A stretch of 64,000 bases of DNA from a virus. Position numbers and translations under genes: made by a program. Shown here piece by piece: positions 1 through 64,000 of this stretch (within the stretch, counting starts at the first letter, position 1; every line of letters begins with the position of its first letter). The stretch is from IMG/VR virus record IMGVR_UViG_3300009081_000009, positions 32,001 through 96,000 of that record. One strand, 5' to 3'. A model generated the notes under the pieces. That model saw nothing but the letters and a program-made list of their open reading frames with translations, was not told where the DNA came from and made no database searches.

Positions 1-516
1 ATACTTAGGAAGTAAAGGAGTAGTTCCATTTGGGAGATATAAATCCCAAAATATAGATTTAATTCTATCAGGAAATTCTTTAAGTTTCTTATGTTTATTC
101 TGCATTACAGAAGCATTCTTAATAAAATCGAGCTTCTGAATTTTATATTCATCATTTTCTTTATATACACGGAATAATACATTATCATATCTGAGATAAT
201 ATGAAGTAGAATCATAATATACCTCAGTATATTCTTCATAATACTCTTTAACTACATCAAATCGCCATACATTCTTCCCTTCCAAAGCACATATAATATC
301 CTTTGGATTGAAAAGTTTTATATATTTTAACATTTTATTCACCATATGATTCTTCCATACACGCATTTCATCTTCTGGTGTTTCAATAGTAAGAACCGTA
401 CTTCGTTTTGCCGAAGTCATGGCAAACATCTGATGATACGATAAACTCGCCCAATCGATTATTAATAATCGATTCTGGGAGTATGGATATGATTTTAATG
501 GATTATATGTACGCAT
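1..516 (-). CDS. rnh: T4 RNase H-like 5'-3' exonuclease (FEN/PIN fold), runs off the window edge
   Basis: Not in the ORF track. Manual translation from ATG 516: MRTYNPLKSYPYSQNRLLIDWASLSYHQMF...IICALEGKNVWR...LLPKY. The LLID and ALE..WR motifs are typical of T4 Rnh. A TATATT -10 lies 6 nt upstream. Confidence 0.75.
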   Translation of the reverse strand, partial: MRTYNPLKSYPYSQNRLLIIDWASLSYHQMFAMTSAKRSTVLTIETPEDEMRVWKNHMVNKMLKYIKLFNPKDIICALEGKNVWRFDVVKEYYEEYTEVYYDSTSYYLRYDNVLFRVYKENDEYKIQKLDFIKNASVMQNKHKKLKEFPDRIKSIFWDLYLPNGTTPLLPKY

Positions 517-560
517 GCTACAAATATAGCAAAATTATTATAGATATAACAACTATTTCA

Positions 561-839
561 TTAAGGTGTTAGCTTTTGAATATATTGTCGTTTTTCAATT
601 AACTCAGCCACCGAATAATTTAATTCTGTCATATAAACAATTAATAATTCTAATGTCTCTGCTTCAATATCTGTTAATTCAGGGATATCAGAAGCATCGA
701 TTCCATCCCATACCGATAGAAGTGCATCACGTTGAATTAAACTATCAGTATAATCAACTGAGTTCAATATTGATTCATCTAAATCAATTATACTTAATAG
801 TAATTCCGTTAAATAATCTAATGTGTCAATTCTAGTCAT
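561..839 (-). CDS. hypothetical acidic protein
   Basis: 92 aa ORF with an ATGA overlap to the upstream RuvC-like gene. Confidence 0.65.
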   Translation of the reverse strand: MTRIDTLDYLTELLLSIIDLDESILNSVDYTDSLIQRDALLSVWDGIDASDIPELTDIEAETLELLIVYMTELNYSVAELIEKRQYIQKLTP

Positions 840-1507
840 GATTTTTTTATTACTTTAGTTTCAACTATTGATTGCATTTTCTTACTTGATTTGTATTCTA
901 ATAAAGCAGCAGTCCCTTCTTCTAATCCACTACTCCCAATGACTTCATATATAATATGGTTTCGTAGCGTTTCAGCAATCCAGAATGCATCACATAAATC
1001 AGAATGAGGACTATCATTTTGTGGTAATAGATTAAATTCTTCTGGATATAAATTTGGATATTCTTCTAACAACACAGCAGACATCATAGTTTTATCAGCG
1101 GTTCCATTACCAGTAGCAAAACGTTTAACAACCGTTGGAGGATATATCATTATACCCAATCCAATATCATAAAACATCTTTTTCATTCCACCGATAAATT
1201 CACCTAGCTGAAAAATAGAACTAGTTTTGGTTGCACCAAATGCATAACCTTCAAATGCAATATGTTTAACGTCATCCATGTCATTCATTAGAATTTTATA
1301 TGCCTTATCTTGTCTATCGAACATATTCAATTTAGCATAATTTGTTCCAACGTGAGAAATATGTACATTGTTTTTTTCAATGCATCTAGACTTAACTGTA
1401 CTATAACCATAAAATTCAATATTTAAAATCGAAAATGTATTTGGATCTAAATCCATAATACATTTTCCAGTAGAATTCATGGATGGATCAATACCACAAA
1501 TCTTCAT
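836..1507 (-). CDS. RuvC-like Holliday junction resolvase
   Basis: N-terminal ICGIDPSMNSTG, central AFEGY, PTVVKRFATGNGTADK, and C-terminal DLCDAFWIA form the RuvC acidic tetrad pattern. Confidence 0.85.
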   Translation of the reverse strand: MKICGIDPSMNSTGKCIMDLDPNTFSILNIEFYGYSTVKSRCIEKNNVHISHVGTNYAKLNMFDRQDKAYKILMNDMDDVKHIAFEGYAFGATKTSSIFQLGEFIGGMKKMFYDIGLGIMIYPPTVVKRFATGNGTADKTMMSAVLLEEYPNLYPEEFNLLPQNDSPHSDLCDAFWIAETLRNHIIYEVIGSSGLEEGTAALLEYKSSKKMQSIVETKVIKKS

Positions 1508-1671
1508 TATTCAGCTCGTTTTGCGATGGTAACTATCTTATATTCTTTACCAGCATATTTTCGCATACTATCAGCTACTTTCTTTAAATATTCATCAGCT
1601 TTCGGATTCGGCATACGTCCAACATCAATTTCAATGACATTTATGCACTCTTTATGTAAATATGATACCAT
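1507..1671 (-). CDS. 54-aa protein with a T4 portal (gp20)-like IDVG.MP..KA.EYL motif
   Basis: Manual translation MVSYLHKECINVIEIDVGRMPNPKADEYLKKVADSMRKYAGKEYKIVTIAKRAE; AGAGG SD upstream; TAATG coupling to the RuvC-like gene. Confidence 0.7.
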   Translation of the reverse strand: MVSYLHKECINVIEIDVGRMPNPKADEYLKKVADSMRKYAGKEYKIVTIAKRAE

Positions 1672-1718
1672 ATTATAACCTCTTGTTGGTATATATCAAA
1701 TATAATTTATTAAATTAT

Positions 1719-1727
1719 TATAAACTA
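1719..1727 (+). promoter_or_regulatory. late-type promoter TATAAACTA
   Basis: Recurrent motif ~20-45 nt upstream of starts; resembles the T4 late promoter TATAAATA. Confidence 0.6.
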
Positions 1728-1747
1728 TATAAAAAATGAGGTTAATT

Positions 1748-1900
1748 ATGGAAGTTAATAAAAACATAATACCACCAGCGATAAATCCAGTAGCTCAAAT
1801 TAAAGTCCACACTAATAAAATATTAATGGATAGAACTATTATCGCTAATAGACCAATGACAGAAGAACAAAAATTAAACGTAAAACCATTATTCAGTTAA
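1748..1900 (+). CDS. 50-aa hypothetical protein
   Basis: MEVNKNIIPPAINPVAQIKVHTNKILMDRTIIANRPMTEEQKLNVKPLFS; GAGG SD and TATAAACTA upstream. Confidence 0.6.
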   Translation: MEVNKNIIPPAINPVAQIKVHTNKILMDRTIIANRPMTEEQKLNVKPLFS

Positions 1901-3669
1901 ATAAATTGTGATTTTGCTTTTGTTGTTGTAGGTGTTGGTACTTTAGGTTTCTTCTTAGTGGCTGCTTTCTTAGCAGCCTCTTTTTTAGATTTTACGGCAT
2001 CAGGATATACCGTAGCTTCAAAAATACCCTCAAGATTATACTCAATAACCGGAATATCATCCATATTATAATATGATTTGCGTGTCTTGTAATGTTGCAT
2101 TGAGTAATTTTCTTTCAATCTAGGTGTACCACCTTCATATCTAGGTTTTGTATAATAACTACAATCATCACACACATCAAATACACGAGCCAGTTTTTTA
2201 TCTTTATGTTTACGAACAATACGACCAATAGACTGAACTACCTCATACATTGATTTAGAGAACTCAGCAAATACCAAGTTATGTAATAATTTAATATTCA
2301 CACCCTGTTTCATGGTTCCGTAGGTAGCTATAATCATATTACCAGTACTGAATTCCATTTCCTTTCGTATGCGTTCTCTCTCGTCTGTGTCAATCTCACC
2401 TTTAATTATATAATATTTGAATTGTGGATATGTTTCTTTTAAATATGCATACATATCATCTAATGTAGCCTTAGACTTATATAATAAAACTGTATTTTCG
2501 GCAGTGGTTATCTTTCCAGACGTTATCAATAAATCCATTACACGTTTTCGACTACCATTATTGGTAATAAGTGAATACTCTTCTTGATAATTTTTTCTAT
2601 TTACTAATGCTCGTATTGAATCTAAGTAGGGAACTATTAATGTATGAACTTCAACTGGAGTTAATATTCCTTTCAATACTAATTCTTTAAGTCTTACTAT
2701 ATTCTCTTTTCTACCAAGAGCACCTTCTATCCACGCAGCATCTAAACCTTCGTCAGGTAATGTACCTGATAATCCTATCTTGAAATCGCTTGCGTTTGGA
2801 CATTTATCTAATATATCTCTAAGAATAGCACCACGAGTACCATGAGCCTCATCGACAATAACCGCAGTAAACACTTTAAAAAATGAGTCTGGTTTGTTTT
2901 GTAAACTCTGCCATGTGGATATTGTTATAGGACGAAGCATAACCTCTTCGCCTAAATTCAATGATTTTAAATTATCTTTCTGTTTGTTAGTTAATTTATC
3001 ACGCGAATCACCATGTATTAACGTACAATTATATTCGGCTCCATCCCATCCGTAATCTTCATAGAAATCACTATATAACTGTTCCACTAGGTTAGTTGAT
3101 GGAACCACAATCAATATTTTTTTCTTCTCAACTTCCATTAAATATCTAGATATTATGCACATGGATAACGACTTACCAGAAGATGTACATGCCAATAATG
3201 ATGACCGTCTTCCATTCAATGCTCGATCTACTAATTTAATTTGATGTTCATATGGTACTATGATAGTTCCATCACGTCTATTATGTAAATTAAGACCTTC
3301 TGCATATGCACTGATGGTCTCACGCGATATTACTCCGTTTGGTGATGTATATATACGCTTAACTTTGTCAGTTACTTTAATTCGTAATGATGGCTTTCTA
3401 TCCTTTAAATAATTAGTTGCTCTAGGTATTAAACCAATTGGTATTGTTTGTGTGTTTTTATTGTAAATATATACAACACCATCAGTAAATCCCTCTTCAT
3501 ATTCCCACGTATACATGGTTTTTGTATTAAAATATGAAAGACCAGCATACAATAAACTATTGATACTTATAATATCTTCTTTAGTAGGTGCTGATATGTT
3601 AATTATAGCATGAGTAGCATTTAATATATCAAACTCAACACAGTATTCGGAACCGATTGTATTATGCAT
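1897..3669 (-). CDS. uvsW: UvsW-like SF2 DNA helicase
   Basis: TSSGKS Walker A, ISTWQSL, VDEAH, GLSGT, QSIGR motifs. Confidence 0.92.
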   Translation of the reverse strand: MHNTIGSEYCVEFDILNATHAIINISAPTKEDIISINSLLYAGLSYFNTKTMYTWEYEEGFTDGVVYIYNKNTQTIPIGLIPRATNYLKDRKPSLRIKVTDKVKRIYTSPNGVISRETISAYAEGLNLHNRRDGTIIVPYEHQIKLVDRALNGRRSSLLACTSSGKSLSMCIISRYLMEVEKKKILIVVPSTNLVEQLYSDFYEDYGWDGAEYNCTLIHGDSRDKLTNKQKDNLKSLNLGEEVMLRPITISTWQSLQNKPDSFFKVFTAVIVDEAHGTRGAILRDILDKCPNASDFKIGLSGTLPDEGLDAAWIEGALGRKENIVRLKELVLKGILTPVEVHTLIVPYLDSIRALVNRKNYQEEYSLITNNGSRKRVMDLLITSGKITTAENTVLLYKSKATLDDMYAYLKETYPQFKYYIIKGEIDTDERERIRKEMEFSTGNMIIATYGTMKQGVNIKLLHNLVFAEFSKSMYEVVQSIGRIVRKHKDKKLARVFDVCDDCSYYTKPRYEGGTPRLKENYSMQHYKTRKSYYNMDDIPVIEYNLEGIFEATVYPDAVKSKKEAAKKAATKKKPKVPTPTTTKAKSQFI

Positions 3670-3703
3670 TAAATTATGAAACTGACTTTAGTATAAAATT
3701 ATA

Positions 3704-4759
3704 TTATTTTTTCCCCGAATTCATTACTTGATCCACTGAAACAGGTTTAATATTTTTATTTATTTCATCTTCATCAGGTGCTGATAGTATTTTACTCGCA
3801 TTAGATTCAGTAGGTTTAGATTCTTCTGTGTTTGTATTTACTATATCATTTACATCCACAGCTTCCGGTTCTACTGGTTCTTCTTCGATTGTGTCATCTT
3901 GAATTATGTTATTAACTGGCTCAGTTTTTAATTCAGGTTCTTTATTAATATTTTTAGATTCAACTGCATCATTTGCATCATTTAAAATATCAGATGCTCC
4001 ACTTTCAATATCTTTATTAAGTTGTTCACCAGCAGCATATAATGAATCTAATATAGGCTTACTCTCAGAAGGTGGTATTTCACGAGGTTTGCCACTTTCT
4101 GGCTGGGTTGGTTCTTTTATTTGTTCAATAGGAGTCTCACCTGAATCAACCTTTTCGGTTTTTTCAGTATCGACTTTATTCTTATTATCAAATTTTCGCA
4201 CTGCACTTACTATCTGGAATGCATTAGCAGGAAACACCTTAAATATTGCATGTAAATGTTTACACATGGTATTACTACCAGATGGATCTCGTATCACAGG
4301 AGCACTTGGTGCAGTTTGTGCGTTTTTTACTAGAGTTGGGTTTCCTTGTGCAAGTGATCCTTTATATTTACCATTTGGGCCACCATTATGCATCATACCA
4401 GCCCAATAAAAATCAGGACAATTACAATGAACTCTAACATCGGATTGAGTTAATATACTTTTGAATTTTTTTGGTTCCCATTTACTAACTAATGAAAATA
4501 ATCCACCTTCGGATGGGACTACGATTTCTACGACAGCATTGTATTTTAAGTTAGCGTCAGATGCACTCTGAACTTGCCAATGAGTTGCAGTATGTCCATC
4601 TGGGGTCTCATCTACATACTTATAAAATGCACCAAGTCCAGTTGCACGTGATTTTCTAGCTGGATCAACATGACTATCCAATTCAACAAATGAATGTTCC
4701 ATCAAAGGTTTTGGATATGTTGTCTGTAGATTTTCCAATAATTTTTTTACATTTATCAT
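3704..4759 (-). CDS. SWIM-type zinc finger protein with acidic low-complexity C-terminus
   Basis: VHCNCPDF...MCKHL (CxC...CxH). Confidence 0.7.
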   Translation of the reverse strand: MINVKKLLENLQTTYPKPLMEHSFVELDSHVDPARKSRATGLGAFYKYVDETPDGHTATHWQVQSASDANLKYNAVVEIVVPSEGGLFSLVSKWEPKKFKSILTQSDVRVHCNCPDFYWAGMMHNGGPNGKYKGSLAQGNPTLVKNAQTAPSAPVIRDPSGSNTMCKHLHAIFKVFPANAFQIVSAVRKFDNKNKVDTEKTEKVDSGETPIEQIKEPTQPESGKPREIPPSESKPILDSLYAAGEQLNKDIESGASDILNDANDAVESKNINKEPELKTEPVNNIIQDDTIEEEPVEPEAVDVNDIVNTNTEESKPTESNASKILSAPDEDEINKNIKPVSVDQVMNSGKK

Positions 4760-5661
4760 TATTCCACCGGATGAAATAAAAGATTATACTCAGTTTTATT
4801 CAGAATCATAATTAATTCAGAATCATTTATTTTAACAAATATTATATATTTGTCTGATTCATCTTTTAAACTAATATATTCGATTAATTCCTCACTTCCC
4901 GATTTTTTTGATCCCAATATCGCATATTTCTCACCAGTATCTGGTCTAGTTATTGAATTCTCGCGTTTTGTGTAATATGTATCAATATAACTAACAGGAA
5001 CTTCTCCCTTTGTGAGGACTGAATTAGTTCCCTTATTTGAATTAAAACATAAATATTTATCACCTTTACCAATATCAGATTCTTTACAAAATAGTAAATT
5101 CCTATATAATTCTTTCTTTGCATCTGATGTTACATTTAATATCTGCTTTATATCAGATTTAGTTAACAACCCATCAAGCATAGACTCATCTGCATTTTTT
5201 AAGTCTTCACTTAATTTAATTTCAGGATATCCATGAGATTTATCAATTAATGTCTTTGTCTTCGTTTCTTTAGGTTGTTTCGATTCAGGATCTTTAGGAG
5301 TATCTTTACTCACCAGTGCATCCTTTGGTTCTTTTTTGACTGTTTCTTTTGGTATTTCTACCGTTGCCTTTTTATTAACTGGTGTATCTTTTTCTATGTA
5401 AGGTTCTACTTTACTGACAGGCTCTTTCTTTTTGGATATATCATATATTTTCTTACCACCATCAGATTTACTATCCAATTCCATCAAATCAGGTCTTGTG
5501 CTTCTACTAGGTGGTGCTTGTTTTGGTGATTCACTACGTCTAGGTATTAATCCATTAGCTTCCAATAACGGTAATATTGAATCATTATTAGCAGAATCAA
5601 CCTTTTTTAGATAGTTTCCTTTCAGTGCTTCGCATAAAATTAAAAGATCCTGTTTTTTCAT
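4759..5661 (-). CDS. hypothetical protein (late promoter, K/E/P-rich linker)
   Basis: 300 aa ORF; GAGG SD; TATAAACTT on the - strand at 5682-5690. Confidence 0.75.
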   Translation of the reverse strand: MKKQDLLILCEALKGNYLKKVDSANNDSILPLLEANGLIPRRSESPKQAPPSRSTRPDLMELDSKSDGGKKIYDISKKKEPVSKVEPYIEKDTPVNKKATVEIPKETVKKEPKDALVSKDTPKDPESKQPKETKTKTLIDKSHGYPEIKLSEDLKNADESMLDGLLTKSDIKQILNVTSDAKKELYRNLLFCKESDIGKGDKYLCFNSNKGTNSVLTKGEVPVSYIDTYYTKRENSITRPDTGEKYAILGSKKSGSEELIEYISLKDESDKYIIFVKINDSELIMILNKTEYNLLFHPVE

Positions 5662-5681
5662 ATAAATTCCTCGATTATAAG

Positions 5682-5690
5682 AAGTTTATA
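5682..5690 (-). promoter_or_regulatory. late-type promoter TATAAACTT
   Basis: aagtttata on the + strand, 20 nt upstream of ATG 5661. Confidence 0.55.
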
Positions 5691-5693
5691 AAA

Positions 5694-5886
5694 AAGGGAA
5701 AACATAAATGGTATTTCTATTGTTATTGTAATTCTTATCTTTTTCCTTATTAATTTTAATAATTTTATTATTTTTTGATTTATTTAGTGATTTTCATTTT
5801 TTTATTTCAATTTCAGATATTAAGGGAAAACATAAATGGTATTCCTTTATTATTTATTCTAATTCTTATTTCTTCTTATAAACTTG
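5694..5886. repeat. two imperfect ~60-bp direct repeats with an identical 22-bp core AAGGGAAAACATAAATGGTATT, in an AT-rich intergenic region
   Basis: Core at 5694-5715 and 5822-5843 (128 bp apart), each followed by ...TTATT(G/C)TAATTCTTAT. Confidence 0.85.
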
Positions 5887-5941
5887 ACATATATTTGAAT
5901 CAGAATCTTAATTTTTTTACTTTTTACGTATATTTATCATA

Positions 5942-7369
5942 ATGGATACAAATCCGATCATTATTCAAGTGCCGATTCAGTTAAAAACTGATCTTTTAGG
6001 GTTATTGTTGCGCAATAAGCCTAAATTTGCATTTAATATTGATTATTTTTTATATGTCGTAGGGAAGATCATTCAAATTCCTCAATATAATTCAAAACTA
6101 AAAAATCTAAATAAAATTCCTTTATATTCTAAAATTCTTAGATATGAGTTAGGAAAGAATTATAGAAAGTATTTAGATTACATGATAGATAACAAATTAA
6201 TAGAAACTGACAATCATTATATTGTGTCGAGTCCATTAATTAATGGTAAATGTAAATGTTATGGATTATCACCAAAATATAGAAATGCGCCATTAGTCGA
6301 TCATGAGATAACCAGAAAAACACTATTAAAACAAATCATTAAATGGAAACTGAAAACCTTTGGAAATGTAAGTAATGATGAATTGCTTATTAAATTATAT
6401 GGTATGTTAGATGGATTTTCAATAGATATGGATGGAGCAACAAAATATCTATCTGATTCATTACATGCGAATGAAATAAGTCAGAAACAATATGATATAG
6501 AATTGCATAAGTGTGAGAAAATAAATAATAAATCTAATCCTAATCTGGGTTTATTCATATCAAAAGACTCATATAATCGAGTTCATACTAATTTCACTAA
6601 TATATCAAAAAATATACGAGAGAAATTTTTATTTCATAAAGGACATAAAGTAAAGGGTATTGATATAGTGTCATCTCAGGCATCTTTGCTATGCTCATTG
6701 TTCAGAGATTATGCCGATAAAATGACTAATAGTATAAAAAATCCATTAGAATTGCAGAGAGATGACTTTAGATATGATTTACGTGATAAATATGTGAATA
6801 AAAACAATAATTATAACGGTGATCCTATTCATAACGATATTAATAGTGAATTTTCATTATTTGGTCTTTCTCACATTGATAATACTGAATCAATGTTACA
6901 TAAGGAAATTAAAAAATTCACTAGCATTATGTCTATAGGTGGAATTTATGAATTTTTTCAGGAAAAATATGATGATTTATTTTCTGTAACGAAAACTAGA
7001 TCTGAGGTAAAAAAACGATGGATTGCTTATGTATTCGGTGCATATCAAGATGGAATCAACATAAAAAATGAAGAAAAATACATGATTCATAGCATATGGA
7101 AGCATGAATTTCCTACACTAACTAAGTTATTGAATCATTTTAAGTTATATGATTATAAAACATTGGCTCATAAACTACAGCGAATCGAAGCTGATTTAAT
7201 ATTTAATAAAGTATGTCCTGAAATAGATTCTAGGTTGGGTATCGAATATTGTACTGTGCATGACTCACTCATTGTTGAAGAACAATATTGCGAAGATGTC
7301 GCATTGATTTTTAATGAAATACTGGAAAAAAATCATATAATGACCTATGTAAAATTCGATGATGAGTAG
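5942..7369 (+). CDS. family A polymerase-like protein (DNA Pol I/T7 RNAP palm) lacking exonuclease domains
   Basis: NRVHTNFTN (pre-motif A), GIDIVSSQASLL (motif A), RSEVKKRWIAYVFG (motif B-like), LQRIEA, TVHDSLIV (motif C). Confidence 0.7.
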   Translation: MDTNPIIIQVPIQLKTDLLGLLLRNKPKFAFNIDYFLYVVGKIIQIPQYNSKLKNLNKIPLYSKILRYELGKNYRKYLDYMIDNKLIETDNHYIVSSPLINGKCKCYGLSPKYRNAPLVDHEITRKTLLKQIIKWKLKTFGNVSNDELLIKLYGMLDGFSIDMDGATKYLSDSLHANEISQKQYDIELHKCEKINNKSNPNLGLFISKDSYNRVHTNFTNISKNIREKFLFHKGHKVKGIDIVSSQASLLCSLFRDYADKMTNSIKNPLELQRDDFRYDLRDKYVNKNNNYNGDPIHNDINSEFSLFGLSHIDNTESMLHKEIKKFTSIMSIGGIYEFFQEKYDDLFSVTKTRSEVKKRWIAYVFGAYQDGINIKNEEKYMIHSIWKHEFPTLTKLLNHFKLYDYKTLAHKLQRIEADLIFNKVCPEIDSRLGIEYCTVHDSLIVEEQYCEDVALIFNEILEKNHIMTYVKFDDE

Positions 7370-7414
7370 TTGAATAACATATATTTCATATTAAGATCAT
7401 ATGGAATATTAATT

Positions 7415-7657
7415 ATGAAACGTGTAGGAATTATAGAGATTGGTAAAATTAGTATAGATGTTATTGGATTCGGTGAGTGGATATGCGAAGAGACTGTATT
7501 CGATGATGATATTGGTATTGAATTATCAATGCCTAAAGTAAAATTAGACTCAGGTGAAGAAATATTAGTTCGAGATGCTATGATAGCGGAAGAATATATA
7601 ATATTAAAAGAAATCGATTCATATAAAAGTAAAGGATTTATAATTAATCGTAAGTGA
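7415..7657 (+). CDS. hypothetical protein
   Basis: ATG at 7415 (MKRVGIIEIG...) preferred over the TTG at 7370. Confidence 0.65.
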   Translation: MKRVGIIEIGKISIDVIGFGEWICEETVFDDDIGIELSMPKVKLDSGEEILVRDAMIAEEYIILKEIDSYKSKGFIINRK

Positions 7658-7704
7658 GTTATAAACATATATGTAAACAATAATCATACACCGGGATTGA
7701 TAAA

Positions 7705-7983
7705 ATGGACATCAATTGGTATAATGTTAAGATAGATGGTACTTCAAAAAGTAATGAATTACTTGAAATGCCAAATAAAATGGGTAAATACGGTAAAAGA
7801 CGTGAATTAGAACCATTAGTTCGTAGGTTATATAAAGAACGTAGAGAAACTGATAAACTATTATCTCATATTAAATATACAATGGAAACATTTAGATCCC
7901 AATTTTCTAAGGATGATAATGAAGGTATGGTTAATAATTGCAATGCTATTATTCACAAAATAAATACAAATATTAATGAGTGA
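7705..7983 (+). CDS. hypothetical protein
   Basis: 92 aa ORF; TATAAACAT variant at ~7660. Confidence 0.65.
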   Translation: MDINWYNVKIDGTSKSNELLEMPNKMGKYGKRRELEPLVRRLYKERRETDKLLSHIKYTMETFRSQFSKDDNEGMVNNCNAIIHKINTNINE

Positions 7984-7984
7984 T

Positions 7985-8428
7985 TTACAACAGTAAGTCA
8001 TTAATTAAATTTGTTCGTTTTTCCATAATTAACTTACCTAATATATTAGAACCTACTGGTGGTGTTGATTTTAGACATACACCCCAATAGGTATCATTCC
8101 ACCAATTACCTTCCTGTATATATTCAGATCCAGTTTCTATTAATTTACTTCTATATGGTTCTTGATCATATTTTTGATCAATGCATAATTTCATAATAAC
8201 TAATTTTTTTACATCCCAATCAGATGGCAATGTTAATTCACGACCTTGTTTTTTGATTATCGCTGGATTCAATTCAGTTCTGCAAAATTCCTTCCATTCT
8301 ATTGAATCAGATTTAGCTGATACATATGCGTGTTCAACTGATGAATATTCAATTCCATCGAGTACTATTATACATGGTTTAAAATTTGATAACCATTCAT
8401 ATTTTTCTGATTTAAAATGTTCTATCAT
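7985..8428 (-). CDS. NADAR (YbiA-like) family protein
   Basis: WLSNF, YSSVEHAY..AK, W...K...M, KLIETG, EGNWWNDTYWG, GSNILGKLIM. Confidence 0.92.
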   Translation of the reverse strand: MIEHFKSEKYEWLSNFKPCIIVLDGIEYSSVEHAYVSAKSDSIEWKEFCRTELNPAIIKKQGRELTLPSDWDVKKLVIMKLCIDQKYDQEPYRSKLIETGSEYIQEGNWWNDTYWGVCLKSTPPVGSNILGKLIMEKRTNLINDLLL

Positions 8429-8472
8429 ACGATAAATATAGAAAAATATTCTATTTTTAAGTAGAGGTATCC

Positions 8473-9495
8473 ATGTTTACAGTAATAATACCATTTATGA
8501 ATCTCAATCAACAATTTAGATTACGTAATCTAATTTATGTTATCGAGAATTATAAAAGAATAGCACCTGATTTTGATATTATAGTGATAGAACAGAATGG
8601 TGATGGGTTGGTTGAGTCGTTATTAGCTGAGTATGATAACGTCAAACATATTAATTTATCTATAAATAACAAGTTATTTCATAAAACCAGATTATTAAAT
8701 TATGCTATTGATTCATGTAATAGTGAATATATAATAATGTCGGATGCTGATTGTGTGATTTCGATTAATGGTATCGATATAATACGAAGTCATTACGCTG
8801 ATGGTAGTATAATATATCCATTTAATGTGGTTGATTATTATAATGAAGGATATACTAGAAAATACATCAAGGGTGAGGCATTTACTAAATATAGTATAGA
8901 CTCTAGAAATCTTCCAATTAAACGATTTACTGGATTGATTAACTGTTTTAGTAGATCAACGTATAATAAAGTTGGTAAATTCGATGAAGAATTCATTGGA
9001 TGGGGGTCAGAGGATGATGCCTTTGTTATTAAGTGTGAACGAGTGTGTGGTGCTGTGTATCGAAGTGATTTAGATTCAATGTTGATTCATTTATTCCACC
9101 CAAAATGCGATACCGATTCATATAAAAACAGTTCTGAATTTATTGATAATAAGAAACGAGCTGCTGTTATTAAACGAATGAGTGATGATGACCTATTTGA
9201 ATACGTAAATAAAAAGACCACATTAAAGGAGTTAATATCTAAGTATGAATCTATGAATATGATGGATCTAACTCTAAAATGGAAATTAAATAATGCTGTC
9301 GTGACGTTGGATAGTACTATATATGATATAGGTTCATTTGATAATATGTCAATCACTAGAATATTAAAATCTATTTATGATATAGATGGAAAGGATTTTA
9401 TGTTATCTATAGTTGAATTGATTTATAGTAAAGTGACTGATTTGTCTATATCACAACGAGACGAAATCGATTCCTGTATCAAAATGTGTGTTTAA
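8473..9495 (+). CDS. GT-A fold glycosyltransferase (GT2/GT7-like)
   Basis: TVIIPF, RLRNL, DAD motif, FDEEFIGWGSEDD, HLFH. Confidence 0.88.
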   Translation: MFTVIIPFMNLNQQFRLRNLIYVIENYKRIAPDFDIIVIEQNGDGLVESLLAEYDNVKHINLSINNKLFHKTRLLNYAIDSCNSEYIIMSDADCVISINGIDIIRSHYADGSIIYPFNVVDYYNEGYTRKYIKGEAFTKYSIDSRNLPIKRFTGLINCFSRSTYNKVGKFDEEFIGWGSEDDAFVIKCERVCGAVYRSDLDSMLIHLFHPKCDTDSYKNSSEFIDNKKRAAVIKRMSDDDLFEYVNKKTTLKELISKYESMNMMDLTLKWKLNNAVVTLDSTIYDIGSFDNMSITRILKSIYDIDGKDFMLSIVELIYSKVTDLSISQRDEIDSCIKMCV

Positions 9496-9577
9496 TCACT
9501 AAGTGATCCTTATCACCTACAAATAAAGGAAAAAAGTTCTATATTGTATATATAAGAAACTCAACAAGGATATATTT

Positions 9578-10480
9578 ATGGAACTCATTGCACTAGGAAC
9601 CGGAAACTCCAGAACTAAGAAAAACTGGCAATCAAACTTTCTATTTAGACAGAATCAAAAAACCATGGCTCTTGACTTTGGTACATATGCGCCTCTTGCT
9701 CTCGAAGAGAATCATATGACTACATTGGATTTAGATGCTATCTATATTAGTCACCTACATGCAGATCATACAGGTGGTCTTGAAGAATTGCTATTTGATA
9801 CATACTTTAATCCAAAAGCAAAACGACCTACATTATATTGCCAAGGTGAATATATTCGTGACTCCGAATCAAATACAATTATAAAAAGTGGATTAGTATC
9901 TGATTTATGGGATCATACTCTATCAGGTGGTGCAATTGGGTTAGAAGGAAAGATAGCAACGTTAGATACATATTTTGATGTGCGTGCTGTAAAGGATAAC
10001 TCATCTTTCATATGGGAAGGTGTTAAATTCGATATTGTCCAAACTATACATATTTGTGCGAAATATAGAATTGAAAATAGTTTTGGTCTTATGTGGAATG
10101 ATCCAGATACAAAGGAACGCATATACATAACAACCGATACACAATTCTGTCCAGTTAATGCAGCAATGGCGTATTTAAGAGAAGCTGATATTATTTATCA
10201 CGACTGCGAAACTACGCCATTTAAGAGTGGCGTTCATGCCCATTATAGCGAATTGGTAACATTACCAGCAGAAATAAAAGCTAAGATGTGGTTATATCAT
10301 TTTGATGATAGTATTATCATGAACTGGGATGTAATGAATGAAAAGGCTAAAAATGATGGATTCCTTGGATTCGTTCCAACGGGTGCTGTATTTGATCTTC
10401 ATTACAATAAATACAGTGTTGGTATGATTGGTAAGCAATCACATCATAATGAATACATGAAGACTCGAAATGCAGCATAA
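9578..10480 (+). CDS. MBL-fold metallo-hydrolase, Apyc1-like (anti-Pycsar) cyclic nucleotide phosphodiesterase
   Basis: LGTG, LDFG, ISHLHADHTGGLEE, LWDHTLSGG, TTDTQF, IYHDCE, GVHAHYSEL, LYHF. Confidence 0.8.
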   Translation: MELIALGTGNSRTKKNWQSNFLFRQNQKTMALDFGTYAPLALEENHMTTLDLDAIYISHLHADHTGGLEELLFDTYFNPKAKRPTLYCQGEYIRDSESNTIIKSGLVSDLWDHTLSGGAIGLEGKIATLDTYFDVRAVKDNSSFIWEGVKFDIVQTIHICAKYRIENSFGLMWNDPDTKERIYITTDTQFCPVNAAMAYLREADIIYHDCETTPFKSGVHAHYSELVTLPAEIKAKMWLYHFDDSIIMNWDVMNEKAKNDGFLGFVPTGAVFDLHYNKYSVGMIGKQSHHNEYMKTRNAA

Positions 10481-10955
10481 GATATATGCAGGAATAGGAT
10501 CTAGGGAAACCCCTAGATCCATTTTAGATATAATGACATCATGTGCATCTAGATTGGAAGCATTAAATTATACATTACGCAGTGGGCATGCTATTGGAGC
10601 AGACACTGCATTTGAATGTAATGTTCATAAAAAAGAAATTTTTATAGCAGATGATGCAACTTCGGATTCGATTGAATTAGCTTCTCATTTTCATGGATAT
10701 TGGGATAAATGTTCGTCATATGCTAAAAAGTTACATGGGCGAAATTCAATGATTCTATTAGGTAAGAATCTGGATACTCCAGTTAGGTTCGTTATATGTT
10801 GGACTAAAGATGGCAAAGATACTGGTGGTACTGGATTAGGAATACGAATAGCAGAAGCCTATAAAATTCCTGTATTCAATCTATATAATTATGATACAAA
10901 GATACGATTATTAGAATTTATTGGTATGAAATCATCTGATATCGATGTATTATGA
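10470..10955 (+). CDS. SLOG/DprA(Smf)-like Rossmann-fold protein
   Basis: YAGIGSRETP, LRSGHAIGAD.AFE, GGTGLGIRIA...IPVFNL. Confidence 0.8.
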   Translation: MQHKIYAGIGSRETPRSILDIMTSCASRLEALNYTLRSGHAIGADTAFECNVHKKEIFIADDATSDSIELASHFHGYWDKCSSYAKKLHGRNSMILLGKNLDTPVRFVICWTKDGKDTGGTGLGIRIAEAYKIPVFNLYNYDTKIRLLEFIGMKSSDIDVL

Positions 10956-10969
10956 ACTATATTTAAAAC

Positions 10970-11956
10970 ATGTCCGTAAATTACTACCAAATCCTTGAAA
11001 TTTCTCAAAATGCATCTGAAAGTGATATAAAAATATCATTTAAGAAATTAGCAGTTAAATACCATCCAGATAAACATAGCGGATTTGAGGATAAATTTAA
11101 AGAAATTAATGAGGCATACTCAACATTATCAGATCCTATTAAACGAAAGGAATATGATACTAAATTATCATTTTCATCTCAATTTAAGCGATGGGGTGCT
11201 GCGTTTGGAAAGCCAACTACAGCAACTAATTTTTCTCAGACGGCAAAGAAAGAAGCCCCTAAAGGTACTGATATACATGTATTTGCTGATGTTACATTAG
11301 ATGATTGTATACATGGTGCAAAAAAGATTATTACGGTAGAGTATGGATCGAGATGTCCATTATGTGATGGAACTGGTGCAAAAACACGAAAAAAATGTAC
11401 TGTATGTAAAGGCATCGGAATGGTAAAGAAAATTATTGATGGAGAAATTAAACCAGCACCTTGTACTAGCTGTAATAATTCAGGATTAATAATCGATGAT
11501 GTGTGTTTACATTGTAAAGGAACTGGATTAACTAAATCGAGTCGAGATATTGAGATAACAATTTCGAAAGGAATGAAAGATGGGGATGAAATCACTATAA
11601 AAGGAAGCGGTAATGCTGGATTTAATGGTGGTGCTTATGGTGATGTTAAGATATTTATTAATGAACTGCCTCATAAAGAATATACTCGTCATGGCAATGA
11701 TTTAAACATGAAATACGAAGTTTCTCCTATTGATCTTATACTGGGTAAAGAAATAATTGTAAATACTCCATATGGAATTGTAAATACAACTATCCCAATG
11801 GGAACACAGGTAAATTCTAGAATTAGAATTAAAGGTAAAGGAATATTGGATGGTGATTTATATGTTGGGTTTAACACTATAATACCAACTAATATTTCGG
11901 ATGATGAGATTGAATTATATAAAGAACTGAGAAAAATGGAATTTTCAAACCTATAA
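10970..11956 (+). CDS. dnaJ: DnaJ co-chaperone (J domain, Zn finger, C-terminal domain)
   Basis: YYQILEI, YHPDK, FKEINEAY, four CxxCxGxG-type repeats, C-terminal RIKGKG. Confidence 0.95.
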   Translation: MSVNYYQILEISQNASESDIKISFKKLAVKYHPDKHSGFEDKFKEINEAYSTLSDPIKRKEYDTKLSFSSQFKRWGAAFGKPTTATNFSQTAKKEAPKGTDIHVFADVTLDDCIHGAKKIITVEYGSRCPLCDGTGAKTRKKCTVCKGIGMVKKIIDGEIKPAPCTSCNNSGLIIDDVCLHCKGTGLTKSSRDIEITISKGMKDGDEITIKGSGNAGFNGGAYGDVKIFINELPHKEYTRHGNDLNMKYEVSPIDLILGKEIIVNTPYGIVNTTIPMGTQVNSRIRIKGKGILDGDLYVGFNTIIPTNISDDEIELYKELRKMEFSNL

Positions 11957-11995
11957 TAAATTATATTTAGATTATAAATTAAGGAATTAATAATT

Positions 11996-12334
11996 ATGAA
12001 CGAAGTTACTAAATCGCTCACGCTTGAAGATCGTTACAGACTTAGCATGTATAGCCGTAAGTTGCCATGTACTCTTAGATTACGATTGGTTATAAATGAT
12101 TTTTTGAGTCAGATTGAGATTACGTCTGATGAGATGAAAAAATTTGAAGTATCAATTGATCCGACTACTATGGCATTCAACTGCAATGATTCGGAATATA
12201 CAGTAGATTATACTGGATTTCCTCAAGATATTATCATTGCTATGACTAGATATGTATCATTATTGGATACGGAAAAAAATGCTGATAATGTACTGTTACA
12301 GAAAACATTGTTAACATTCAAGAAAATAATATAA
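11996..12334 (+). CDS. hypothetical protein
   Basis: 112 aa; AAGGA SD; TATATTTA at 11962. Confidence 0.75.
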   Translation: MNEVTKSLTLEDRYRLSMYSRKLPCTLRLRLVINDFLSQIEITSDEMKKFEVSIDPTTMAFNCNDSEYTVDYTGFPQDIIIAMTRYVSLLDTEKNADNVLLQKTLLTFKKII

Positions 12335-12335
12335 T

Positions 12336-13352
12336 ATGAAGCATAATAATTCAGTAGTGAGAATTTATAATTTTGATTTGGATGAATGCATTAGTGAATT
12401 CAAAAATTCATTTAATGATATAACCAAATCAAAGAATTCACAAGGAATTCATACATTCCTATTTTCATCATATAATGATCAGAAAGTCACTACTGAATTA
12501 GTATATTGTTCTATATATGAAAAAACCGTCATATTTTATGTTAGTCAAGCAGCTATCCAATTAAATATTGGATATAGAAAGGCTGAACCTACTGATGGAG
12601 ATGAATCAGAAGATAATATGGAAGAACCTGAATTTGAAATATTAGGTGGTGAAGTTCTTCCTATTGGTGGCAATACATTTGATTTAATGGCAAATGAAGC
12701 TAAATCGGATGTTTATTATATAGGACGATATAATAAAAATACCAATATTATGGAATTAAGTCGGAATTTAATATCATCAAACATGTATGAATTAAATTCT
12801 CTTAGACTTAGTGACGAATTACGTCTATCAATTCTGAATCATACTCATCCAGATGTATCACATATAGGAACCCATGTGATAGATGGGAATTATTATGATA
12901 TATACACTATTCCGGTTAATAGTTCACTAAAAATAAATCAAATAGACGGTATTGGTGATGATGATAATAATAGAGATGTCGAATTAATGATTGTCAATAG
13001 TCATCCTGATATTTTATATCTAGGTGATTGTTGTAATATGAACGGCTTTTTTTATAGTATGTATACACTAAATAAGTCAGAAGAATTGAATAATGCAATG
13101 AATTTGATAGAAAATGAGCTAATTGATACTAATAATTTGATTATTGATGATAGTGAATTAGTTGATACATCGATTGACTTTTTTAATGATAGAATAAATC
13201 AGTATAAGAGTGATATTAATATAGCAATTGAAAAAGAAGAACCACCTATGAATATAGATGAAAATCCATTCGCTAATGGCTTTTTTGATAATATGAATGG
13301 GGATAAGAGACAAACTAAACCACTAAATGCACCTCGTAGACTAGGTGAATAA
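12336..13352 (+). CDS. hypothetical acidic protein
   Basis: 338 aa ORF directly downstream in the same operon. Confidence 0.75.
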   Translation: MKHNNSVVRIYNFDLDECISEFKNSFNDITKSKNSQGIHTFLFSSYNDQKVTTELVYCSIYEKTVIFYVSQAAIQLNIGYRKAEPTDGDESEDNMEEPEFEILGGEVLPIGGNTFDLMANEAKSDVYYIGRYNKNTNIMELSRNLISSNMYELNSLRLSDELRLSILNHTHPDVSHIGTHVIDGNYYDIYTIPVNSSLKINQIDGIGDDDNNRDVELMIVNSHPDILYLGDCCNMNGFFYSMYTLNKSEELNNAMNLIENELIDTNNLIIDDSELVDTSIDFFNDRINQYKSDINIAIEKEEPPMNIDENPFANGFFDNMNGDKRQTKPLNAPRRLGE

Positions 13353-13377
13353 CCGAAAATCTAGATAAAAAAGAAAG

Positions 13378-13414
13378 AAACCCATTAAATAATAAAAATT
13401 TTAATGGGTTTTTT
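13378..13414 (+). terminator. intrinsic terminator
   Basis: AAACCCATTAAA...TTTAATGGGTTT followed by T tract. Confidence 0.7.
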
Positions 13415-13416
13415 AT

Positions 13417-13425
13417 TATAAACTA
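13417..13425 (+). promoter_or_regulatory. late-type promoter TATAAACTA
   Basis: Upstream of the baseplate fusion gene. Confidence 0.7.
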
Positions 13426-13448
13426 TTGAAAACTCACTGAATTTACAT

Positions 13449-16400
13449 ATGGCATTACAATTAAGATTACATGAAGGCAGTCACCAGACGCATGATACAG
13501 AAATCGATCTATATAGGATCTGGTTTGGATTGTATCGTGTTGATTCTGGTACATATTACTTACCCGATTATAGAATTCGTGGATTTTTTAACTGTCATTA
13601 TGGATTATCCGCAATTTCAAGTAATACTGGGTATATCGTAAATAATATACAGCAAACCCAAGGTGTAAATATATCAGTTGTTCCGGGTTATGATGACTGG
13701 TGTAGTGATATTAGACCACCTCGAATAGATAGTAATAAATTTAATACTGAAGTTCAATTTTATTTCCCAAATGGGACTTTAAATGGAACATCTCCAACCG
13801 CTAATCAAGGTGGATTTGATTTAATGGGAGCCATAGGTGGTGGTATTCGATTGGGTAGATATCATGATGTTCAAGAATCATACTCATATCTAAATGCATC
13901 AACTAATGACATAACAAATCCAATGAATTGGATTATGGAACATAGAGATAATACAAAAACTAAATCAATATTATCTATTTCGTCTGTGGGAACATTAGTT
14001 ACTGTAACTACAACCACGTCTCATGGGTATTCAGATGGAGATGCCATTAGAGTAACTGGATTTGGTAATGGATCTCAACGATTATTTGGTAATGCAGGAG
14101 AACGCTATAGTGGTACATTTAAAATAACGGTAACAGGATCTAATACATTCACATATAGAACAAAACATGTAGTAATAGCAGGTACATATAATAATACAGG
14201 AACCTGTGAATTCTGGAACGTTCATGTTTGTGAAGCTCGAATAAGTTCTATACAGGGTAATGGTACTGGCACCATCTCAGTGACAACAACTGACAATCAT
14301 AATTTACAAGCAGATGATATAATTTCTATATCAGGAACCACTAACTATAACGGAACCCAATTAAAAGTATTAACTAGTACATCTACTAGCTATACCTGTA
14401 GTATGCCATCAAATACCAGTAATACATTAGAAACTACTGGATTAACATCATTCTCAACTCGTCCTCCATCGGCAGCAATTCCAGTCAATTATGTTAGTGG
14501 ATACGAACCAAAACAAATGACGGATCACACTACAATAACAGAATTAATATATGCAAATAAAGATACCTATATTGCGGTAGGTGATACTAATGGTCATGGT
14601 GGTTCAACTTCTCTGAATGTTATACAAAACGGTTCTCAGATATCAAAGGCATTATTTAATTTCCCCGTTGATAATGTCGCATTGGCTGATTTATTATTTG
14701 CTGAAATATGTACATATTATAATGGTGGTAGTGATGGAACTGCTCAAATGTCATTATATCAGATGACAACTGATACATGGAATGATTACGATGCATATAA
14801 TACATTAAATCCATTAATTGCGTCTCCATTGGATCAAGTTGGATTTTATCAATTTACTAATGTAGGATCTGGTGAGAATAATACTTATACTAAATTTACA
14901 GTTTCTACTGAGAAAGTATATAATTGGTTAACAGCCGTTCAGTATCCATCAGTTGCATTAGTAAAAACAGCGGTAAATTCAGGTATAACCAACGAATATC
15001 TTAGTTCGGAAGTGGTTGAATACAAACCATATATGGTTATTAGTTCTGGTGTTATATCAGATACAACTAAGCCTACATTAACATTAACCGATACTTTCAT
15101 GTATCTTCCTTGTAATAATATTCAAGGTAATGGAACCGGAAAAGTAACCATCACCACTATAGATGCACATCTATTACAAGCAGGTGATGTAATTCATTTA
15201 TATAACACAACTAATTATGATGCCATTTCTGCAACAGTATTAGGTGGAACTGACGCACCTTCGACATATCAATTTAAAATAAATATAGCAGGAAATACAA
15301 GTACTGCAATAGATATTGCTGGTATTGTTCAACGCACAGGAACGATAAAGATTTCGGCTATTGGGTATGATGATACTGAAATATCTAGTGATTCGGCTGA
15401 TATACAAATAAGAAAGGGATCTTCATTAACAGATATTTCCGAGTATAACGTGATTAAATCATCAGATGGTAGATCTGTAACATTTGATTTCAATTTACTG
15501 GGTATTGATGATGGTTTTTTTGATGTATCTGTTAAAGATAAAGTTGGTAATAAAAGTATAGTTCCATTCCAACCACCTATCATAATGAATTATACAAACT
15601 CATTAAATTCATCCTATGAAGTAGTTAAATCAGGTCATGATATAACAGTGAGTGGATTTAATGTGGATTATTATACTAGTGGATTTAATGCAATCATTGG
15701 TGATTCTGCATTATCTGGTGGTATAGTTTCTGGTGGTACTAATATCACTGTCAATAATTTTAATACAGTAGACAATACATTTACTATTCAGATACCTAGC
15801 AATCTACAAGCTGAATATGCAATTGGTTCTATTGATACGATAGCTGATACTATTACCGTATTAAATGCAGCTCTAAAAATTGGTGATGTGATGTCATTCA
15901 ATTCACTTGGTAATTTTATACAACCACCTCTCAAGGTTGGATTATTATATTTTGTAAAAACTGTAACTCAGGTTGGAACTGATTCTGTAATAACATTATC
16001 AAATAATGTTTTATTGACGGATACCATAAATTTAACAACTGCTGCTTATACTGTTAATATGGTAGCATATAATACAGTTACTCCATTATATGTCATACGT
16101 GATGGATTTAATTCGTATAGTTATTTCAATAGATTATATGTTAGATTGGATGAATATGCACCAAAGATATATATTGAACCTATAATTGGCGTTAATGATG
16201 TAATAAATGTAACAATAAGTGATGCATTTCCTGTTGATCAGAGTACTGTTAATTTTATCAATGGAACGATAAATGGTTCTATTGTTGATGTTAATGGAGA
16301 TGGTCGTGTATTAATATATCCAATAAAAATAACGGCTGCTGGTACTTTTACCGTTCAGGCTGATGATATTATAGGTAATAGTGCATATGCTGATGCATAC

Positions 16401-17921
16401 GTACAGTCACTAATCACACCATTTATAGAAATAACAGGTCATACAATAAATTCAGCAACTTCGGCTGTTATTCATGTTAAAGTAACCGATGGTGATATAT
16501 CACCTATAGTAGCTCCAGATAATGCATCTCGTGGTGTATTCGTAGAAGGTAGTGTTGCTAACAGTACCTATGGAACCATTACCAATTTAGTATCAACCTC
16601 TACTGGTATCACCTTTGATGTTAATGTAAATGGGTTGGGTGATGGTATAATGAAGATATATGCACATGATAATGTTGATGATGTTGATAGCATAATACCT
16701 CCAGTACTTACATCGGTCTCCCCTAATTGTATTAAGGCTGGTGTATATTCTGAAATAACAGGTATTAATTTAAGTCCAGTTGGATATATTCGAACATTTC
16801 TTAATAATAAAATAAGCATATATGAAGCAACCGCAAGTAATATATATCTAAGTGCTATAATTTTAAGTGGTATTTCTGATGGAAATTTACCATTCATTTT
16901 ATCATTAACTAATTCTTCTACATTATTAAGTAATTCCATAGTAAAAACATCAGATAATACATCACCTACTATAAATATAATAGGACTTCCCGTAACAGAA
17001 ACCATTCAGGGTGAGGTATATACCGATCTCGGTGCAACAGCATCAGATACAGTATCTGGTGACGTTACTGATAGCATAATAACCACTGGTGTAGTTGATA
17101 CTACGACATTGGGTAGTTATACTATTACATATACAGCAACTGATGATTGTGGTAATTCAGCAAGTTCAAGTCGAACCGTGAATGTAGTAACTGGATGTCC
17201 TATATACATCTCAGTGTCTCCAAATGTTGGATATGCTGGTGATTTAGTAACTATCACAGCAACGGTAGGACTATTCAATCCAACTGCATTGAGTAACGTG
17301 GTTATGTTTAATGATAAGATTGCTCAAGTGATATCAGGAGATAGAGAACAACTATTAGTTATGATTCCAGAAGGTGCGACAACCGGATATGTTCAAGTGG
17401 AAACTGGGTCTACTAATACAGGATATGAAAGATGTTCATTGAGTAATATTGTTAATTTTACTGTATTATATGACGATCAGACATTTACAACAACTAAATC
17501 CATACTTTCTATATTCAATAGAGGATCTAGTGCCAATGCTATTTATAATAGAGATTTGTCATATTCTGGATTTAGTGAAGTTACTGATGAAAATAGTATG
17601 ATCCAGAATTTATATACAATATTATTGACCAGATTAGGAGAAAGATTTTTTAATAGTAGATTTGGGTCTACTATAGAGGGAAGACTATTTAGTCCTATAA
17701 ATGACTATGATACATTTGAGGCCGATGTAATGAAGGAAATTGATACGTTAATAAAACGTTATGAACCACGTATTATTCTAATAAAGGATCAGTCATTTGT
17801 TGTATTTGATTCTGATTATAATAGTGCTCAAGTTGTCTTATTAATTAGAGTTCCTAGTGGTAATATAAAAACTGTATCATTAACATTTAAAAGTACTCGA
17901 AATGGGGAATCTAACATATGA
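13449..17921 (+). CDS. large multidomain virion protein with C-terminal gp25-like baseplate wedge domain
   Basis: C-terminal SMIQNLYTILLTRLGERFFNSRFGS...IKRYEPRI (GPW/gp25); repeated T..HG...GD.I.I.G..NYNG modules; DUF5011-like Ig (YTDLGATASD...YTITYTATDDCGN); IPT/TIG-like segment. Confidence 0.85.
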   Translation: MALQLRLHEGSHQTHDTEIDLYRIWFGLYRVDSGTYYLPDYRIRGFFNCHYGLSAISSNTGYIVNNIQQTQGVNISVVPGYDDWCSDIRPPRIDSNKFNTEVQFYFPNGTLNGTSPTANQGGFDLMGAIGGGIRLGRYHDVQESYSYLNASTNDITNPMNWIMEHRDNTKTKSILSISSVGTLVTVTTTTSHGYSDGDAIRVTGFGNGSQRLFGNAGERYSGTFKITVTGSNTFTYRTKHVVIAGTYNNTGTCEFWNVHVCEARISSIQGNGTGTISVTTTDNHNLQADDIISISGTTNYNGTQLKVLTSTSTSYTCSMPSNTSNTLETTGLTSFSTRPPSAAIPVNYVSGYEPKQMTDHTTITELIYANKDTYIAVGDTNGHGGSTSLNVIQNGSQISKALFNFPVDNVALADLLFAEICTYYNGGSDGTAQMSLYQMTTDTWNDYDAYNTLNPLIASPLDQVGFYQFTNVGSGENNTYTKFTVSTEKVYNWLTAVQYPSVALVKTAVNSGITNEYLSSEVVEYKPYMVISSGVISDTTKPTLTLTDTFMYLPCNNIQGNGTGKVTITTIDAHLLQAGDVIHLYNTTNYDAISATVLGGTDAPSTYQFKINIAGNTSTAIDIAGIVQRTGTIKISAIGYDDTEISSDSADIQIRKGSSLTDISEYNVIKSSDGRSVTFDFNLLGIDDGFFDVSVKDKVGNKSIVPFQPPIIMNYTNSLNSSYEVVKSGHDITVSGFNVDYYTSGFNAIIGDSALSGGIVSGGTNITVNNFNTVDNTFTIQIPSNLQAEYAIGSIDTIADTITVLNAALKIGDVMSFNSLGNFIQPPLKVGLLYFVKTVTQVGTDSVITLSNNVLLTDTINLTTAAYTVNMVAYNTVTPLYVIRDGFNSYSYFNRLYVRLDEYAPKIYIEPIIGVNDVINVTISDAFPVDQSTVNFINGTINGSIVDVNGDGRVLIYPIKITAAGTFTVQADDIIGNSAYADAYVQSLITPFIEITGHTINSATSAVIHVKVTDGDISPIVAPDNASRGVFVEGSVANSTYGTITNLVSTSTGITFDVNVNGLGDGIMKIYAHDNVDDVDSIIPPVLTSVSPNCIKAGVYSEITGINLSPVGYIRTFLNNKISIYEATASNIYLSAIILSGISDGNLPFILSLTNSSTLLSNSIVKTSDNTSPTINIIGLPVTETIQGEVYTDLGATASDTVSGDVTDSIITTGVVDTTTLGSYTITYTATDDCGNSASSSRTVNVVTGCPIYISVSPNVGYAGDLVTITATVGLFNPTALSNVVMFNDKIAQVISGDREQLLVMIPEGATTGYVQVETGSTNTGYERCSLSNIVNFTVLYDDQTFTTTKSILSIFNRGSSANAIYNRDLSYSGFSEVTDENSMIQNLYTILLTRLGERFFNSRFGSTIEGRLFSPINDYDTFEADVMKEIDTLIKRYEPRIILIKDQSFVVFDSDYNSAQVVLLIRVPSGNIKTVSLTFKSTRNGESNI

Positions 17922-18832
17922 TAGTTCAACGAATTGATAGTAATACTCAGATCATATATACAAATGATCGAATATCAGATGCAAAAAGTATAGCATCTGA
18001 GCTTGGATATGTAAAAAAAGATGGTGAATACTATAAGACACTAGAATATATGCAAAATACATCCTATTATCCAAAAGGATCATCTCATTCAATTGATTCA
18101 AGTAAATTTGTATATAAGGGTGTATCTACTTATATCATTAATAAGACATATTCCTTTATGATTAATAAAGAAAATCCTCAGTTATTAGTTGATAATTTAA
18201 ATAAATTTGGATCAACCTTTATTATGAAAACTGGTAGTAACCAATTTGAAGGTGATGTTTCATTAGATGCTAGTCGAAATATAAAATTTAGTGATGGTTC
18301 CACCATATCATTAGATGCATCAACTAAATCAGATACAACTAATTTAGATAATTTTATTCATCGTATGTCCATGGATAATGGTAGAATGTTATATCCTGTA
18401 TTAAAAAGATTTATTAATACAGTATTTATGTTTAATGGACATAAATCAATGTTAACTGGATATATCAAATTACGTGATTATTTATATATGATAAAAACTC
18501 CATCAACAGGATTATTTAATGCTGTAAAAGGCACAAATGCAAAATATTCATTAAATATAAATTCCAGTTCTGCTCGTATGTCAGTGGTTGATGTAAATAA
18601 TGGAATTCCTATAATTGAATTATTGATTGATGGAACAATTACTCTAAATACGCAAACTGGTAAATTTGATCCATTCATTTTATTTACAACAAAACCAATT
18701 TCAATGAAAAATCAACAGATGCCTTTTAAGACAGTTCAATATAAGGGAGTAACTATTTTTATAACTCCATTATTATTTAGTAATATAGAAACATTAAGTA
18801 CTCTTAGAGGTGGAATTAATTTATTATCTTAA
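17918..18832 (+). CDS. hypothetical protein, probably virion-associated
   Basis: 304 aa; ATGA overlap with the gp25 fusion. Confidence 0.7.
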   Translation: MIVQRIDSNTQIIYTNDRISDAKSIASELGYVKKDGEYYKTLEYMQNTSYYPKGSSHSIDSSKFVYKGVSTYIINKTYSFMINKENPQLLVDNLNKFGSTFIMKTGSNQFEGDVSLDASRNIKFSDGSTISLDASTKSDTTNLDNFIHRMSMDNGRMLYPVLKRFINTVFMFNGHKSMLTGYIKLRDYLYMIKTPSTGLFNAVKGTNAKYSLNINSSSARMSVVDVNNGIPIIELLIDGTITLNTQTGKFDPFILFTTKPISMKNQQMPFKTVQYKGVTIFITPLLFSNIETLSTLRGGINLLS

Positions 18833-18890
18833 TAAATATAAGGTAATCGATATTCAAATAAATTATTTTATAGCTATATAAATAAAAGGA

Positions 18891-20141
18891 ATGTATTATA
18901 TGGCTGCTAAAAAAACATCGAAACCTGCTGTATTACCATCATTCGAATTTTTCCAGACTGTAAAGACTGGTGATAGATTCGCTGACAGTGGTAAGAAACG
19001 CGAAATTAAAACATGGATTGATACGGGATCATACACGCTAAATGCATTGATTTCTGGTGATATGACCAAGGGATTTCCGGGTAATAGAGCTGTTATGTTA
19101 GCTGGTGAACAAGCAGTGGGTAAAACCTTCTTCGCTGTATATGGATTTGCTCGTCCATTGGTTGAAATGGGATACTTTATTTTCTACATTGATACCGAAA
19201 ATGCTCTTACTGATGATACTTTGATTTCTTATGGATTACCAGAAGGCACATTTAAAATAATTTCACAGGATGTTGTCGAAGAGTTGAAGGTTAACTTTGA
19301 TACAATTTTAACTCAGCTAGAAGAAGCCCGTGGTAAGTCACTTGAGAATAAGAATAAGTGCGCATTCGTACTTGACTCTCAGGGTATGTTGGATACATTG
19401 AAGAGTCGTGCTGACATCCAGAAAGAAAATTATGTTAATGATATGACAGCACAAAAGGAATTGAAGAGATTATATCGATCAATTTTGGTAAGAATGGGTG
19501 AATTGGAAATTCCTCTGTTGATTACTAACCACGTTTACGCCAATATTGGTGGTTATGGTGATCCAACTAAGGTAGCTGGTGGTAGTGGTGGCTTATATGC
19601 ATCAACTGTTATTCTTCACATGAGAAAGAAACAGTATAAAGAAGGTGAGATTCGAAAGGGAACTATCATTACTGCGAAAAATATAAAGAGTCGTATATGC
19701 CGTGATGGACTTGAATCATCTGTATATTTAAATTTTGAAAAGGGTTTAAATAAATGGTATGGATTGCATTTATTTGCTGTTGACGCTGACCTTATCGAAA
19801 AATGGAGTGCTAAAGAATTTGATAAAAAAGGTGTTATTGGCCCAGAAAAAGCGGGTAATTCAACATTCTATGTTATCAAAGATCCAAAACTAACTCCTGA
19901 TAAGTGGATTGTTTGCAAAGAAACCGAATTACATAAACAAAGCACGATTGGAACCATATTCAATGAAATAAATGAATATGTGAAAGAAACGTTCAAGCTA
20001 TGTAATCCAGCAGACTTTGATTATGGTGATGATAATCCAGATGAAGAAGAATTGGATATCTTAGAAGATAATCTTAAAGATGCTGATACCGTTGTTACCA
20101 AGGCAAAAAAAGCTGGTAAGTCAATTACATCAGATGAATAA
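18891..20141 (+). CDS. uvsX: UvsX/RecA-like recombinase
   Basis: IDTGSYTLNALISG, AGEQAVGKT, IDTE, LDSQGML, TNHVY, GGSG. Confidence 0.93.
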   Translation: MYYMAAKKTSKPAVLPSFEFFQTVKTGDRFADSGKKREIKTWIDTGSYTLNALISGDMTKGFPGNRAVMLAGEQAVGKTFFAVYGFARPLVEMGYFIFYIDTENALTDDTLISYGLPEGTFKIISQDVVEELKVNFDTILTQLEEARGKSLENKNKCAFVLDSQGMLDTLKSRADIQKENYVNDMTAQKELKRLYRSILVRMGELEIPLLITNHVYANIGGYGDPTKVAGGSGGLYASTVILHMRKKQYKEGEIRKGTIITAKNIKSRICRDGLESSVYLNFEKGLNKWYGLHLFAVDADLIEKWSAKEFDKKGVIGPEKAGNSTFYVIKDPKLTPDKWIVCKETELHKQSTIGTIFNEINEYVKETFKLCNPADFDYGDDNPDEEELDILEDNLKDADTVVTKAKKAGKSITSDE

Positions 20142-20172
20142 TTAAATATTCTATATAAAATTATTTTTTACT

Positions 20173-20201
20173 AAAGTCACGATTCGTATCGTGGCTTTTT
20201 T
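20173..20201 (+). terminator. intrinsic terminator
   Basis: AAAGTCACGA-TTCGTA-TCGTGGCTTTTT. Confidence 0.75.
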
Positions 20202-20233
20202 ATTTTTTATGTATATTTAGCATAGGAGTTTTT

Positions 20234-21778
20234 ATGGCAGAAGTTCAAGATCTAACACGCGAAGACTTAGTGTTACGTAAATTTTTTGATGATTCTATAA
20301 TACAGAATAGAATCGTTAGTCATTTGTCATGTGATTTATTTGACGATCCCGATAATAAGAGAATATGTGATTTCATCATTAGGTTTAATAAAAAATTTAA
20401 AAAGTATCCAAGTCCACAAGAATTAATAACTTCTCTACCCCCATGTAGAGAACGCACTAAAATAATATTTATAAATAATGTTAATATTCCTCATATGGAG
20501 AGGGATTTTACTATTGCCATGATTGAAAGTTTCTTCAAAGAGAAGAAAACTGAAATGATTTTAAGTAGTGCAGCCGAATTCATGCATGACGGGCATATAG
20601 ATAATATCAGTGATCTAGTAAAAGATTTACATAATGCTGTTAATTTTTCTCTCAATCTAGATATTGGCTTAAATATGGTTGAAGATGCAAAGGTAGCACT
20701 TGATAGATTGAATAAATCATTGGTTGCAGTTCCTTCAGCATTATCATTCATTCGTCAGGCAACTGCTCCTCCGAATGGCTTTGGTGGGCATTATAGAAAG
20801 GCTCTAGCCGTTTATTATGGTATGCCTAACGTAGGTAAGTCTATCTTATTATGTAACGATGCAGCCTATGCATATCAGGCTGGTTATAATGTTCTATATA
20901 TAACAATGGAAATGGCAGAAGAGCTTATATGGGAAAGAATAGCATCTAATATAAGTAATATAGAACTTGGTGCAATTAGAGGTAGAACCGCAGAAGAGAT
21001 TCAGGCATTATTGATAGGAAATAAATTAGAGGGTGCTGAAAGTGCTGGTACATTATATGTGAAAGCATTACCAACTACAGCAACTGTAAATGATTTTGAA
21101 AATGAAATTATTGAAATCAAGAGAACCAAAGGCATTGATGTTGACTTGTTAGTCGTTGATTATATTGGTATTATGAAACCAGCTAAGAGAGAAGGTTCAT
21201 TTAAAGATCATACTCTATACACTATGATTAAGGAAAGTGCTGAACAGTTGCGTGATTTAGCTAAAGCTAGATGTATTGCGGTTGTTACTGCTTCTCAGTT
21301 GAAACGTGAAGGTTATGAGAATAAAGAAGCTAGTATGAAGGATGTAGCTGGTTCGGTTGGTTTGAATGATACGGCTGATTTTGTTATTACTATTACTCAA
21401 GATCCATTGCTAAAACAATGTGGGTTGTATGCTCATATGATATTAAAAAATAGATTTGGGCAGAATAGTATTCCGGGAATGTCTAGAGTAGATTATACCC
21501 ACATGAGAGTAACCACTGCTACTAATGACGATACTGACAAATATACAGATTTGCAAATGAATCAAACACAATCGATTCCAGAATTTAATGCAAATCGTAT
21601 GGAAGTTGGTGGCTCATCAAAAACACAGATGAAGGATAAAGGTGGATATAGTCCTAGAGTAAATCCAAAGGCTAAGAAATCAACAAAAGAACCAGAACCA
21701 AAGCAAAAAGAAACTCCTGAATTTGATGTCGATAATCAGCCCGATGGATATGTAGACTCATCTGATGTTGTATTTTGA
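20234..21778 (+). CDS. gp41: gp41-like DnaB replicative helicase
   Basis: GMPNVGKS, YITMEMAEE, VVDYIGIM, TASQLKR, KNRFG. Confidence 0.92.
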   Translation: MAEVQDLTREDLVLRKFFDDSIIQNRIVSHLSCDLFDDPDNKRICDFIIRFNKKFKKYPSPQELITSLPPCRERTKIIFINNVNIPHMERDFTIAMIESFFKEKKTEMILSSAAEFMHDGHIDNISDLVKDLHNAVNFSLNLDIGLNMVEDAKVALDRLNKSLVAVPSALSFIRQATAPPNGFGGHYRKALAVYYGMPNVGKSILLCNDAAYAYQAGYNVLYITMEMAEELIWERIASNISNIELGAIRGRTAEEIQALLIGNKLEGAESAGTLYVKALPTTATVNDFENEIIEIKRTKGIDVDLLVVDYIGIMKPAKREGSFKDHTLYTMIKESAEQLRDLAKARCIAVVTASQLKREGYENKEASMKDVAGSVGLNDTADFVITITQDPLLKQCGLYAHMILKNRFGQNSIPGMSRVDYTHMRVTTATNDDTDKYTDLQMNQTQSIPEFNANRMEVGGSSKTQMKDKGGYSPRVNPKAKKSTKEPEPKQKETPEFDVDNQPDGYVDSSDVVF

Positions 21779-21796
21779 TGTATTATAATAAAAAAT

Positions 21797-21832
21797 AACC
21801 TATATTATGATATATGTATAATATAGGTTGTT
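21797..21832. terminator. AT-rich hairpin (possible terminator or operator)
   Basis: AACCTATATTAT...ATAATATAGGTT inverted repeat. Confidence 0.45.
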
Positions 21833-21838
21833 TACTAA

Positions 21839-22156
21839 ATGATTAATTTAGCAAAAGAAATTGAAACCCTCCTTATGACAAAACGATCAGAAGATGATGT
21901 TGTCGCAACATTATCAATGCCTGAACATAAGTTTAAAAAGATTTCTGATAAATTTAATGATGTAATTTTAGAAGTATATAACAATCATAAAAACGATGGT
22001 ATACGAATGCGTGATATTTTGTTATCACTACATACACACTTTGAGATTGAATATATGGTGGAAACATTGTTAAACATAAGAATCAAAGATATAGTAAAAA
22101 CAGAATACTCAACAAATATAGTGAATGCACATGACACGAAAAATAATTCTAAGTAA
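21839..22156 (+). CDS. possible gp33-like late transcription coactivator
   Basis: 105 aa; GIRMRDILLSLHTHFEIEYMVETLLNIRIKDIVKTE echoes the gp33 helical pattern; lies upstream of gp32 as in T4. Confidence 0.4.
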   Translation: MINLAKEIETLLMTKRSEDDVVATLSMPEHKFKKISDKFNDVILEVYNNHKNDGIRMRDILLSLHTHFEIEYMVETLLNIRIKDIVKTEYSTNIVNAHDTKNNSK

Positions 22157-22736
22157 GAAAGACACCTACGCTAAATATCAAGAAGTTATGAAAGAACACC
22201 TAAATGAGCCAATGGAATTATCTCATAATGCTCTTGTTGAACGTGCTGGTGGTTCTATAAGTAATTTACCTGTAAAAACTAAAGAATTTGCTGATTGGTT
22301 ACAAGATCAGCGAGAAAGAAATCCATTGATCGGTCGTGATTATATAGAAGCTGCTCCTGAATATAATTCGGAACAAATTAAAATGAACGATGAAAAAGAA
22401 ATATATGGATCTGATGCAAATGAATTAGTAGATAAAGAAGAATCCAAAGCCTTTGATGTTGAAGCTAGTCAATCAATGCTTTCGGATAGATTGGGTGCTG
22501 CTTTAATCGGTGATGATTCGCATGACACTAAATTTATCGATATGGCGATCATATCAAATGCTACAAAGCAGTTACTTACATCGGATGTAGATTCAATTAC
22601 GAGTCATGCTACAGATGAATTAAAGAAGTACCATGGTGATGCTAATTACCAAACTGATATAAATGTAACTGATGTAATAGAGCAAGAACAAATATTATTA
22701 ATAGAAGAACAAAATAATTATAAATTGCTAAAATAA
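22125..22736 (+). CDS. hypothetical acidic protein
   Basis: ~200 aa ORF; start may be ATG 22131. Confidence 0.7.
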   Translation: MHMTRKIILSKKDTYAKYQEVMKEHLNEPMELSHNALVERAGGSISNLPVKTKEFADWLQDQRERNPLIGRDYIEAAPEYNSEQIKMNDEKEIYGSDANELVDKEESKAFDVEASQSMLSDRLGAALIGDDSHDTKFIDMAIISNATKQLLTSDVDSITSHATDELKKYHGDANYQTDINVTDVIEQEQILLIEEQNNYKLLK

Positions 22737-22739
22737 TAT

Positions 22740-22768
22740 CTGACAAATCGAGCCAAATAATATATATT
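22740..22768 (+). promoter_or_regulatory. sigma70-like promoter CTGACA-N17-TATATT for gp32
   Basis: -35 at 22740-22745, -10 at 22763-22768. Confidence 0.55.
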
Positions 22769-22848
22769 TATTATTGTTCACACGTAGAATATTGATTCTA
22801 AATACGGAACATTAATAAATAAAATAAACATGGAACAAGGAGTTCAAT

Positions 22849-23877
22849 ATGTCAGATTTTCTAACGATCACCAACGAAACAGCCCCAGACCTTACCCCAG
22901 CAGGTAAAGGTGGAAACGGTGGAGGCAAGAAGCCAGTAGATCCTCGCTTCTGGAAACCAACAATCAAAAATGAAAAGAAAGAATATCAATCGTATATACG
23001 ATTGTTACCACGTGGCATTAATGGATTGAAAAATCGATTGAATCCAAGTGTTAAGGTTCTTACTCATTATCTTAAATCCGATTCAGCAAAGGTATTTAGA
23101 ACTATTAAATGCCGTAAAACTGCTGGAAGTGAAGAAGTATGCCCAATTTGTGAAGCAGCATGGGCAATCTTTAATGAAGGAAAGAAGCAAAACAATGAAG
23201 ACCTAAAGGACATGGGAAAATCCATGCTTCCAAAGGAAACTCATGTTATTAATATTCTTGTACGTAACGATATACAGAATAAAGATAATAATGGGCAGGT
23301 CAAACTCTGGGAACATACTCAGAAGTTGAATGAAACTTTGTTTGCACCTACAAAGGAAGAAAAGGCAGATCCTAATAAGGTTTCCCTTAAAAAGAAAGAA
23401 ATTTTCTATCCTTATAGTCCAAAGCATGGTCGTGATTTCTTGGTTGTTATGACTGAGAATCCAAAGAATAAATATCCTACATATGATAGCTCAGAATGGG
23501 ATAAGGAATATAGTGATTTGGCTGCTACTGAGGGTGAAATCATGGCTATTCTTGATAAGTGTCATGACTTGACTGAATTTGTAAGTAACATTCCTACGAT
23601 TGAAGAAGCAGCTCAGAAGTACTCCGAATTCAGAGCAGCAGTAGAAACCAAAGAAGCAGCTCAGTTGCTTAATGGTGGTACTGCTAGTGCATCTGTCGCT
23701 TTGAGTGGATCTAGTGCAACTGCATTTAAGAATGTTTCTTCTGGAAATGCTCAAGAGTACTTCCAAGGAGGCTCTGTTCAGAATACAGCAGCACCTAAAT
23801 CGAATCCACTAGAACCAATGGAACCAGTCGCACCATCAATGGAAGATTCTATTGCTGATGATGAACTTCCATTCTAA
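22849..23877 (+). CDS. gp32: gp32-like single-stranded DNA-binding protein
   Basis: DPRFWKPT, IRLLP, H...C...CPICE Zn site, NILV..D, GQVKLW, YDSSEW, acidic tail. Confidence 0.92.
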   Translation: MSDFLTITNETAPDLTPAGKGGNGGGKKPVDPRFWKPTIKNEKKEYQSYIRLLPRGINGLKNRLNPSVKVLTHYLKSDSAKVFRTIKCRKTAGSEEVCPICEAAWAIFNEGKKQNNEDLKDMGKSMLPKETHVINILVRNDIQNKDNNGQVKLWEHTQKLNETLFAPTKEEKADPNKVSLKKKEIFYPYSPKHGRDFLVVMTENPKNKYPTYDSSEWDKEYSDLAATEGEIMAILDKCHDLTEFVSNIPTIEEAAQKYSEFRAAVETKEAAQLLNGGTASASVALSGSSATAFKNVSSGNAQEYFQGGSVQNTAAPKSNPLEPMEPVAPSMEDSIADDELPF

Positions 23878-23899
23878 TGGATGATTAAAGTATATATTT

Positions 23900-23927
23900 A
23901 AGAGAGATGGAGACATCTCTCTTTTTT
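23900..23927 (+). terminator. intrinsic terminator
   Basis: AGAGAGATG-GAGA-CATCTCTCT-TTTTT. Confidence 0.75.
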
Positions 23928-23933
23928 ATTTAT

Positions 23934-24149
23934 ATGAAAAAATACAATGAAATAATAACAAATGCAATAGATACCGAATATACAAGATATAACGGATTAT
24001 CTAATATATTAATTGATCTTGAGTTTACATCATCTATGAGAAGATATGGGAAAACGAAAAATATCACTCGTTTTCGAAATTCTTTACTATATTTAGGGAT
24101 GATAGAAGAAACTTTACAAGCATTAAAAGATGGTACACACAAAATTTGA
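23934..24149 (+). CDS. hypothetical protein
   Basis: MKKYNEII...; ATG 23907 lies inside the terminator, so 23934 is preferred. Confidence 0.5.
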   Translation: MKKYNEIITNAIDTEYTRYNGLSNILIDLEFTSSMRRYGKTKNITRFRNSLLYLGMIEETLQALKDGTHKI

Positions 24150-25356
24150 CGAAGGTAGAATACCAGATTCCGTATTTCATGATGCGGTTCAAGAAGTATT
24201 AGGTAACTGTTCATTATCCTGTAATTCTACAGGAACTGAATATACCTTTCATTGTCCTATGTGTGGAGGTCATACAAAGAATCGTAACATCAAATGTGGC
24301 TATGTGTATAGTGATACATGGAAATACAAATGTTATAATGAATGTGGATCTATGTCATTCCTATATTTCTTAAAAAAAGAACATCATGATGTATGGAAAA
24401 AAGTGATATTTCATGCATTTGATAATTCTAAACGAGACAAGAAAAAAGTAGTTGTAAAAACAAGAGTACAAAAAACATACAATGCTAATAACCTATATAA
24501 GTTTAAAGATGGTGAATTAATCGATATAACCGATTCTGATAATCCAGTTGCTGTTGAAGCATTAAAATATTGTATAAGTCGAAAAATACGAAAAGACGTA
24601 TATAAAAAATGGTTTGTCTGTATACGAGATGATAAATTTTTCGACAGAGATGCTAAAGGTGAACTTGTTTATAATGATAAAGGATATCCTAAAGGCAATG
24701 AATATGGCAATCGGATAATAATACCATATTATAAGTATGGTGGTAAATGGGTACAATTCGATGCTAGATCACTAGACCCAAATCCATTTCTACGATATAA
24801 GAATCTAGCTGATGCTGATCGCGAGATGTATAACATTGATTTTATAAATGTAAACGAACCGTTCTTTCTTCTTGAGGGAGCCATAGATTCTACATTTATA
24901 CGAAACTCAATTGCATTTGGTGGAACTCAGCATCTTATGAAGTTTCTGGAGCAATACCCAGAATTAAAGAAGAATGCACATAATGGTACTGTTATTTGGG
25001 ACAACGATGAAGCTGGACGAGATGAGATGCCTAAAACCGTTAAACTTGGATTTAACTGGTTTGAATGGACTGATATAATACCAACGGATGAGTATAAGTA
25101 TAATTCTGATGGAACACTTAGAATAATTAAAGATGTGAATAATGCCGTTATGTATAGTGATGCATTTAGATTGGATAAAAATGGTTTTATTGTTTTTGAT
25201 GATATAAAAAAGTATATTAGAAAGGCAGAAGGTGCATCTGTTAAACTCACATTACTGTATGGTAACAGAGTTAAAATGAAATTTGAAAAAAATAGAAATT
25301 TATCAAATGCACTAAAAACTAAAAACGTAAAAAAAGTTATAGTACCATATTTCTAA
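24130..25356 (+). CDS. gp61: gp61-like DNA primase
   Basis: CPMCG...CYNECG Zn ribbon, RIIIPY, LLEGAIDS (TOPRIM), WDNDEAG, KDVN. Confidence 0.92.
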   Translation: MVHTKFDEGRIPDSVFHDAVQEVLGNCSLSCNSTGTEYTFHCPMCGGHTKNRNIKCGYVYSDTWKYKCYNECGSMSFLYFLKKEHHDVWKKVIFHAFDNSKRDKKKVVVKTRVQKTYNANNLYKFKDGELIDITDSDNPVAVEALKYCISRKIRKDVYKKWFVCIRDDKFFDRDAKGELVYNDKGYPKGNEYGNRIIIPYYKYGGKWVQFDARSLDPNPFLRYKNLADADREMYNIDFINVNEPFFLLEGAIDSTFIRNSIAFGGTQHLMKFLEQYPELKKNAHNGTVIWDNDEAGRDEMPKTVKLGFNWFEWTDIIPTDEYKYNSDGTLRIIKDVNNAVMYSDAFRLDKNGFIVFDDIKKYIRKAEGASVKLTLLYGNRVKMKFEKNRNLSNALKTKNVKKVIVPYF

Positions 25357-25365
25357 GGAATCCAC

Positions 25366-26400
25366 ATGAGTAAGAAAGACAAAAAAATAGTTAAAGCCGA
25401 TGATGTATCAGAAACTCTTTTTGAAGGAGATGGTACTATTGCTTCTGATGAATTAACGATTGATGAAGCATTTGGTGATATATCGATTAATGATGCGATG
25501 GATACTGTTATAAATGAATTAGAGAATCAAAATATTGCAAAAAGTGAAGCATTGAAAGTAAAAGCTAGTAAAAAACGCCAAGAAGTTGGGAAAATAAAGA
25601 CTGAATTGGGTATTAGACCTCCAAAACAGAGTAAATTCCCTACTCAAAGTGATGATTTTTTAAGTAAGCCAGCGAGTGATCGAGCTATTCATGTAATCTT
25701 GAATCAACATATGTCAAAGATTTACTTGGATGGTGTTGATTTCGCACCTCGTATAATGATGGGAATCCCTGCATTTAATAAGCAATGTAAAAAGAATGCA
25801 TTTGAACATTTAATCCGAGTCCAAGAGAAGATTAAAGAATTTAGAGGTAATGATCCAACTAAAGCTCCTAAATGGATTGTTATTAGTAATGATTCATCCA
25901 TGATACAAGATCGAAATATATTAAGTCGGTTAGAAGAGTGTAAAGAAAATACACATGTAGTCGCTCCATATGGATATTCACAGATTCGATCATCTGGTAG
26001 ATGGTTTAGTTTGGATACTAATGATGTGCATTATGGATGCTACATACAAGGAAAAATGGATAATAATTCATGGAAATTTGTTAGTGGCATGGATTATGTA
26101 GGCCCACGTAATCGAGTATTGATAGCACATGGCCCATTTATTGCAGTTCGTGGCGAGACATTCATGAAGTTAGATTTTAAAGAGATGTCCGAACATATGG
26201 AATTGGGGTATTATCACTATATGGCTGATATTTCATTGGAATGTCATAAGCGAGGATTACTAACTGCTACCATACGATCTATTGCAACTCAATACGATGA
26301 AATATCCAATGTGTTTTCTGGTAGTGAAGTACAAGTAGATCATGCATACTTTACATCAAAATGGCAATCTAAACTACCAATAAGTATAGTAAAACGATAA
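25366..26400 (+). CDS. divergent GT-A glycosyltransferase-like protein with charged N-terminus
   Basis: WIVISNDS, HGPFIAVRG..F, YYHYMADISLEC resemble the GT2-type FHFYD.D.CL signature. Confidence 0.5.
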   Translation: MSKKDKKIVKADDVSETLFEGDGTIASDELTIDEAFGDISINDAMDTVINELENQNIAKSEALKVKASKKRQEVGKIKTELGIRPPKQSKFPTQSDDFLSKPASDRAIHVILNQHMSKIYLDGVDFAPRIMMGIPAFNKQCKKNAFEHLIRVQEKIKEFRGNDPTKAPKWIVISNDSSMIQDRNILSRLEECKENTHVVAPYGYSQIRSSGRWFSLDTNDVHYGCYIQGKMDNNSWKFVSGMDYVGPRNRVLIAHGPFIAVRGETFMKLDFKEMSEHMELGYYHYMADISLECHKRGLLTATIRSIATQYDEISNVFSGSEVQVDHAYFTSKWQSKLPISIVKR

Positions 26401-26408
26401 AATTAATT

Positions 26409-26432
26409 ATCCCCTTCACCGGGGATTTTTTA
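26409..26432 (+). terminator. intrinsic terminator
   Basis: ATCCCC-TTCACC-GGGGAT-TTTT. Confidence 0.7.
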
Positions 26433-26436
26433 TTTA

Positions 26437-26445
26437 TATAAACTA
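26437..26445 (+). promoter_or_regulatory. late-type promoter TATAAACTA
   Basis: Recurrent motif. Confidence 0.65.
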
Positions 26446-26470
26446 TTATCATAAAACAATAAGGTTATGT

Positions 26471-27124
26471 ATGAGTTCCAATTTCGATAAATTATTAGAT
26501 CTCACCAAAGGATTCGAACCATCCTCTGGTGCTCAGTGTGATTCGTTCGGTAATAATGTATTTTCTCCAATTTCTGCTGGTTTGAATGATTTTAATAAAG
26601 GTGTCGGATTTATGACTAAATTCGGTGATTATTCTATTCCAATCAATGAAGCAGTTGAGTATGTATATGACACAAAATTATTGTATGATAATTTACAGCC
26701 AGTTGAACAATATTTTAAGACTAAATTAAAGGAAATGAATACCAACGAAATCGCAAGAAATAAGAACTATAAAGGTGAAAAGGATTTAGGTTCTTCTATT
26801 GGATTCATGCAAGGAATTGATGGAGAACCTACGGCAGATGAACAGGAAGCCATAAAATTGATGAAATATAACGAAAATGAATCAAAATTCCCACCTCCAT
26901 TAAGCACAGATATACCAATCAAGTCATCACAAGAATTCGTTAAATTACTATCTGAAATATATAAAGATTTGGATTCAGATACGTTAAATAAGATATTACA
27001 AAGTGCATCTGGATTTATTAATGCATTTGATGTAAATTCTTTCAGACGTTATATTGAAACAGTAAAGGAAGAAATTCAAAATAGAAATTTTTCTAATACA
27101 GAAAGAGAACCACGCCAATTCTAA
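26471..27124 (+). CDS. hypothetical late protein
   Basis: 217 aa; late promoter and AAGG SD. Confidence 0.75.
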   Translation: MSSNFDKLLDLTKGFEPSSGAQCDSFGNNVFSPISAGLNDFNKGVGFMTKFGDYSIPINEAVEYVYDTKLLYDNLQPVEQYFKTKLKEMNTNEIARNKNYKGEKDLGSSIGFMQGIDGEPTADEQEAIKLMKYNENESKFPPPLSTDIPIKSSQEFVKLLSEIYKDLDSDTLNKILQSASGFINAFDVNSFRRYIETVKEEIQNRNFSNTEREPRQF

Positions 27125-27145
27125 TTCATAAATATATAATTACAA

Positions 27146-27174
27146 TAAAAAAGAGTCAGAGATGGCTCTTTTTT
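27146..27174. terminator. intrinsic terminator (A/T-flanked)
   Basis: AAAAAGAGTCA-GAGA-TGGCTCTTTTTT. Confidence 0.7.
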
Positions 27175-27203
27175 GCTATATTATAGTAATCTATGGAGAA
27201 AAT

Positions 27204-28046
27204 ATGTCCTATCCTATAATTATAAGTCAAGTATATTTAGATGTTTTGAAAAATCTATTAAAAGTAGCCAATAAGCGAGAGGTGCTATTTTTTAAAGAGA
27301 ATGATGATTATATGATCTCATTGATGGATATGGGAACATTAGTTCATATATCAACTACAGAATCCAATATATCATATCAAGATAGCGAGGTGGGTATATC
27401 CAACATGAGTGAATTCATGGATTATGTTAAAGCTGTAGGATATCCAAAAACAGGTGATATAAAGTTTTCACAAGAAAAATCAACTAAAGGTAGAGTTTTA
27501 GATTGTCTAGTTTTCAGTGATGATTATTCCACATATAGAACTGTAGTGGCTGACCCAACTAAATTTACAGCCAAATACGATAAAAAAGTTCCTGTAGATA
27601 GAAGTATCGATCCAATGAGTCTAGTTGCTCAATTTACATTAGATGAAGAAGATTTAGCTCGAATAACTAACGATATCAAGCTAATGAAAAAGTGTGAAAT
27701 ATTTGGCGTGACCGTGGCTGATGATATATCATTGTATATGAGAGGTATTGAACGTCAGCAGGTTACACGTACTATAGATTCTACTAAAGCTAGGATTTTG
27801 AATTCTACTGTCTTGAAGAGTGATAGTATTGATAAGTATAGATTGTTTCCTAGTAGACTTTTCTCCTTTATGTCAACATTTGATTGTGAATTTGATGTCG
27901 AACTAAGATATCTAGAATCTCGTAATATAGTAGCATTCAAGGCATTTGGTAAAATTGAGAATCCGAATGGCGATCCTATTAATGTATATGTAGCATCTTC
28001 CGAAAGTACATCTCAAATAATGAGTAACTTTGATATAATAGAATGA
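27204..28046 (+). CDS. gp45: gp45-like sliding clamp
   Basis: ISQVYLDVLKNL, EVGISNMSEF, YRTVVADP, FTLDEEDL match the gp45 pattern; GGAG SD before ATG 27204. Confidence 0.7.
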   Translation: MSYPIIISQVYLDVLKNLLKVANKREVLFFKENDDYMISLMDMGTLVHISTTESNISYQDSEVGISNMSEFMDYVKAVGYPKTGDIKFSQEKSTKGRVLDCLVFSDDYSTYRTVVADPTKFTAKYDKKVPVDRSIDPMSLVAQFTLDEEDLARITNDIKLMKKCEIFGVTVADDISLYMRGIERQQVTRTIDSTKARILNSTVLKSDSIDKYRLFPSRLFSFMSTFDCEFDVELRYLESRNIVAFKAFGKIENPNGDPINVYVASSESTSQIMSNFDIIE

Positions 28047-28068
28047 TTTATGTTTATATTGTCATAAA

Positions 28069-28077
28069 TATAAACTA
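28069..28077 (+). promoter_or_regulatory. late-type promoter TATAAACTA
   Basis: Recurrent motif. Confidence 0.65.
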
Positions 28078-28106
28078 TTGATAATCATTATATTTAGGTA
28101 TACAAA

Positions 28107-29705
28107 ATGGAATTCAAACGATCTGATGTATTAAATGCATTAAAAAAGGTTAATATTGATAACGGCCCAGATAACACCAAGTTTAAAAAACAGGATGTTA
28201 TCGCCAACTTAGGTAAAACTATACCTAAACCAACTGAAAAAACACCCGATAAAATTAATCAGATGGCGGTTATTAAGAAGATGAATGGTGATTTATCTAA
28301 TCCAGCTAAAGGGATTAAGTTTGAATCTACGTGGAGACCACAACCAACCACAGTTAAAGCCATTACCCAGCGTATATTAACCGAAGCGACTGTAACACCT
28401 AATGCATCTCCTAATGCATTTAGATTAGATCTAAAAAGCATCGTACTAGATAAATGTCATAGTAAATTCAACATTAAGAGAAAGAATGCTGACGCTGTAG
28501 TTGAATTGATATACCCGAATGCTAATAGTAAGATAACCGTAAAGATACATGTAGATGGAATGGATGATTCAGTATATGAAGTTGGATTAGAAGATCAACA
28601 ATATACTACGAACTTTGGTGCATCTATTATTAAATCGATTGATCAATTAGTATCAAAACAGAAAGAACAATCTCCTTCATTTAGCACACCGTCTCAGTTC
28701 TCAAATCCTGCTATCAGTGTGTCAGGATTCTCGCCAAACTGGGTACAGAATGGATATGCTATGGAATCTGATGCTAGACATATGATGGATTTAATCACAT
28801 TAATAGAGCAAGGCGAAAAGCCAGTTGATGAAGAACCAACAGATGAATCTACAGATCCTGCTGATGCAACAGATCCTGCTGTTGATGGAACAGAAGGTGC
28901 TGATGCTGTACCCGAAGGTGATGCAGGTGATGTCAATGCAGATGCCTTTGGTGCGGAAGACTTCTCATTAGGTGGTGGCGGTGGTTCAGCTCCTTCTATG
29001 GGTGGTGATATTGGTGGTGGAGGTGCTCCTGATGCAGCCCCTGATGCTGTGAATACTGATGCTGGTGGTGTAGGACTTGAAGATAATGATGAATATGCAT
29101 CGTTTAAAGAATTTGCTGTAGATAATTTCTCCACTACAAAAAATGGTGTAGTTGATGTATTAGCTAATATAGTTGGCGATGCATTAGGTAAGCAAATGAA
29201 TAATTCAACTCAAGGTGTTAAATTAACTTCATATCAAATATCTAATGGTATGCAAGGGTTAAATACAAGACCTGCTATCGAAATTATTGATGCATTCTTA
29301 AAATTATATCCAGCTCTCGATGGTGAATTTAAAGTTAGTGATTTAGAAACTCTAGCTGAAAAACTGGAAGAAAGACCATCACCTACAGAATTTAATCAAT
29401 TCTTAGAAGGTCATTTAAAAGAAATGCAAAATGAATCTTCTACCGATACGGATGTATTACAATTACCTGATTCTGAAATGCAACCTATGGGTGGTGCTGC
29501 TCCAACTGATCAATACCAACCAAGTGAATTTGGTGATTTTATGGATAATGCTTCTCAAATGGGTGGTAATGAAGGAGTTCCTGCTCCAGAAGAAGTAACG
29601 CCAGAAGCAAATGCAGAAGACGAAGATGTACAGAACACATTAAAGAAAGCTGCTGAAATGGAAACTGGTGTAGGCCCAGCCAAAAACGAATTTCCTAACG
29701 TTTAA
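28107..29705 (+). CDS. acidic, low-complexity late protein (possible head core/internal protein)
   Basis: 532 aa; D/E/G/A/P-rich tracts; LTE/MES/LIE sites; late promoter. Confidence 0.7.
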   Translation: MEFKRSDVLNALKKVNIDNGPDNTKFKKQDVIANLGKTIPKPTEKTPDKINQMAVIKKMNGDLSNPAKGIKFESTWRPQPTTVKAITQRILTEATVTPNASPNAFRLDLKSIVLDKCHSKFNIKRKNADAVVELIYPNANSKITVKIHVDGMDDSVYEVGLEDQQYTTNFGASIIKSIDQLVSKQKEQSPSFSTPSQFSNPAISVSGFSPNWVQNGYAMESDARHMMDLITLIEQGEKPVDEEPTDESTDPADATDPAVDGTEGADAVPEGDAGDVNADAFGAEDFSLGGGGGSAPSMGGDIGGGGAPDAAPDAVNTDAGGVGLEDNDEYASFKEFAVDNFSTTKNGVVDVLANIVGDALGKQMNNSTQGVKLTSYQISNGMQGLNTRPAIEIIDAFLKLYPALDGEFKVSDLETLAEKLEERPSPTEFNQFLEGHLKEMQNESSTDTDVLQLPDSEMQPMGGAAPTDQYQPSEFGDFMDNASQMGGNEGVPAPEEVTPEANAEDEDVQNTLKKAAEMETGVGPAKNEFPNV

Positions 29706-29724
29706 TAACTAAATTATTTAATTT

Positions 29725-29754
29725 AAGGCAGAACTCAATAGTTCTGTCTTTTTT
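29725..29754 (+). terminator. intrinsic terminator
   Basis: AAGGCAGAACT-CAAT-AGTTCTGTCTT-TTTT. Confidence 0.75.
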
Positions 29755-29788
29755 AATTATATTTAGATGATAATAAGGAAATTAAATT

Positions 29789-30979
29789 ATGTCTAATATA
29801 GAACCAACAGTAATGGTAATCAGTCCATATAGCAGCGGTATAACCAATAAATTAACATTCATGGCTAAAGGATTGCAATCAGAACATGATGCGGATACAG
29901 AACCTCTATATATCGAATGTTATAAGAAAGATACCGGAGAGTCTACAATCAGAATAAGTACCGGAACGGGAATATGGTGTGAATTTCAACCATACGATAA
30001 AGAAGCTGGTGAATTGTTGCCTACATCGGTTGCTGTAAATCTATACGATTTATTCAATACTGTTGATCAATGTGCTGATGAAATGATTTCATTCTGGATC
30101 GATGATGAATCTAATGAATTAGTATTAAATAGTATGTATAATCCTACAAAGGATATTGATGAGTTGGAAGTTCGATTCCGTATTATAGAAAAGGGATTCG
30201 CTAGAAGATTGATTGATGTAGAACCAACTGATACCCTAATAACAACAATTGAATTAAATCAGATGTCATTGATGAGCATTCTATCTGAATTGAATGTAGA
30301 AAATTCAGTAGATGGCGTAAATATGATAATTCAAAACGGTAAATTGAAATTTCAATCAGTATATGCTGGTTTGAAGAGTAATTTGATTATAAAAGAATAT
30401 GCGAATGAAGTATATCCTACCGATGTATCTGTATTTATACCATTTAATATATTTAATTTGATGATGTCAACTGGTGAATATAAAGATATCAAATTTAGCG
30501 TATATGAGAATAACATTGTTACCGTCAATACCGATGAATATAAATTTGTATATCGTGGTAACGAGGTGAGAGCCGTATTTTCATCTGATGCATCTAAGTA
30601 TGAAGATTATTTCGTGATTGATGCTAAATTAATCGATAGTACAATGAAATTGATTAATAAATTAACTCAGCAGGTTCCTGTAACAAATATTACATTTGAA
30701 AAGGTGAGTGCTGGTGAAGCTGATATATCAACAGAATTCACAGATCGTTTTTCTATTTCAATCAGAACCGATTTAGCTATGTTATCAGATAAAAAAATGA
30801 CAGTTGATGCTCAATTATTCGCTGAAATGATGAAACGCACAGGACTTGATGCAATTAAAGTGAAAGTCAATTCGGATGATGGTGTATATATTGGATTTGA
30901 AAACAAAATGATCATAAAACAAATGGAATATGATCATTCAGATTTCAGTAAATTCCGAACTTATTCAGAGCATAAATAA
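29789..30979 (+). CDS. divergent DnaN (beta-clamp)-like protein
   Basis: 396 aa with three repeats of the clamp beta-alpha-beta pattern: SVAVNLYDLFNTV, VDGVNMIIQNGKLKF/DVSVFIPF, FVIDAKLI/MTVDAQLFAEMMK. Confidence 0.55.
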   Translation: MSNIEPTVMVISPYSSGITNKLTFMAKGLQSEHDADTEPLYIECYKKDTGESTIRISTGTGIWCEFQPYDKEAGELLPTSVAVNLYDLFNTVDQCADEMISFWIDDESNELVLNSMYNPTKDIDELEVRFRIIEKGFARRLIDVEPTDTLITTIELNQMSLMSILSELNVENSVDGVNMIIQNGKLKFQSVYAGLKSNLIIKEYANEVYPTDVSVFIPFNIFNLMMSTGEYKDIKFSVYENNIVTVNTDEYKFVYRGNEVRAVFSSDASKYEDYFVIDAKLIDSTMKLINKLTQQVPVTNITFEKVSAGEADISTEFTDRFSISIRTDLAMLSDKKMTVDAQLFAEMMKRTGLDAIKVKVNSDDGVYIGFENKMIIKQMEYDHSDFSKFRTYSEHK

Positions 30980-31525
30980 TTATAATTCTAGTTCATCCAT
31001 CATTGCGGAAAATTCTTCCTCACTTGGTATTTGACTAGATTCATCAGCAGATTCTGGAGTTTCTTCGGTTGGTTCGGTTGGGGTTGGTTGACCCTCTTCT
31101 GTGCCCTCTGGAGGAACTTCTTCTGTAGGTATAGCAGAAGGTTCTTCCATTCCTGTATCTCCTTCAATTGGTGCTTCTGTGCCTTCTGGTGATATATCAG
31201 CGGATGGATTTTCAAGATCTTGTTCAATCTCATTACCGAATTGTTGTTCAGCTTCACCAACCTCTTGATCTTGAAGTTCTTCTTTAGCTTCTTTATTTGG
31301 ATTTGTTAAATAGTCTTCTAATCGTCTTCCGATTTCTGTGTATAAATCAGTTTTTCCAAAATTTATATATTTAGTTGGATTATACATTACGTCATATTGT
31401 ACTTCTCTATTATACTTATCCCATAATGATTTCAATTCACGGTATGTTTTTCCTGATGTGTTGCTTAAATTAACAATATATGATGATGTATTGCTATCGT
31501 TTTGAAATGGTATATTTATAGGCAT
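30980..31525 (-). CDS. hypothetical late protein with E/P-rich C-terminus
   Basis: 181 aa; GGAG SD; TATAAACTT at 31545-31553 on the - strand. Confidence 0.75.
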   Translation of the reverse strand: MPINIPFQNDSNTSSYIVNLSNTSGKTYRELKSLWDKYNREVQYDVMYNPTKYINFGKTDLYTEIGRRLEDYLTNPNKEAKEELQDQEVGEAEQQFGNEIEQDLENPSADISPEGTEAPIEGDTGMEEPSAIPTEEVPPEGTEEGQPTPTEPTEETPESADESSQIPSEEEFSAMMDELEL

Positions 31526-31544
31526 TTGTAATCTCCAATATGTA

Positions 31545-31577
31545 AAGTTTATATAATTTTCTCTTTTTTATAAACTA
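31545..31577. promoter_or_regulatory. divergent pair of late-type promoters
   Basis: AAGTTTATA 31545-31553 (-) and TATAAACTA 31569-31577 (+). Confidence 0.65.
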
Positions 31578-31608
31578 ATATAAACAAAGAATATAAGCGG
31601 AGCCTTTT

Positions 31609-32334
31609 ATGGACATGCTAAGTTTAAATGCGCTAATGGAACAGACTAAGATGATTGAAGATATTTCAGCATCTGTAACTGATGATCAGGATTATAACGT
31701 TATGACTCAACGGTCTAATGTTGTTATGGAATCTGTAGATGATGTCAATGGAATACTATCAAGAGGAAATGATATCAACAATGTGATTGATTTTTCTGAC
31801 TTAGAAAATGCTGTTAGCGGATTGACGGAATGCAATAACACCAACTTAGGAACGCAAGTATCTAATAAAATGAAGGAAAATATGAAAGATCCAAAAGCAA
31901 ACCCAATAGTAAAACCAAGTGCTCCAAAGGCACCAATACAGGAAGCAAGCGCAAGCAACCCATCTGCTGGTGTAACTAGCGCGAATGCTTTTATGAATGC
32001 AACCCCAATCAAGCAAACTGAATTTGTTACTGCAAAAACAGCAGCAAAAGTAAGCACTGAACTTGAAAAGGCTAATACAGCATCAGAATTGCCTGTAACT
32101 GAACATAAAAATGATAAAGTAGTTGATACCCAAGCTGATAAAGCCATGAATCAAATGCGTAAAGATGCGGATGATAAAAAGAAATGGGAAGAAGTATCAA
32201 AGAAACAAACTAAATTATGTAATAATTCCGCTAAATTTGAGTCCTTTATGGAATCTATGAAAACCGACGACAATAAAGTTTTGGTTGAAAGTTTCACTAA
32301 AGCATTCAATGTATTAATTAAAAAACATATATAA
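31609..32334 (+). CDS. late protein with the shared KFESFMES..LVES motif at its C-terminus
   Basis: 241 aa; late promoter; GGAG SD. Confidence 0.8.
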   Translation: MDMLSLNALMEQTKMIEDISASVTDDQDYNVMTQRSNVVMESVDDVNGILSRGNDINNVIDFSDLENAVSGLTECNNTNLGTQVSNKMKENMKDPKANPIVKPSAPKAPIQEASASNPSAGVTSANAFMNATPIKQTEFVTAKTAAKVSTELEKANTASELPVTEHKNDKVVDTQADKAMNQMRKDADDKKKWEEVSKKQTKLCNNSAKFESFMESMKTDDNKVLVESFTKAFNVLIKKHI

Positions 32335-32355
32335 TTTATTTCAAAATTATTTTTT

Positions 32356-32394
32356 AAAAAGTGATATAATATTTTATGTCACTTTTTCTTTTTT
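32356..32394 (+). terminator. intrinsic terminator
   Basis: AAAAAGTGATATAA...TTATGTCACTTTTT. Confidence 0.6.
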
Positions 32395-32447
32395 ATCTAT
32401 ATTTATAAGTAATCCCGGTCGGGAGACAAACAGGTAAATATATATAT

Positions 32448-35297
32448 ATGCAAGAAGAACAGACTAAAAAGTCTATGTGGTCAGCTATTCACCACGATAG
32501 AGCAAAAAACTTAATGTTCCTATGGTACACAGATGGAACTAGAACAGCAGTAAGAACAAAACACAGATTTTTTACCCCAATACGTGGAGAATATGGATCA
32601 TCTCCTAGTGGTATGAAAGATATTTATGGTCGTGATATGTATGAGGCCATAGTTGATAGTCGTACTGAAATGGATATAAAAAATGCCAACATAGGAAGAC
32701 ATAATCACATTTCTGAATGTGATATCGATTTTAGAACTAGATGGCTTCAACGAGCATATCAAGAATATGATGACCTTAGATTTAATGTAAAGGATATCAA
32801 TATATGTTATCTTGATATTGAGGTGGCTACTAAAGGTAAATTCCCATCCGCATCTAAAGCAGCCTACCCAATCAATTGTGTTACTATTTATTTTTCTAAA
32901 TATGACAAATATTATACATACGGATTAAATCAAGAACTTAAACCTGAGACAACGGAAACTCTTAAATCACATAACTGTGAATATATTAATTGTGCTACTG
33001 AAAGAGAGTTATTACATAAATTATTCACTGCTATTGGAACTAATGAAGTCGATATATTAACTCATTGGAATGGTGATTTTTTCGATATTCCTTATATAGT
33101 GAAACGAGCTGAATTACTGGAAGTCCCTCTTAAATTATTGAGTAGATTACCTGAACAATTTAAAAGTGCTTATATAAGCAAGCAAGATGGTTCCCTTATA
33201 ATTGGTGGAACTGAGAATATTGACTTTTTAAAACTATATAGAAAGTATACGTTCTCCGAACGCGATAACTATAAATTAGATACCATCGGTTTTGTTGAAT
33301 GTGGTGAACGAAAAGCACCATTACCTAATGGATATTTAAGTTATATGACTGACTGGGATAACTTTATCCTATATAACTTTCAAGACGTTAGACTTATGAC
33401 TAAGATTGAAGGTAATTGTCGAATGTTCGATACTACCTTTACTGCATGTTCGGAAGCAAAGGTTCCATTCTCTGCTATATTTGAAGCTAAGAAGATGCTT
33501 GTAGGATTTATATTGAACTTCCTACACAAGCGTAATCTTGTAATGCCTCCTCTTAAAGAAAATACACGTGAATGGTTTCCGGGTGCATATGTATATGCAA
33601 CAGCAGGATATTATCTACATCTAGTGTCCTATGACTATAGATCTATGTATCCCTCTATTATGATGGGTGCTAATATTAGTCCAGAAACAAAGGTATTGTA
33701 TCCTATAGATGAAGTAATCCCAGAGGAAATATTAAAAACCCTTGTTCGAAGTCCATGGACAGGAAATAATACCCGACAAGTATTTTATAGACGAGATGTT
33801 ACAGGTATTGTGCCTCAAGTTGTTAAGATATTGTTTGATGGTCGTACAGATCTGAAATTGCTAATGAAAAAAGCTAGTAAAGCTGGTGATACTCATTTAG
33901 CTGATTTCTATGACATGAAGCAGAAAACGTACAAAATTTTAGGTAATTCTCTATATGGCTTATTGGGTAATCCATACTTCCAGTTATATGATATTGATAA
34001 TTCAGCATCAATTACTGCATTCGGACAGGCATTAATCACTAGCACAGTTGATCAATTATGTACGTACATAGATACTCAAATGAGTTCGGATGCTAGATTT
34101 GATGCGTTATTTGGTTATAAAGCACCCATAGATCCTGCATTAACCGGAACATATGAAAACAAAGAAGGGTTAACTATGTATCGTCGTGTAAGTCATGGCG
34201 ATACCGACTCTTTCTTCGTAAAATATACCGACATATATAAGCCATATATGGAAAATGTTGGAAAAAAAGTAGAAGTTATTGTATTTAATGGCACTACTGT
34301 TGTCGAAAGAAATACATATAATCTTCCTACTGAAGAAATAGCATCTAAGAAATATTTTAATGCGATGTGTACTAAGTATTGTCCATCATGGACAGATCCT
34401 GAAACAGATGATAAGAAAAAGAAAAAAGCATTTGCCGAGGGAATCGTATTCGGTAAAGGATATCGTGTCATATATAACAGATTCTGTCTAACTGATTTCT
34501 GTCGTATTATGGATGCTGGTATCATGGAAGAAAAATTAGCTGAATTCATGAGTGATTATGCTAAGCATTGGAATTACTATGAAAACACTTTATTCCTTAA
34601 ACGTGAAAAGTGTATTCATCAAGCTATTGTTACTGCAAAAAAGAAATACATCTGTAATATTGAAAGCAACGAAGATGAAAAATATTTAGATAAAGAAACG
34701 TTTTTACCTAAAGAAAAATTCGGCATCACTGGTCTTGAAATAGTTCGTAGTTCAACCACACCATTTTCTAGAGATAGAATTATGAAGTTGATAAAAATGA
34801 TGTTTAAGACCATGGATAAAGCAATTATTCGTGATGAATATCTAAAGGTAAAGATCGAGTTCTTCCAGAAAATTGATAGAGGTGAATACTACGATATATC
34901 AATTCCATCTGGTGTTAAATCCGATCCACCTAAATATTCTGACTATATCACGTGGAGTGATGAGGAGAAAACTAAAGTTGACTGGAGACTTCGCGCAGGG
35001 TCTGTGTGGAATTTCTTAATAGAAAACGACGAGGTTCTGAAAAATATGACATTAGAACCAATTTTTGAAGCATCTAAAGTAAAGTTTATTAAAGTTTGTG
35101 AGAACAAATATAAAATAAACGCAGTTGCTTTCGTTGGTGATAAATGCCCTGATAGATTATTTGAAATATTCACTCCTAATTGGGATGAACAATGGATAAA
35201 AACATTTGCTCAAACTATGGATAGACTATTTGATGCAGTAGGTTGGGGTGTTGGATTGGAAAATGATGAACGTGATACTATGGTAGATATACTTTAA
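32448..35297 (+). CDS. gp43: gp43-like family B DNA polymerase
   Basis: ExoI LDIEV, ExoII WNGDFFDIPY, ExoIII YNFQDV, motif A DYRSMYPSI, motif B KILGNSLYG, motif C GDTDS, KKKY. Confidence 0.96.
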   Translation: MQEEQTKKSMWSAIHHDRAKNLMFLWYTDGTRTAVRTKHRFFTPIRGEYGSSPSGMKDIYGRDMYEAIVDSRTEMDIKNANIGRHNHISECDIDFRTRWLQRAYQEYDDLRFNVKDINICYLDIEVATKGKFPSASKAAYPINCVTIYFSKYDKYYTYGLNQELKPETTETLKSHNCEYINCATERELLHKLFTAIGTNEVDILTHWNGDFFDIPYIVKRAELLEVPLKLLSRLPEQFKSAYISKQDGSLIIGGTENIDFLKLYRKYTFSERDNYKLDTIGFVECGERKAPLPNGYLSYMTDWDNFILYNFQDVRLMTKIEGNCRMFDTTFTACSEAKVPFSAIFEAKKMLVGFILNFLHKRNLVMPPLKENTREWFPGAYVYATAGYYLHLVSYDYRSMYPSIMMGANISPETKVLYPIDEVIPEEILKTLVRSPWTGNNTRQVFYRRDVTGIVPQVVKILFDGRTDLKLLMKKASKAGDTHLADFYDMKQKTYKILGNSLYGLLGNPYFQLYDIDNSASITAFGQALITSTVDQLCTYIDTQMSSDARFDALFGYKAPIDPALTGTYENKEGLTMYRRVSHGDTDSFFVKYTDIYKPYMENVGKKVEVIVFNGTTVVERNTYNLPTEEIASKKYFNAMCTKYCPSWTDPETDDKKKKKAFAEGIVFGKGYRVIYNRFCLTDFCRIMDAGIMEEKLAEFMSDYAKHWNYYENTLFLKREKCIHQAIVTAKKKYICNIESNEDEKYLDKETFLPKEKFGITGLEIVRSSTTPFSRDRIMKLIKMMFKTMDKAIIRDEYLKVKIEFFQKIDRGEYYDISIPSGVKSDPPKYSDYITWSDEEKTKVDWRLRAGSVWNFLIENDEVLKNMTLEPIFEASKVKFIKVCENKYKINAVAFVGDKCPDRLFEIFTPNWDEQWIKTFAQTMDRLFDAVGWGVGLENDERDTMVDIL

Positions 35298-35452
35298 GCA
35301 TATTTATCAACATTAGCTGAATTCTCACATCTCGTTATTTTATTAACGAGATGTTTTTTCATTTCTGGTAATTTTATAGGTCTATTACTTAAAAAATTAG
35401 ATTGAATCGCGTAATAATATGCATATGGATTTATATCAGATGTGATGTTCAT
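35294..35452 (-). CDS. possible 52-aa ORF
   Basis: MNITSDINPYAYYYAIQSNF...; TAATG-coupled to the 35452-35808 gene, but overlaps a terminator. Confidence 0.35.
   Translation of the reverse strand: MNITSDINPYAYYYAIQSNFLSNRPIKLPEMKKHLVNKITRCENSANVDKYA
35327..35359 (+). terminator. intrinsic terminator after gp43
   Basis: ACATCTCGTT...AACGAGATGT-TTTTT. Confidence 0.7.
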
Positions 35453-35808
35453 TAACTTTCTCCATAACTTGCACTATAATTACTGGTTTCGTTCGATTTT
35501 AATGCATCTTTTCCTGTTGATGTGCGTCCAACTGGTGGCATTTGTGCAATTCTGGCTCCCATTTGAGACATATTTGCTATATTATTCTTATCATCTGGTA
35601 ATGTTTGTTGAAAATAATCTGTACTAGGTTTGATGTAATCTATAGCACTTGCTGGACTTGGGTGTGTCACCGTTTGTCCATTAGGTTTACCATTAGCATC
35701 ATCCGTACTTATACTTTCTATAATAATAAGACCTTCTTTAATAGTATCTATTAATATTGGGTCTACATCATGCATAGAAGTTAAGAAAGATTCAAATTTA
35801 TTATTCAT
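35452..35808 (-). CDS. small late protein with N-terminal KFESFLTS..LIDTI motif
   Basis: 118 aa; TATAAACTA at 35831-35839 (-). Confidence 0.75.
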   Translation of the reverse strand: MNNKFESFLTSMHDVDPILIDTIKEGLIIIESISTDDANGKPNGQTVTHPSPASAIDYIKPSTDYFQQTLPDDKNNIANMSQMGARIAQMPPVGRTSTGKDALKSNETSNYSASYGES

Positions 35809-35879
35809 ATTACTCAGTCCTGATTAAAAATAGTTTATACTTACATGAAAAACTTGCTATATTTATAGGAACGAGGTTT

Positions 35880-36914
35880 ATGATGAGTAATATGGATATA
35901 TTTTCAGGTGATGGAATAGATGAAGTAAATAAAATGATGCTTACTTCTAAGCAAAAGGTAAGTGATAGCCTACCATGGGTAGCAAAATATAGTCCGAAAT
36001 GCGTTGATGATGTAATTCTACCTCAGAAATTACGCAATATGATTAAATTTGCTTTACAAAATAATAAATTCACTCATTTTTGCTTTCATTCGGGAAAACC
36101 CGGAACAGGAAAGACAAGTACTGCAATTGCAATCGCGGAAGAATTTGAAACCGACTATCAAGTTTTTTATATTTCCGAAAAACCAATGGAATGCATCGAC
36201 AGTATTAGAAATTATGCATCTCAAAAAAATGTAGATGGTAAACCACGTTTTGTTATATTGGATGAGGCCGACACTCCAAAGATGCAAGATCCATCTAAAT
36301 TCTACACAGCATTACAACCATTGATTGAATCAACTACATCAACCCTTAGATTCATACTAACATGTAACAATCTATATAAAATACAACCAGCCATCTTATC
36401 TAGATGCACACCAATATCATTTGCATATGATGTTAATGATGCTGATATTAAACTGCAAGTATTTCGTCGAATGAAAGAGATCGCTAAAAATGAAGTCCTT
36501 GATAACGGTGGTACTGTTGATAATGAAACAATCAAGGCTATAATAAAATTCTATTATCCTGATATTAGATCTATTACTCAACAACTCCAAGTAAATTATA
36601 TGGAGAATCTTGGTTCGATTGCAGGGACACCATCGCTAATTTCATATGAAAACCTAGATACTATTTGGGATTATATTCTAAAGGTAGATGAGGAGAATCT
36701 ACGTAAATTCGTAACATTGCATGTTGTTGATTTTGTATCTGTATATGCACCATTTGGAGCATATGTAATGGAACGCATCGATAAAAAATATAGACTTAGC
36801 TTCTCTGTATTACTTGGTAAATATCAAGTACAGTCAGCAATGCCAGCAGTTGATCAAGAAATTAATCTAAACTCATTTTTTGCAAGTATAATGCTGTTAT
36901 TGCAAGGTAAATAA
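35880..36914 (+). CDS. gp44: gp44-like clamp loader large subunit (AAA+)
   Basis: WVAKYSP, GKPGTGKTS, ILDEAD, FILTCN, ILSRC, YYPDIR. Confidence 0.93.
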   Translation: MMSNMDIFSGDGIDEVNKMMLTSKQKVSDSLPWVAKYSPKCVDDVILPQKLRNMIKFALQNNKFTHFCFHSGKPGTGKTSTAIAIAEEFETDYQVFYISEKPMECIDSIRNYASQKNVDGKPRFVILDEADTPKMQDPSKFYTALQPLIESTTSTLRFILTCNNLYKIQPAILSRCTPISFAYDVNDADIKLQVFRRMKEIAKNEVLDNGGTVDNETIKAIIKFYYPDIRSITQQLQVNYMENLGSIAGTPSLISYENLDTIWDYILKVDEENLRKFVTLHVVDFVSVYAPFGAYVMERIDKKYRLSFSVLLGKYQVQSAMPAVDQEINLNSFFASIMLLLQGK

Positions 36915-37361
36915 ATGGCTAATTTTGATTATTTTGCATTCATGCATAACCGCAGATCCTCAATTGAACCAACTGAGGATGAAAAGCGTGAATTCAATTT
37001 ATTTATGACTCAAATGGTATTGTCTATGGATACAAGACAATCAGTTATTAATATATTGGATAAAATAAATACTAAAGAATTTTTTTCATTGCCAAATGAA
37101 ATTCAATGCATGGCATTTACAACACTGGATGGTGCTTCATTGAATCTTAAATGGAAGAAATCTAAAGCGGGTTCTCAAGAATCACATAAAGAAACCATTG
37201 AAAAAATAATGAAAGTATATAAGTTATCTCATAATGATGCTGAATCATGTATAAGATTTAATACTATTAATATGAATGAATTAAATGAATTATATACACG
37301 TATATATGATACAGATGATATAAAATTCAGAGCGACAAAGGCATCAAAGAAATCTAAATGA
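36915..37361 (+). CDS. gp62: gp62-like clamp loader small subunit
   Basis: Directly after gp44; FNLFM...LSM, KW.K, IMKVYKLSHNDA pattern. Confidence 0.75.
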   Translation: MANFDYFAFMHNRRSSIEPTEDEKREFNLFMTQMVLSMDTRQSVINILDKINTKEFFSLPNEIQCMAFTTLDGASLNLKWKKSKAGSQESHKETIEKIMKVYKLSHNDAESCIRFNTINMNELNELYTRIYDTDDIKFRATKASKKSK

Positions 37362-37600
37362 ACCAAAATGTGGTGGATATGACTCAAAATGTGGTAGATA
37401 TAAATAATGAAGATATTACAACTGTTATGACTCTGTTAGGTGTTCCTTATGATACAGCAAAGGAATTAATCCGAGATGGATTGAATATGCAATATTTAAG
37501 AACAGGATTAAAGGATGATATTGAACGAGAAACTACTCAACTTAGAGATGAGTATATTAATCGTATCAATGAAATGATTAAAATTGAATTTGAGTCATAA
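37358..37600 (+). CDS. hypothetical protein
   Basis: 80 aa; ATGA-type overlap; begins with a 21-bp tandem duplication (MNQNVVD MTQNVVD). Confidence 0.65.
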   Translation: MNQNVVDMTQNVVDINNEDITTVMTLLGVPYDTAKELIRDGLNMQYLRTGLKDDIERETTQLRDEYINRINEMIKIEFES

Positions 37601-38284
37601 TTACTGCATTTTTTCTAATACAGTTTTATCGATTGCAGGTGCTTCTGTAGCTGGTTGATTCATTTCTTGTTCTTCCAATTTATCGGCAACTTCCATTTCC
37701 TTTGACTCATCTGTTATACCGCTAGAAAAGTCAACTAATATCTGTTGAAGAATTGGATCTGCTTCTTGTCCAGCAAATATGCCTGTGCCATATGCGAAAT
37801 CAATTAAATAATCAATTATAGTCTGACCATTTATATCAGTCTCGTCAATTACATTTTTTATAATTACCTTTTCTTTATCTGGTGTGGATTCTTTTTCTTC
37901 ATATGAAAAATCAGTATTTAGTATTTTTTTAATTAAATCATAATTAACAACTTCTGTAAATGTACCTGTCGCTGCTGATATCAAACACATCAATACGGTA
38001 TCGCCATATGAATTTTTATGTGCTAACATTAATGGATTTACTGATAATACATCAGCAATGCCGTTTTCTGCCCATATATGTAACTTTGTCGTCCATTCAC
38101 CACGATCAGTAGGAATTCTAGGAATGAATTGAACTGGGAATGTTTTTAATGCCCGTCTTTCGCCATCGGAAATAGCTTCAACTTCCTTTTCAAAGGTTCC
38201 TTGAATACTCTCAAGCAAATCAAAGGAATCAGGATTCTGATCTTTTAGCTCATTTAATAATACGTGAAATGCTCGTTTATCCAT
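37601..38284 (-). CDS. ankyrin-repeat-like late protein
   Basis: GEWTTKLHIWAENG, KNSYGDTVLMCLI, DINGQTIIDYL; TATAAACTA at 38306-38314 (-). Confidence 0.6.
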   Translation of the reverse strand: MDKRAFHVLLNELKDQNPDSFDLLESIQGTFEKEVEAISDGERRALKTFPVQFIPRIPTDRGEWTTKLHIWAENGIADVLSVNPLMLAHKNSYGDTVLMCLISAATGTFTEVVNYDLIKKILNTDFSYEEKESTPDKEKVIIKNVIDETDINGQTIIDYLIDFAYGTGIFAGQEADPILQQILVDFSSGITDESKEMEVADKLEEQEMNQPATEAPAIDKTVLEKMQ

Positions 38285-38328
38285 AATAATTATAGTATTT
38301 ATTATTAGTTTATAATATGATATAAAAA

Positions 38329-38352
38329 TAAAAGGGCGTTACCGCCCTTTTT
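38329..38352. terminator. intrinsic terminator (A/T-flanked; ends dUTPase transcript)
   Basis: AAAAGGGCG-TTAC-CGCCCTTTTT. Confidence 0.8.
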
Positions 38353-38354
38353 AA

Positions 38355-38849
38355 TTATTTACTTGTGCTTCCGAAGCCACCAAGTCGATCTCCTCCTACA
38401 GTGGATTCATCATCATCAGCAATTAAATATTTCTGAAACATCATCTGAGCCATTGCTTCGCCCTTTCCGATGGTCAGTGTATCATTTCCCTGATTATGTA
38501 ACTTTACGAATATCTCGCCTTCTTCCATCTCACCCTTTTTATTCATTACTGCTACAGGCTTATAATAATCACAATCTATAATGCCTGTTGAATTAGCTAA
38601 TCGTACTGAATACTTAAATCCATGTCCTGATCTAACATATGCCATAAGAACTTCATCTTCTAGCATATATGCTTTAATTTTTGTGGGAATAGCCTTTGAT
38701 ATCTGACCTGCTTCTATAACAATATCATTTCCTGTATTGTTAAATATATCATAGCATGCAGAAAACTTAGTACCTCTGCGTGGCATTAATACATTAGATG
38801 CCTCAGATGAATACTTACTAACAACTTCAAATCCTCTTGATCTAGCCAT
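38355..38849 (-). CDS. dut: trimeric dUTPase
   Basis: SACYD, VRSG, GIIDCDY, MAQ, RLGGFGST. Confidence 0.95.
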   Translation of the reverse strand: MARSRGFEVVSKYSSEASNVLMPRRGTKFSACYDIFNNTGNDIVIEAGQISKAIPTKIKAYMLEDEVLMAYVRSGHGFKYSVRLANSTGIIDCDYYKPVAVMNKKGEMEEGEIFVKLHNQGNDTLTIGKGEAMAQMMFQKYLIADDDESTVGGDRLGGFGSTSK

Positions 38850-38969
38850 TTTTAACTCCTATTTAGTGGTTAATTTAAATTTAGCAAATTTTTTCAAAAT
38901 TATATACATAATATAAACAAATGTAAATGTATGATAGTTTTTCAAAAAAATATTAAAAAACGTCATGCT

Positions 38970-38978
38970 TATAAACTA
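38970..38978 (+). promoter_or_regulatory. late-type promoter TATAAACTA (sheath operon)
   Basis: Upstream of the tail sheath gene. Confidence 0.75.
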
Positions 38979-39015
38979 TAAGTAAAGAATTATAGTACTT
39001 ATATAGGAGTTATAT

Positions 39016-42000
39016 ATGGCAGTTTACGGACAAGGCGCACCGGGAGTAAGAATCAGACTGAGAGATCAAAGTGAAGTCAGTTTGGTTACGAATCCAAATA
39101 TAACCGCTGGTATTGTCGGTTATTCATCTAAGGGTGAATTCAATAAGATAATTGATCTTACATCCACCGCTGAACAGGATACATATCTTGGTAGTGGCTT
39201 TAACAACGCGAAATTCAATCAAGGATTGTATGCAGCTCGTGCTGTAATAAATTATGGTGGATTTGTTGAGTATGTTCGACCATATGGCGAAACAACTATT
39301 GCAGATGATGACTATAATCAAGATTTAAAAACTGATACATTCACTGTAGCATTCGATTTCTCTGATACAGCTACTACATCGTTTGATGTAAAGCACATGG
39401 CATCTACTAGATATACGGAAGATGGTTTACAAGGTTTGGGATCTCGTAAAATAAACACAATTACAGAAACTCTCGCAAACAATACAAACGTTGATTTTGA
39501 ATTATCTGCTGATGCAATGACTGACGCTGGAAGTGGTACAGATAAGGTTATGTTATTCGCTATAATGAATAGTGATCCGACCGCTGCTGTACGTGCAGGT
39601 GATCGCGTTGCAGTTATCGATATAACAGGTTCTGGTACTGCTGCTACGGTAACTACTGGAAGTATACATGGATTGAGTGCTGGTGATAGCGTTATAGTTG
39701 CAGGTACTGCTAACTATAATGGTACTTATACAATCGCAACTATTGTTGATGATGTTAAGTTTACATTCGCTACAACCGAAACAACTCACGAAACGGTTGG
39801 TTCTATTTACTCAAATTCAGATACAGTAAACAGTGGTGTTGATTATTTAACTGTCAAGACAGTTGCATCGGGTAAAGCATCCAAAAAATATGATCGTATT
39901 ACTTTATCTACATCTACTTTAATGGGTGTGGCTAATGCTACTGACACGTTCACAATGGAAACTTCAACTGGTGCGGATGCAACCTTTGAATTTACATTGA
40001 CCGGAACACCTTCATTGGATACATATTATCCAATTACCATCGTAAACGATACATTCACTACTACTTATGTAGCCACTGCATTGACTGCAATCGTAGTAAC
40101 AGACCCTGCTAAATATGCAGTTGGTGATAAAATACACGTTACAAGTAGTCTAGGTCTTCCAACTGGGTTAGTCGCTGCTACTATATATACAGTTAGTGCA
40201 ATAGTAGGTACTAGCGTTAGCTTAAATCTTTCATCCACTGGTGCTGCTGTGTCTATGACAACTAGCTGTACTGATGGTGTTGCTATTAACTTAACAGCAA
40301 CTCTACGATCTATTGTATCTGCATTTGCTAATGTAGGATTGGCAAATTCTTCACAGGCAACAGCTACTGCAACTGAGATCACTGCAACTACTGGTATCAT
40401 TACATTAAATGCTTCACAAGCATCTAAATTCACGGTCGATGATCTAGTTATACTAGATGATTATTATGCAAATACTGGATTGAGAACTGCATTGCCTACA
40501 GGATTAACTGCTGGTACTGTATATAAAGTTGGTACTGTTGATTTGATTAATAATACTATCACATTAAAAGATTATACAAGCGGTGTATTGGTTGCTCCAT
40601 CGGTAACGTCAACCTCTGGAATTACATACAGATTGTTGAATTTAACTACTGGTGTAGTCTCAGCAACTATAAATTCTAATAGTCTTTCCATTGATGTTAT
40701 CGGTAAGTTCGGATTAACATCTCCAATATCTGTACAAGAAACTGCTACATCATTCTTTACATTTACTGATTTAGCTACTGCATTCTTAGCATCAACCGTA
40801 TCTATGGATGATGCCGACCATAAAATAGCAGGAACTGATGGATATATAGTAATCGACTCTGACATCGGAAGACAATTCCTTAATCTAGGTCTCGCTACCG
40901 AAGATTATCAAGATATAAATTTTGATGGTACGGAAGATCGTGTATATCAACTAACTGCTGAAGGTGAAGTTGTTGCTAAAATGTACGTATTCGTAAAGTA
41001 TTATTTTGGTGGTGAATTATATGAATTCGCTGGTACATTAGTTGAATACGCTTATGGCGATACTAATTTGTATTTGAAAAATAGTGCAGAAGATTATGAA
41101 AATGGTTGGACACTTGTTATGAATGACAACGCATCTATAGAAGATGCTGTTGAAAATCCAAATTTCTCACTTGCTAATAGCATTTCTGGTGGAATTATAA
41201 CAAGTTCAGTAACTAAAGTTGCTTTTGATGAAACTGATCCAGCTATCTTAAATGATGCTATCTGGACATATTTACCTAAGAACAACAATTCATCTAACAT
41301 ACTAGCAAGTGCTTGGAACTTATTCTTGAATAAAGATGAGGCTAGTGCTGACATGTTAATATCTGCTGGTACTGCGATTAGTAATCTTTTCGTTAAGAAT
41401 ATGGAACAAATCAATTACACTGTAATGGACACTATGCTTAGCATATGTGAAAAGAGAAAGGATTTATTCGCAATCTTTGACGGTGTGGATGAGCCAAAAA
41501 TAACAGTAGCATTGAAGAAAATGATCGGTATTGGTTCTAGTGGTGATTTATCTCGCTGGGGTTCATTATTTGATGGAAGATCCATTTTCTCTGATACCAT
41601 TTATACAAAATTAAATGCACAGGCTGTTAAATCGATTGAAGTCGCTGCTATTATTACTGCTAACAGAGCAAGTAATGTATACTGGTTGCCTCCTGCTGGT
41701 TTCACAACTGGTAAGATCCCAACAGGTCTTGCAAAACGTCAGAAATTCATCAGAACTTATAATTATGCAGATGATATCAATTCCGATATTGCTCGTTTGT
41801 ATGATGCAAACATTAACCCAACCCGTGTAAATGATCAGGGTCAGTTCATATATGGTCAAAAGACCATGTTAAAGAGAATGACTGCATTGAATCGTTTAAA
41901 TGTTATCATGCTAATCGCTGGTATACATAAACGTTTCGGTAATTATTTGGATACAAAGGTATTCCAATTAAATACAGCAGCATTAAGAGCTGGTATTCAG

Positions 42001-42234
42001 GCTGATCTACAAGCTCAGTTGGAGTTGATTAAATCCGCTAACCCTGCTGGTTTGACCGCTGGTGTTGTTATATGCGATGAAACAAACAATACACCTGACA
42101 TCATTGATACAAATCAATTGATTGTTGATGTAGTGTTACAACCAACAAAAACTGCTGAGTTCATTACTCTTAGAACTACGGTTCAGAGAACGGGTGCAGA
42201 TCTTAAAATTACTAACACCATTGTGGGAGGATAA
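39016..42234 (+). CDS. gp18: contractile tail sheath protein (gp18-like) with large inserted domains
   Basis: APGV N-terminus; WLPPAG, LYDANINP, YGQKT, LNRLNV, CDETNNTP..ID, LQPTKTAEFI. Confidence 0.95.
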   Translation: MAVYGQGAPGVRIRLRDQSEVSLVTNPNITAGIVGYSSKGEFNKIIDLTSTAEQDTYLGSGFNNAKFNQGLYAARAVINYGGFVEYVRPYGETTIADDDYNQDLKTDTFTVAFDFSDTATTSFDVKHMASTRYTEDGLQGLGSRKINTITETLANNTNVDFELSADAMTDAGSGTDKVMLFAIMNSDPTAAVRAGDRVAVIDITGSGTAATVTTGSIHGLSAGDSVIVAGTANYNGTYTIATIVDDVKFTFATTETTHETVGSIYSNSDTVNSGVDYLTVKTVASGKASKKYDRITLSTSTLMGVANATDTFTMETSTGADATFEFTLTGTPSLDTYYPITIVNDTFTTTYVATALTAIVVTDPAKYAVGDKIHVTSSLGLPTGLVAATIYTVSAIVGTSVSLNLSSTGAAVSMTTSCTDGVAINLTATLRSIVSAFANVGLANSSQATATATEITATTGIITLNASQASKFTVDDLVILDDYYANTGLRTALPTGLTAGTVYKVGTVDLINNTITLKDYTSGVLVAPSVTSTSGITYRLLNLTTGVVSATINSNSLSIDVIGKFGLTSPISVQETATSFFTFTDLATAFLASTVSMDDADHKIAGTDGYIVIDSDIGRQFLNLGLATEDYQDINFDGTEDRVYQLTAEGEVVAKMYVFVKYYFGGELYEFAGTLVEYAYGDTNLYLKNSAEDYENGWTLVMNDNASIEDAVENPNFSLANSISGGIITSSVTKVAFDETDPAILNDAIWTYLPKNNNSSNILASAWNLFLNKDEASADMLISAGTAISNLFVKNMEQINYTVMDTMLSICEKRKDLFAIFDGVDEPKITVALKKMIGIGSSGDLSRWGSLFDGRSIFSDTIYTKLNAQAVKSIEVAAIITANRASNVYWLPPAGFTTGKIPTGLAKRQKFIRTYNYADDINSDIARLYDANINPTRVNDQGQFIYGQKTMLKRMTALNRLNVIMLIAGIHKRFGNYLDTKVFQLNTAALRAGIQADLQAQLELIKSANPAGLTAGVVICDETNNTPDIIDTNQLIVDVVLQPTKTAEFITLRTTVQRTGADLKITNTIVGG

Positions 42235-42238
42235 TTAA

Positions 42239-42919
42239 ATGGCTGATTTTAGTAACCAAACCAAACTTTTCTATCTTAGTGGTGTTGATAACTTACGTGA
42301 TCCAGTTAGAAACACTCGCTGGAGAATGTTAATTCCATCTGAAATTTTTGCAGCCACTGGTATTCAAGTTACCAATGGTGCTCAATTCAATAATGGACAG
42401 GACGGAACTGATGAATTTGCATTACATGTAAAGTCATGTCAGATTCCTACCCTAAAAAATGAAAATAAATTTCATTGGTATATGGGATTTAAACAGGCAC
42501 ATGTAGTTAATACCGATATGTCTACTGAACAAGAATTCGAAACGATTCTGTTGGAAGATATGAGAGCGTATGAAGCTATGATTGCTTGGGAACAGGCTTG
42601 TCATAATACTGGTATTCTTGTTGATGGCTCCACTAATGATAGAATGAATCAAACTGGTATTCGACTAGGATTAGGTAATCATAAAGATATAGCTAATCCA
42701 ACATCTACTGTGGTTAGAAATAACACGGTTAAGATTGAGTTGTATAACTGGATGCGCGGTGATGTAATAATGAGACTTAATCTTATTAATGCATATCCAA
42801 GCGAAGTATCTGGATTCAGTCTTAATTATAATTCAGCCGATATAGTTAATTTCAAATTCAAACTATTCGCTGATAGATGGACGGTACAAATACCAGAAGG
42901 ATATACAACTGGTGTCTAA
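42239..42919 (+). CDS. gp19: tail tube protein (gp19-like)
   Basis: Follows the sheath; CQIP, LINAYPSEVS..L.Y.S, F.F..DRW. Confidence 0.85.
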   Translation: MADFSNQTKLFYLSGVDNLRDPVRNTRWRMLIPSEIFAATGIQVTNGAQFNNGQDGTDEFALHVKSCQIPTLKNENKFHWYMGFKQAHVVNTDMSTEQEFETILLEDMRAYEAMIAWEQACHNTGILVDGSTNDRMNQTGIRLGLGNHKDIANPTSTVVRNNTVKIELYNWMRGDVIMRLNLINAYPSEVSGFSLNYNSADIVNFKFKLFADRWTVQIPEGYTTGV

Positions 42920-42921
42920 TT

Positions 42922-42953
42922 AAAAAAGGGTGATTTAATCACCCTTTTTCTTT
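42922..42953. terminator. bidirectional intrinsic terminator
   Basis: AAAAAGGGTGATT-T-AATCACCCTTTTT between convergent genes. Confidence 0.8.
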
Positions 42954-43418
42954 TTACAATCCATATTTTGCTCTAACTTCTTCACGCTTTAAAATAACAT
43001 TAACACTATTGGCATAGTATTGTAATTGACTTACTGTGCGTTTTAGAAATTCTACATATGCATTCTGATCATCATATTCACGTTGTTTTGCACGTACACC
43101 TTCATGACCTTCTAATATAACATTAGTACCCTTTGAATCTATGTCATATGCTAATTTTGTTCGTTTGATGTCATCGTATGCGATTGCTTTAATTTTAGCC
43201 AAATCTTCGGCTATCTGATTTAATTTAAGTTGTTCCTGAAATTGAAGTCCGTTATAATTTGTATATATGTTTCCTGATGAGTAGGCAACATTGCGTTGAC
43301 ACTTATCAAGATCGACCTCCCCATCAGCATTAAATGCATTAAATGTGTTATTTATGTGATTTTTTAATTTTATTATATGTTCAGATGTAATTGATATAGG
43401 TATTTCGTCACTAGCCAT
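42954..43418 (-). CDS. uvsY: UvsY-like recombination mediator
   Basis: True start MASDEIP at 43418 (GAGG SD); helical; ILEGHE..., YVEFLKRTVSQLQYYANSVNVIL resembles the UvsY C-terminus. Confidence 0.65.
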   Translation of the reverse strand: MASDEIPISITSEHIIKLKNHINNTFNAFNADGEVDLDKCQRNVAYSSGNIYTNYNGLQFQEQLKLNQIAEDLAKIKAIAYDDIKRTKLAYDIDSKGTNVILEGHEGVRAKQREYDDQNAYVEFLKRTVSQLQYYANSVNVILKREEVRAKYGL

Positions 43419-43489
43419 GATATTCCTCGTTTTTTTAATATAAATCAAATATATTATAAATATACTTAATAAACTATGGGTTATCATTA

Positions 43490-44041
43490 ATGGAAAAAGA
43501 TTATTCAGCATTTGAACGGCTTCTAGGATTACCAGCAGGATCAACAGCACAAGGAGAAGACGCACTACGTCCGTTACTGGCTGATGGAATAAAAAATAAA
43601 ACAACTGAATTAACTAAGAAAGCAAATCAACTCGAAGTTCTTGGTGATATGTCTAAAGCCGATTTGGTTAAGAGTGGATTTAATTTGGATAGTCTTGAAG
43701 AAGATAAAATTAGAATTCGGACTGAAACCTTTGAGGTGTATGCCATTGCTAGATCATTATTAGATGGTTATAAAACCCAAATGGATAGGGCAGTTAATCC
43801 AAATGATCGTATGTGGATGGCAGGTGCTAAGCTAGTAGATTCGGTCACTGGTAGCTTAGATAAACTGCTTACAATGACGATGAAATTCCGTCAGGAAGAA
43901 GAAATGAAGGGCATGACCTTGGTAGCTGATGAAGAAAAAACATCAAAGGAAATGACTCCTAAGAGTTGGTTGGAATTTGTCAAAGCCGTTAAAGATGCAA
44001 CCCCAGAAGAATTAGGTGAAGTAATAGAACATAAGGAATAA
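43490..44041 (+). CDS. gp16-like terminase small subunit
   Basis: NPNDRMWMAGAKLVDSVTGSLDKLLTM parallels gp16 'PRAYEV...L.......KL..L'; TATAAATA and AATAAACTA upstream. Confidence 0.55.
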   Translation: MEKDYSAFERLLGLPAGSTAQGEDALRPLLADGIKNKTTELTKKANQLEVLGDMSKADLVKSGFNLDSLEEDKIRIRTETFEVYAIARSLLDGYKTQMDRAVNPNDRMWMAGAKLVDSVTGSLDKLLTMTMKFRQEEEMKGMTLVADEEKTSKEMTPKSWLEFVKAVKDATPEELGEVIEHKE

Positions 44042-44082
44042 ATTATATATAAATTTTAATTAAATTATGTATATTTATACTC

Positions 44083-45201
44083 ATGGAAAGAATAGCACTT
44101 ATAGGTGATCCACATTTTGCTAGAAAAGCTGAGCATCCTTTAATAAAGAAACATATAAAGGATGGACAAGAGGCTTATTTTGATTTTGTTGTTAGTGAAC
44201 TAAACAAAAACAATATTAAAACAGTTCTTATAAGTGGGGATTTACATGATACTCGTCAATCAATTAATGTGGAAGCATTAGTATTGACGAAACGTTTACT
44301 ACAAACGAAAATGAAAGACTTTGATGTACATATCATATTAGGTAATCATGATATGTATTATGAGAACTCATATGATATCACTGCTCTTGAATTATTTGAA
44401 GATATCCCTAATGTAACTGTGTATAGAAATGAAGTGGAAATGAAAACCTTCTTAGGTAAAACATGGTATATGTTTCCTTGGATAATTCATGAACGAGAAA
44501 ATAGTACAGTAGAATTCTTAAAGAAATTGGCATCAAAGCCATTAAAGGATAGGAATAATACTGTTTTATTTGGTCATTTCGAGATGTTTGGTATAAATAT
44601 GGAAGGCAATAGCATGTCAACGTTTGGATTAGATCCAAATACGTTCATGGATGCATCAAATACCATATTTAGCGGTCATTATCATGGTAAATCAATAACA
44701 GAAAAATCAAGTAGTAAATTAGTATATCTTGGATCACCATATCCAATGACATTTGCAAATGCCAATCAGCAACATGGTATATGGTTGGTTGATGAAAATC
44801 TTAATACTGAATTTATTGAGAATAAAATATCACCTCGATTTGTTGATATATGGGATACCGATGACATGGATTTATTAGATGATTTAACAAATTGTTTTGT
44901 TAGATTATATATAAATAAAACAATAACATCAGAAAAAGAATTCGAAATTAGGTTGAAAATAGAAAATAAAAAACCTATTTTAATTAGAACACTGCCATAT
45001 AATGGTAGTAAAGCGGAAATAGAACAAAAAACCGAAGCTGAAAAGGAAGCAAATCGTATAATTAAAATGTCAACGTTAGATCTTGCTGAAATTTATATAG
45101 ATCAAAATTCAGAAATACTTCCTTCATTGAGATTATCGAACGATCCTAAAGCAGCTATAATGAGTAAACTAAACCTTTATAATGAAACAATCAAAACTTG
45201 A
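44083..45201 (+). CDS. gp47: gp47-like (Mre11/SbcD) nuclease subunit
   Basis: IGDPHF, SGDLHD, LGNHD, FGHFE, SGHYH, YLGSPY. Confidence 0.92.
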   Translation: MERIALIGDPHFARKAEHPLIKKHIKDGQEAYFDFVVSELNKNNIKTVLISGDLHDTRQSINVEALVLTKRLLQTKMKDFDVHIILGNHDMYYENSYDITALELFEDIPNVTVYRNEVEMKTFLGKTWYMFPWIIHERENSTVEFLKKLASKPLKDRNNTVLFGHFEMFGINMEGNSMSTFGLDPNTFMDASNTIFSGHYHGKSITEKSSSKLVYLGSPYPMTFANANQQHGIWLVDENLNTEFIENKISPRFVDIWDTDDMDLLDDLTNCFVRLYINKTITSEKEFEIRLKIENKKPILIRTLPYNGSKAEIEQKTEAEKEANRIIKMSTLDLAEIYIDQNSEILPSLRLSNDPKAAIMSKLNLYNETIKT

Positions 45202-45208
45202 GGCAATA

Positions 45209-46564
45209 ATGTCAGATACAAACGAACAAGTAATTCCAACGATTAGCGATGAACTTAGAGAAAGAGCATCACAGAAACCAACATTTAATATTATGTTTGT
45301 TTCTGATAATGATTCTAAATTGTCATTATTCCGTGGTAGTAACATATTTAAGACGTTCGAAGAATTTTATTCTAGACAAGCTAATATATCATGTATTACA
45401 GCATCATCGACTAAACTAGCATCAATGAATAAAGATGATCTTGCTGGAGTTAATGTATTGTGGATTGATAATTGCAGTAATTATCAAGCAGCTCGAACTC
45501 TTGCTGATATTCATCGTGATATGCTTAATGATATTGATTCTAATTGGAAAGAGACTGTAGCATCATTTGGTAGTGACTCAGATTCGGCATTGAAATTCAT
45601 TAAAGAATTAAATACAAAGAGAGAAGCACGACTTAGAATTATATATGCAATCGATGAATTGGTATGGGATGCACCTGTTGGTCGTGCCCATGATATTCAA
45701 AGCGTACAGATAATGGAAAACTATATGAATCTAGCTGATAGTATAGTAGTTCCAACGGCTGAATTGCGTGAATTAATTCAATATTATAAGTTCATTGTTG
45801 ATACAGAAAAGGATATTTTTGTAATTCCAACATCAGTAAATGCTGACTTCTTTCCATTATTTAAAGATTTCAGTCGAATGCATGCACCAAGTCAACTAGC
45901 CGATAAGCCAAAGGTTTTGATTAAGGGTGTTACCATTCCTAAGAACGTCGAAGAATTTATTGTTGAAAATCATAAGAAAATGAATATCACCATTTGTACT
46001 GTAGGTGAACTCAATGAACATATCATGGGTCTTATTCAGCGTCAAAAGATTACTCATATTTATCACTGGGCTAACCCATACGTAAATAAGAGAAATATAT
46101 TAGCTACATATGCATTGGAAAGAGATATGTCATTTGATTTTGTTATCCATACAAAACCAGATAATCTCCAAGGACAAATGTATGAACTATCAATAGGTGA
46201 TGAAGATATGTTGTTCGCTATTGCATCTGGTGCATTGCCTATTAGTGGTATTGCTCATCTTGAGTATGATGAAGATAGTTCTCATCTAGGTGTTGCTAGT
46301 GGAATCACTTTTGGTAGAGAAAGCACAGCAAAAACTATTAAGCATTTAATCGAGTCATATAGTGTTCCAGTTCGTTGGACGGAAGCATATAATAAGTGTC
46401 GTGCTAAAGTAGAAAGCCGAATCATCACATCGCCTAAGATCATATCAGCATATTTCTCGGTCATGCTTGGTAGAGAAATCGCGCATGCTCGTAATGTGAT
46501 GGCTATGGAAGCTAAAGCTAAACTTGAAAAAAATATTGCTACAGAAACATCACAAGAATCCTAA
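45209..46564 (+). CDS. divergent GT-B glycosyltransferase-like protein
   Basis: IIYAIDELVW, LADSIVVPTAELRE, IFVIPTSV, ASGALPI resemble GT4-like segments; GAGG SD before ATG 45209. Confidence 0.55.
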   Translation: MSDTNEQVIPTISDELRERASQKPTFNIMFVSDNDSKLSLFRGSNIFKTFEEFYSRQANISCITASSTKLASMNKDDLAGVNVLWIDNCSNYQAARTLADIHRDMLNDIDSNWKETVASFGSDSDSALKFIKELNTKREARLRIIYAIDELVWDAPVGRAHDIQSVQIMENYMNLADSIVVPTAELRELIQYYKFIVDTEKDIFVIPTSVNADFFPLFKDFSRMHAPSQLADKPKVLIKGVTIPKNVEEFIVENHKKMNITICTVGELNEHIMGLIQRQKITHIYHWANPYVNKRNILATYALERDMSFDFVIHTKPDNLQGQMYELSIGDEDMLFAIASGALPISGIAHLEYDEDSSHLGVASGITFGRESTAKTIKHLIESYSVPVRWTEAYNKCRAKVESRIITSPKIISAYFSVMLGREIAHARNVMAMEAKAKLEKNIATETSQES

Positions 46565-46579
46565 TAAGGGAGAATTAAT

Positions 46580-47302
46580 ATGAATAAGAATCCTAAATTA
46601 AAGTTAGTTGGGTTTTTTGGTCAGTCAGGTGCTGGTAAGACCACTATAATTCGTAATGTTAAGCCTAAGATAAATGGTCAGACTGTTATTGCAAGTACTG
46701 GTATTATTAGATATTTGTTCGGTAAAAACCCTCGTACATATCAGAGTCCAAATGATATTATGAATAAGTATGGACGTGATATCGATGCATTGAAACCAAT
46801 TGAACGTAATGCTAAAATTGATGAAATGTATGAAAAATATATTAGATCTCAAATGCAATTGATGAATGATTTCTCTACTGAGGTATTCAATCAATCACGT
46901 GAAACGGTCATCGAACCCACAATTATATTATTTGATAGAAGTCCAATTGATTTTTATGCTATTACATACTGCGGTGTTAATTATTTAAAAGATATATTGG
47001 GAAAAGAACTAAATCCTATATGTGTTAAATTATTAGCTTTGTGTAAATCAACTGCTGAATTAAATACTAGAAATATGTTTGATTCCGTATTTATTACATA
47101 TCCATGGAAGACGAACGAATTATCTAAATTTAATGATGGTGTTCGTGATCAGTATTTAAGCGATTTTTACACCGGAGATAATTGGTACAGTCTTATAAAC
47201 ACTGTAGATATCGGATCAGTTAAGACATTTTCAATCGAGGGTGATATAACTGACTTAATGCAGCGAGCTGCTGTAGTCGATAAATACTTAGAGGAAGTGT
47301 AA
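46580..47302 (+). CDS. P-loop nucleotide kinase (dNMP kinase/AAA_28-like)
   Basis: GQSGAGKTT, LFDRSPID, DGVR. Confidence 0.8.
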   Translation: MNKNPKLKLVGFFGQSGAGKTTIIRNVKPKINGQTVIASTGIIRYLFGKNPRTYQSPNDIMNKYGRDIDALKPIERNAKIDEMYEKYIRSQMQLMNDFSTEVFNQSRETVIEPTIILFDRSPIDFYAITYCGVNYLKDILGKELNPICVKLLALCKSTAELNTRNMFDSVFITYPWKTNELSKFNDGVRDQYLSDFYTGDNWYSLINTVDIGSVKTFSIEGDITDLMQRAAVVDKYLEEV

Positions 47303-47304
47303 TC

Positions 47305-48264
47305 ATGGCACCCAAAAACGTTAATAGTGATATAGATCCACAAACCGCAGCACTGCTTAGACAGGCACGTGCTGCTAATAATCAGATGCGCAATATCGGT
47401 ATGCCAGTTACACCACTGGAACCACAAGCACAGCCAGTTATTCAGCCACTTACTGTTAATAAACCAGTTCCTGTGAAAACGACTGAGCCAGTCGCATATG
47501 AAAATTTTGTAGAAATTACTCACTTACCATCGAAGGGATTGTTTTACTCAAATAAAGTATTTGGACAGCCTCTTAAAATGGAAGATATTCTTCAAGTTCA
47601 GACAATGGATGATGATAATCTAATAACTAATTTGGGTGAAATTTTTAGCAGACGTATTAGAGGTGTCACATCTGATGAAATTACCGTAGCCGATGAACTA
47701 TTTTTGGCTCTTTGGTTACGTGCAACTTCATTTCCTAATAGTGATCATCCTGCCGATGGCTTTGTCTGTACCAATGATAAATGTAAGTTTGTGATGAAAG
47801 ATCCTGCATATACAGTTAAATTTCAACAAATCACATTTGATGCACCTAACATGCCAGATGATTTATTTGAGCATTATAAAGCTACTGGTATTGCAGAGGA
47901 TGTTCTCGCATCTACAGGACAGAAAGTGGCTATTGAAATTCGTAGACGCTATCATACAAAATTAATTCATGATATATTAGACGAAGATTATTATTCTAAA
48001 GATACACTACCTTCTAAGTATTACAGAAACTTACTCAGAATAGCCTCAATAACTCATATTGATGACATTGAGGATTTACGTGAACGAGCTATCAGAATAG
48101 GAAATCTAGAGACATCTGAATCATATGAATTAATTAAACTTATTAATAAGTATTCATTGTCAGCCGAACCTATTGTGAATCATATATGCCCTGCGTGTGG
48201 GGAGGTTATCTCTGTTAGGGGGTATCCTTTTCGTTATGAAACATATCTTCCCGCTGATTACTGA
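47305..48264 (+). CDS. gp26-like baseplate hub assembly protein/tail chaperone
   Basis: LPSKGLFY, D..FL.LWLR, CTNDKC and CPACG Zn pairs. Confidence 0.75.
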   Translation: MAPKNVNSDIDPQTAALLRQARAANNQMRNIGMPVTPLEPQAQPVIQPLTVNKPVPVKTTEPVAYENFVEITHLPSKGLFYSNKVFGQPLKMEDILQVQTMDDDNLITNLGEIFSRRIRGVTSDEITVADELFLALWLRATSFPNSDHPADGFVCTNDKCKFVMKDPAYTVKFQQITFDAPNMPDDLFEHYKATGIAEDVLASTGQKVAIEIRRRYHTKLIHDILDEDYYSKDTLPSKYYRNLLRIASITHIDDIEDLRERAIRIGNLETSESYELIKLINKYSLSAEPIVNHICPACGEVISVRGYPFRYETYLPADY

Positions 48265-48439
48265 TGCACAAGTTAGAGAAATTAAGGCATTGATATCGAT
48301 TCATACATCAAATAGTTATCTTGATTGTGATCGAATGTTTGTTCCTGATTTCTTATACTTGGATGATATAGTTCATAAAGAAGCAAAGCAGAAACTAGAA
48401 ACTGCTCAATCACTGTTAAATTCGCTTCTATCTAGATAA
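48236..48439 (+). CDS. small gp51-like/tail-chaperone C-terminal ORF (possibly reached by a +1 frameshift)
   Basis: Overlaps the preceding gene in the +1 frame; SYLDCDRMFVPDFLYL; precedes the tape-measure-like gene. Confidence 0.55.
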   Translation: MKHIFPLITDAQVREIKALISIHTSNSYLDCDRMFVPDFLYLDDIVHKEAKQKLETAQSLLNSLLSR

Positions 48440-48442
48440 TTG

Positions 48443-48479
48443 AAAAAAGACCTAATTATAAATAATTTGGTCTTTTTTT
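48443..48479 (+). terminator. intrinsic terminator
   Basis: AAAAAAGACC...GGTCTTTTTTT. Confidence 0.6.
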
Positions 48480-48483
48480 CTTT

Positions 48484-48492
48484 TATAAACTA
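48484..48492 (+). promoter_or_regulatory. late-type promoter TATAAACTA (baseplate operon)
   Basis: Recurrent motif. Confidence 0.7.
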
Positions 48493-48511
48493 ATATATAA
48501 CGGGTTAATAT

Positions 48512-50698
48512 ATGGCAATCGAAGATAAAGATATAAATGAGTTAAAAAAAGAGTTAGAAACTCTAGCTAAAAACGTATCATCTATAGGTGATTCGGTTCG
48601 TGTTGGTGTTCGGGAAGGGATTAAAGATGGAAATAGTGATTTAGCTAAAAAAACTCGTACAGAAAATGATGCTGATTTGGCTGAAAAAGCCCAATCACGT
48701 ATTATATTACGTCAAAAAGAAGATTTTGAAAAAACACGTGAAATGCAGAAATCATCTGTAAAAACACCAGAACAGATAACACAAGAAAAAGCAGCAAATG
48801 CTCAATTTAAAACTAATGAATATTTAGATCAATTAACAAAATTAATTAAAGATAACAATGAGACCTTAAATAAACCATCCAAATCAACTAAATCAACTGG
48901 TGATTCTATTGGTGATAGTGATAGAAAAAAGAAATCAGGCTCGGATTCATATATAACAAGTAGCGGAATGAAAGGTGAAGATCTAGTTGGAAAACTATTT
49001 AAAGGAATATCGGGAACATTCGAAGGAATTAAAGAAATTCCGGGTAATATGAAACGAAAAGCAGAGGGTGCTGCTGATTGGATTCATGGTATTGGTAGTG
49101 GCGAAGGCATAAAATCAAAAATATCCGGTGGTGTTGATTGGGTTAAAGATGTTACTGGTGGTCGTCAAGATAGTGCAGATAGACAAAAACAATTAGAAAT
49201 TACTAAGAACGAAATTAATAAAGAAAAAATGTTGTTATCAGCCGAAGAAGCTGAATTAGATAAATTAAAAAAACAACGTGGTAAGAACAGAGATAAAAAG
49301 GCTATTGAAGAATTAGATAACGCAATAGAAGAACGAAAATCTACGATAGCTGAGAAGGCAAAGGTATTAGGATCTTTAACATCGGAAGAGTATTTATATC
49401 AGAAAGGAAAACAAGATAAAAATTATAAATTAAAAGGACGTGAAAGGGATCTTGTTCTAAATCAGATGCGTGATAATGTTACTTCTAGCGTTACATCAGA
49501 TTTAGAAACTCCTAAAACAACGTCTACGCGAGGTGGTACTGGATCAGGTACTGGTATTGGTGGTATTGGATCTGAATCAATTATTTCTGGCTTAAATAAA
49601 TTAGAAAAATCCTTGAATGCTATTGAGAAAAATACAAAAACCAATACCCAAACAACTACATTAAATGCGTTGAGTAAAAGTCTTGCATCGCAACAATCCT
49701 TATTATCTCAATTAGATAAATCGGTTACTGCAATAGAATCTAAATCATCAGGTAAATTAAATGCTGATACTAAATTATCAAAGACTCCAACTCCTACTAC
49801 TTTTGGTGAATATGTAAGTGGTATATATAATGAATTGAAAAAATCAAATGAATTGAATGGTACTAAATCAAAATTAGCTGGTGTTGCTAGTGAGGCTGAT
49901 GAGGGTGGTGGTATTATGGGAATCATGGGTAAAATCCTCCCTGCGTTGGGTGGATTAGCTCCTATGATGGGATCTATAGCTGCTGCATTACCTGCAATTG
50001 CTGTGGCTGCTGGTGGTGCGTATTTATTAAAGAAAACCTATGATATGACTGAGCAAAGTACTGAAGGTACTACTGTGGGTGATGTGGGTGCTGGTATTGG
50101 AGGATTCGTATCTGGTAAAGGATTTAGTAAATCATTAGAAGATCGACAGGTTGATCGAGTAACTGCTATTCATAAAAAGGAAGGTGATAAAACTGTAGTT
50201 GAAGGTGCAAAAACACTATTCGATAGAGATCAAGCTCCTATTTTCGCACCATATAAGAAATATATGAGTGATGATGATTTGGCTGGATTAAAAGATAAAT
50301 ATATTGATTATAGAGTCGGTAATTCTACATATATACAATATAAAATTGATAGAAATAAATTATTGAAGCAAGCAAAGGAACAACAAGCTGGTGAAACGTC
50401 AGTTGATAGTGAATTCGCACAATTAACAGGTAAGTCAGCAAGTACTCCAACATCAAACAATCCAAGTACATCAGATAAGGGACAAGGCAGTCAACCAAAA
50501 GTTAATACACAAACATCAATGTCATCAATGGGTAGTTCCTCTGGTATGGATCAGTTAACTGCAATGACCATACAAGCAAAATTAATAGCAACCGAAATGC
50601 TTAACATGCAGAAAAACCCTGATTACATTAATCAACAGAAGGCATATATGAAAGAAAATGGTAAGCAGTTTGCTACATCTTTAGTGGGGAATGACTAA
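48512..50698 (+). CDS. tape measure/baseplate hub-like protein
   Basis: Coiled-coil, G-rich segments and a hydrophobic GGLAPMMGSIAAALPAIAVAAGGAY stretch; first gene of the baseplate operon. Confidence 0.6.
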   Translation: MAIEDKDINELKKELETLAKNVSSIGDSVRVGVREGIKDGNSDLAKKTRTENDADLAEKAQSRIILRQKEDFEKTREMQKSSVKTPEQITQEKAANAQFKTNEYLDQLTKLIKDNNETLNKPSKSTKSTGDSIGDSDRKKKSGSDSYITSSGMKGEDLVGKLFKGISGTFEGIKEIPGNMKRKAEGAADWIHGIGSGEGIKSKISGGVDWVKDVTGGRQDSADRQKQLEITKNEINKEKMLLSAEEAELDKLKKQRGKNRDKKAIEELDNAIEERKSTIAEKAKVLGSLTSEEYLYQKGKQDKNYKLKGRERDLVLNQMRDNVTSSVTSDLETPKTTSTRGGTGSGTGIGGIGSESIISGLNKLEKSLNAIEKNTKTNTQTTTLNALSKSLASQQSLLSQLDKSVTAIESKSSGKLNADTKLSKTPTPTTFGEYVSGIYNELKKSNELNGTKSKLAGVASEADEGGGIMGIMGKILPALGGLAPMMGSIAAALPAIAVAAGGAYLLKKTYDMTEQSTEGTTVGDVGAGIGGFVSGKGFSKSLEDRQVDRVTAIHKKEGDKTVVEGAKTLFDRDQAPIFAPYKKYMSDDDLAGLKDKYIDYRVGNSTYIQYKIDRNKLLKQAKEQQAGETSVDSEFAQLTGKSASTPTSNNPSTSDKGQGSQPKVNTQTSMSSMGSSSGMDQLTAMTIQAKLIATEMLNMQKNPDYINQQKAYMKENGKQFATSLVGND

Positions 50699-51747
50699 TG
50701 GCTGAGAAAGAAACAACAGTAGATCCATCAAGAAATCTTAAAGTTAGAGGATTATCAGATAATATTCCTAGACCTAATATAGTTCGTATAGAAACTTTAG
50801 ATGGTGCTGCTAGAAGTCGATACTTGACAGGTATATATACAGGAACAAATCAATTGAGAGATAAAATATATCAAAGCGTAGCTCCTGATGCAGAAAAAAA
50901 ATTTTATGGATTCTTATCACCAAATGCAGATTTTTCGTTTAACATGACTGGATCATGGGAAGGATCAGCACTCGGTGGCATGGCTATAGGAGGCATTAAA
51001 AAAGTAGCTGATATCGTTGGTGCTGGTAAGGCAGTTAGTTCAATATTTGATGCAGGACAGACAGCTTATGAGATAGCCAGTTCATTAACACAAATGAATT
51101 CTACTTCAACTGGTAGTTCTACCATGCAAGATTTCAAAAATGTAACTTTAGATCAATTTGCGGTTTCCTGTGTTTGGTATATCCCAGAACAAGAAAAAAT
51201 TGCACAGACATCATTGAGAATTATATATAGAATGTTATATCCACGTCAATTGAATGCGGATTCGGCTGCTGATATGCTTGGTCAAGCGACTGCTAATGTA
51301 ATAAATGCTGCTGGTGAAGCAGCCGTTACAGCAGCCTCAAAATTAACTGCATCTGATAGTGAACAACTTAAAAGTAATGTAAGTAAACCAGCATCTCCTG
51401 AAGGTGGTGGTGTATTGTCTGGAGCTATATCTACCGTAGCCGATGTATCTGGTTCTATGGTAAGTGGTGGTGTACAGGCTATCAATGCTGTAGGCACGTT
51501 CTTTGGGTATAATACAACCATGAATCCATTACCTGTTCGTGTATCTATAGGTCAGTATATAGATGTCGAACCACTTGTAATAACAGGAATAGAAACTAAA
51601 TTTTCTAGAGAAACTTTTATATCTGAAAATACAGGAAGACATCTTCCACTATTCGCATACACAACCATTCACTTTAAATACTGGCTTAACCCAGCACCTA
51701 ATTTGCAATTTGCAAATATATTAGGTACAGAATTGTTTGGAACTTAA
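50698..51747 (+). CDS. baseplate/tail-tube initiator-like protein (gp48/gp54-like)
   Basis: Context; PLPVRVSIGQY...VITGIETKFS pattern. Confidence 0.5.
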   Translation: MAEKETTVDPSRNLKVRGLSDNIPRPNIVRIETLDGAARSRYLTGIYTGTNQLRDKIYQSVAPDAEKKFYGFLSPNADFSFNMTGSWEGSALGGMAIGGIKKVADIVGAGKAVSSIFDAGQTAYEIASSLTQMNSTSTGSSTMQDFKNVTLDQFAVSCVWYIPEQEKIAQTSLRIIYRMLYPRQLNADSAADMLGQATANVINAAGEAAVTAASKLTASDSEQLKSNVSKPASPEGGGVLSGAISTVADVSGSMVSGGVQAINAVGTFFGYNTTMNPLPVRVSIGQYIDVEPLVITGIETKFSRETFISENTGRHLPLFAYTTIHFKYWLNPAPNLQFANILGTELFGT

Positions 51748-51762
51748 ACTTAGGTATAATTT

Positions 51763-52185
51763 ATGGCATTTCCGAGAATAAAAAAATTTAATTTTAATAT
51801 AACAAGTACTTACGAAGTTCCTAGTTATTTTGTTGGTAGATTGGATTTAATTGCAGTCGAATTATTTGATAATGTTCGCATGTATAAATCAATCGCTGCT
51901 GCAAATAATATAAAACTTGCACATGGTACTAGAACTGGTATAAGACCTCAAACCATTTCAATCCGAAATGAATTGATTATGCGCGGATTTACTGGCACTA
52001 ATCTTGAAGCTGAATATCAGAGATTAATAGATGAATCAAGATCAACTAATTTGGATTGGATGGCATATGAAAATACAGGATATGGATACATGAGTGAAGT
52101 ATATGAAGGTAGATTATTACTTATCCCAGATTTTGCTACGGCTGATTTGTACCTAAATAAATATGAATTTTTAACAGAAGAATAA
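51763..52185 (+). CDS. gp53-like LysM baseplate wedge protein
   Basis: GRLDLIAVELF...IAAANNI...GRLLLIP. Confidence 0.7.
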   Translation: MAFPRIKKFNFNITSTYEVPSYFVGRLDLIAVELFDNVRMYKSIAAANNIKLAHGTRTGIRPQTISIRNELIMRGFTGTNLEAEYQRLIDESRSTNLDWMAYENTGYGYMSEVYEGRLLLIPDFATADLYLNKYEFLTEE

Positions 52186-52188
52186 CAC

Positions 52189-53493
52189 ATGTCAACTAAG
52201 TCAACCGGATTAAATGTAACATTTGCAATTGAATTACAGGGAGCTGTTTTCAATAATGCTACTATTGTTGCGTTTGCATATAATAATTCAATTAATCAAA
52301 AACCATCAGGTGAATTCATATTAGTTGATTCTAATAGTGATACATTAATTGAGCGATCTGGTGATTTTGGTTCTATAATATTTAGCAATGTAACTGATAC
52401 GACAACTGATAAAACCACTATATTACCATTTATTGTAGATGACATGATGCGAATAAATGTATCTAACTCAAACTCTACTTATAAAATAACATGGAGTGCA
52501 GGTACTAAAGAGACTATGGTATTAAATACACGAGCCGTTAAAGGGAGTAGTATTGATGCTATGGTAGATATCGCAAAATTCTTTAAGTATAAATTAGTTG
52601 AACGAATGAGTGACGTTAAATACGATAAACCAAGTGATTCGATGATATGGCGATATGTATCAGATGATATGTGGGATTCGTTTGAGAGAACAATTAATAG
52701 ATCGTATTTGTATAATGATTATTTATATTGGGCATTTGATGATGTGAATAATTGTGTTAAATTATCTTCATTTAAATTTGAAGATGCCATGGAAGATAAA
52801 AATTTATTTATATATTCAGATAATGCGAAATCATCATCTGATACCGTAAAGACATATGTAGATAAACCTAAACTTACTATATGGTCATATGGTGATAGTT
52901 CAAGACAAAATAATATAGGATCTAATAAAGATAAATTATTTCCAAATGTCGCATTTAGTGGTGTTAATAATGGTGAAATGAATCAGGCTGGATGCCAAGG
53001 GCCATGTTTTAATAGCGTATTAAAATCAACTGGTGATAACTCACAAGATATGATAATGAAAAATACCGGATTAACTGGTAAAAATGATGTATTTGGAAAA
53101 TTGGAAGTTGTTCGAAATTACCCAAATAATACTCATAAAATGTATTCACTTGCGCCTACTATACGAAAATACAAGTTAGCTACTTATGGAAAGGCATTAT
53201 ATATACAATTATATAATACATTAGGGCCAGAAATTGGAAGTAAGGTCTCCGTGGTATATTTTGGTGCGGATAGAAAAGTGCGTGGTATGAATGTTGATGC
53301 AACCTATACAGATAGATATATAATAACTGAGAAGCGAGTTAAATATACCACAGTAACCGGAAATATGAGAGGAAATACAGTTGCGAAGGATAGTACCGAA
53401 GTTTCTGTGATGTTAAAATTAGTATCAGACCATTTAGGTACTGAAGGTTTTGATGATGTATCTAAAATATTAGATCAGATTAAGGATAAATAA
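52189..53493 (+). CDS. gp27-like baseplate hub protein
   Basis: Position between gp53-like and gp5-like genes; SGEFILVD, GSKVSV...DRYIIT. Confidence 0.55.
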   Translation: MSTKSTGLNVTFAIELQGAVFNNATIVAFAYNNSINQKPSGEFILVDSNSDTLIERSGDFGSIIFSNVTDTTTDKTTILPFIVDDMMRINVSNSNSTYKITWSAGTKETMVLNTRAVKGSSIDAMVDIAKFFKYKLVERMSDVKYDKPSDSMIWRYVSDDMWDSFERTINRSYLYNDYLYWAFDDVNNCVKLSSFKFEDAMEDKNLFIYSDNAKSSSDTVKTYVDKPKLTIWSYGDSSRQNNIGSNKDKLFPNVAFSGVNNGEMNQAGCQGPCFNSVLKSTGDNSQDMIMKNTGLTGKNDVFGKLEVVRNYPNNTHKMYSLAPTIRKYKLATYGKALYIQLYNTLGPEIGSKVSVVYFGADRKVRGMNVDATYTDRYIITEKRVKYTTVTGNMRGNTVAKDSTEVSVMLKLVSDHLGTEGFDDVSKILDQIKDK

Positions 53494-54725
53494 TGACACT
53501 ATTAACTGATAAATATTATGAAGCTGTTGTTATAACAGATGAAATTGACCCGAATCATGCTGGTGCTGTTCGTGTACATGTTCTTGGTGTTACTGATAAA
53601 TTAGAACCTGATAATCAACCATTTGTAGTACCTTCTATAAATGGAATGCAAGCAGTTCCCACCAAAGGAACCCTGCTTTACGTTGTATTTGATGAGGGTG
53701 ATATAAATATGGGTAGATATTTCTTTGTAGCACAAGACAAAAATTATTTACCGAGTGAGTATGTAACAGATTATCCGAATGTAGCTGTAACTAATTTGGG
53801 TGATGATACATTTTTATTAACTCATAATAGAAGAACTAGAACAAGTATAATCACACATCCAAGTGATAGTAGCGTTACGTGGAATAATTTTGGTGCTATT
53901 ATACATGATAGCGATAAAGGATATACCAATGCTGGTTATGGAGCACTTAATAATCAAGGAAGTAAAATACAATCAGTCTTAACTGAAGGTACTGTGGATG
54001 TATTTTGTTGTACAGCTATCGGTAACAATATTGCTAATGGTGGTGCTCATCAAGGATCTGAATATTTATATGCTACTCATATATCTAAAGCAACTGTTGA
54101 TGCCATAAATGGTAAAGTTGTTTCTGACGATGAAAACAGTGAGGGTAATCCAGCACTTGAAGATGGTAGCAGTGAATTGGTTATTAATTCTATATACGAT
54201 GCGACTGGAAATGAAGTAGCAACAGTTGAATATTATCCAACTGAATCATATATCGAACGAAAGGATAAAGATATATCACATATAATTGTAGCGAACACTG
54301 GTAATAACAATTTCGTTGATGCTGCATCTAAAGTTGTCGAGAAGAATAGTAATTATGGGTGTCATTATTTGATAGGTCGAAGTAATGGAACTCCACCAGT
54401 TGACTCTGAACGCGAAGGTGATTCGACATCACGTGCATCTGGATTCATGCAATTTGTTGAGACTACAAACGATGTTTATTTTGGAAGTAATGCTAAACTA
54501 TTACCATCAACTGATGCAGCTAATAAGAATGCGGTTGTTATCATGTTAGTGGGTGATGGTACATCATATACCCAATACCAATATGATATGCTAAATAAAT
54601 TGATCGCCCATGTAAAATATGTAGCTGGTGATACAGGGGTTAAATTTTTCGTTACGGATAATATGGTAGCAGTTCCAGCATATGAAACGATTGGAGCATT
54701 AGATCCATCGAAGGTTAATAAATAA
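53493..54725 (+). CDS. gp5-like spike (OB fold) fused to a degenerate Amidase_2/PGRP-like domain
   Basis: IDPNHAGAVRVHVLG, VPTKGTLLYVVFDEGD; C-terminal ISHIIVANT, CHYLIGR, NKNAVVIMLVG, TQYQYDMLNKLI. Confidence 0.75.
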   Translation: MTLLTDKYYEAVVITDEIDPNHAGAVRVHVLGVTDKLEPDNQPFVVPSINGMQAVPTKGTLLYVVFDEGDINMGRYFFVAQDKNYLPSEYVTDYPNVAVTNLGDDTFLLTHNRRTRTSIITHPSDSSVTWNNFGAIIHDSDKGYTNAGYGALNNQGSKIQSVLTEGTVDVFCCTAIGNNIANGGAHQGSEYLYATHISKATVDAINGKVVSDDENSEGNPALEDGSSELVINSIYDATGNEVATVEYYPTESYIERKDKDISHIIVANTGNNNFVDAASKVVEKNSNYGCHYLIGRSNGTPPVDSEREGDSTSRASGFMQFVETTNDVYFGSNAKLLPSTDAANKNAVVIMLVGDGTSYTQYQYDMLNKLIAHVKYVAGDTGVKFFVTDNMVAVPAYETIGALDPSKVNK

Positions 54726-54727
54726 TT

Positions 54728-56554
54728 ATGGCTAAATGTATTAAAGATATTATAGATAACAATGTTGCTAGTGGTGGTATTGGAAATGCTTCCAGTGCAT
54801 CATCGACAACAGCATATCCAAGTGGGTATGGAACATATATAAATGCTCCAATCTCATCTAATGGAGATATAAAATACGCTGATAATTTTGTTGACGCTCT
54901 AAGTAGTGCTACGATGAAACTTAGAAATACCGACTGTACTCAAACTGTATTAGATTTCTTTTCTAATCAATTTCCTGCTGCATCTAGCATGGCAAAAAAA
55001 TCATATGATTGGGTTTCTGATAATGCAAATTTACAAAGTGGAATGTCTGCATTAGGTAATAAATTAAAAGGTGGTAGTCTAGAAAAAATGACAGATCAGT
55101 TCTGTGATACAGTGACAACATTATCCAGAACTCTTATATTTTATCTAGACACAGCTACTAAAGCAGCATTTGTATTATTTAAGAAAATCGATGCATTAAA
55201 ACGAAAAATAGAAAAGGCTTTGCTTGAATTTACCGATGCAGTTAGAAACTGTATTGTTAGTGTTATAGTAGATGCAAAAAATGCAATTAATCGAGTAGTT
55301 CGAAAGGTTTTGGATTTTGATATAGTCCTTGATTTAATGAGACATTGCCCTTGTATAACAAAAATAATAGCTAGTTTATTTAATTGTAAACGAGATTCCG
55401 ATGGTAATAAATTAACAACTCCAGAAGAGGTATTAAACTGCGTCCTTGAAAAGTATACATTAGATCCAACTCAAATCATAAATGCAATTAATAATTTTAT
55501 TGATAATACAATATTAAGTACTATAAATAAAGGCTTTAATATGTTGGATGAATTCATAAAAACTACTATGGAATTATTGATGGCTCCTTTTAGAGCATTA
55601 ATTCGATTGTATGCTAAATTATTAAATACGAAAATAAATATGACGTTTATTATTCGTGGATTAGGCCCAGCGGAATGCTTACTTATATATACAAAGGAGC
55701 ACACTAAATCAGGTGGTTCTTATCTTGGTATGAGTATAATAGATATGGTAAACACATTAAAATCATGGGCTAATTGCTTTGAGTTTGCGTGTCAATCATT
55801 CACGGAAGATATGGCAACTAAAATAAAGGAATTAAATGAAAATCTTAGATTAGATGATAAATACTGGCGTGATGTTATGTCAATTGATTTATACCAATCG
55901 GCTATTGGCGCAAAGGTGCAATCAAATCAGCCTAGACCTGCTATGATTCGAGAAATATTTACAAAGAATCAAGGTAAAGGAAAAAACGTATTTATTGGTA
56001 TTATTGATTCCTTTAAGCAAGTTGGAAAAATAACAATAGATACAGGTCTATCAGATAAAACACTTGGAGAAACAGCAGAAGCCGTTAAATTTAAGGATGG
56101 GCCTGATAATGAAAGTGCTAATACTAATAATGGAATAAAAACATTAAATTCTACAGTCGAAAATAATTTAATGAGCATGGAATTAAATCTTGCTAGTGAT
56201 ACATCATCTTTTTATGTAGAAAAATTATTACAGCTAGTTGATTGGGAAGGAACATTCAAAAAAAGTGGTGCTCATAATACTCAAATTGATAAATTAATTG
56301 CAACCCAACAAACATTAACTCCTGATTACTCAACCATTCAAATATCAACTGCATATGTATCTAATAATGATCGAGTGTATTATGCAGGAGATGCTACGGA
56401 AACCATTTCTGATGTAAAGCCTACATACGAAATTACTGATGACTATAATAGTACGAGTATAAACAAAATAAATAACTATGAAACTCCGGTGAGAAATGAA
56501 TCCGAATCATTAACGGATTACTATAGACGCTGGTATAATGGAGCTATTGCATAA
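54728..56554 (+). CDS. hypothetical helical Cys-containing protein (baseplate operon)
   Basis: 608 aa ORF, co-transcribed. Confidence 0.75.
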   Translation: MAKCIKDIIDNNVASGGIGNASSASSTTAYPSGYGTYINAPISSNGDIKYADNFVDALSSATMKLRNTDCTQTVLDFFSNQFPAASSMAKKSYDWVSDNANLQSGMSALGNKLKGGSLEKMTDQFCDTVTTLSRTLIFYLDTATKAAFVLFKKIDALKRKIEKALLEFTDAVRNCIVSVIVDAKNAINRVVRKVLDFDIVLDLMRHCPCITKIIASLFNCKRDSDGNKLTTPEEVLNCVLEKYTLDPTQIINAINNFIDNTILSTINKGFNMLDEFIKTTMELLMAPFRALIRLYAKLLNTKINMTFIIRGLGPAECLLIYTKEHTKSGGSYLGMSIIDMVNTLKSWANCFEFACQSFTEDMATKIKELNENLRLDDKYWRDVMSIDLYQSAIGAKVQSNQPRPAMIREIFTKNQGKGKNVFIGIIDSFKQVGKITIDTGLSDKTLGETAEAVKFKDGPDNESANTNNGIKTLNSTVENNLMSMELNLASDTSSFYVEKLLQLVDWEGTFKKSGAHNTQIDKLIATQQTLTPDYSTIQISTAYVSNNDRVYYAGDATETISDVKPTYEITDDYNSTSINKINNYETPVRNESESLTDYYRRWYNGAIA

Positions 56555-57060
56555 TGGGAATAAATTACAAGACAGATACCAATAAAGGATATTATCAGAT
56601 ACTAAATAAAGAAAAATATTATCCTACTGGAAAGGTTCCTATATACAAGTCAGGATGGGAGCTACAAGTATTTCATGCACTTGATGTAAATCCTAATGTA
56701 TTATATTGGGGTTATGAGCCATTGGAAATATATTATTTTAGTCCACGATATTTAAAATATACCGTATATTACCCTGATATTCTATGTCATATCCGTATGG
56801 ATAGCGGAGTTGAGCAAAAACTATTATTGGAAATTAAACCAAATAAATTTGTGGTTATGCCAAAAGTTCCAACTAAACCGAAAGAAAATACTCCACAAAA
56901 ATGGGATAAATATCGAAAGGCGACTATTAATTATAATAATAATTTAAAGGATTATATGGTTAATATGGCTAAATGGGAAGCAGCGCAACAATGGTGTTTA
57001 AAGAACAATGTAATGTGGCGAATTCTAAGCGAAAAAAATACCAATACTTTATTTAAATAA
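56554..57060 (+). CDS. gp4: gp4-like head completion nuclease (TnsA-like PD-(D/E)XK)
   Basis: YKSGWE, NPNVLYWGYE, YYPD, LEIKP, NMAKWEAAQQWC. Confidence 0.9.
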   Translation: MGINYKTDTNKGYYQILNKEKYYPTGKVPIYKSGWELQVFHALDVNPNVLYWGYEPLEIYYFSPRYLKYTVYYPDILCHIRMDSGVEQKLLLEIKPNKFVVMPKVPTKPKENTPQKWDKYRKATINYNNNLKDYMVNMAKWEAAQQWCLKNNVMWRILSEKNTNTLFK

Positions 57061-57096
57061 TGTATAATTTATAGTAAGATTAAATTAAGGAATTAT

Positions 57097-57528
57097 ATGT
57101 CCTGCTGTAACCAAACTGCACAGTTGGATACTATCTATTTATCTTTACATAAGCGGTTACTTGAATTCGGAAATGAGATATATGGCGAACAGCTAATGGC
57201 TTCTCATCCAAGTACCTTCATGTGGATATTTACATTTTATTCAGATGCTGAATTATGTGAAGAATGCCAATTTTCATTCTCTGCGATGAATAAATGGTTT
57301 CATGATTATGGTTTATTTAATGATCCAATTAGAAATGTTAAATGGATTATTGAAGATGAACCAGAAAAGAATTTCATTTATAAAGAATTGGGGTTTTCAA
57401 AAACTCCAATGCACTTATTTTGTGATAAAGATGGAAAAATAATAGATATTATAATGGGATTTCCTACTCCAGAATGGTTAGAGAAACATATATTACCTTT
57501 AATACAAGCGGATATGAATATATTATGA
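57097..57528 (+). CDS. thioredoxin-like protein
   Basis: FYS...CEEC and KTPMHLF..DGK (cis-Pro loop). Confidence 0.75.
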   Translation: MSCCNQTAQLDTIYLSLHKRLLEFGNEIYGEQLMASHPSTFMWIFTFYSDAELCEECQFSFSAMNKWFHDYGLFNDPIRNVKWIIEDEPEKNFIYKELGFSKTPMHLFCDKDGKIIDIIMGFPTPEWLEKHILPLIQADMNIL

Positions 57529-58565
57529 ACAAAACCAAACCCAATGCCGTAGTTATCGGCTATACTTTAGATTCGGCTATATTAGCTCGTGAACTTGCTC
57601 AAAAAGGAAATAAGCAAGTTACTTATCTAAAGACTGGTAGATTAGGTTATCCACTGGATGACCTTAAAGACTACATTTCATATGAAGATGTGATTAATTT
57701 AAACACGTTGGGTGTCGATGTTGAATATAGAAAGCTAATCAATGGATCATATGTCTTTATGCCATATGATGCATTAAAGTTTGTAAATAATCGAAATGGT
57801 TTATTGAGTTATCCATTAAATAAGTCAAGTTTTGATTCAGCCGAAGAATGGGAGCAATTAGAATTTTGCCTTCATAAATTATCAGAATTTCGCGAAACAC
57901 TTGAAGACTCAACTAATTTCATCAATATTTATAAAAACTTCTTCCCTAAATGGTTATATGATAGCCTATTAAAGTATATGGGTATCAATAAATGGGGTAA
58001 AATAAGACAATCTCAGTTTAGTAGAGAAGCACTGGCTAAAGAAATTAATCTATCATATCTCGACTCAACCAATACAGGAACCGCATTCAAACCCGTAAAT
58101 GGATATGAAGATATATGTAATCGATTGCTGAATCATCCCAATATAAAAATTGGAAGTATTCAATTGGATGATATCAGAAAAATACTAATTAAACGACATG
58201 TAAATAGCGATATCATTGTATGCGATAATAGAATTGACTATATTTGCAACTACACATATGGTAATTTTGATAGAGTACAGTTTAGGTCAGAACCCGTAAT
58301 TGAGCGAAATTTAGAGGAATTTATTGATATCAGTGAAGGTGTGGTGATAACCCCCATGAAAGATTATTGGTGTATTTCAGCGGATAGAGGGGATATAACC
58401 AAGCTATATAGTACAGCAGTGCAAGATCTGAAATATACGAAGCAATCTGACATTCCAATGACGTTAGCCAACAAGAAAATGTATGCAGAATACAAGAAAA
58501 TGCTAACCCTATACTCAGGTAAGATACTAGATTTGGATAGTAGAGTGGTTACTATTATAAAGTAG
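57525..58565 (+). CDS. UDP-galactopyranose mutase (Glf)-like protein, degenerate FAD motif
   Basis: VIGYTLDSAILARELAQKG, LLSYPLN, KWG, PVNGYEDICNRLLNHPNIKI; ATG 57525 coupled to the thioredoxin stop. Confidence 0.65.
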   Translation: MNKTKPNAVVIGYTLDSAILARELAQKGNKQVTYLKTGRLGYPLDDLKDYISYEDVINLNTLGVDVEYRKLINGSYVFMPYDALKFVNNRNGLLSYPLNKSSFDSAEEWEQLEFCLHKLSEFRETLEDSTNFINIYKNFFPKWLYDSLLKYMGINKWGKIRQSQFSREALAKEINLSYLDSTNTGTAFKPVNGYEDICNRLLNHPNIKIGSIQLDDIRKILIKRHVNSDIIVCDNRIDYICNYTYGNFDRVQFRSEPVIERNLEEFIDISEGVVITPMKDYWCISADRGDITKLYSTAVQDLKYTKQSDIPMTLANKKMYAEYKKMLTLYSGKILDLDSRVVTIIK

Positions 58566-58578
58566 ACTATATTAGGCA

Positions 58579-58607
58579 TTGACAAATGAAACGTAATCAT
58601 CTATATT
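58579..58607 (+). promoter_or_regulatory. sigma70 promoter TTGACA-N17-TATATT
   Basis: -35 at 58579-58584, -10 at 58602-58607. Confidence 0.75.
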
Positions 58608-58635
58608 ATAGGTAGAGATAACCAAAGGAGTCGAT

Positions 58636-58788
58636 ATGCAGAACACTAACCAAACAAACGATACCGAAAGTCAATCAGCATTTTTGTCTATAGAGGAAGT
58701 CGCTGATTTTCACAAGTGGCAAGCGGATAAGTTGAATACTGGAAGCAAATACGAAATCATCCAAGATGGTAAATTACCGACCCCATGA
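58636..58788 (+). CDS. 50-aa hypothetical protein
   Basis: MQNTNQTNDTESQSAFLSIEEVADFHKWQADKLNTGSKYEIIQDGKLPTP; AAGGAG SD; ATGA overlap with the next gene. Confidence 0.65.
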   Translation: MQNTNQTNDTESQSAFLSIEEVADFHKWQADKLNTGSKYEIIQDGKLPTP

Positions 58789-59696
58789 AAGTTGCCTTAA
58801 TAATCCCATTATATAAGCAATCTATGTATTGGCATAGATTGCTTTCTGGTATTCAGAAACAGTCATTGAAGCCTGATACTGTGTACATTATAGTAGACAG
58901 GCCATCGGATGATTTAGGGGCTTTGGACAGCACAGGAAAGCCATTAAACGACAAATGGAATGCTCTGGCTGAGATAAGTAAGCTAAACGCATCAATTCAT
59001 GACATAAACATAAAATTGATTGTAATTGATAAAGTTCCTAATGGAATTCAGAGAACAAAACCCGACTCGCCTGTATTTTTGGCTGGATATGCTAGAAATA
59101 TAGGAATTGAACAGGCCATTAAAGACGGTTCCGATATCTTCGTTTTTATGGATGGTGATTGTATACCACAAGACGATTTTATTAAATCTCATGTAGAATT
59201 GTGCTCAAATAAATTACCTATAATGAGTATTGGAAGACGCAGAGAATCTAAATTGCGTTGGATGGATCAACGGGAAGTAAGTGCTAATTTAACTCATTTG
59301 AGATTGTTTGATAAAATGGGTAGCTTGATTAATAACCCAGATTTATTGAAACAATGTTTAATTGTATGGTCATGCAATATTGCAATGAATTTAGCTGCTA
59401 TTAAATTAATTTATAAATTCAATGAAGCATACTATCAACGAACTGAGATATTTAATAGTACATTTAATGGCGTATGGGGTGGTGAAGATAGTTTTTTGGG
59501 TATAACTGCTTGGTATTGTCGTATTTTTATACATACATTAGGTAATATAAAATCAGGCGTTGAACATATTGATCATCAACGACCAGAATCTATATATAAC
59601 AAAGAACATAAAATATTTTTTGATGCTCAGTGTGATATGTTACGAAAGAAACTCGTATTAAATCCAATCAATCTAAATTTATTGAATTATACTTAA
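58785..59696 (+). CDS. GT2 family glycosyltransferase
   Basis: LIIPLY, ARNIG, FMDGDCIP, WSCN, WGGED. Confidence 0.9.
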   Translation: MKVALIIPLYKQSMYWHRLLSGIQKQSLKPDTVYIIVDRPSDDLGALDSTGKPLNDKWNALAEISKLNASIHDINIKLIVIDKVPNGIQRTKPDSPVFLAGYARNIGIEQAIKDGSDIFVFMDGDCIPQDDFIKSHVELCSNKLPIMSIGRRRESKLRWMDQREVSANLTHLRLFDKMGSLINNPDLLKQCLIVWSCNIAMNLAAIKLIYKFNEAYYQRTEIFNSTFNGVWGGEDSFLGITAWYCRIFIHTLGNIKSGVEHIDHQRPESIYNKEHKIFFDAQCDMLRKKLVLNPINLNLLNYT

Positions 59697-60577
59697 TCTT
59701 TATAATATCCATTCATAGGATCTTTTAATTTAGATGTTTCTAATTCAAATGCACTGGTGTTATATTGAGTAGTTCCATTTTTTAACATAGTTGAATCAAT
59801 ACCAATACTCGTATTATCTCTTAATCCACGGAATGCATCATTAAATGATCCTTGGAATGTATTAGGAACATCAAAAGTAACTTTATATTCCATTATATCT
59901 TTACTATCATTTTTTATTACCATCGATGATATGTCAGATAAAACCGCAGAATTAAATTCAAACACTTGTGATACAACTGTGTCAATCGTATCTTTTCTAG
60001 GTTTATTAAATTCAGTAAGTGCAACATCGTTTACAAATTGTTCTTGTAAAATAGCAATATAGATACCTAATTTCTGGAATGAGCTTTTAGGTTTTAATAT
60101 TTGAGATGAATAAAATTGATTTATAATAGCATTAAAAAATTGATACCATAGAAGGTGTTTATCCTCTCGTATCTCTAATACAACCTTACCGCCTTCAGTT
60201 GTGCCCATTATAACAGGATATTTAATAGATTTAATCGAATCTATATAATTTTCAGTGCTTATTTTTGATGATGTGTGTGGAATGGTGACATTACTACATG
60301 CCCATTTTAATTCGATTTGAGGAGGTTCATCGGCATAATAGAATACCTTTTTCCAATTATTAAATGCATCATTGTATACATGACTTCCATGAGATATTTT
60401 TTGGTTTTTTGATAATGAATCTGTTTTTGATTCCTTTTCCATTTTTGTGATAGCTTTACCAACATATTCTCCGTATAATCCAACTAAGAATTTATTTGTT
60501 CTGTATACACTGGCATTGCCATAGAATTCATCTACACGCTCTTTCATTGTTTTTTCTATCGAATGTACTATAGGCAT
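59693..60577 (-). CDS. tail-tube-fold protein (gp54/gp19-like)
   Basis: YRTNKFLV, CSNVTIP, QVFEFNSAV..I..., EYKVTF; in a late operon with the gp3-like gene. Confidence 0.5.
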   Translation of the reverse strand: MPIVHSIEKTMKERVDEFYGNASVYRTNKFLVGLYGEYVGKAITKMEKESKTDSLSKNQKISHGSHVYNDAFNNWKKVFYYADEPPQIELKWACSNVTIPHTSSKISTENYIDSIKSIKYPVIMGTTEGGKVVLEIREDKHLLWYQFFNAIINQFYSSQILKPKSSFQKLGIYIAILQEQFVNDVALTEFNKPRKDTIDTVVSQVFEFNSAVLSDISSMVIKNDSKDIMEYKVTFDVPNTFQGSFNDAFRGLRDNTSIGIDSTMLKNGTTQYNTSAFELETSKLKDPMNGYYKD

Positions 60578-60585
60578 AAAATTCC

Positions 60586-61206
60586 TTAATTAGCTATACA
60601 GCTTGGTGTAGTATGTTCTTCAGGTGGTGCCATTCGTTCAATTGTTCGAAGCGAATATAAGAAACTCACTGTGAATTTAACTGGATCTGGGCCTAAAAAA
60701 TTAAGTGTTAATGGTTCTAATTCAATTGGGTAACATCTCTGAAATCTAATAATCTGATGCTTCTGATATGAATCGTCTGCCATGTGAATATCAATAAATG
60801 GAATCCAAGTACGTCTATTTCTATAATGACGATCATGTCCATATACACGGTGATTTAGATCTGTTATTGGAAATGCATCAGTTTGTCCACTCTGAATAGT
60901 TTCCATATAACGATTTAAAGTCCAATAATTTTCCATTCTGTCATCGCATATCATAGTGATAGTTAATACTTTATCATAATATTCATTATCTTCTGTGATG
61001 GGAATATGAACCATTGATTTATAACTACCATCCATTTTATATTTCAATGATAATCCCGGTGCTACGAATGCTGTAATGTTTCCATTTACAGTTTCTGATG
61101 ATGGCGCATCTGCCTGTGTATATGACACGGGAATCGGCCCAATATTACATCTAGCCGTTCCTTGGTGTAATCTACCTATATTTCTACTTAAAAGTGGGCC
61201 GTCCAT
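60586..61206 (-). CDS. gp3-like tail tube terminator
   Basis: APGLSL, LTITMICDDRMENY, IRFQRCYPIEL..L, FTVSFLY. Confidence 0.7.
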   Translation of the reverse strand: MDGPLLSRNIGRLHQGTARCNIGPIPVSYTQADAPSSETVNGNITAFVAPGLSLKYKMDGSYKSMVHIPITEDNEYYDKVLTITMICDDRMENYWTLNRYMETIQSGQTDAFPITDLNHRVYGHDRHYRNRRTWIPFIDIHMADDSYQKHQIIRFQRCYPIELEPLTLNFLGPDPVKFTVSFLYSLRTIERMAPPEEHTTPSCIAN

Positions 61207-61213
61207 TATTTAC

Positions 61214-61810
61214 CTATAATTTTATATAAAACTCATCACCTGATCGTGAGGTAAAATAAATTTCATCTATCCTATCAACTAGTTTATTAAAAACGGGTGA
61301 ATTTATAAATTTATCACATGACCCTTTTTTGACATACGCAATTGTAGCATGAGGAATATAAACATCAAATTTATCTGTATATTCCATATTATCACATATC
61401 AATTTATTTAATTCCATCAATTGATCGCTTTTTATATTAATTTTTAATACATCAAATGATGGATTGTTGTCAAAAATATCAATATTACCACACTGGATAT
61501 TAATAGATCCATATCCATTTACTAATTTGGTTAAATTATTTGGATCAGGATCATGTAATCCATATTTAACCGTAACGTGTGATGTTGTCTCATAACCCTC
61601 TATACCATTGTCTAAATCTATATATAAGGCTTCTTCCGGTATATTTTCCTTCGCCCATTCGGTAATTAATTGAGTGATGTAGTCATTTAAATTAAGCATA
61701 GCACAGCTAAAGCTATAAGTATGTTCTTTATTAGGTTGTTTTTGACTAGATTCCAAAATTCGTTTTTTCGCTCGTCTTGGTAGATTAGATAGGTATTTAG
61801 AGTAGTTCAT
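61214..61810 (-). CDS. 2H phosphoesterase, Acb1 (T4 gp57B)-like anti-CBASS candidate
   Basis: Two HxT motifs: SHVTVKYG and YIPHATIAY. Confidence 0.8.
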   Translation of the reverse strand: MNYSKYLSNLPRRAKKRILESSQKQPNKEHTYSFSCAMLNLNDYITQLITEWAKENIPEEALYIDLDNGIEGYETTSHVTVKYGLHDPDPNNLTKLVNGYGSINIQCGNIDIFDNNPSFDVLKINIKSDQLMELNKLICDNMEYTDKFDVYIPHATIAYVKKGSCDKFINSPVFNKLVDRIDEIYFTSRSGDEFYIKL

Positions 61811-61830
61811 ATAGTCTTTTTATTTAATAG

Positions 61831-61844
61831 TAGTTTATAAACTA
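61831..61844. promoter_or_regulatory. palindromic bidirectional late promoter TAGTTTATAAACTA
   Basis: Perfect 14-bp palindrome reading TATAAACTA on both strands between divergent genes. Confidence 0.7.
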
Positions 61845-61878
61845 TTACATTGAATCATAATTTAACAAAGGACTTATT

Positions 61879-62028
61879 ATGGCAGATCAAGTAGAAACAA
61901 CCGAAGAACCTATTCCATACGTTAATATGTTTGGTGCTGGATGGGAAGTTAGCGGAGCACAGTATACACCAACTAAATTAGGTGGTGTAGAATGCGATGA
62001 AAACGGAAATATAAAACCAATACAATAA
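61879..62028 (+). CDS. 49-aa hypothetical late protein
   Basis: MADQVETTEEPIPYVNMFGAGWEVSGAQYTPTKLGGVECDENGNIKPIQ; AAGGA SD; terminator follows. Confidence 0.7.
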   Translation: MADQVETTEEPIPYVNMFGAGWEVSGAQYTPTKLGGVECDENGNIKPIQ

Positions 62029-62052
62029 AAGGAGCTTGTTAGCTCCTTTTTT
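62027..62052. terminator. bidirectional intrinsic terminator
   Basis: AAAAGGAGCT-TGTT-AGCTCCTTTT. Confidence 0.8.
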
Positions 62053-62054
62053 AT

Positions 62055-63044
62055 TTATTTGAATTTGATTGGTTTTGGATCTGCCTTTACTTCGGATTTT
62101 GGTTTAACTACTCCCGTTTTATCACTCAGTACTGGATTCATTTTAGGTGCATTGGTAGGTACTTTATTATTAGTGGTTGTCTTTGCATCAATTCCATTTG
62201 TCTTATTAGTTACATCTGAAACATTCGCTGATTTAGAACCCTTAATTATATCAGTTGGTACATTTTGTTTAGTGAGTGCATCTTTAGCTTTAACAACACC
62301 AACTAAATCACCCTTTGGCTTAGCTGCATTGGAATCAACCTTGACTTCGGCTTCTGATTTCAATTCAACAATCTGACCACCATCTTTCTTAATAATAGGA
62401 ACTCCAATTTCTTGCTTTACAGTAGTCGTAGAGCCATCCCATTTTGTTACAGTCGTGGTGGTAAATGCATTGGATGGTTTAACGATGCCAACTAAATCAC
62501 CCTTTGGCTTAGCTGCATTGGAATCGACCTTAGTTTTGGTAGTTGTATCTGTTTTTATCGCATTAGCTGGTATATTAGCTATTTTTGGTACTGCTACAGA
62601 TACAGTCTTAGTTGTTACTGTGTCACCATTTACAGTTGTCTTAAATTCGGTAGTTGGTTTAACTACTCCAGTATTATCTTCCCATTCACCGTGATTTATA
62701 TTCTTAATGAATTTCTGCATTATTCCCATAATGCTATTGTCTTCATAATCAACTGTAGTTTCCTTTGTTTTATCACCAACAGTCTTAAACTCTGAATTTG
62801 GTTTTACGATGCCAGTTTGGTCATTTAATTCCAAATCGCGCTTTTTCTTATCTTTTTCAGTTAGATAGTCTTTATAATCAGTAAAGTTTTCTACACCGTC
62901 ATTAGCAACAGGAGTCCAGAATGGAAATAGTGCTTTTCCATCCATTAATTTCTTTTCACGCATTTCGAGTGGCTTGGTGTGATCTAAGTTTTGTTTCAAC
63001 ATTTTCTCAAACATATCGTTTGTAGGCATTTCATATCTTGACAT
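62055..63044 (-). CDS. K/T-rich late protein with five G(I/V)VK(P/A) repeats
   Basis: 329 aa; late promoter at 63070-63078 (-). Confidence 0.8.
   Translation of the reverse strand: MSRYEMPTNDMFEKMLKQNLDHTKPLEMREKKLMDGKALFPFWTPVANDGVENFTDYKDYLTEKDKKKRDLELNDQTGIVKPNSEFKTVGDKTKETTVDYEDNSIMGIMQKFIKNINHGEWEDNTGVVKPTTEFKTTVNGDTVTTKTVSVAVPKIANIPANAIKTDTTTKTKVDSNAAKPKGDLVGIVKPSNAFTTTTVTKWDGSTTTVKQEIGVPIIKKDGGQIVELKSEAEVKVDSNAAKPKGDLVGVVKAKDALTKQNVPTDIIKGSKSANVSDVTNKTNGIDAKTTTNNKVPTNAPKMNPVLSDKTGVVKPKSEVKADPKPIKFK
62299..62525. repeat. 38-bp exact direct repeat inside the CDS
   Basis: CCAACTAAATCACCCTTTGGCTTAGCTGCATTGGAATC at 62299-62336 and 62488-62525. Confidence 0.9.
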
Positions 63045-63069
63045 AGTATATTCCTGTCGGATTTATCAA

Positions 63070-63097
63070 TAGTTTATAAGATTCACATTATAAACTA
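63070..63097. promoter_or_regulatory. divergent pair of late-type promoters
   Basis: TAGTTTATA 63070-63078 (-) and TATAAACTA 63089-63097 (+). Confidence 0.7.
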
Positions 63098-63113
63098 TAA
63101 CAAAGAGGTATAT

Positions 63114-63350
63114 ATGACCAAAAATAAAAAATTTAATGAATTTCTTGAAAGTATTAAAGATGTTAATCCAACTTTGATAGAATCTATTATGCAGGGATAT
63201 GAAATTATACATGAAAGTAGTATAAATAAAGTAAATCAAATTAAAGATACATTAGGAGAACCAGAACCAGAACCAGATCAATTATTAGATGATGAACCTA
63301 CAGAAATAAACCCAGAACAAGATCCTACCCAAGAATATCCAAATATATAA
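63114..63350 (+). CDS. small late protein with N-terminal KFNEFLES..LIESI motif
   Basis: 78 aa; GAGG SD; late promoter. Confidence 0.75.
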   Translation: MTKNKKFNEFLESIKDVNPTLIESIMQGYEIIHESSINKVNQIKDTLGEPEPEPDQLLDDEPTEINPEQDPTQEYPNI

Positions 63351-63354
63351 AAGA

Positions 63355-63381
63355 AAGCAGTCCTATTGGACTGCCTTTTTT
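63355..63381. terminator. bidirectional intrinsic terminator
   Basis: GCAGTCC-TATT-GGACTGC-CTTTTT. Confidence 0.75.
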
Positions 63382-63991
63382 AATGTTTAAATGCGTTAAG
63401 TTTATCGCCTTTTCTTGTATTTTCTTTTGTTTTTTGTTTTTCTAATTCGCGTATTTTTTTCTTGATTTCTCGATCACGTAATTTATTTTTATCTCTAATT
63501 GCTTGTCTGATTTGTTTATTACGATCTCTTCTAAATTCAGAAACATTACCATTTTCAATAAATTCAGGCACATTATCAATTACTTTACTTACTTTTACTT
63601 CTTCATCATTAAATGTATTAATAGCATTTTTACGTTGGTTAGTATTTTCTCTATCTGATTTTATTTCCTCGTCAATCTCATCCCAAATTCCATACATCAT
63701 CTGAAAATTCTGTTTTATATATTTAACTAATGCGCCACCAGTAAGTGGAGTCTTTATAACATCACCATTAGGAACATATCTATCTCCCTTCCATGCCTTA
63801 CCTTCAACAAATACAGGATCTATGATAAATCTACCATCTGATGCAATTCTAACTAATGTCATATGTTTGCAATTAGCAGCCCAATTAATGCATTTACTGC
63901 GTCTAGTACCTGCATCATCATAAAATAATTTTATAGTATCAGGACACTGAAACACAACACCCCAATAGTATGTTCTGGTATCTTGAGGCAT
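63380..63991 (-). CDS. hypothetical protein with basic coiled-coil C-terminus
   Basis: 203 aa ORF; the true start may lie beyond the window edge. Confidence 0.6.
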   Translation of the reverse strand: MPQDTRTYYWGVVFQCPDTIKLFYDDAGTRRSKCINWAANCKHMTLVRIASDGRFIIDPVFVEGKAWKGDRYVPNGDVIKTPLTGGALVKYIKQNFQMMYGIWDEIDEEIKSDRENTNQRKNAINTFNDEEVKVSKVIDNVPEFIENGNVSEFRRDRNKQIRQAIRDKNKLRDREIKKKIRELEKQKTKENTRKGDKLNAFKH

Positions 63992-64000
63992 TATCTTTTC

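Follow-up and report, generated by a model that had tools for sequence, protein, structure and literature searches.

The window, the 64,000-nt stretch of phage DNA analyzed here, contains an A+T-rich gap between divergently oriented genes, and in this gap two copies of a short conserved box precede the gene for a minimal polymerase (Table 1). The polymerase gene is an open reading frame with an ATG start and a TAG stop that encodes a protein of 475 amino acids. A small conserved gene (p80) follows it on the same strand, and the leftward operon leads from the gap through p300 and p351 to a UvsW-orthologous helicase; a search with the latter matched 2,544 mostly T4-like phage records, many of them annotated as UvsW. 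The CxC...CxH motif of p351, as read by eye, may be SWIM-like. The initial annotation stated that the genome already carries a full family B polymerase (PolB) and a primase, and both are indeed encoded within the window, as are a gp41-like helicase and UvsX.

Table 1. Coordinates of the polymerase locus, its predicted domains and conserved columns, and the replication genes found elsewhere in the window.
Feature	Position	Strand	Basis or remark
UvsW-orthologous SF2 helicase	1897..3669	-	Pfam ResIII/DEAD/Helicase_C; PHROG DNA helicase
p351, conserved syntenic gene, CxC...CxH motif	3704..4759	-	no family match
p300, first gene of leftward operon, starting at gap	4759..5661	-	no family match; weakly conserved in synteny
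Divergent intergenic gap, 280 bp, 82% A+T	5662..5941	.	coding-strand switch; contig-wide cumulative GC-skew minimum
Box copy 1, core AAAACATA at 5699-5706	5694..5719	+	direct repeat; C/T-rich tract follows to ~5761
Box copy 2, core AAAACATA at 5827-5834	5822..5847	+	direct repeat; C/T-rich tract follows to ~5889
Minimal family A (TV-Pol-like) polymerase gene, predicted	5942..7369	+	ORF, homologues, AF2 model, structure searches
N-terminal winged-helix-like domain, putative DNA-binding, residues ~1-125	5942..6316	+	model topology, weak fold matches
Thumb-like helical region, residues ~126-205	6317..6556	+	model helices 126-145, 147-156, 163-175, 181-195
Predicted palm and fingers, residues ~206-475	6557..7366	+	invariant columns, model palm sheet, Klenow match
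Beta-hairpin Arg R213	6578-6580	+	invariant column
Motif A D241	6662-6664	+	invariant column
Q246	6677-6679	+	conserved column
Motif B R353/K357/F365	6998-7036	+	conserved columns
Q413/E416	7178-7189	+	conserved columns
Motif C H440-D441-S442	7259-7267	+	conserved columns
p80, conserved small downstream gene, 80 aa from M16 of 95-aa ORF	7415..7654	+	SH3/Tudor-like beta-barrel model
UvsX	18891-20141		window ORF
DnaB/gp41-like helicase	20234-21778		window ORF
DnaG-type primase	24130-25356		window ORF
Family B polymerase, full	32448-35297		window ORF

A survey of gene neighborhoods revealed a conserved order, linkage to uvsW and the box beside the gene in relatives. In this phage lineage the polymerase gene belongs to the fixed core and is not a mobile insertion; it lies two genes from uvsW. 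The genes around it keep their order where polymerase identity is as low as 33-41%, and the arrangement is the same in at least nine independent contigs, each with a single copy of the gene. Within 6 kb of it, the phage loci have neither an integrase nor a transposase, except for unrelated cargo in one co-directional locus (L058). In every close relative, including that rearranged locus, the polymerase gene is linked to uvsW; a RuvC-like resolvase gene is also linked to it, and a DprA-like gene is found nearby.

Orthologues of p80 lie directly 3' of the polymerase gene in five loci (L002, L003, L006, L055 and L056) and after a gap in L007, with none found in L057. The p80 model is confident (pLDDT 92.9) and its fold matches are weak (Z no higher than 5.1). 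The idea that p80 might be an OB-fold single-strand binding protein (SSB) found no support, as the best match scored Z 5.1 and the top rows included neither an OB-fold nor an SSB. A complex prediction for the polymerase with p80 gave a score of 0.00, which is below the mark, and was returned without a verdict.

The 475-residue protein and its predicted fold

Homologues of the polymerase are numerous, comprising 52 close relatives and 1,475 cluster representatives of more distant ones at E<=1e-3, and all family members examined are annotated as "hypothetical protein". There is no usable match to the protein in Pfam, PHROGs or NCBIfam, and neither PF00476 (DNA_pol_A) nor PF00940 (RNA_pol) matched it or any of 68 relatives at E<=1. 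Searches of PDB with family sequences and profiles returned chance-level rows only; the sole PDB sequence that echoes the family profile is N4 RNA polymerase (RNAP) II, at a non-significant E of 0.36. Alignment of the family profile with the single sequences of T7 DNA polymerase (DNAP), T7 RNAP and N4 gp16 by hhalign gave insignificant probabilities, and these rows served as motif anchors only. By sequence profile, compared with Pfam, PDB and the Ma-LMM01 genome, the polymerase appears to belong to a separate, unnamed family. No longer, fused forms of the polymerase, D5 fusions included, were found among the proteins of 1,090-3,110 aa that were searched. The initial annotation knew of no characterized T4-like counterpart, and this still stands: cultured T4-like phages yielded none, and a tblastn search of 50,697 phage records led only to six uncultured huge phages.

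The AlphaFold (AF2) model of the protein is confident (pLDDT 87.4), and as modeled the polymerase has the Pol I-type thumb-palm-fingers fold of the family A superfamily. Foldseek matched the model to Pol I-type chains (apicoplast Pol, Pol I, Klenow and Bst) with probability 1.00 and E values of 3e-6 to 4e-4. An independent aligner, VIA-align, in which unrelated rows begin at Z ~6, paired residues ~142-475 with Klenow (Z 14.3), Pol theta (14.3), Aquifex Pol I (13.8), mitochondrial RNAP (mtRNAP; 12.7), T7 DNAP (12.6), T7 RNAP (10.4) and N4 RNAP II (9.0), and superposed Klenow with an rmsd of 3.8 over 251 aligned residues. Family A polymerases headed the results of both searches. As initially annotated, there is no exonuclease domain: family A structural matches begin at about residue 142 (the domain alignments start at residues 140-146), and only a small helical, winged-helix-like domain comes before that point. 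The four helices of the region between this domain and the palm would, from their position, form the thumb.

The N-terminal ~200 residues had been described as a winged-helix region. A winged-helix-like fold does appear in the model, with helices at 63-70 and 74-83 followed by strands 87-89 and 106-109, and its extent is closer to residues ~9-125. The assignment is a weak one; the domain faintly resembles the winged helices of Fur, TFIIE-alpha and ORC (Z 5.0-6.2, 80-87 residues aligned), and its look-alikes among Atlas structures include a Prim-Pol-containing cluster (TM 0.54) and MarR-type HTH proteins (TM 0.49).

Conservation of the polymerase motifs was followed in a 35-sequence family alignment and in a 68-sequence alignment with a mean column identity of 19%. 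Ten positions are invariant in the 68 sequences (R213, R226, D241, Y336, K357, P391, E416, T438, H440 and D441), and the catalytic set of R213, D241, R353xxxK357, Q413 and H440-D441 is invariant or nearly so. The palm motifs quoted in the initial annotation are all present, on columns that are invariant or nearly so in the 35-sequence alignment and, for the most part, in the larger one; they read R213-V-H215-T-N-F-T-N, D241-I-V-S-S-Q246, R353-x-x-x-K357...F365-G, K401, L412-Q413-x-x-E416 and V439-H440-D441. In the model, the palm sheet is formed by strands 235-242, 437-439 and 442-446, and the aspartates of motifs A and C sit on adjacent strands, with D241 at the end of the first and H440-D441 in the turn between the other two. 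Hairpin strands 206-208 and 214-216 bear the invariant R213. R213 and Q413 appear to correspond to R668 and Q849, the minor-groove readers of Klenow. On these grounds the protein is predicted to be a catalytically competent, minimal, exonuclease-less family A nucleotidyl-transferase of the TV-Pol kind discussed below.

Whether such an enzyme would join ribonucleotides or deoxyribonucleotides is less easily read from its motifs. Family A DNA polymerases have H-D-E as motif C, and single-subunit RNAPs have H-D-S, together with D-x-x-x-S-G-x-Q-H as motif A and a tyrosine in motif B (T7 Y639). Motif C of the polymerase family is H-D-S/C, and D-I-V-S-S-Q matches the RNAP motif A in part; the motif A and C anchors agree with both T7 DNAP and N4 RNAP II. 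Motif B, R353-S-E-V-K357-K-R-W-I-A-Y-V-F365-G, aligns with the R..K...YG of T7 DNAP and of N4 gp16, and F365 presumably occupies the position of T7 RNAP Y639. The Y639F substitution in T7 RNAP relaxes selectivity for rNTPs. The candidate steric gate is Q246 if the alignment is left ungapped, or the S/A/T at position 248 if S-Q is aligned to the S-Q of Pol I, and none of 35 close relatives has a glutamate at either position.

Boxes in the divergent gap

The repeats that the initial annotation placed beside the gene are real: the gap holds two direct copies of the box, where 0 chance matches are expected. Copy 1 lies at a distance of 33 nt from the p300 ATG, and copy 2 lies 128 nt past copy 1 and ~100 nt upstream of the polymerase ATG; the same 128-nt spacing recurs in L055. 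Across 10 loci with polymerases that are 33-61% identical, all 15 copies of the box, which is ~22 nt long, have the same core. All 10 of the divergently arranged loci examined have one or two copies, the first of them 15-50 nt from the leftward start codon and adjoined by a second conserved element, GTTTATA. The C/T-rich tracts that follow the boxes exceed the 99th percentile of the window. In the co-directional locus L058, the polymerase open reading frame still has a variant of the box at its 5' end.

The box is also rare. It occurs twice in 164.7 kb and once or twice in each of four related contigs searched, and in five contigs of 54-165 kb the matches with 0-1 mismatch are confined to this gap. 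An exact 16-mer from the box has 36 matches in IMG/VR, accompanied by the polymerase only in four syntenic contigs that were already known, and the remaining matches are judged to be chance by a rough estimate for a collection of that size. Neither the mobile-element branch of the family nor its more divergent phage loci have the box, which means that recognition of it cannot be a trait of the whole family.

No Rfam family was found in the gap, and a conserved hairpin around the box was rejected since the stems are inconsistent between copies. The GC-skew minimum in the gap coincides with the coding-strand switch, and is therefore not independent evidence for an origin.

Relatives in mobile elements and known precedents

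The polymerase family has two branches, one in Bacteroidota integrative elements and the other in jumbo and huge phages; the family tree is a quick one, rooted at its midpoint and with SH-aLRT support values. The distant relatives include 114 Bacteroidota loci within integrative elements, where integrases accompany the gene in 45 of 78 neighborhoods and resolvases and transposases are also seen. HTH_17 is present in 23 of 143 upstream neighbors, and a minority of these loci have AAA_24/AAA_25 ATPases next to the gene. The N-terminal domain is kept in both branches. Among 72,556 plasmids a homologue is present in just one, which encodes its own Rep and is uninformative on whether the enzyme can act as sole replicase. 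One phage contig of 340 kb has a full-length member of the family (hhalign probability 100%, E 2e-60) whose reading frame and the start of a canonical DNA_pol_A gene overlap by 4 nt.

The closest known precedent is the TV-Pol family and its one characterized member, CcPol-MP (PMC2579912, PMC7581432). TV-Pols were predicted to be primase-polymerases by Iyer, Abhiman and Aravind in 2008, who defined them by a helical thumb, a beta-hairpin with an absolutely conserved arginine, two palm aspartates, an RxxxK motif in the fingers and the lack of a nuclease, with an additional N-terminal domain in a subset (PMC2579912). They are typical of bacterial neighborhoods, in Bacteroidetes and elsewhere, that contain integrases, resolvases or transposases, and of viruses that keep their own replicative polymerase (PMC2579912). 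Both anatomy and context recur here: helices at 126-195, the R213 hairpin, D241/D441 and R353/K357 without an exonuclease, in Bacteroidota integrative elements and in a phage with its own PolB. That said, there are differences. The TV-Pol authors reached Pol I by PSI-BLAST (PMC2579912), whereas the present family yielded no profile link to Pol I or T7 RNAP. TV-Pols are linked or fused to a D5-type or other replicative helicase; here no D5 helicase is adjacent and none was found fused among the proteins of 1,090-3,110 aa, and in the phages the SF2 helicase UvsW is linked. Unlike TV-Pols, too, the enzyme belongs to the fixed core of a lineage of T4-like jumbo phages, where its gene neighbors uvsW and has a conserved cis box. 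The Ma-LMM01 genome is reported to encode a TV-Pol (PMC2579912); our family profile found no match in that genome at E<=10, an empty result of a kind that shows nothing.

The one TV-Pol to have been tested, CcPol-MP of SCCmec, is a primase-polymerase capable of de novo synthesis, and CcPol alone is a primer-dependent DNA polymerase that keeps the equivalent of Klenow E710 (E174) and prefers dNTPs (PMC7581432). With CcPol-MP and the PolA-SSB pairs of Bacillota (PMC7581432, PMC10061031) our protein shares a truncated, exonuclease-less A-family polymerase in the genome of a virus or mobile element, a conserved small gene directly 3' of it, and a helicase gene nearby. The parts differ: Q246 or Ser248 takes the place of the CcPol steric-gate glutamate, the downstream p80 is an SH3/Tudor-like barrel by its model, missing in some loci, rather than an SSB, the helicase is UvsW (SF2) rather than Cch2, and a winged-helix-like N terminus has been added where CcPol has a truncated exonuclease remnant. 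N4 RNAP II (gp15/gp16) and the T7-like RNAPs have in common with the protein the palm and fingers, H-D-S/C as motif C, the D-x-x-S-S-x spacing and small size. In contrast to them, it lacks significant sequence similarity and PF00940, and has Phe for the Tyr of motif B; it also consists of one chain only, with an N terminus that looks like a winged helix. The promoters of T7-like RNAPs are repeated before many genes, whereas the candidate box here occurs only once or twice per genome.

Replication origins offer two further parallels. The oriF of T4 consists of a promoter and an A+T-rich unwinding element, and is primed by an R-loop that UvsW unwinds (PMC3016281). It lies 0.9 kb from uvsW. Like T4 oriF and oriG, the present locus has a short recognition element and a downstream A+T-rich region near uvsW, though the sequences are unrelated and the gap is a candidate origin only; T4 origins, moreover, depend on host RNAP with MotA. 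In T7, the tandem promoters phi1.1A and 1.1B are right beside the RNAP gene, just as two tandem elements adjoin the gene of a family A enzyme here. The region of these T7 promoters is the primary origin of that phage.

Possible roles of the enzyme and of the boxes

We tentatively favor the view that the polymerase is an initiating or primer-making enzyme for phage replication, possibly acting at the AAAACATA boxes, and would give it somewhat less than an even chance. The N-terminal winged-helix-like domain would target the polymerase to DNA, possibly to the one or two boxes that precede its gene; a short primer, of RNA or DNA, would be made or extended by the polymerase core and then pass to the T4-type replisome of PolB, gp41-like helicase and DnaG-type primase. 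A plausible circumstantial case for origin priming at the boxes comes from their conservation beside the gene, the GC-skew minimum and the linkage to uvsW. A second priming enzyme is not obviously needed, given that the phage already encodes a DnaG-type primase and PolB.

The boxes could instead belong to the ordinary cis-regulatory sequences of the two divergent operons, as promoter, operator or leader elements, and not be a substrate of the enzyme. We consider this a serious possibility, somewhat under an even chance. The boxes do lie between divergent genes. In each of the ten divergent loci the first copy is close to the leftward ATG, and this placement, like the adjoining GTTTATA, fits a regulatory element. 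The reverse complement of the core, TATGTTTT, resembles what we take to be the Bacteroidota -7 box, TAnnTTTG; yet TAnnTTTG is not enriched upstream of the genes of the contig (20 sense versus 15 antisense), and the box was rejected as a promoter of this type. Hexamers like those of sigma-70 promoters are present in the gap, though a scan found them at chance frequency. On the other side, at least 16 identical bases across genomes with 40-60% protein identity, unique within the contig, exceed the usual needs of a host promoter, and the variant in L058 goes with the polymerase gene and not with the leftward operon. A regulatory box would be compatible with any enzymatic role, and its binder might be the winged-helix domain of the polymerase itself (autoregulation) or some other factor.

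If the enzyme acts at the boxes, it might do so as a dedicated DNA-dependent RNA polymerase, transcribing one or a few units from box promoters in the manner of N4 RNAP II or T7 RNAP, rather than by priming. Motif C, the lack of Glu at both steric-gate candidates, the structural matches to mtRNAP and T7 RNAP, and the N4 RNAP II echo, for all its insignificance, point in this direction; motif A aligns without gaps to the D-A-T-S-S-G-L-Q of N4 RNAP II, the box is of a length like that of single-subunit RNAP promoters, and T7 provides the precedent of two tandem promoters beside the RNAP gene. Still, one or two boxes per contig do not make a general transcription system, DNA polymerases score equally well or better in structure, and the position of T7 Y639 is Phe. 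Gln246 is isosteric with a Glu steric gate and could yet exclude rNTPs. PF00940 is unmatched, and a chain of 475 aa leaves out the promoter-recognition N-terminal domain of T7 RNAP and any equivalent of its specificity loop. On balance we regard this reading as unlikely. It would merge with the favored one if the transcript served as the origin primer.

A primer-dependent DNA polymerase for repair, gap filling or recombination, working with UvsW and the RuvC-like resolvase, incapable of de novo initiation and unrelated to the boxes, likewise seems unlikely. The linkage to both of those genes, the DprA-like gene nearby, the conserved R213 and Q413 as apparent counterparts of Klenow R668 and Q849, and the primer dependence of CcPol alone would all suit such an enzyme. 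An N-terminal domain resembling a sequence reader would be unusual in a repair polymerase, the integrase-HTH_17 cassettes that hold the mobile-element relatives contain no repair genes, and the box accompanies the gene even in a rearranged locus. As to the suggestion in the initial annotation that this is a selfish mobile replicon module, inserted in the phage genome and copying itself via flanking repeats, the integrases, resolvases and transposases around the distant Bacteroidota relatives and the TV-Pol habit of residing in such elements (PMC2579912) speak for it, but it is highly improbable for this copy, which has no integrase nearby and one copy per contig, with synteny conserved at 33-61% polymerase identity in at least nine independent contigs, phage loci free of integrases and transposases within 6 kb (the unrelated L058 cargo aside), and both boxes on one side of the gene and so not flanking it.

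Returning to the initiating or primer-making enzyme, its fullest form would have one polypeptide serve as both origin recognizer and first-primer synthase of a T4-like jumbo phage. The winged helix would bind the AAAACATA boxes, the adjoining A+T- and pyrimidine-rich tract would open, the family A core would start a chain de novo for the PolB replisome to extend, and UvsW, encoded by a neighboring gene, would clear or regulate the intermediate. That all of these steps hold jointly is rather unlikely. Were it true, the enzyme would be a phage-encoded substitute for the host-RNAP R-loop priming of T4 oriF and oriG, and would be the first initiator-polymerase of family A to have its sequence targeting built in.

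To our knowledge, origin choice and firing in large T4-like phages are known in detail only for T4, which uses the host RNA polymerase. Against this background, an extra, uncharacterized family A polymerase with a putative DNA-binding head is carried across a whole uncultured jumbo-phage lineage, beside a box whose conservation exceeds that of every part of the neighboring proteins, and this offers a concrete, testable enzyme-and-site pair for origin-specific priming. Of the TV-Pol family, predicted in 2008, we know of only one distant member that has been tested. The present work would extend the TV-Pol idea to a large unnamed family (~1,500 cluster representatives) with members widely distributed among huge phages and the integrative elements of Bacteroidota. 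A compact, exonuclease-less polymerase with possibly relaxed sugar selectivity may also be of interest to enzyme engineers.

A minimal family A polymerase

POL, the 475-aa product of ORF 5942-7369 (+), found no match in Pfam, NCBIfam or the PDB sequences, and no significant one in PHROG. It does have relatives: 52 homologues (35-99% identity), nearly all unnamed and of about 470-490 aa, came from a word-indexed search, and an exhaustive HMMER search of 1.84 billion cluster representatives gave 1,475 matches at E<=1e-3, of which 413 reach E<=1e-10. The source names of eight members were checked and all eight read 'hypothetical protein'; one ESM Atlas cluster carries the automatic name 'putative DNA-directed DNA polymerase family A palm domain-containing protein'. 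The family A/T7-RNAP palm motifs quoted in the initial annotation are present and lie on invariant columns of the alignments. Residues invariant in 35 close relatives include H215, T216, N217, Q246, R353, F365, K401, L412 and Q413, and R213, R226, D241, Y336, K357, P391, E416, T438, H440 and D441 are still invariant among 68 sequences with a mean column identity of 19%.

The 35-sequence alignment gave a confident AlphaFold2 model (mean pLDDT 87.4, pTM 0.75). The top PDB chains in Foldseek, a comparison proposed in the initial annotation, are all family A polymerases (E 3e-6 to 4e-4, probability 1.00), namely the Plasmodium apicoplast polymerase, Aquifex and M. smegmatis Pol I, Bst, Taq and Klenow. 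A Foldseek-independent aligner, run over 48,161 representative chains, scored Klenow (Z 14.3, rmsd 3.8 over 251 residues) and Pol theta (14.3) best, followed by Aquifex Pol I (13.8), yeast mtRNAP (12.7), T7 DNAP (12.6), Pol nu (12.2), T7 RNAP (10.4) and N4 RNAP II (9.0), with unrelated folds from Z of about 6 downward. The family A alignments all cover model residues ~142-475, and, as had been claimed, neither the model nor the structure searches gave a counterpart of a 3'-5' exonuclease domain. D241 ends palm strand 235-242, and strands 437-439 and 442-446 are joined by a turn that holds H440-D441; by the secondary structure of the model this is canonical motif A / motif C geometry, with both aspartates in the predicted palm.

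The N-terminal winged helix of about 200 aa proposed earlier is weakly supported in kind but not in extent. Fur, TFIIE-alpha and ORC match weakly (Z 5.0-6.2), and the helix-helix-wing topology of the model agrees with them, but the matches span only residues 9-115. Among ESM Atlas structures, the first 140 residues look like the same unnamed families and, more distantly, like a cluster with an AEP Prim-Pol domain in 83% of members (TM 0.54) and MarR-type HTH proteins (TM 0.49); these last two modelled likenesses are hints only.

Family A DNA polymerases carry H-D-E at motif C; the POL family has H-D-S/C throughout, as in single-subunit RNAPs. Motif A (D241-I-V-S-S-Q246-A-S248-L-L) aligns without gaps to D-A-T-S-S-G-L-Q of N4 RNAP II, which puts Q246 at the Klenow E710 / T7 RNAP G542 position; in an alternative register, with the S-Q of POL matched to that of Pol I, S/A/T248 falls there. 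Glu occupies neither candidate steric-gate position in the 35 close relatives, though Gln246, which is isosteric with Glu, could nonetheless serve as the gate. The motif B aromatic, at the position of Klenow Y766 / T7 RNAP Y639, is Phe365. The sole PDB sequence to echo the broad family profile was N4 RNAP II, at an E value (0.36) below significance.

Repeats upstream of the polymerase gene

Positions in the window of POL and neighbouring features
Feature	Position	Strand	Description
p351	3704-4759	-	between UvsW and gap
gap	5662-5941		280 bp, 82% A+T
(A)GTTTAT(A)	5683-5690		short element
box copy 1	5694-5719		~26-nt direct repeat
box copy 2	5822-5847		~26-nt direct repeat, 128 nt from copy 1
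TATATTT(A/G)	5929-5936		just upstream of POL start codon
POL	5942-7369	+	475 aa, ATG start, TAG stop
p80	7415-7654	+	small gene downstream of POL
NADAR	7985-8428	-	NADAR-domain protein
Apyc1-like	9578-10480	+	300 aa, metallo-beta-lactamase fold
DprA-like	10470-10955	+	recombination mediator
DnaJ-type	10970-11956	+	co-chaperone

The box core, GGGAAAACATAAATGG, or a close variant lies in the equivalent gap of every relative examined in which the leftward operon and POL face away from each other. Two copies are found in the phage loci L002, L055 (again 128 nt apart) and L057 and two variant copies in L008, and the core or a close variant occurs also in L003, L004, L006, L007 and L056. In L058, where the genes are co-directional, a variant sits at the 5' end of the annotated POL ORF and probably precedes the real GTG start codon. 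All 15 aligned copies carry the 8-mer AAAACATA without change, whereas the proteins on either side are down to 40-60% identity. Across five contigs of 54-165 kb, matches at 0-1 mismatch are confined to this gap; with the pattern reversed as a control there were none. A C/T-rich tract follows each box (mean pyrimidine fraction 0.66), reaching 0.72 at both window copies against a window 99th percentile of 0.68. The gap coincides with the contig's global cumulative GC-skew minimum, which is not independent evidence because the gap is also a coding-strand switch. Boxes are absent from the Bacteroidota integrative-element branch of the family (0 sense matches in 77 loci) and from more divergent phage loci. 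Rfam matched no family in the gap, and a conserved hairpin was rejected, its potential being inconsistent between copies.

Other short elements were noted nearby. (A)GTTTAT(A), a second conserved element, has equivalents in L002-L008 and L055-L057, at a varying distance from the first box and in every locus between it and the start codon of the leftward gene. TATATTT(A/G) recurs about 5-8 nt before the ATG in L002, L003 and L006 and resembles the Bacteroidota -7 promoter box, TAnnTTTG; its position suggests a leaderless or very short-leader POL mRNA, and the TAnnTTTG-like motif shows no genome-wide enrichment. The public gene calls P0026, P0036 and P0046 seem to begin upstream of the true starts (L055 5001-5046, L056 5001-5157, L058 5001-~5060); their N-terminal 'extensions' are probably non-coding, because they run across the box or a second copy of it (for example, KEKHNGIP = GAAAAACATAATGGTATACC).

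The locus in phages and integrative elements

The source of the window is a 164.7-kb viral contig (completeness estimate 39%) with a T4-type replisome and a myovirus tail. Leftward from the gap lie p300, p351, a UvsW-like helicase and a RuvC-like gene; rightward come POL, p80, p92, NADAR, GT2, an Apyc1-like MBL, DprA-like and DnaJ genes. This order is kept, wholly or largely, in independent contigs with POL only 33-61% identical. The helicase is by its matches a UvsW orthologue: it hits 2,544 phage records, most of them T4-like, with 81-92% of its length aligned at 29-33% identity. In L058, UvsW, a 225-aa gene and POL follow one another co-directionally, with the UvsW-POL linkage still kept. 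A quick tree (SH-aLRT support only, midpoint-rooted) sets the Bacteroidota element branch apart from the phage branch (99% support) and places the syntenic jumbo-phage set within the latter (96%). Conserved order, persistent UvsW linkage and tree branches therefore make POL here a stable core gene, not a recent selfish insert. The initial annotation's observation of a minimal family A polymerase without exonuclease is confirmed; its interpretation is supported in part, the selfish replicon module being unsupported for this copy.

The 340-kb huge-phage contig L009 carries a full-length family member (hhalign probability 100%, E 1.8e-60) whose gene shares 4 nt with the start of a canonical DNA_pol_A gene, which is another replication association of the family. 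That translationally coupled DNA_pol_A (7035-8324) is short (429 aa) and stand-alone, with H-D-G at motif C; L009 also codes for an aspartate/ornithine carbamoyltransferase-like protein (4283-5170).

Several neighbours deserve mention in their own right. p351, kept beside UvsW in all relatives, had no family match and carries a SWIM zinc finger-like CxC...CxH pattern (HCNCPDFYW...CKHLH) followed by a long acidic, low-complexity tail. The conserved early block includes the NADAR protein, with possible ADP-ribose processing, and the DprA-like protein (PHROG 768, E 9e-51). The Apyc1-like protein, which passes the Pfam cut-off for Anti-Pycsar Apyc1 (E 3.5e-24) and is syntenic in related phages, is likely an anti-CBASS/Pycsar cyclic-nucleotide nuclease. 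The DnaJ-type protein is full-length (J domain, CxxCxGxG zinc finger, C-terminal domain) and kept in this phage lineage, also in L056 and L057. In related phages the early region, elsewhere syntenic, carries insertions of an IS605 OrfB/TnpB (Cas12f-like) gene and of an RRXRR-domain gene (L058 9225-10418; L056 7242-8246).

Distant relatives (25-37% identity) reside almost exclusively in Bacteroidota chromosomes, with 114 confirmed loci, all from a single peptide pattern. A tyrosine integrase lies <=6 kb from the POL relative in 45 of 78 loci. Immediate upstream neighbours (n=143) include HTH_17 (23/143), tyrosine integrase with an arm-binding domain (13-15), AAA_24 (7) and serine resolvase (2); an AAA_25 ATPase is directly upstream in the element locus L065. 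The only plasmid-borne homologue, L147 (NZ_CP060788.1) 2824-4398, is on a 35-kb Hymenobacter plasmid and is followed by ~2.1 kb (4398-6500) without annotated genes; the plasmid's own Rep and ParA lie elsewhere.

Likeness to TV-Pol and a candidate role

The TV-Pols of Iyer, Abhiman and Aravind are minimal family A polymerases: the thumb has two helices, a beta-hairpin bears an absolutely conserved Arg, the palm has two Asp and the fingers have RxxxK; nucleases are never present, and some members add a globular domain at the N terminus (PMC2579912). They occur in Bacteroidetes and other bacteria near an integrase, resolvase or transposase, and in viruses keeping their own polymerases, and their predicted role is that of a primase-polymerase (PMC2579912). 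All the architectural features of TV-Pol are found in POL. We file it as TV-Pol-like, not as a proven member, because its family profile finds no match at E<=10 in the genome of Ma-LMM01, which has a published TV-Pol, and could not be connected at profile level to Pol I or T7 RNAP.

SCCmec CcPol, the one TV-Pol tested, uses dNTPs and, in complex with the small protein MP, primes de novo (PMC7581432; PMC10061031). The p80 gene is conserved downstream of POL and missing from L057; its confident model (pLDDT 92.9) is a predicted SH3/Tudor-like barrel with weak structure matches (Z<=5.1), and an OB-fold SSB was rejected. A CcPol-MP-type pairing is thus unsupported, since p80 is not an OB-fold SSB and is absent from L057.

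By analogy with TV-Pol, CcPol and the element relatives, the reading with most support is that POL may be an active polymerase that starts DNA synthesis, to which we give slightly less than an even chance; against this, the phage already encodes a DnaG-type primase. POL would start DNA synthesis for the phage, its N-terminal domain perhaps targeting the enzyme to the adjacent boxes. Also against it, the boxes may be no more than a promoter or operator, since the first copy always lies 15-50 nt from the leftward gene's start codon. The full model, with POL as origin recogniser and primer synthase acting at the boxes, strikes us as rather unlikely. T4 offers a precedent for such a layout and its logic. 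Its oriF is 0.9 kb away from uvsW. T4 origins combine a promoter with an A+T-rich unwinding element and are R-loop primed, and UvsW unwinds the R-loops (PMC3016281). In T7, a pair of tandem promoters adjoins the gene for its family A RNAP; these are its primary origin. POL is best described as a minimal family A polymerase of TV-Pol-like kind, whose candidate cis partner is unusually well defined.

What the first reader, a model, noticed from the sequence alone, without database searches (positions are those of the whole stretch)
31609..63350. Shared ~30-aa tag on four unrelated late proteins: candidate capsid-targeting and cargo-delivery system
Seen in four proteins: 63114 N-terminus KKFNEFLESIKDVNPTLIESIMQGYEIIHES; 35808(-) N-terminus NKFESFLTSMHDVDPILIDTIKEGLIIIES; 31609 C-terminus AKFESFMESMKTDDNKVLVESFTKAFNVL; 38284(-) N-terminus RAFHVLLNELKDQNPDSFDLLESIQGTFEKEVEA. 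The rest of each protein is unrelated, the genes are dispersed, and each has its own TATAAACTA promoter. Known: T4 internal proteins carry an N-terminal capsid-targeting sequence (MKTYQEFIAE-like) and gp21 cleaves after (L/I)xE. The tag contains both an F.eF.E pattern and LxE/S sites. Inference: a modular helical-hairpin address label that loads diverse cargo into the prohead for injection, and can apparently sit at either terminus.
Basis: partly seen in the sequence, partly recalled or inferred. Interest (0 to 1): 0.8.

Follow-up and report, generated by a model that had tools for sequence, protein, structure and literature searches.

The report
Capsid-loading tag shared by phage proteins
An uncultured T4-like phage and its relatives put the same ~34-residue cleavable helical tag on about a hundred unrelated late proteins (among them ADP-ribosyltransferases, a SAM lyase and acetyltransferases), most likely to load them into the head for injection, as T4 does with its much shorter capsid-targeting sequence.

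Summary
Three of them (genes at 63114, 35808(-) and 31609) and a fifth gene outside the window recognise each other in leave-one-out profile tests, scoring 15-42 bits against at most 8.6 bits in shuffled ORFeomes. The fourth (38284(-)) fails as a single sequence. Its 19-ortholog N-terminal profile does match the tag profile (hhalign 82-96%).

An exhaustive profile search of 1.84 billion proteins found 119 clusters, all metagenomic.
- The tag is at the extreme N-terminus in 101 of 121 proteins, at the C-terminus in 7, and internal or after a probably miscalled start in 13.
- Conservation stops abruptly at a 92%-conserved Glu.
- The cargo falls into 96 unrelated clusters, including ART-PolyVal, ParB_N, S-AdoMet lyase and GNAT.
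- Related contigs carry up to 9 tagged genes, often in tandem arrays.
- Tagged genes are strongly enriched behind the lineage's structural-gene promoter motif TATAAACT (p=5e-29).
- The phage encodes a T4 gp21-type prohead protease, and the tag holds two near-invariant sites of that protease's type (LIE|S and [C/I][F/Y]E|S/N/G).

Best reading, at about 0.7: a cleavable capsid-targeting propeptide, analogous to the T4 internal-protein CTS but not detectably homologous to it. Packaging, cleavage and injection are inferred. Novelty: a new variant of a known kind.

The parts
31569..31577 (+). TATAAACTA late-type promoter motif in front of gene C
31609..32334 (+). Gene C, 241 aa. Mostly low-complexity cargo with the tag at the C-terminus. 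The ortholog P0068 has the same architecture.
32230..32322 (+). C-terminal copy of the tag (aa 208-238). It keeps FME|S and LVE|S but lacks the distal Glu and ends ...LIKKHI.
   Evidence: leave-one-out 26 bits
35452..35808 (-). Gene B, 118 aa, N-terminal tag plus an unrelated cargo that forms a cluster of its own
35713..35805 (-). N-terminal tag of B (aa 2-32), ending IIIE|S
   Evidence: (20 bits leave-one-out)
35831..35839 (-). TATAAACTA motif in front of gene B
37601..38284 (-). Gene D, 227 aa. Diverged tag plus a cargo with weak ankyrin-repeat-like fold similarity.
38183..38281 (-). Diverged tag-like N-terminus of D (aa 2-34). Supported only by profile-profile comparison of its ortholog family.
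38306..38314 (-). TATAAACTA motif in front of gene D
63089..63097 (+). TATAAACTA motif in front of gene A. It is paired with a divergent TATAAACTA at 63070-63078(-) for the gene at 62055-63044.
63114..63350 (+). Gene A, 78 aa. Tag plus a 43-aa acidic, Pro-rich tail. In size and charge it resembles the T4 prohead core protein gp67.
63123..63218 (+). N-terminal tag of A (aa 4-35), with FLE|S, LIE|S and IHE|S
   Evidence: (42 bits leave-one-out)

Best explanation
The ~34-residue element (consensus M-x2-4-KFxxFLESLK-x4-5-LIES[IV]xxG[FY]xx[CI][FY]E|[S/N/G]) is a cleavable capsid-targeting propeptide of a deep-branching, uncultured lineage of T4-like phages. Proposed mechanism: tagged proteins are made late together with the head proteins. 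The amphipathic helix-loop-helix tag binds the scaffolding core of the assembling prohead, so any protein fused to it is enclosed. The gp21-type prohead protease then cuts after the conserved Glu residues (LIE|S inside the tag, [C/I][F/Y]E| at the tag/cargo border). This frees the mature cargo inside the head, and the cargo enters the next host with the DNA. Shown here: the family, its modularity, its position, the sharp conservation boundary, protein-level selection, the association with the structural-gene promoter motif, the presence of the protease, and the kinds of cargo. Inferred: binding to the core, cleavage, packaging and injection.
For: (1) Real family. Leave-one-out and shuffle tests are positive. 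The exhaustive profile search found 119 clusters at E<=1e-3 among 1.84 billion proteins.
(2) Position and modularity. Of 121 tagged proteins, 101 have the tag at the extreme N-terminus, 7 at the C-terminus, and 13 internally or after a probably miscalled start. The cargo splits into 96 blastp clusters, 84 of them singletons. Adjacent genes carry tags 86-92% identical in DNA on cargo with no similarity.
(3) Sharp boundary. Information content is high up to a Glu present in 92% of 163 distinct tags and falls to 0.64 bit or less two residues after it. The other near-invariant positions are L (93%), E (96%) and G (89%), giving L-I-E|S and [C/I]-[F/Y]-E|S/N/G. These fit the gp21 rule L/I-x-E (PMC9026906).
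(4) The genome encodes a Peptidase_S77 (gp21-type) protease next to the portal, a scaffold-like ORF and the capsid gene, and so do contigs G001 and G002. The capsid protein aligns its FLAE|S with the T4 gp23 FLTE|A region; that this T4 site is the maturation cut is from my own knowledge.
(5) Late timing. TATAAACT lies within 60 nt upstream of 4/4 tagged genes versus 22/198 others in this genome (p=2e-4), and of 72/105 versus 47/383 in related loci (p=5e-29). The same motif precedes the tail sheath and a baseplate-wedge-related gene.
(6) Cargo of the kind known or predicted to be packaged and injected: ART-PolyVal (3 members), ParB_N, S-AdoMet lyase, GNAT, DUF3990. T4 Alt, a packaged ADP-ribosyltransferase, and the polyvalent proteins are the precedents (PMC5512222).
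(7) Selection acts on the protein. All synonymous Leu, Ser and Gly codons are used at conserved positions, and 46% of identical-residue codon pairs differ.
(8) AlphaFold2 predicts helix 3-15, a short loop, then a helix from residue 20. D gives helices 3-16 and 18-34.
(9) The first helix repeats the pattern of the T4 CTS. T4 IPII/IPIII begin MKTYQEFIAE, with targeting determinants at residues 4 and 7 and processing determinants at 8 and 10. The tag has F-x-x-F-L-E.
Against: There is no direct evidence that any tagged protein is in a virion or is cleaved. No cultured or deposited phage carries the tag, and all members are metagenomic hypothetical proteins. Profile searches find nothing in T4 and no homology to gp67, so the link to the CTS is by analogy only. 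At 34 residues the tag is far longer than the T4 propeptides (10-19 residues), so it could have another partner. P3 of the distal site is Cys in 58% of tags, which is not the classical L/I. C-terminal copies lack the distal Glu. That TATAAACT is a late promoter rests on its position before structural genes, not on transcript data.
Confidence: 0.7

Rival explanations
1. The tag is a shared interaction or oligomerisation module that brings diverse late proteins to some other hub (a host protein, the membrane, phage DNA or each other), with no role in capsid loading. The conserved Glu residues would then be structural, not cleavage sites.
For: It is a 34-residue amphipathic helix-loop-helix, longer than needed for a T4-type CTS. 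It has no homology to T4 CTS-bearing proteins. Packaging is untested.
Against: Conservation ends at a single Glu followed by a small or polar residue in tags on 96 unrelated cargo clusters. The tag sits almost always at the very N-terminus. The enrichment behind the structural-gene promoter is strong. Host-takeover enzymes such as ART and SAM lyase made late would arrive too late to act unless they are carried into the next cell.
Confidence: 0.13
2. The tagged proteins are mainly structural components of the prohead core (functional counterparts of T4 gp67, gp68 and the internal peptides). They would help build or size the scaffold and then be degraded, rather than being cargo delivered to the host.
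For: A (78 aa, helical N-terminus with LxE sites, acidic tail) resembles T4 gp67 (80 aa) in layout. Several members have almost no cargo (P0021 47 aa, P0037 57 aa). The E family is conserved across seven clusters.
Against: Many members carry enzymes or large domains, such as a 737-aa ART protein, ParB_N, GNAT and SAM lyase. Cargo turnover is extreme, with 84 singleton clusters. A separate small conserved ORF already occupies the gp67 position between portal and protease. This rival overlaps with the main reading and may hold for a subset such as A.
Confidence: 0.12
3. The similarity is a chance resemblance of amphipathic helices, or a conserved nucleotide element (regulatory or recombination signal) that happens to be translated.
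For: D alone is no better than 13 of 2000 shuffles of itself.
Against: The leave-one-out and shuffle tests are positive. There are 119 database clusters. Synonymous codons vary freely at conserved residues.
Confidence: 0.02

Closest known systems
[quoted passage not shown]
   Same: An N-terminal address on otherwise unrelated proteins of a T4-type phage. The genes are late. The phage has a gp21-type protease. The tag ends in a hydrophobic-x-Glu site. The first helix has two aromatic residues three apart followed by [IL]-(x)-E. The cargo includes an ADP-ribosyltransferase, as Alt is. Alt also shows that a propeptide can be C-terminal.
   Different: About 34 residues and two helices, against 10-19 residues. 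There are two or three conserved Glu sites rather than one. No sequence homology is detectable. The scale is far larger (96 cargo clusters, up to 9 genes in a 54-kb fragment). Internal copies occur between domains. Nothing has been shown experimentally.
T4 prohead core proteins gp67 and gp68
   Same: Small late proteins with a helical N-terminal part containing LxE sites. gp67 also has an acidic tail, as protein A does. The hexapeptide LIEAIK of gp67 resembles the tag's LIESIK.
   Different: No significant similarity. The genes are not in the portal-protease interval, which here holds a different small conserved ORF.
Polyvalent proteins of phages and conjugative elements (Iyer et al. 2017, PMC5512222)
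   Same: The same domain repertoire (ART-PolyVal, ParB_N, GNAT, DUF3990), late or structural gene context, and predicted delivery with the DNA.
   Different: Here most effectors are separate small genes, each with its own tag, rather than domains strung together in one giant polypeptide. A few proteins have the tag between domains (P0084; a weak case at genome 19187-20830).
Encapsulin cargo-loading peptides
   Same: A short transferable peptide, usually at one terminus but found at either, that directs unrelated cargo into an HK97-fold shell.
   Different: They bind the shell protein directly, are not removed by a maturation protease, and occur in a cellular compartment rather than a virion. 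This is an analogy only and was not tested.

Membership tests
T4-type capsid-targeting propeptide (CTS) | A terminal peptide shared by proteins whose remaining sequence is unrelated | tested here: met
   101 of 121 tags are N-terminal. The cargo forms 96 clusters, 84 of them singletons. The five cargos in this genome are unrelated to each other.
T4-type capsid-targeting propeptide (CTS) | The peptide ends at a prohead-protease site, (L/I)-x-E followed by a small residue | tested here: met
   At the sequence level only. L-I-E|S has L 93% and E 96%. The distal [C/I]-[F/Y]-E has E 92% and is followed by S/N/G, and conservation collapses after it. Actual cleavage cannot be tested here.
T4-type capsid-targeting propeptide (CTS) | The phage encodes a gp21-type (Peptidase_S77) prohead protease and a scaffold core | tested here: met
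   PF03420 at genome 9013-9522(-), E=1e-19. PHROG hits identify the maturation protease, portal and capsid genes. The protease is also present in G001 and G002.
T4-type capsid-targeting propeptide (CTS) | Expression together with the head genes (late) | tested here: inconclusive
   TATAAACT is strongly enriched upstream of tagged genes and precedes tail sheath and baseplate genes. No transcript data exist, so timing is inferred.
T4-type capsid-targeting propeptide (CTS) | Sequence homology to MKTYQEFIAE-type leaders | tested here: not met
   Profile searches of the T4 genome give no hit (best E 0.17). There is only a pattern resemblance, [YF]xxF[IL](x)E.
T4-type capsid-targeting propeptide (CTS) | The protein is found inside the head and is ejected into the host | not testable with these tools
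   No cultured relative carries the tag and no proteome is available.
T4 gp67/gp68 prohead core proteins | Sequence homology and a position between the portal and protease genes | tested here: not met
   BLASTP finds nothing and hhalign gives Prob 0.8%. The syntenic slot holds another 56-aa ORF.
Polyvalent proteins (Iyer et al. 2017) | Two or more conflict-related effector domains in one polypeptide | tested here: inconclusive
   Effector domains of that repertoire occur among the cargo, but most tagged proteins have one small cargo. A few show a domain-tag-domain layout (P0084, P0028, P0019).
RiPP precursor leader peptides | A conserved leader followed by a short hypervariable core peptide, with modification enzymes encoded nearby | tested here: not met
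   Whole proteins range from 47 to 737 aa, and the cargo includes folded enzymes. The genes lie among phage structural and replication genes.

The most novel reading that the evidence does not exclude
The tag is an independently evolved, two-helix capsid-loading handle that works at the N-terminus, at the C-terminus or between domains. It would mark the complete set of head-packaged, injected proteins of a whole uncultured branch of T4-like phages: roughly a hundred cargo families, mostly of unknown function, many of them probably new anti-defence or host-takeover effectors. The cargo cassettes would be swapped by recombination within the tag-coding sequence.
Probability: 0.5. Interest if true: 0.8.

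Novelty: new variant of a known kind. Interest (0 to 1): 0.7.

Why it matters
If the tag really loads proteins into the head, one 34-residue profile predicts from sequence alone which proteins an uncultured phage injects with its DNA. That gives a ready list of about a hundred candidate host-takeover and anti-defence proteins, most with no known domain. It also extends the T4 capsid-targeting principle, so far documented for a 10-19-residue leader in T-even phages, to a distant lineage with a different, longer and much more widely deployed tag. A tag of this kind could also serve as a new handle for packaging foreign proteins in phage capsids.

Tried and rejected
- DNA search of 31000-39000 against deposited phages: no match.
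- Pfam and PHROGs on the five tagged proteins: nothing useful. C gives a weak match to phrog_12512, of unknown function.
- tblastn of a consensus-like tagged protein (P0031) and of C against 50,697 phage records: no real hit.
- Word-based homolog search with A: only near-identical copies.
- Tag profile against the T4 genome, and the tag against gp67: nothing.
- ESM Atlas with the tag of A: no usable hit.
- Literature search for the motif strings FLESLK, LIESVK and FLESIK: no paper.
- The search for related loci with the 119-sequence alignment failed because no stretch was conserved enough. Smaller alignments worked.
- A regex scan for a T4-like [FYW]xx[FYW][LIMV]x?E at N-termini in this genome: uninformative.
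- The RiPP-leader reading was rejected because the cargo includes large folded enzymes.
- The nucleotide-element reading was rejected on codon usage.
Full report
**Setting.** The window is bases 32001-96000 of a single 164.7-kb IMG/VR virus contig with about 32% G+C. It is a deep-branching relative of T4. It has a family-B DNA polymerase, clamp-loader subunits, tail sheath and tail tube in the window. Outside the window it has a head module of portal, Peptidase_S77 (gp21-type) prohead protease, a 284-aa scaffold-like ORF and the major capsid protein. Its capsid and sheath proteins are at most 32% identical to those of any deposited phage, and its DNA matches none.

**Check of the observation.**
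- A profile built from them also finds a fifth gene outside the window, at genome 150287-150706 (139 aa).
- In leave-one-out tests the omitted member is always recovered for A (42 bits), C (26), B (20) and E (15). The best hit in 20 shuffled ORFeomes was 8.6 bits.
- None of 2000 composition-preserving shuffles of each tag reached the real score.
- The member at 38284(-) (D) is not recovered as a single sequence.
- D has 19 orthologs with a conserved N-terminus. One of them scores 22 bits. The family profile aligns to the tag profile N-terminus to N-terminus, with hhalign probability 96/91% locally and 82% (E=1e-5) in the tool. D is therefore a diverged relative of the tag, not a clear member.
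- The rest of the five proteins is mutually unrelated.
- All five genes lie directly behind TATAAACTA. This 9-mer has only 25 copies in the genome, and 23 are immediately upstream of ORFs, including the tail sheath and a 1490-aa baseplate-wedge-related protein.

**The family beyond this genome.** An exhaustive HMMER search with the four-member profile against 1.84 billion representative proteins gave 119 clusters at E<=1e-3.
- Of 121 tagged proteins (database plus own), 101 carry the tag at the extreme N-terminus and 7 at the C-terminus. This includes an ortholog of C, so that architecture is conserved. The other 13 carry it internally or after a probably over-extended start.
- After removing the tag, 118 cargo sequences fall into 96 blastp clusters, 84 of them singletons.
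- Anchoring 163 distinct tags on the LIES motif shows high information content over about 30 positions: F, F, L, E, S, L, K in helix 1; L 93%, I 79%, E 96%, S 77%, G 89%, F/Y 90%, C/I 85% in helix 2. It ends at a Glu conserved in 92%.
- The next residue is S, N or G at 1.4 bits, and everything after that carries 0.64 bit or less. This is the signature of a propeptide boundary.
- Conserved residues are written in all synonymous codons (six Leu codons, both Ser codon families), so selection acts on the peptide and not on the DNA or RNA.
- AlphaFold2 predicts helix, short loop, helix.

**Genomic behaviour.**
- Related contigs share the head module and the TATAAACT motif.
- They carry many tagged genes: 9 in a 54-kb fragment (G001), 4 in G004, and up to 6 within 4-5 kb in tandem arrays (L028, L046).
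- Neighbouring genes can have tags 86-92% identical in DNA on cargo with no similarity. This points to cassette exchange or gene conversion at the tag.
- TATAAACT lies within 60 nt upstream of 72 of 105 tagged genes, against 47 of 383 other genes in these loci (p=5e-29). In the home genome the figures are 4 of 4 against 22 of 198 (p=2e-4). Most of the tagged genes without the motif sit in arrays behind another tagged gene.

**Cargo.** Most cargo has no Pfam domain. Those that do match ART-PolyVal (three members, one a 737-aa protein with an N-terminal tag), ParB_N, S-adenosylmethionine lyase, GNAT, LysM, PEGA, DUF3990 and a few other DUFs. This is the repertoire that Iyer et al. assign to proteins packaged in capsids and injected, with T4 Alt as the prototype (PMC5512222). 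D's cargo gives only weak ankyrin-repeat matches (Foldseek E about 1e-2, TM about 0.35). A's cargo is a 43-residue acidic, proline-rich tail, so A resembles T4 gp67 in size and layout but not in sequence.

**Mechanism.** In T4, the internal proteins carry 10-19-residue N-terminal propeptides that give them affinity for the scaffolding core. gp21 then cuts after L/I-x-E and releases the mature protein in the head. The first 10 residues of IPIII suffice to package foreign proteins. Alt has propeptides at both ends (PMC9026906; PMC3012670).

The present tag fits that scheme point by point:
- a terminal position on unrelated proteins;
- late-type promoters;
- a gp21-type protease in the same genomes;
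- two near-invariant hydrophobic-x-Glu sites, one exactly at the tag/cargo border;
- a predicted capsid-protein site FLAE|S that aligns with FLTE|A of T4 gp23, which from my own knowledge is the T4 gp23 maturation site.

Helix 1 also repeats the T4 CTS pattern. T4 IPII/IPIII start MKTYQEFIAE, with targeting determinants at residues 4 and 7 and processing determinants at 8 and 10. The tag has F-x-x-F-L-E.

I therefore read the tag as a cleavable capsid-loading propeptide. The hydrophobic faces of its two amphipathic helices probably dock on the coiled-coil scaffold; this last point is inference. Late synthesis of enzymes such as an ADP-ribosyltransferase or a SAM lyase makes most sense if they are carried into the next cell.

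**Limits.**
- No tagged protein has been seen in a virion. No deposited phage has the tag, and all members are metagenomic hypotheticals.
- The tag is not detectably homologous to anything in T4. It works like a CTS but is not a member of that sequence family.
- At 34 residues its length leaves room for another partner.
- Some members with almost no cargo (47-78 aa) may be core components rather than delivered cargo.
- The late character of TATAAACT is inferred from the genes it precedes.

**Verdict.** It is a new variant of a known kind (a T4-type capsid-targeting propeptide), with unusual length, conservation and breadth of use. Earlier notes of this scan on the same genome had already flagged the promoter motif, the ankyrin-like protein and a polyprotein with protease-like sites. 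I re-tested the first, partly re-tested the others, and found a weak internal tag-like segment in the polyprotein.

Noticed in passing
genome 150287-150706 (+), equivalent to window 118287-118706, outside the window; locus L003: Fifth tagged gene (E, 139 aa), with its own TATAAACTA 7 nt upstream. Its cargo belongs to the largest conserved cargo family (seven clusters), which shares a GYADVR-like motif right after the tag.
   Followed up: partly
genome 19187-20830 (-), about 11 kb before the window: A 547-aa multi-domain late protein has a weak internal tag-like segment at aa 121-141 (FIESFRGNADDSLITCILEGL; 8.7 bits, E 0.08) after its N-terminal domain. It resembles the domain-tag-domain layout of database members such as P0084.
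   Followed up: partly
genome 9554-9724 (-), between the portal and protease genes (locus L004): A conserved 56-aa ORF lies in the position that gene 67 holds in T4. It is also present in G001 and G002 (58 and 57 aa) and contains hydrophobic-x-E|S sites (LSE|S, ITE|S).
   Followed up: partly
L046:99-3685 (-) and L047, L053: Two tag subtypes coexist in one contig: MFHKFLNSLKTPNN...IFE on large proteins (133, 313, 510 aa) and M..KQKFENFLESLKG...CFE on small ones. Neighbouring subtype-1 tags are 91-92% identical in DNA although the cargo is unrelated.
   Followed up: partly
window 61831-61844 and 63070-63097: Back-to-back divergent TATAAACTA motifs drive genes on both strands (61214-61810(-) with a small (+) ORF; 62055-63044(-) with gene A).
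   Followed up: no
window 61214-61810 (-): A late-promoter gene with a PHROG match to an RNA ligase / 2H-phosphoesterase-like family (phrog_755, E=8e-9).
   Followed up: no
whole contig G000: CheckV rates this 165-kb contig as only 39% complete, and related 45-54-kb fragments as 11-18%. Either the lineage has very large genomes, or the estimate fails for lack of close references.
   Followed up: no
window 37601-38284 (-): The AlphaFold2 model of D (pLDDT 81) gives only weak matches, all to ankyrin-repeat proteins (E about 1e-2, TM about 0.35). Pfam finds nothing.
   Followed up: partly
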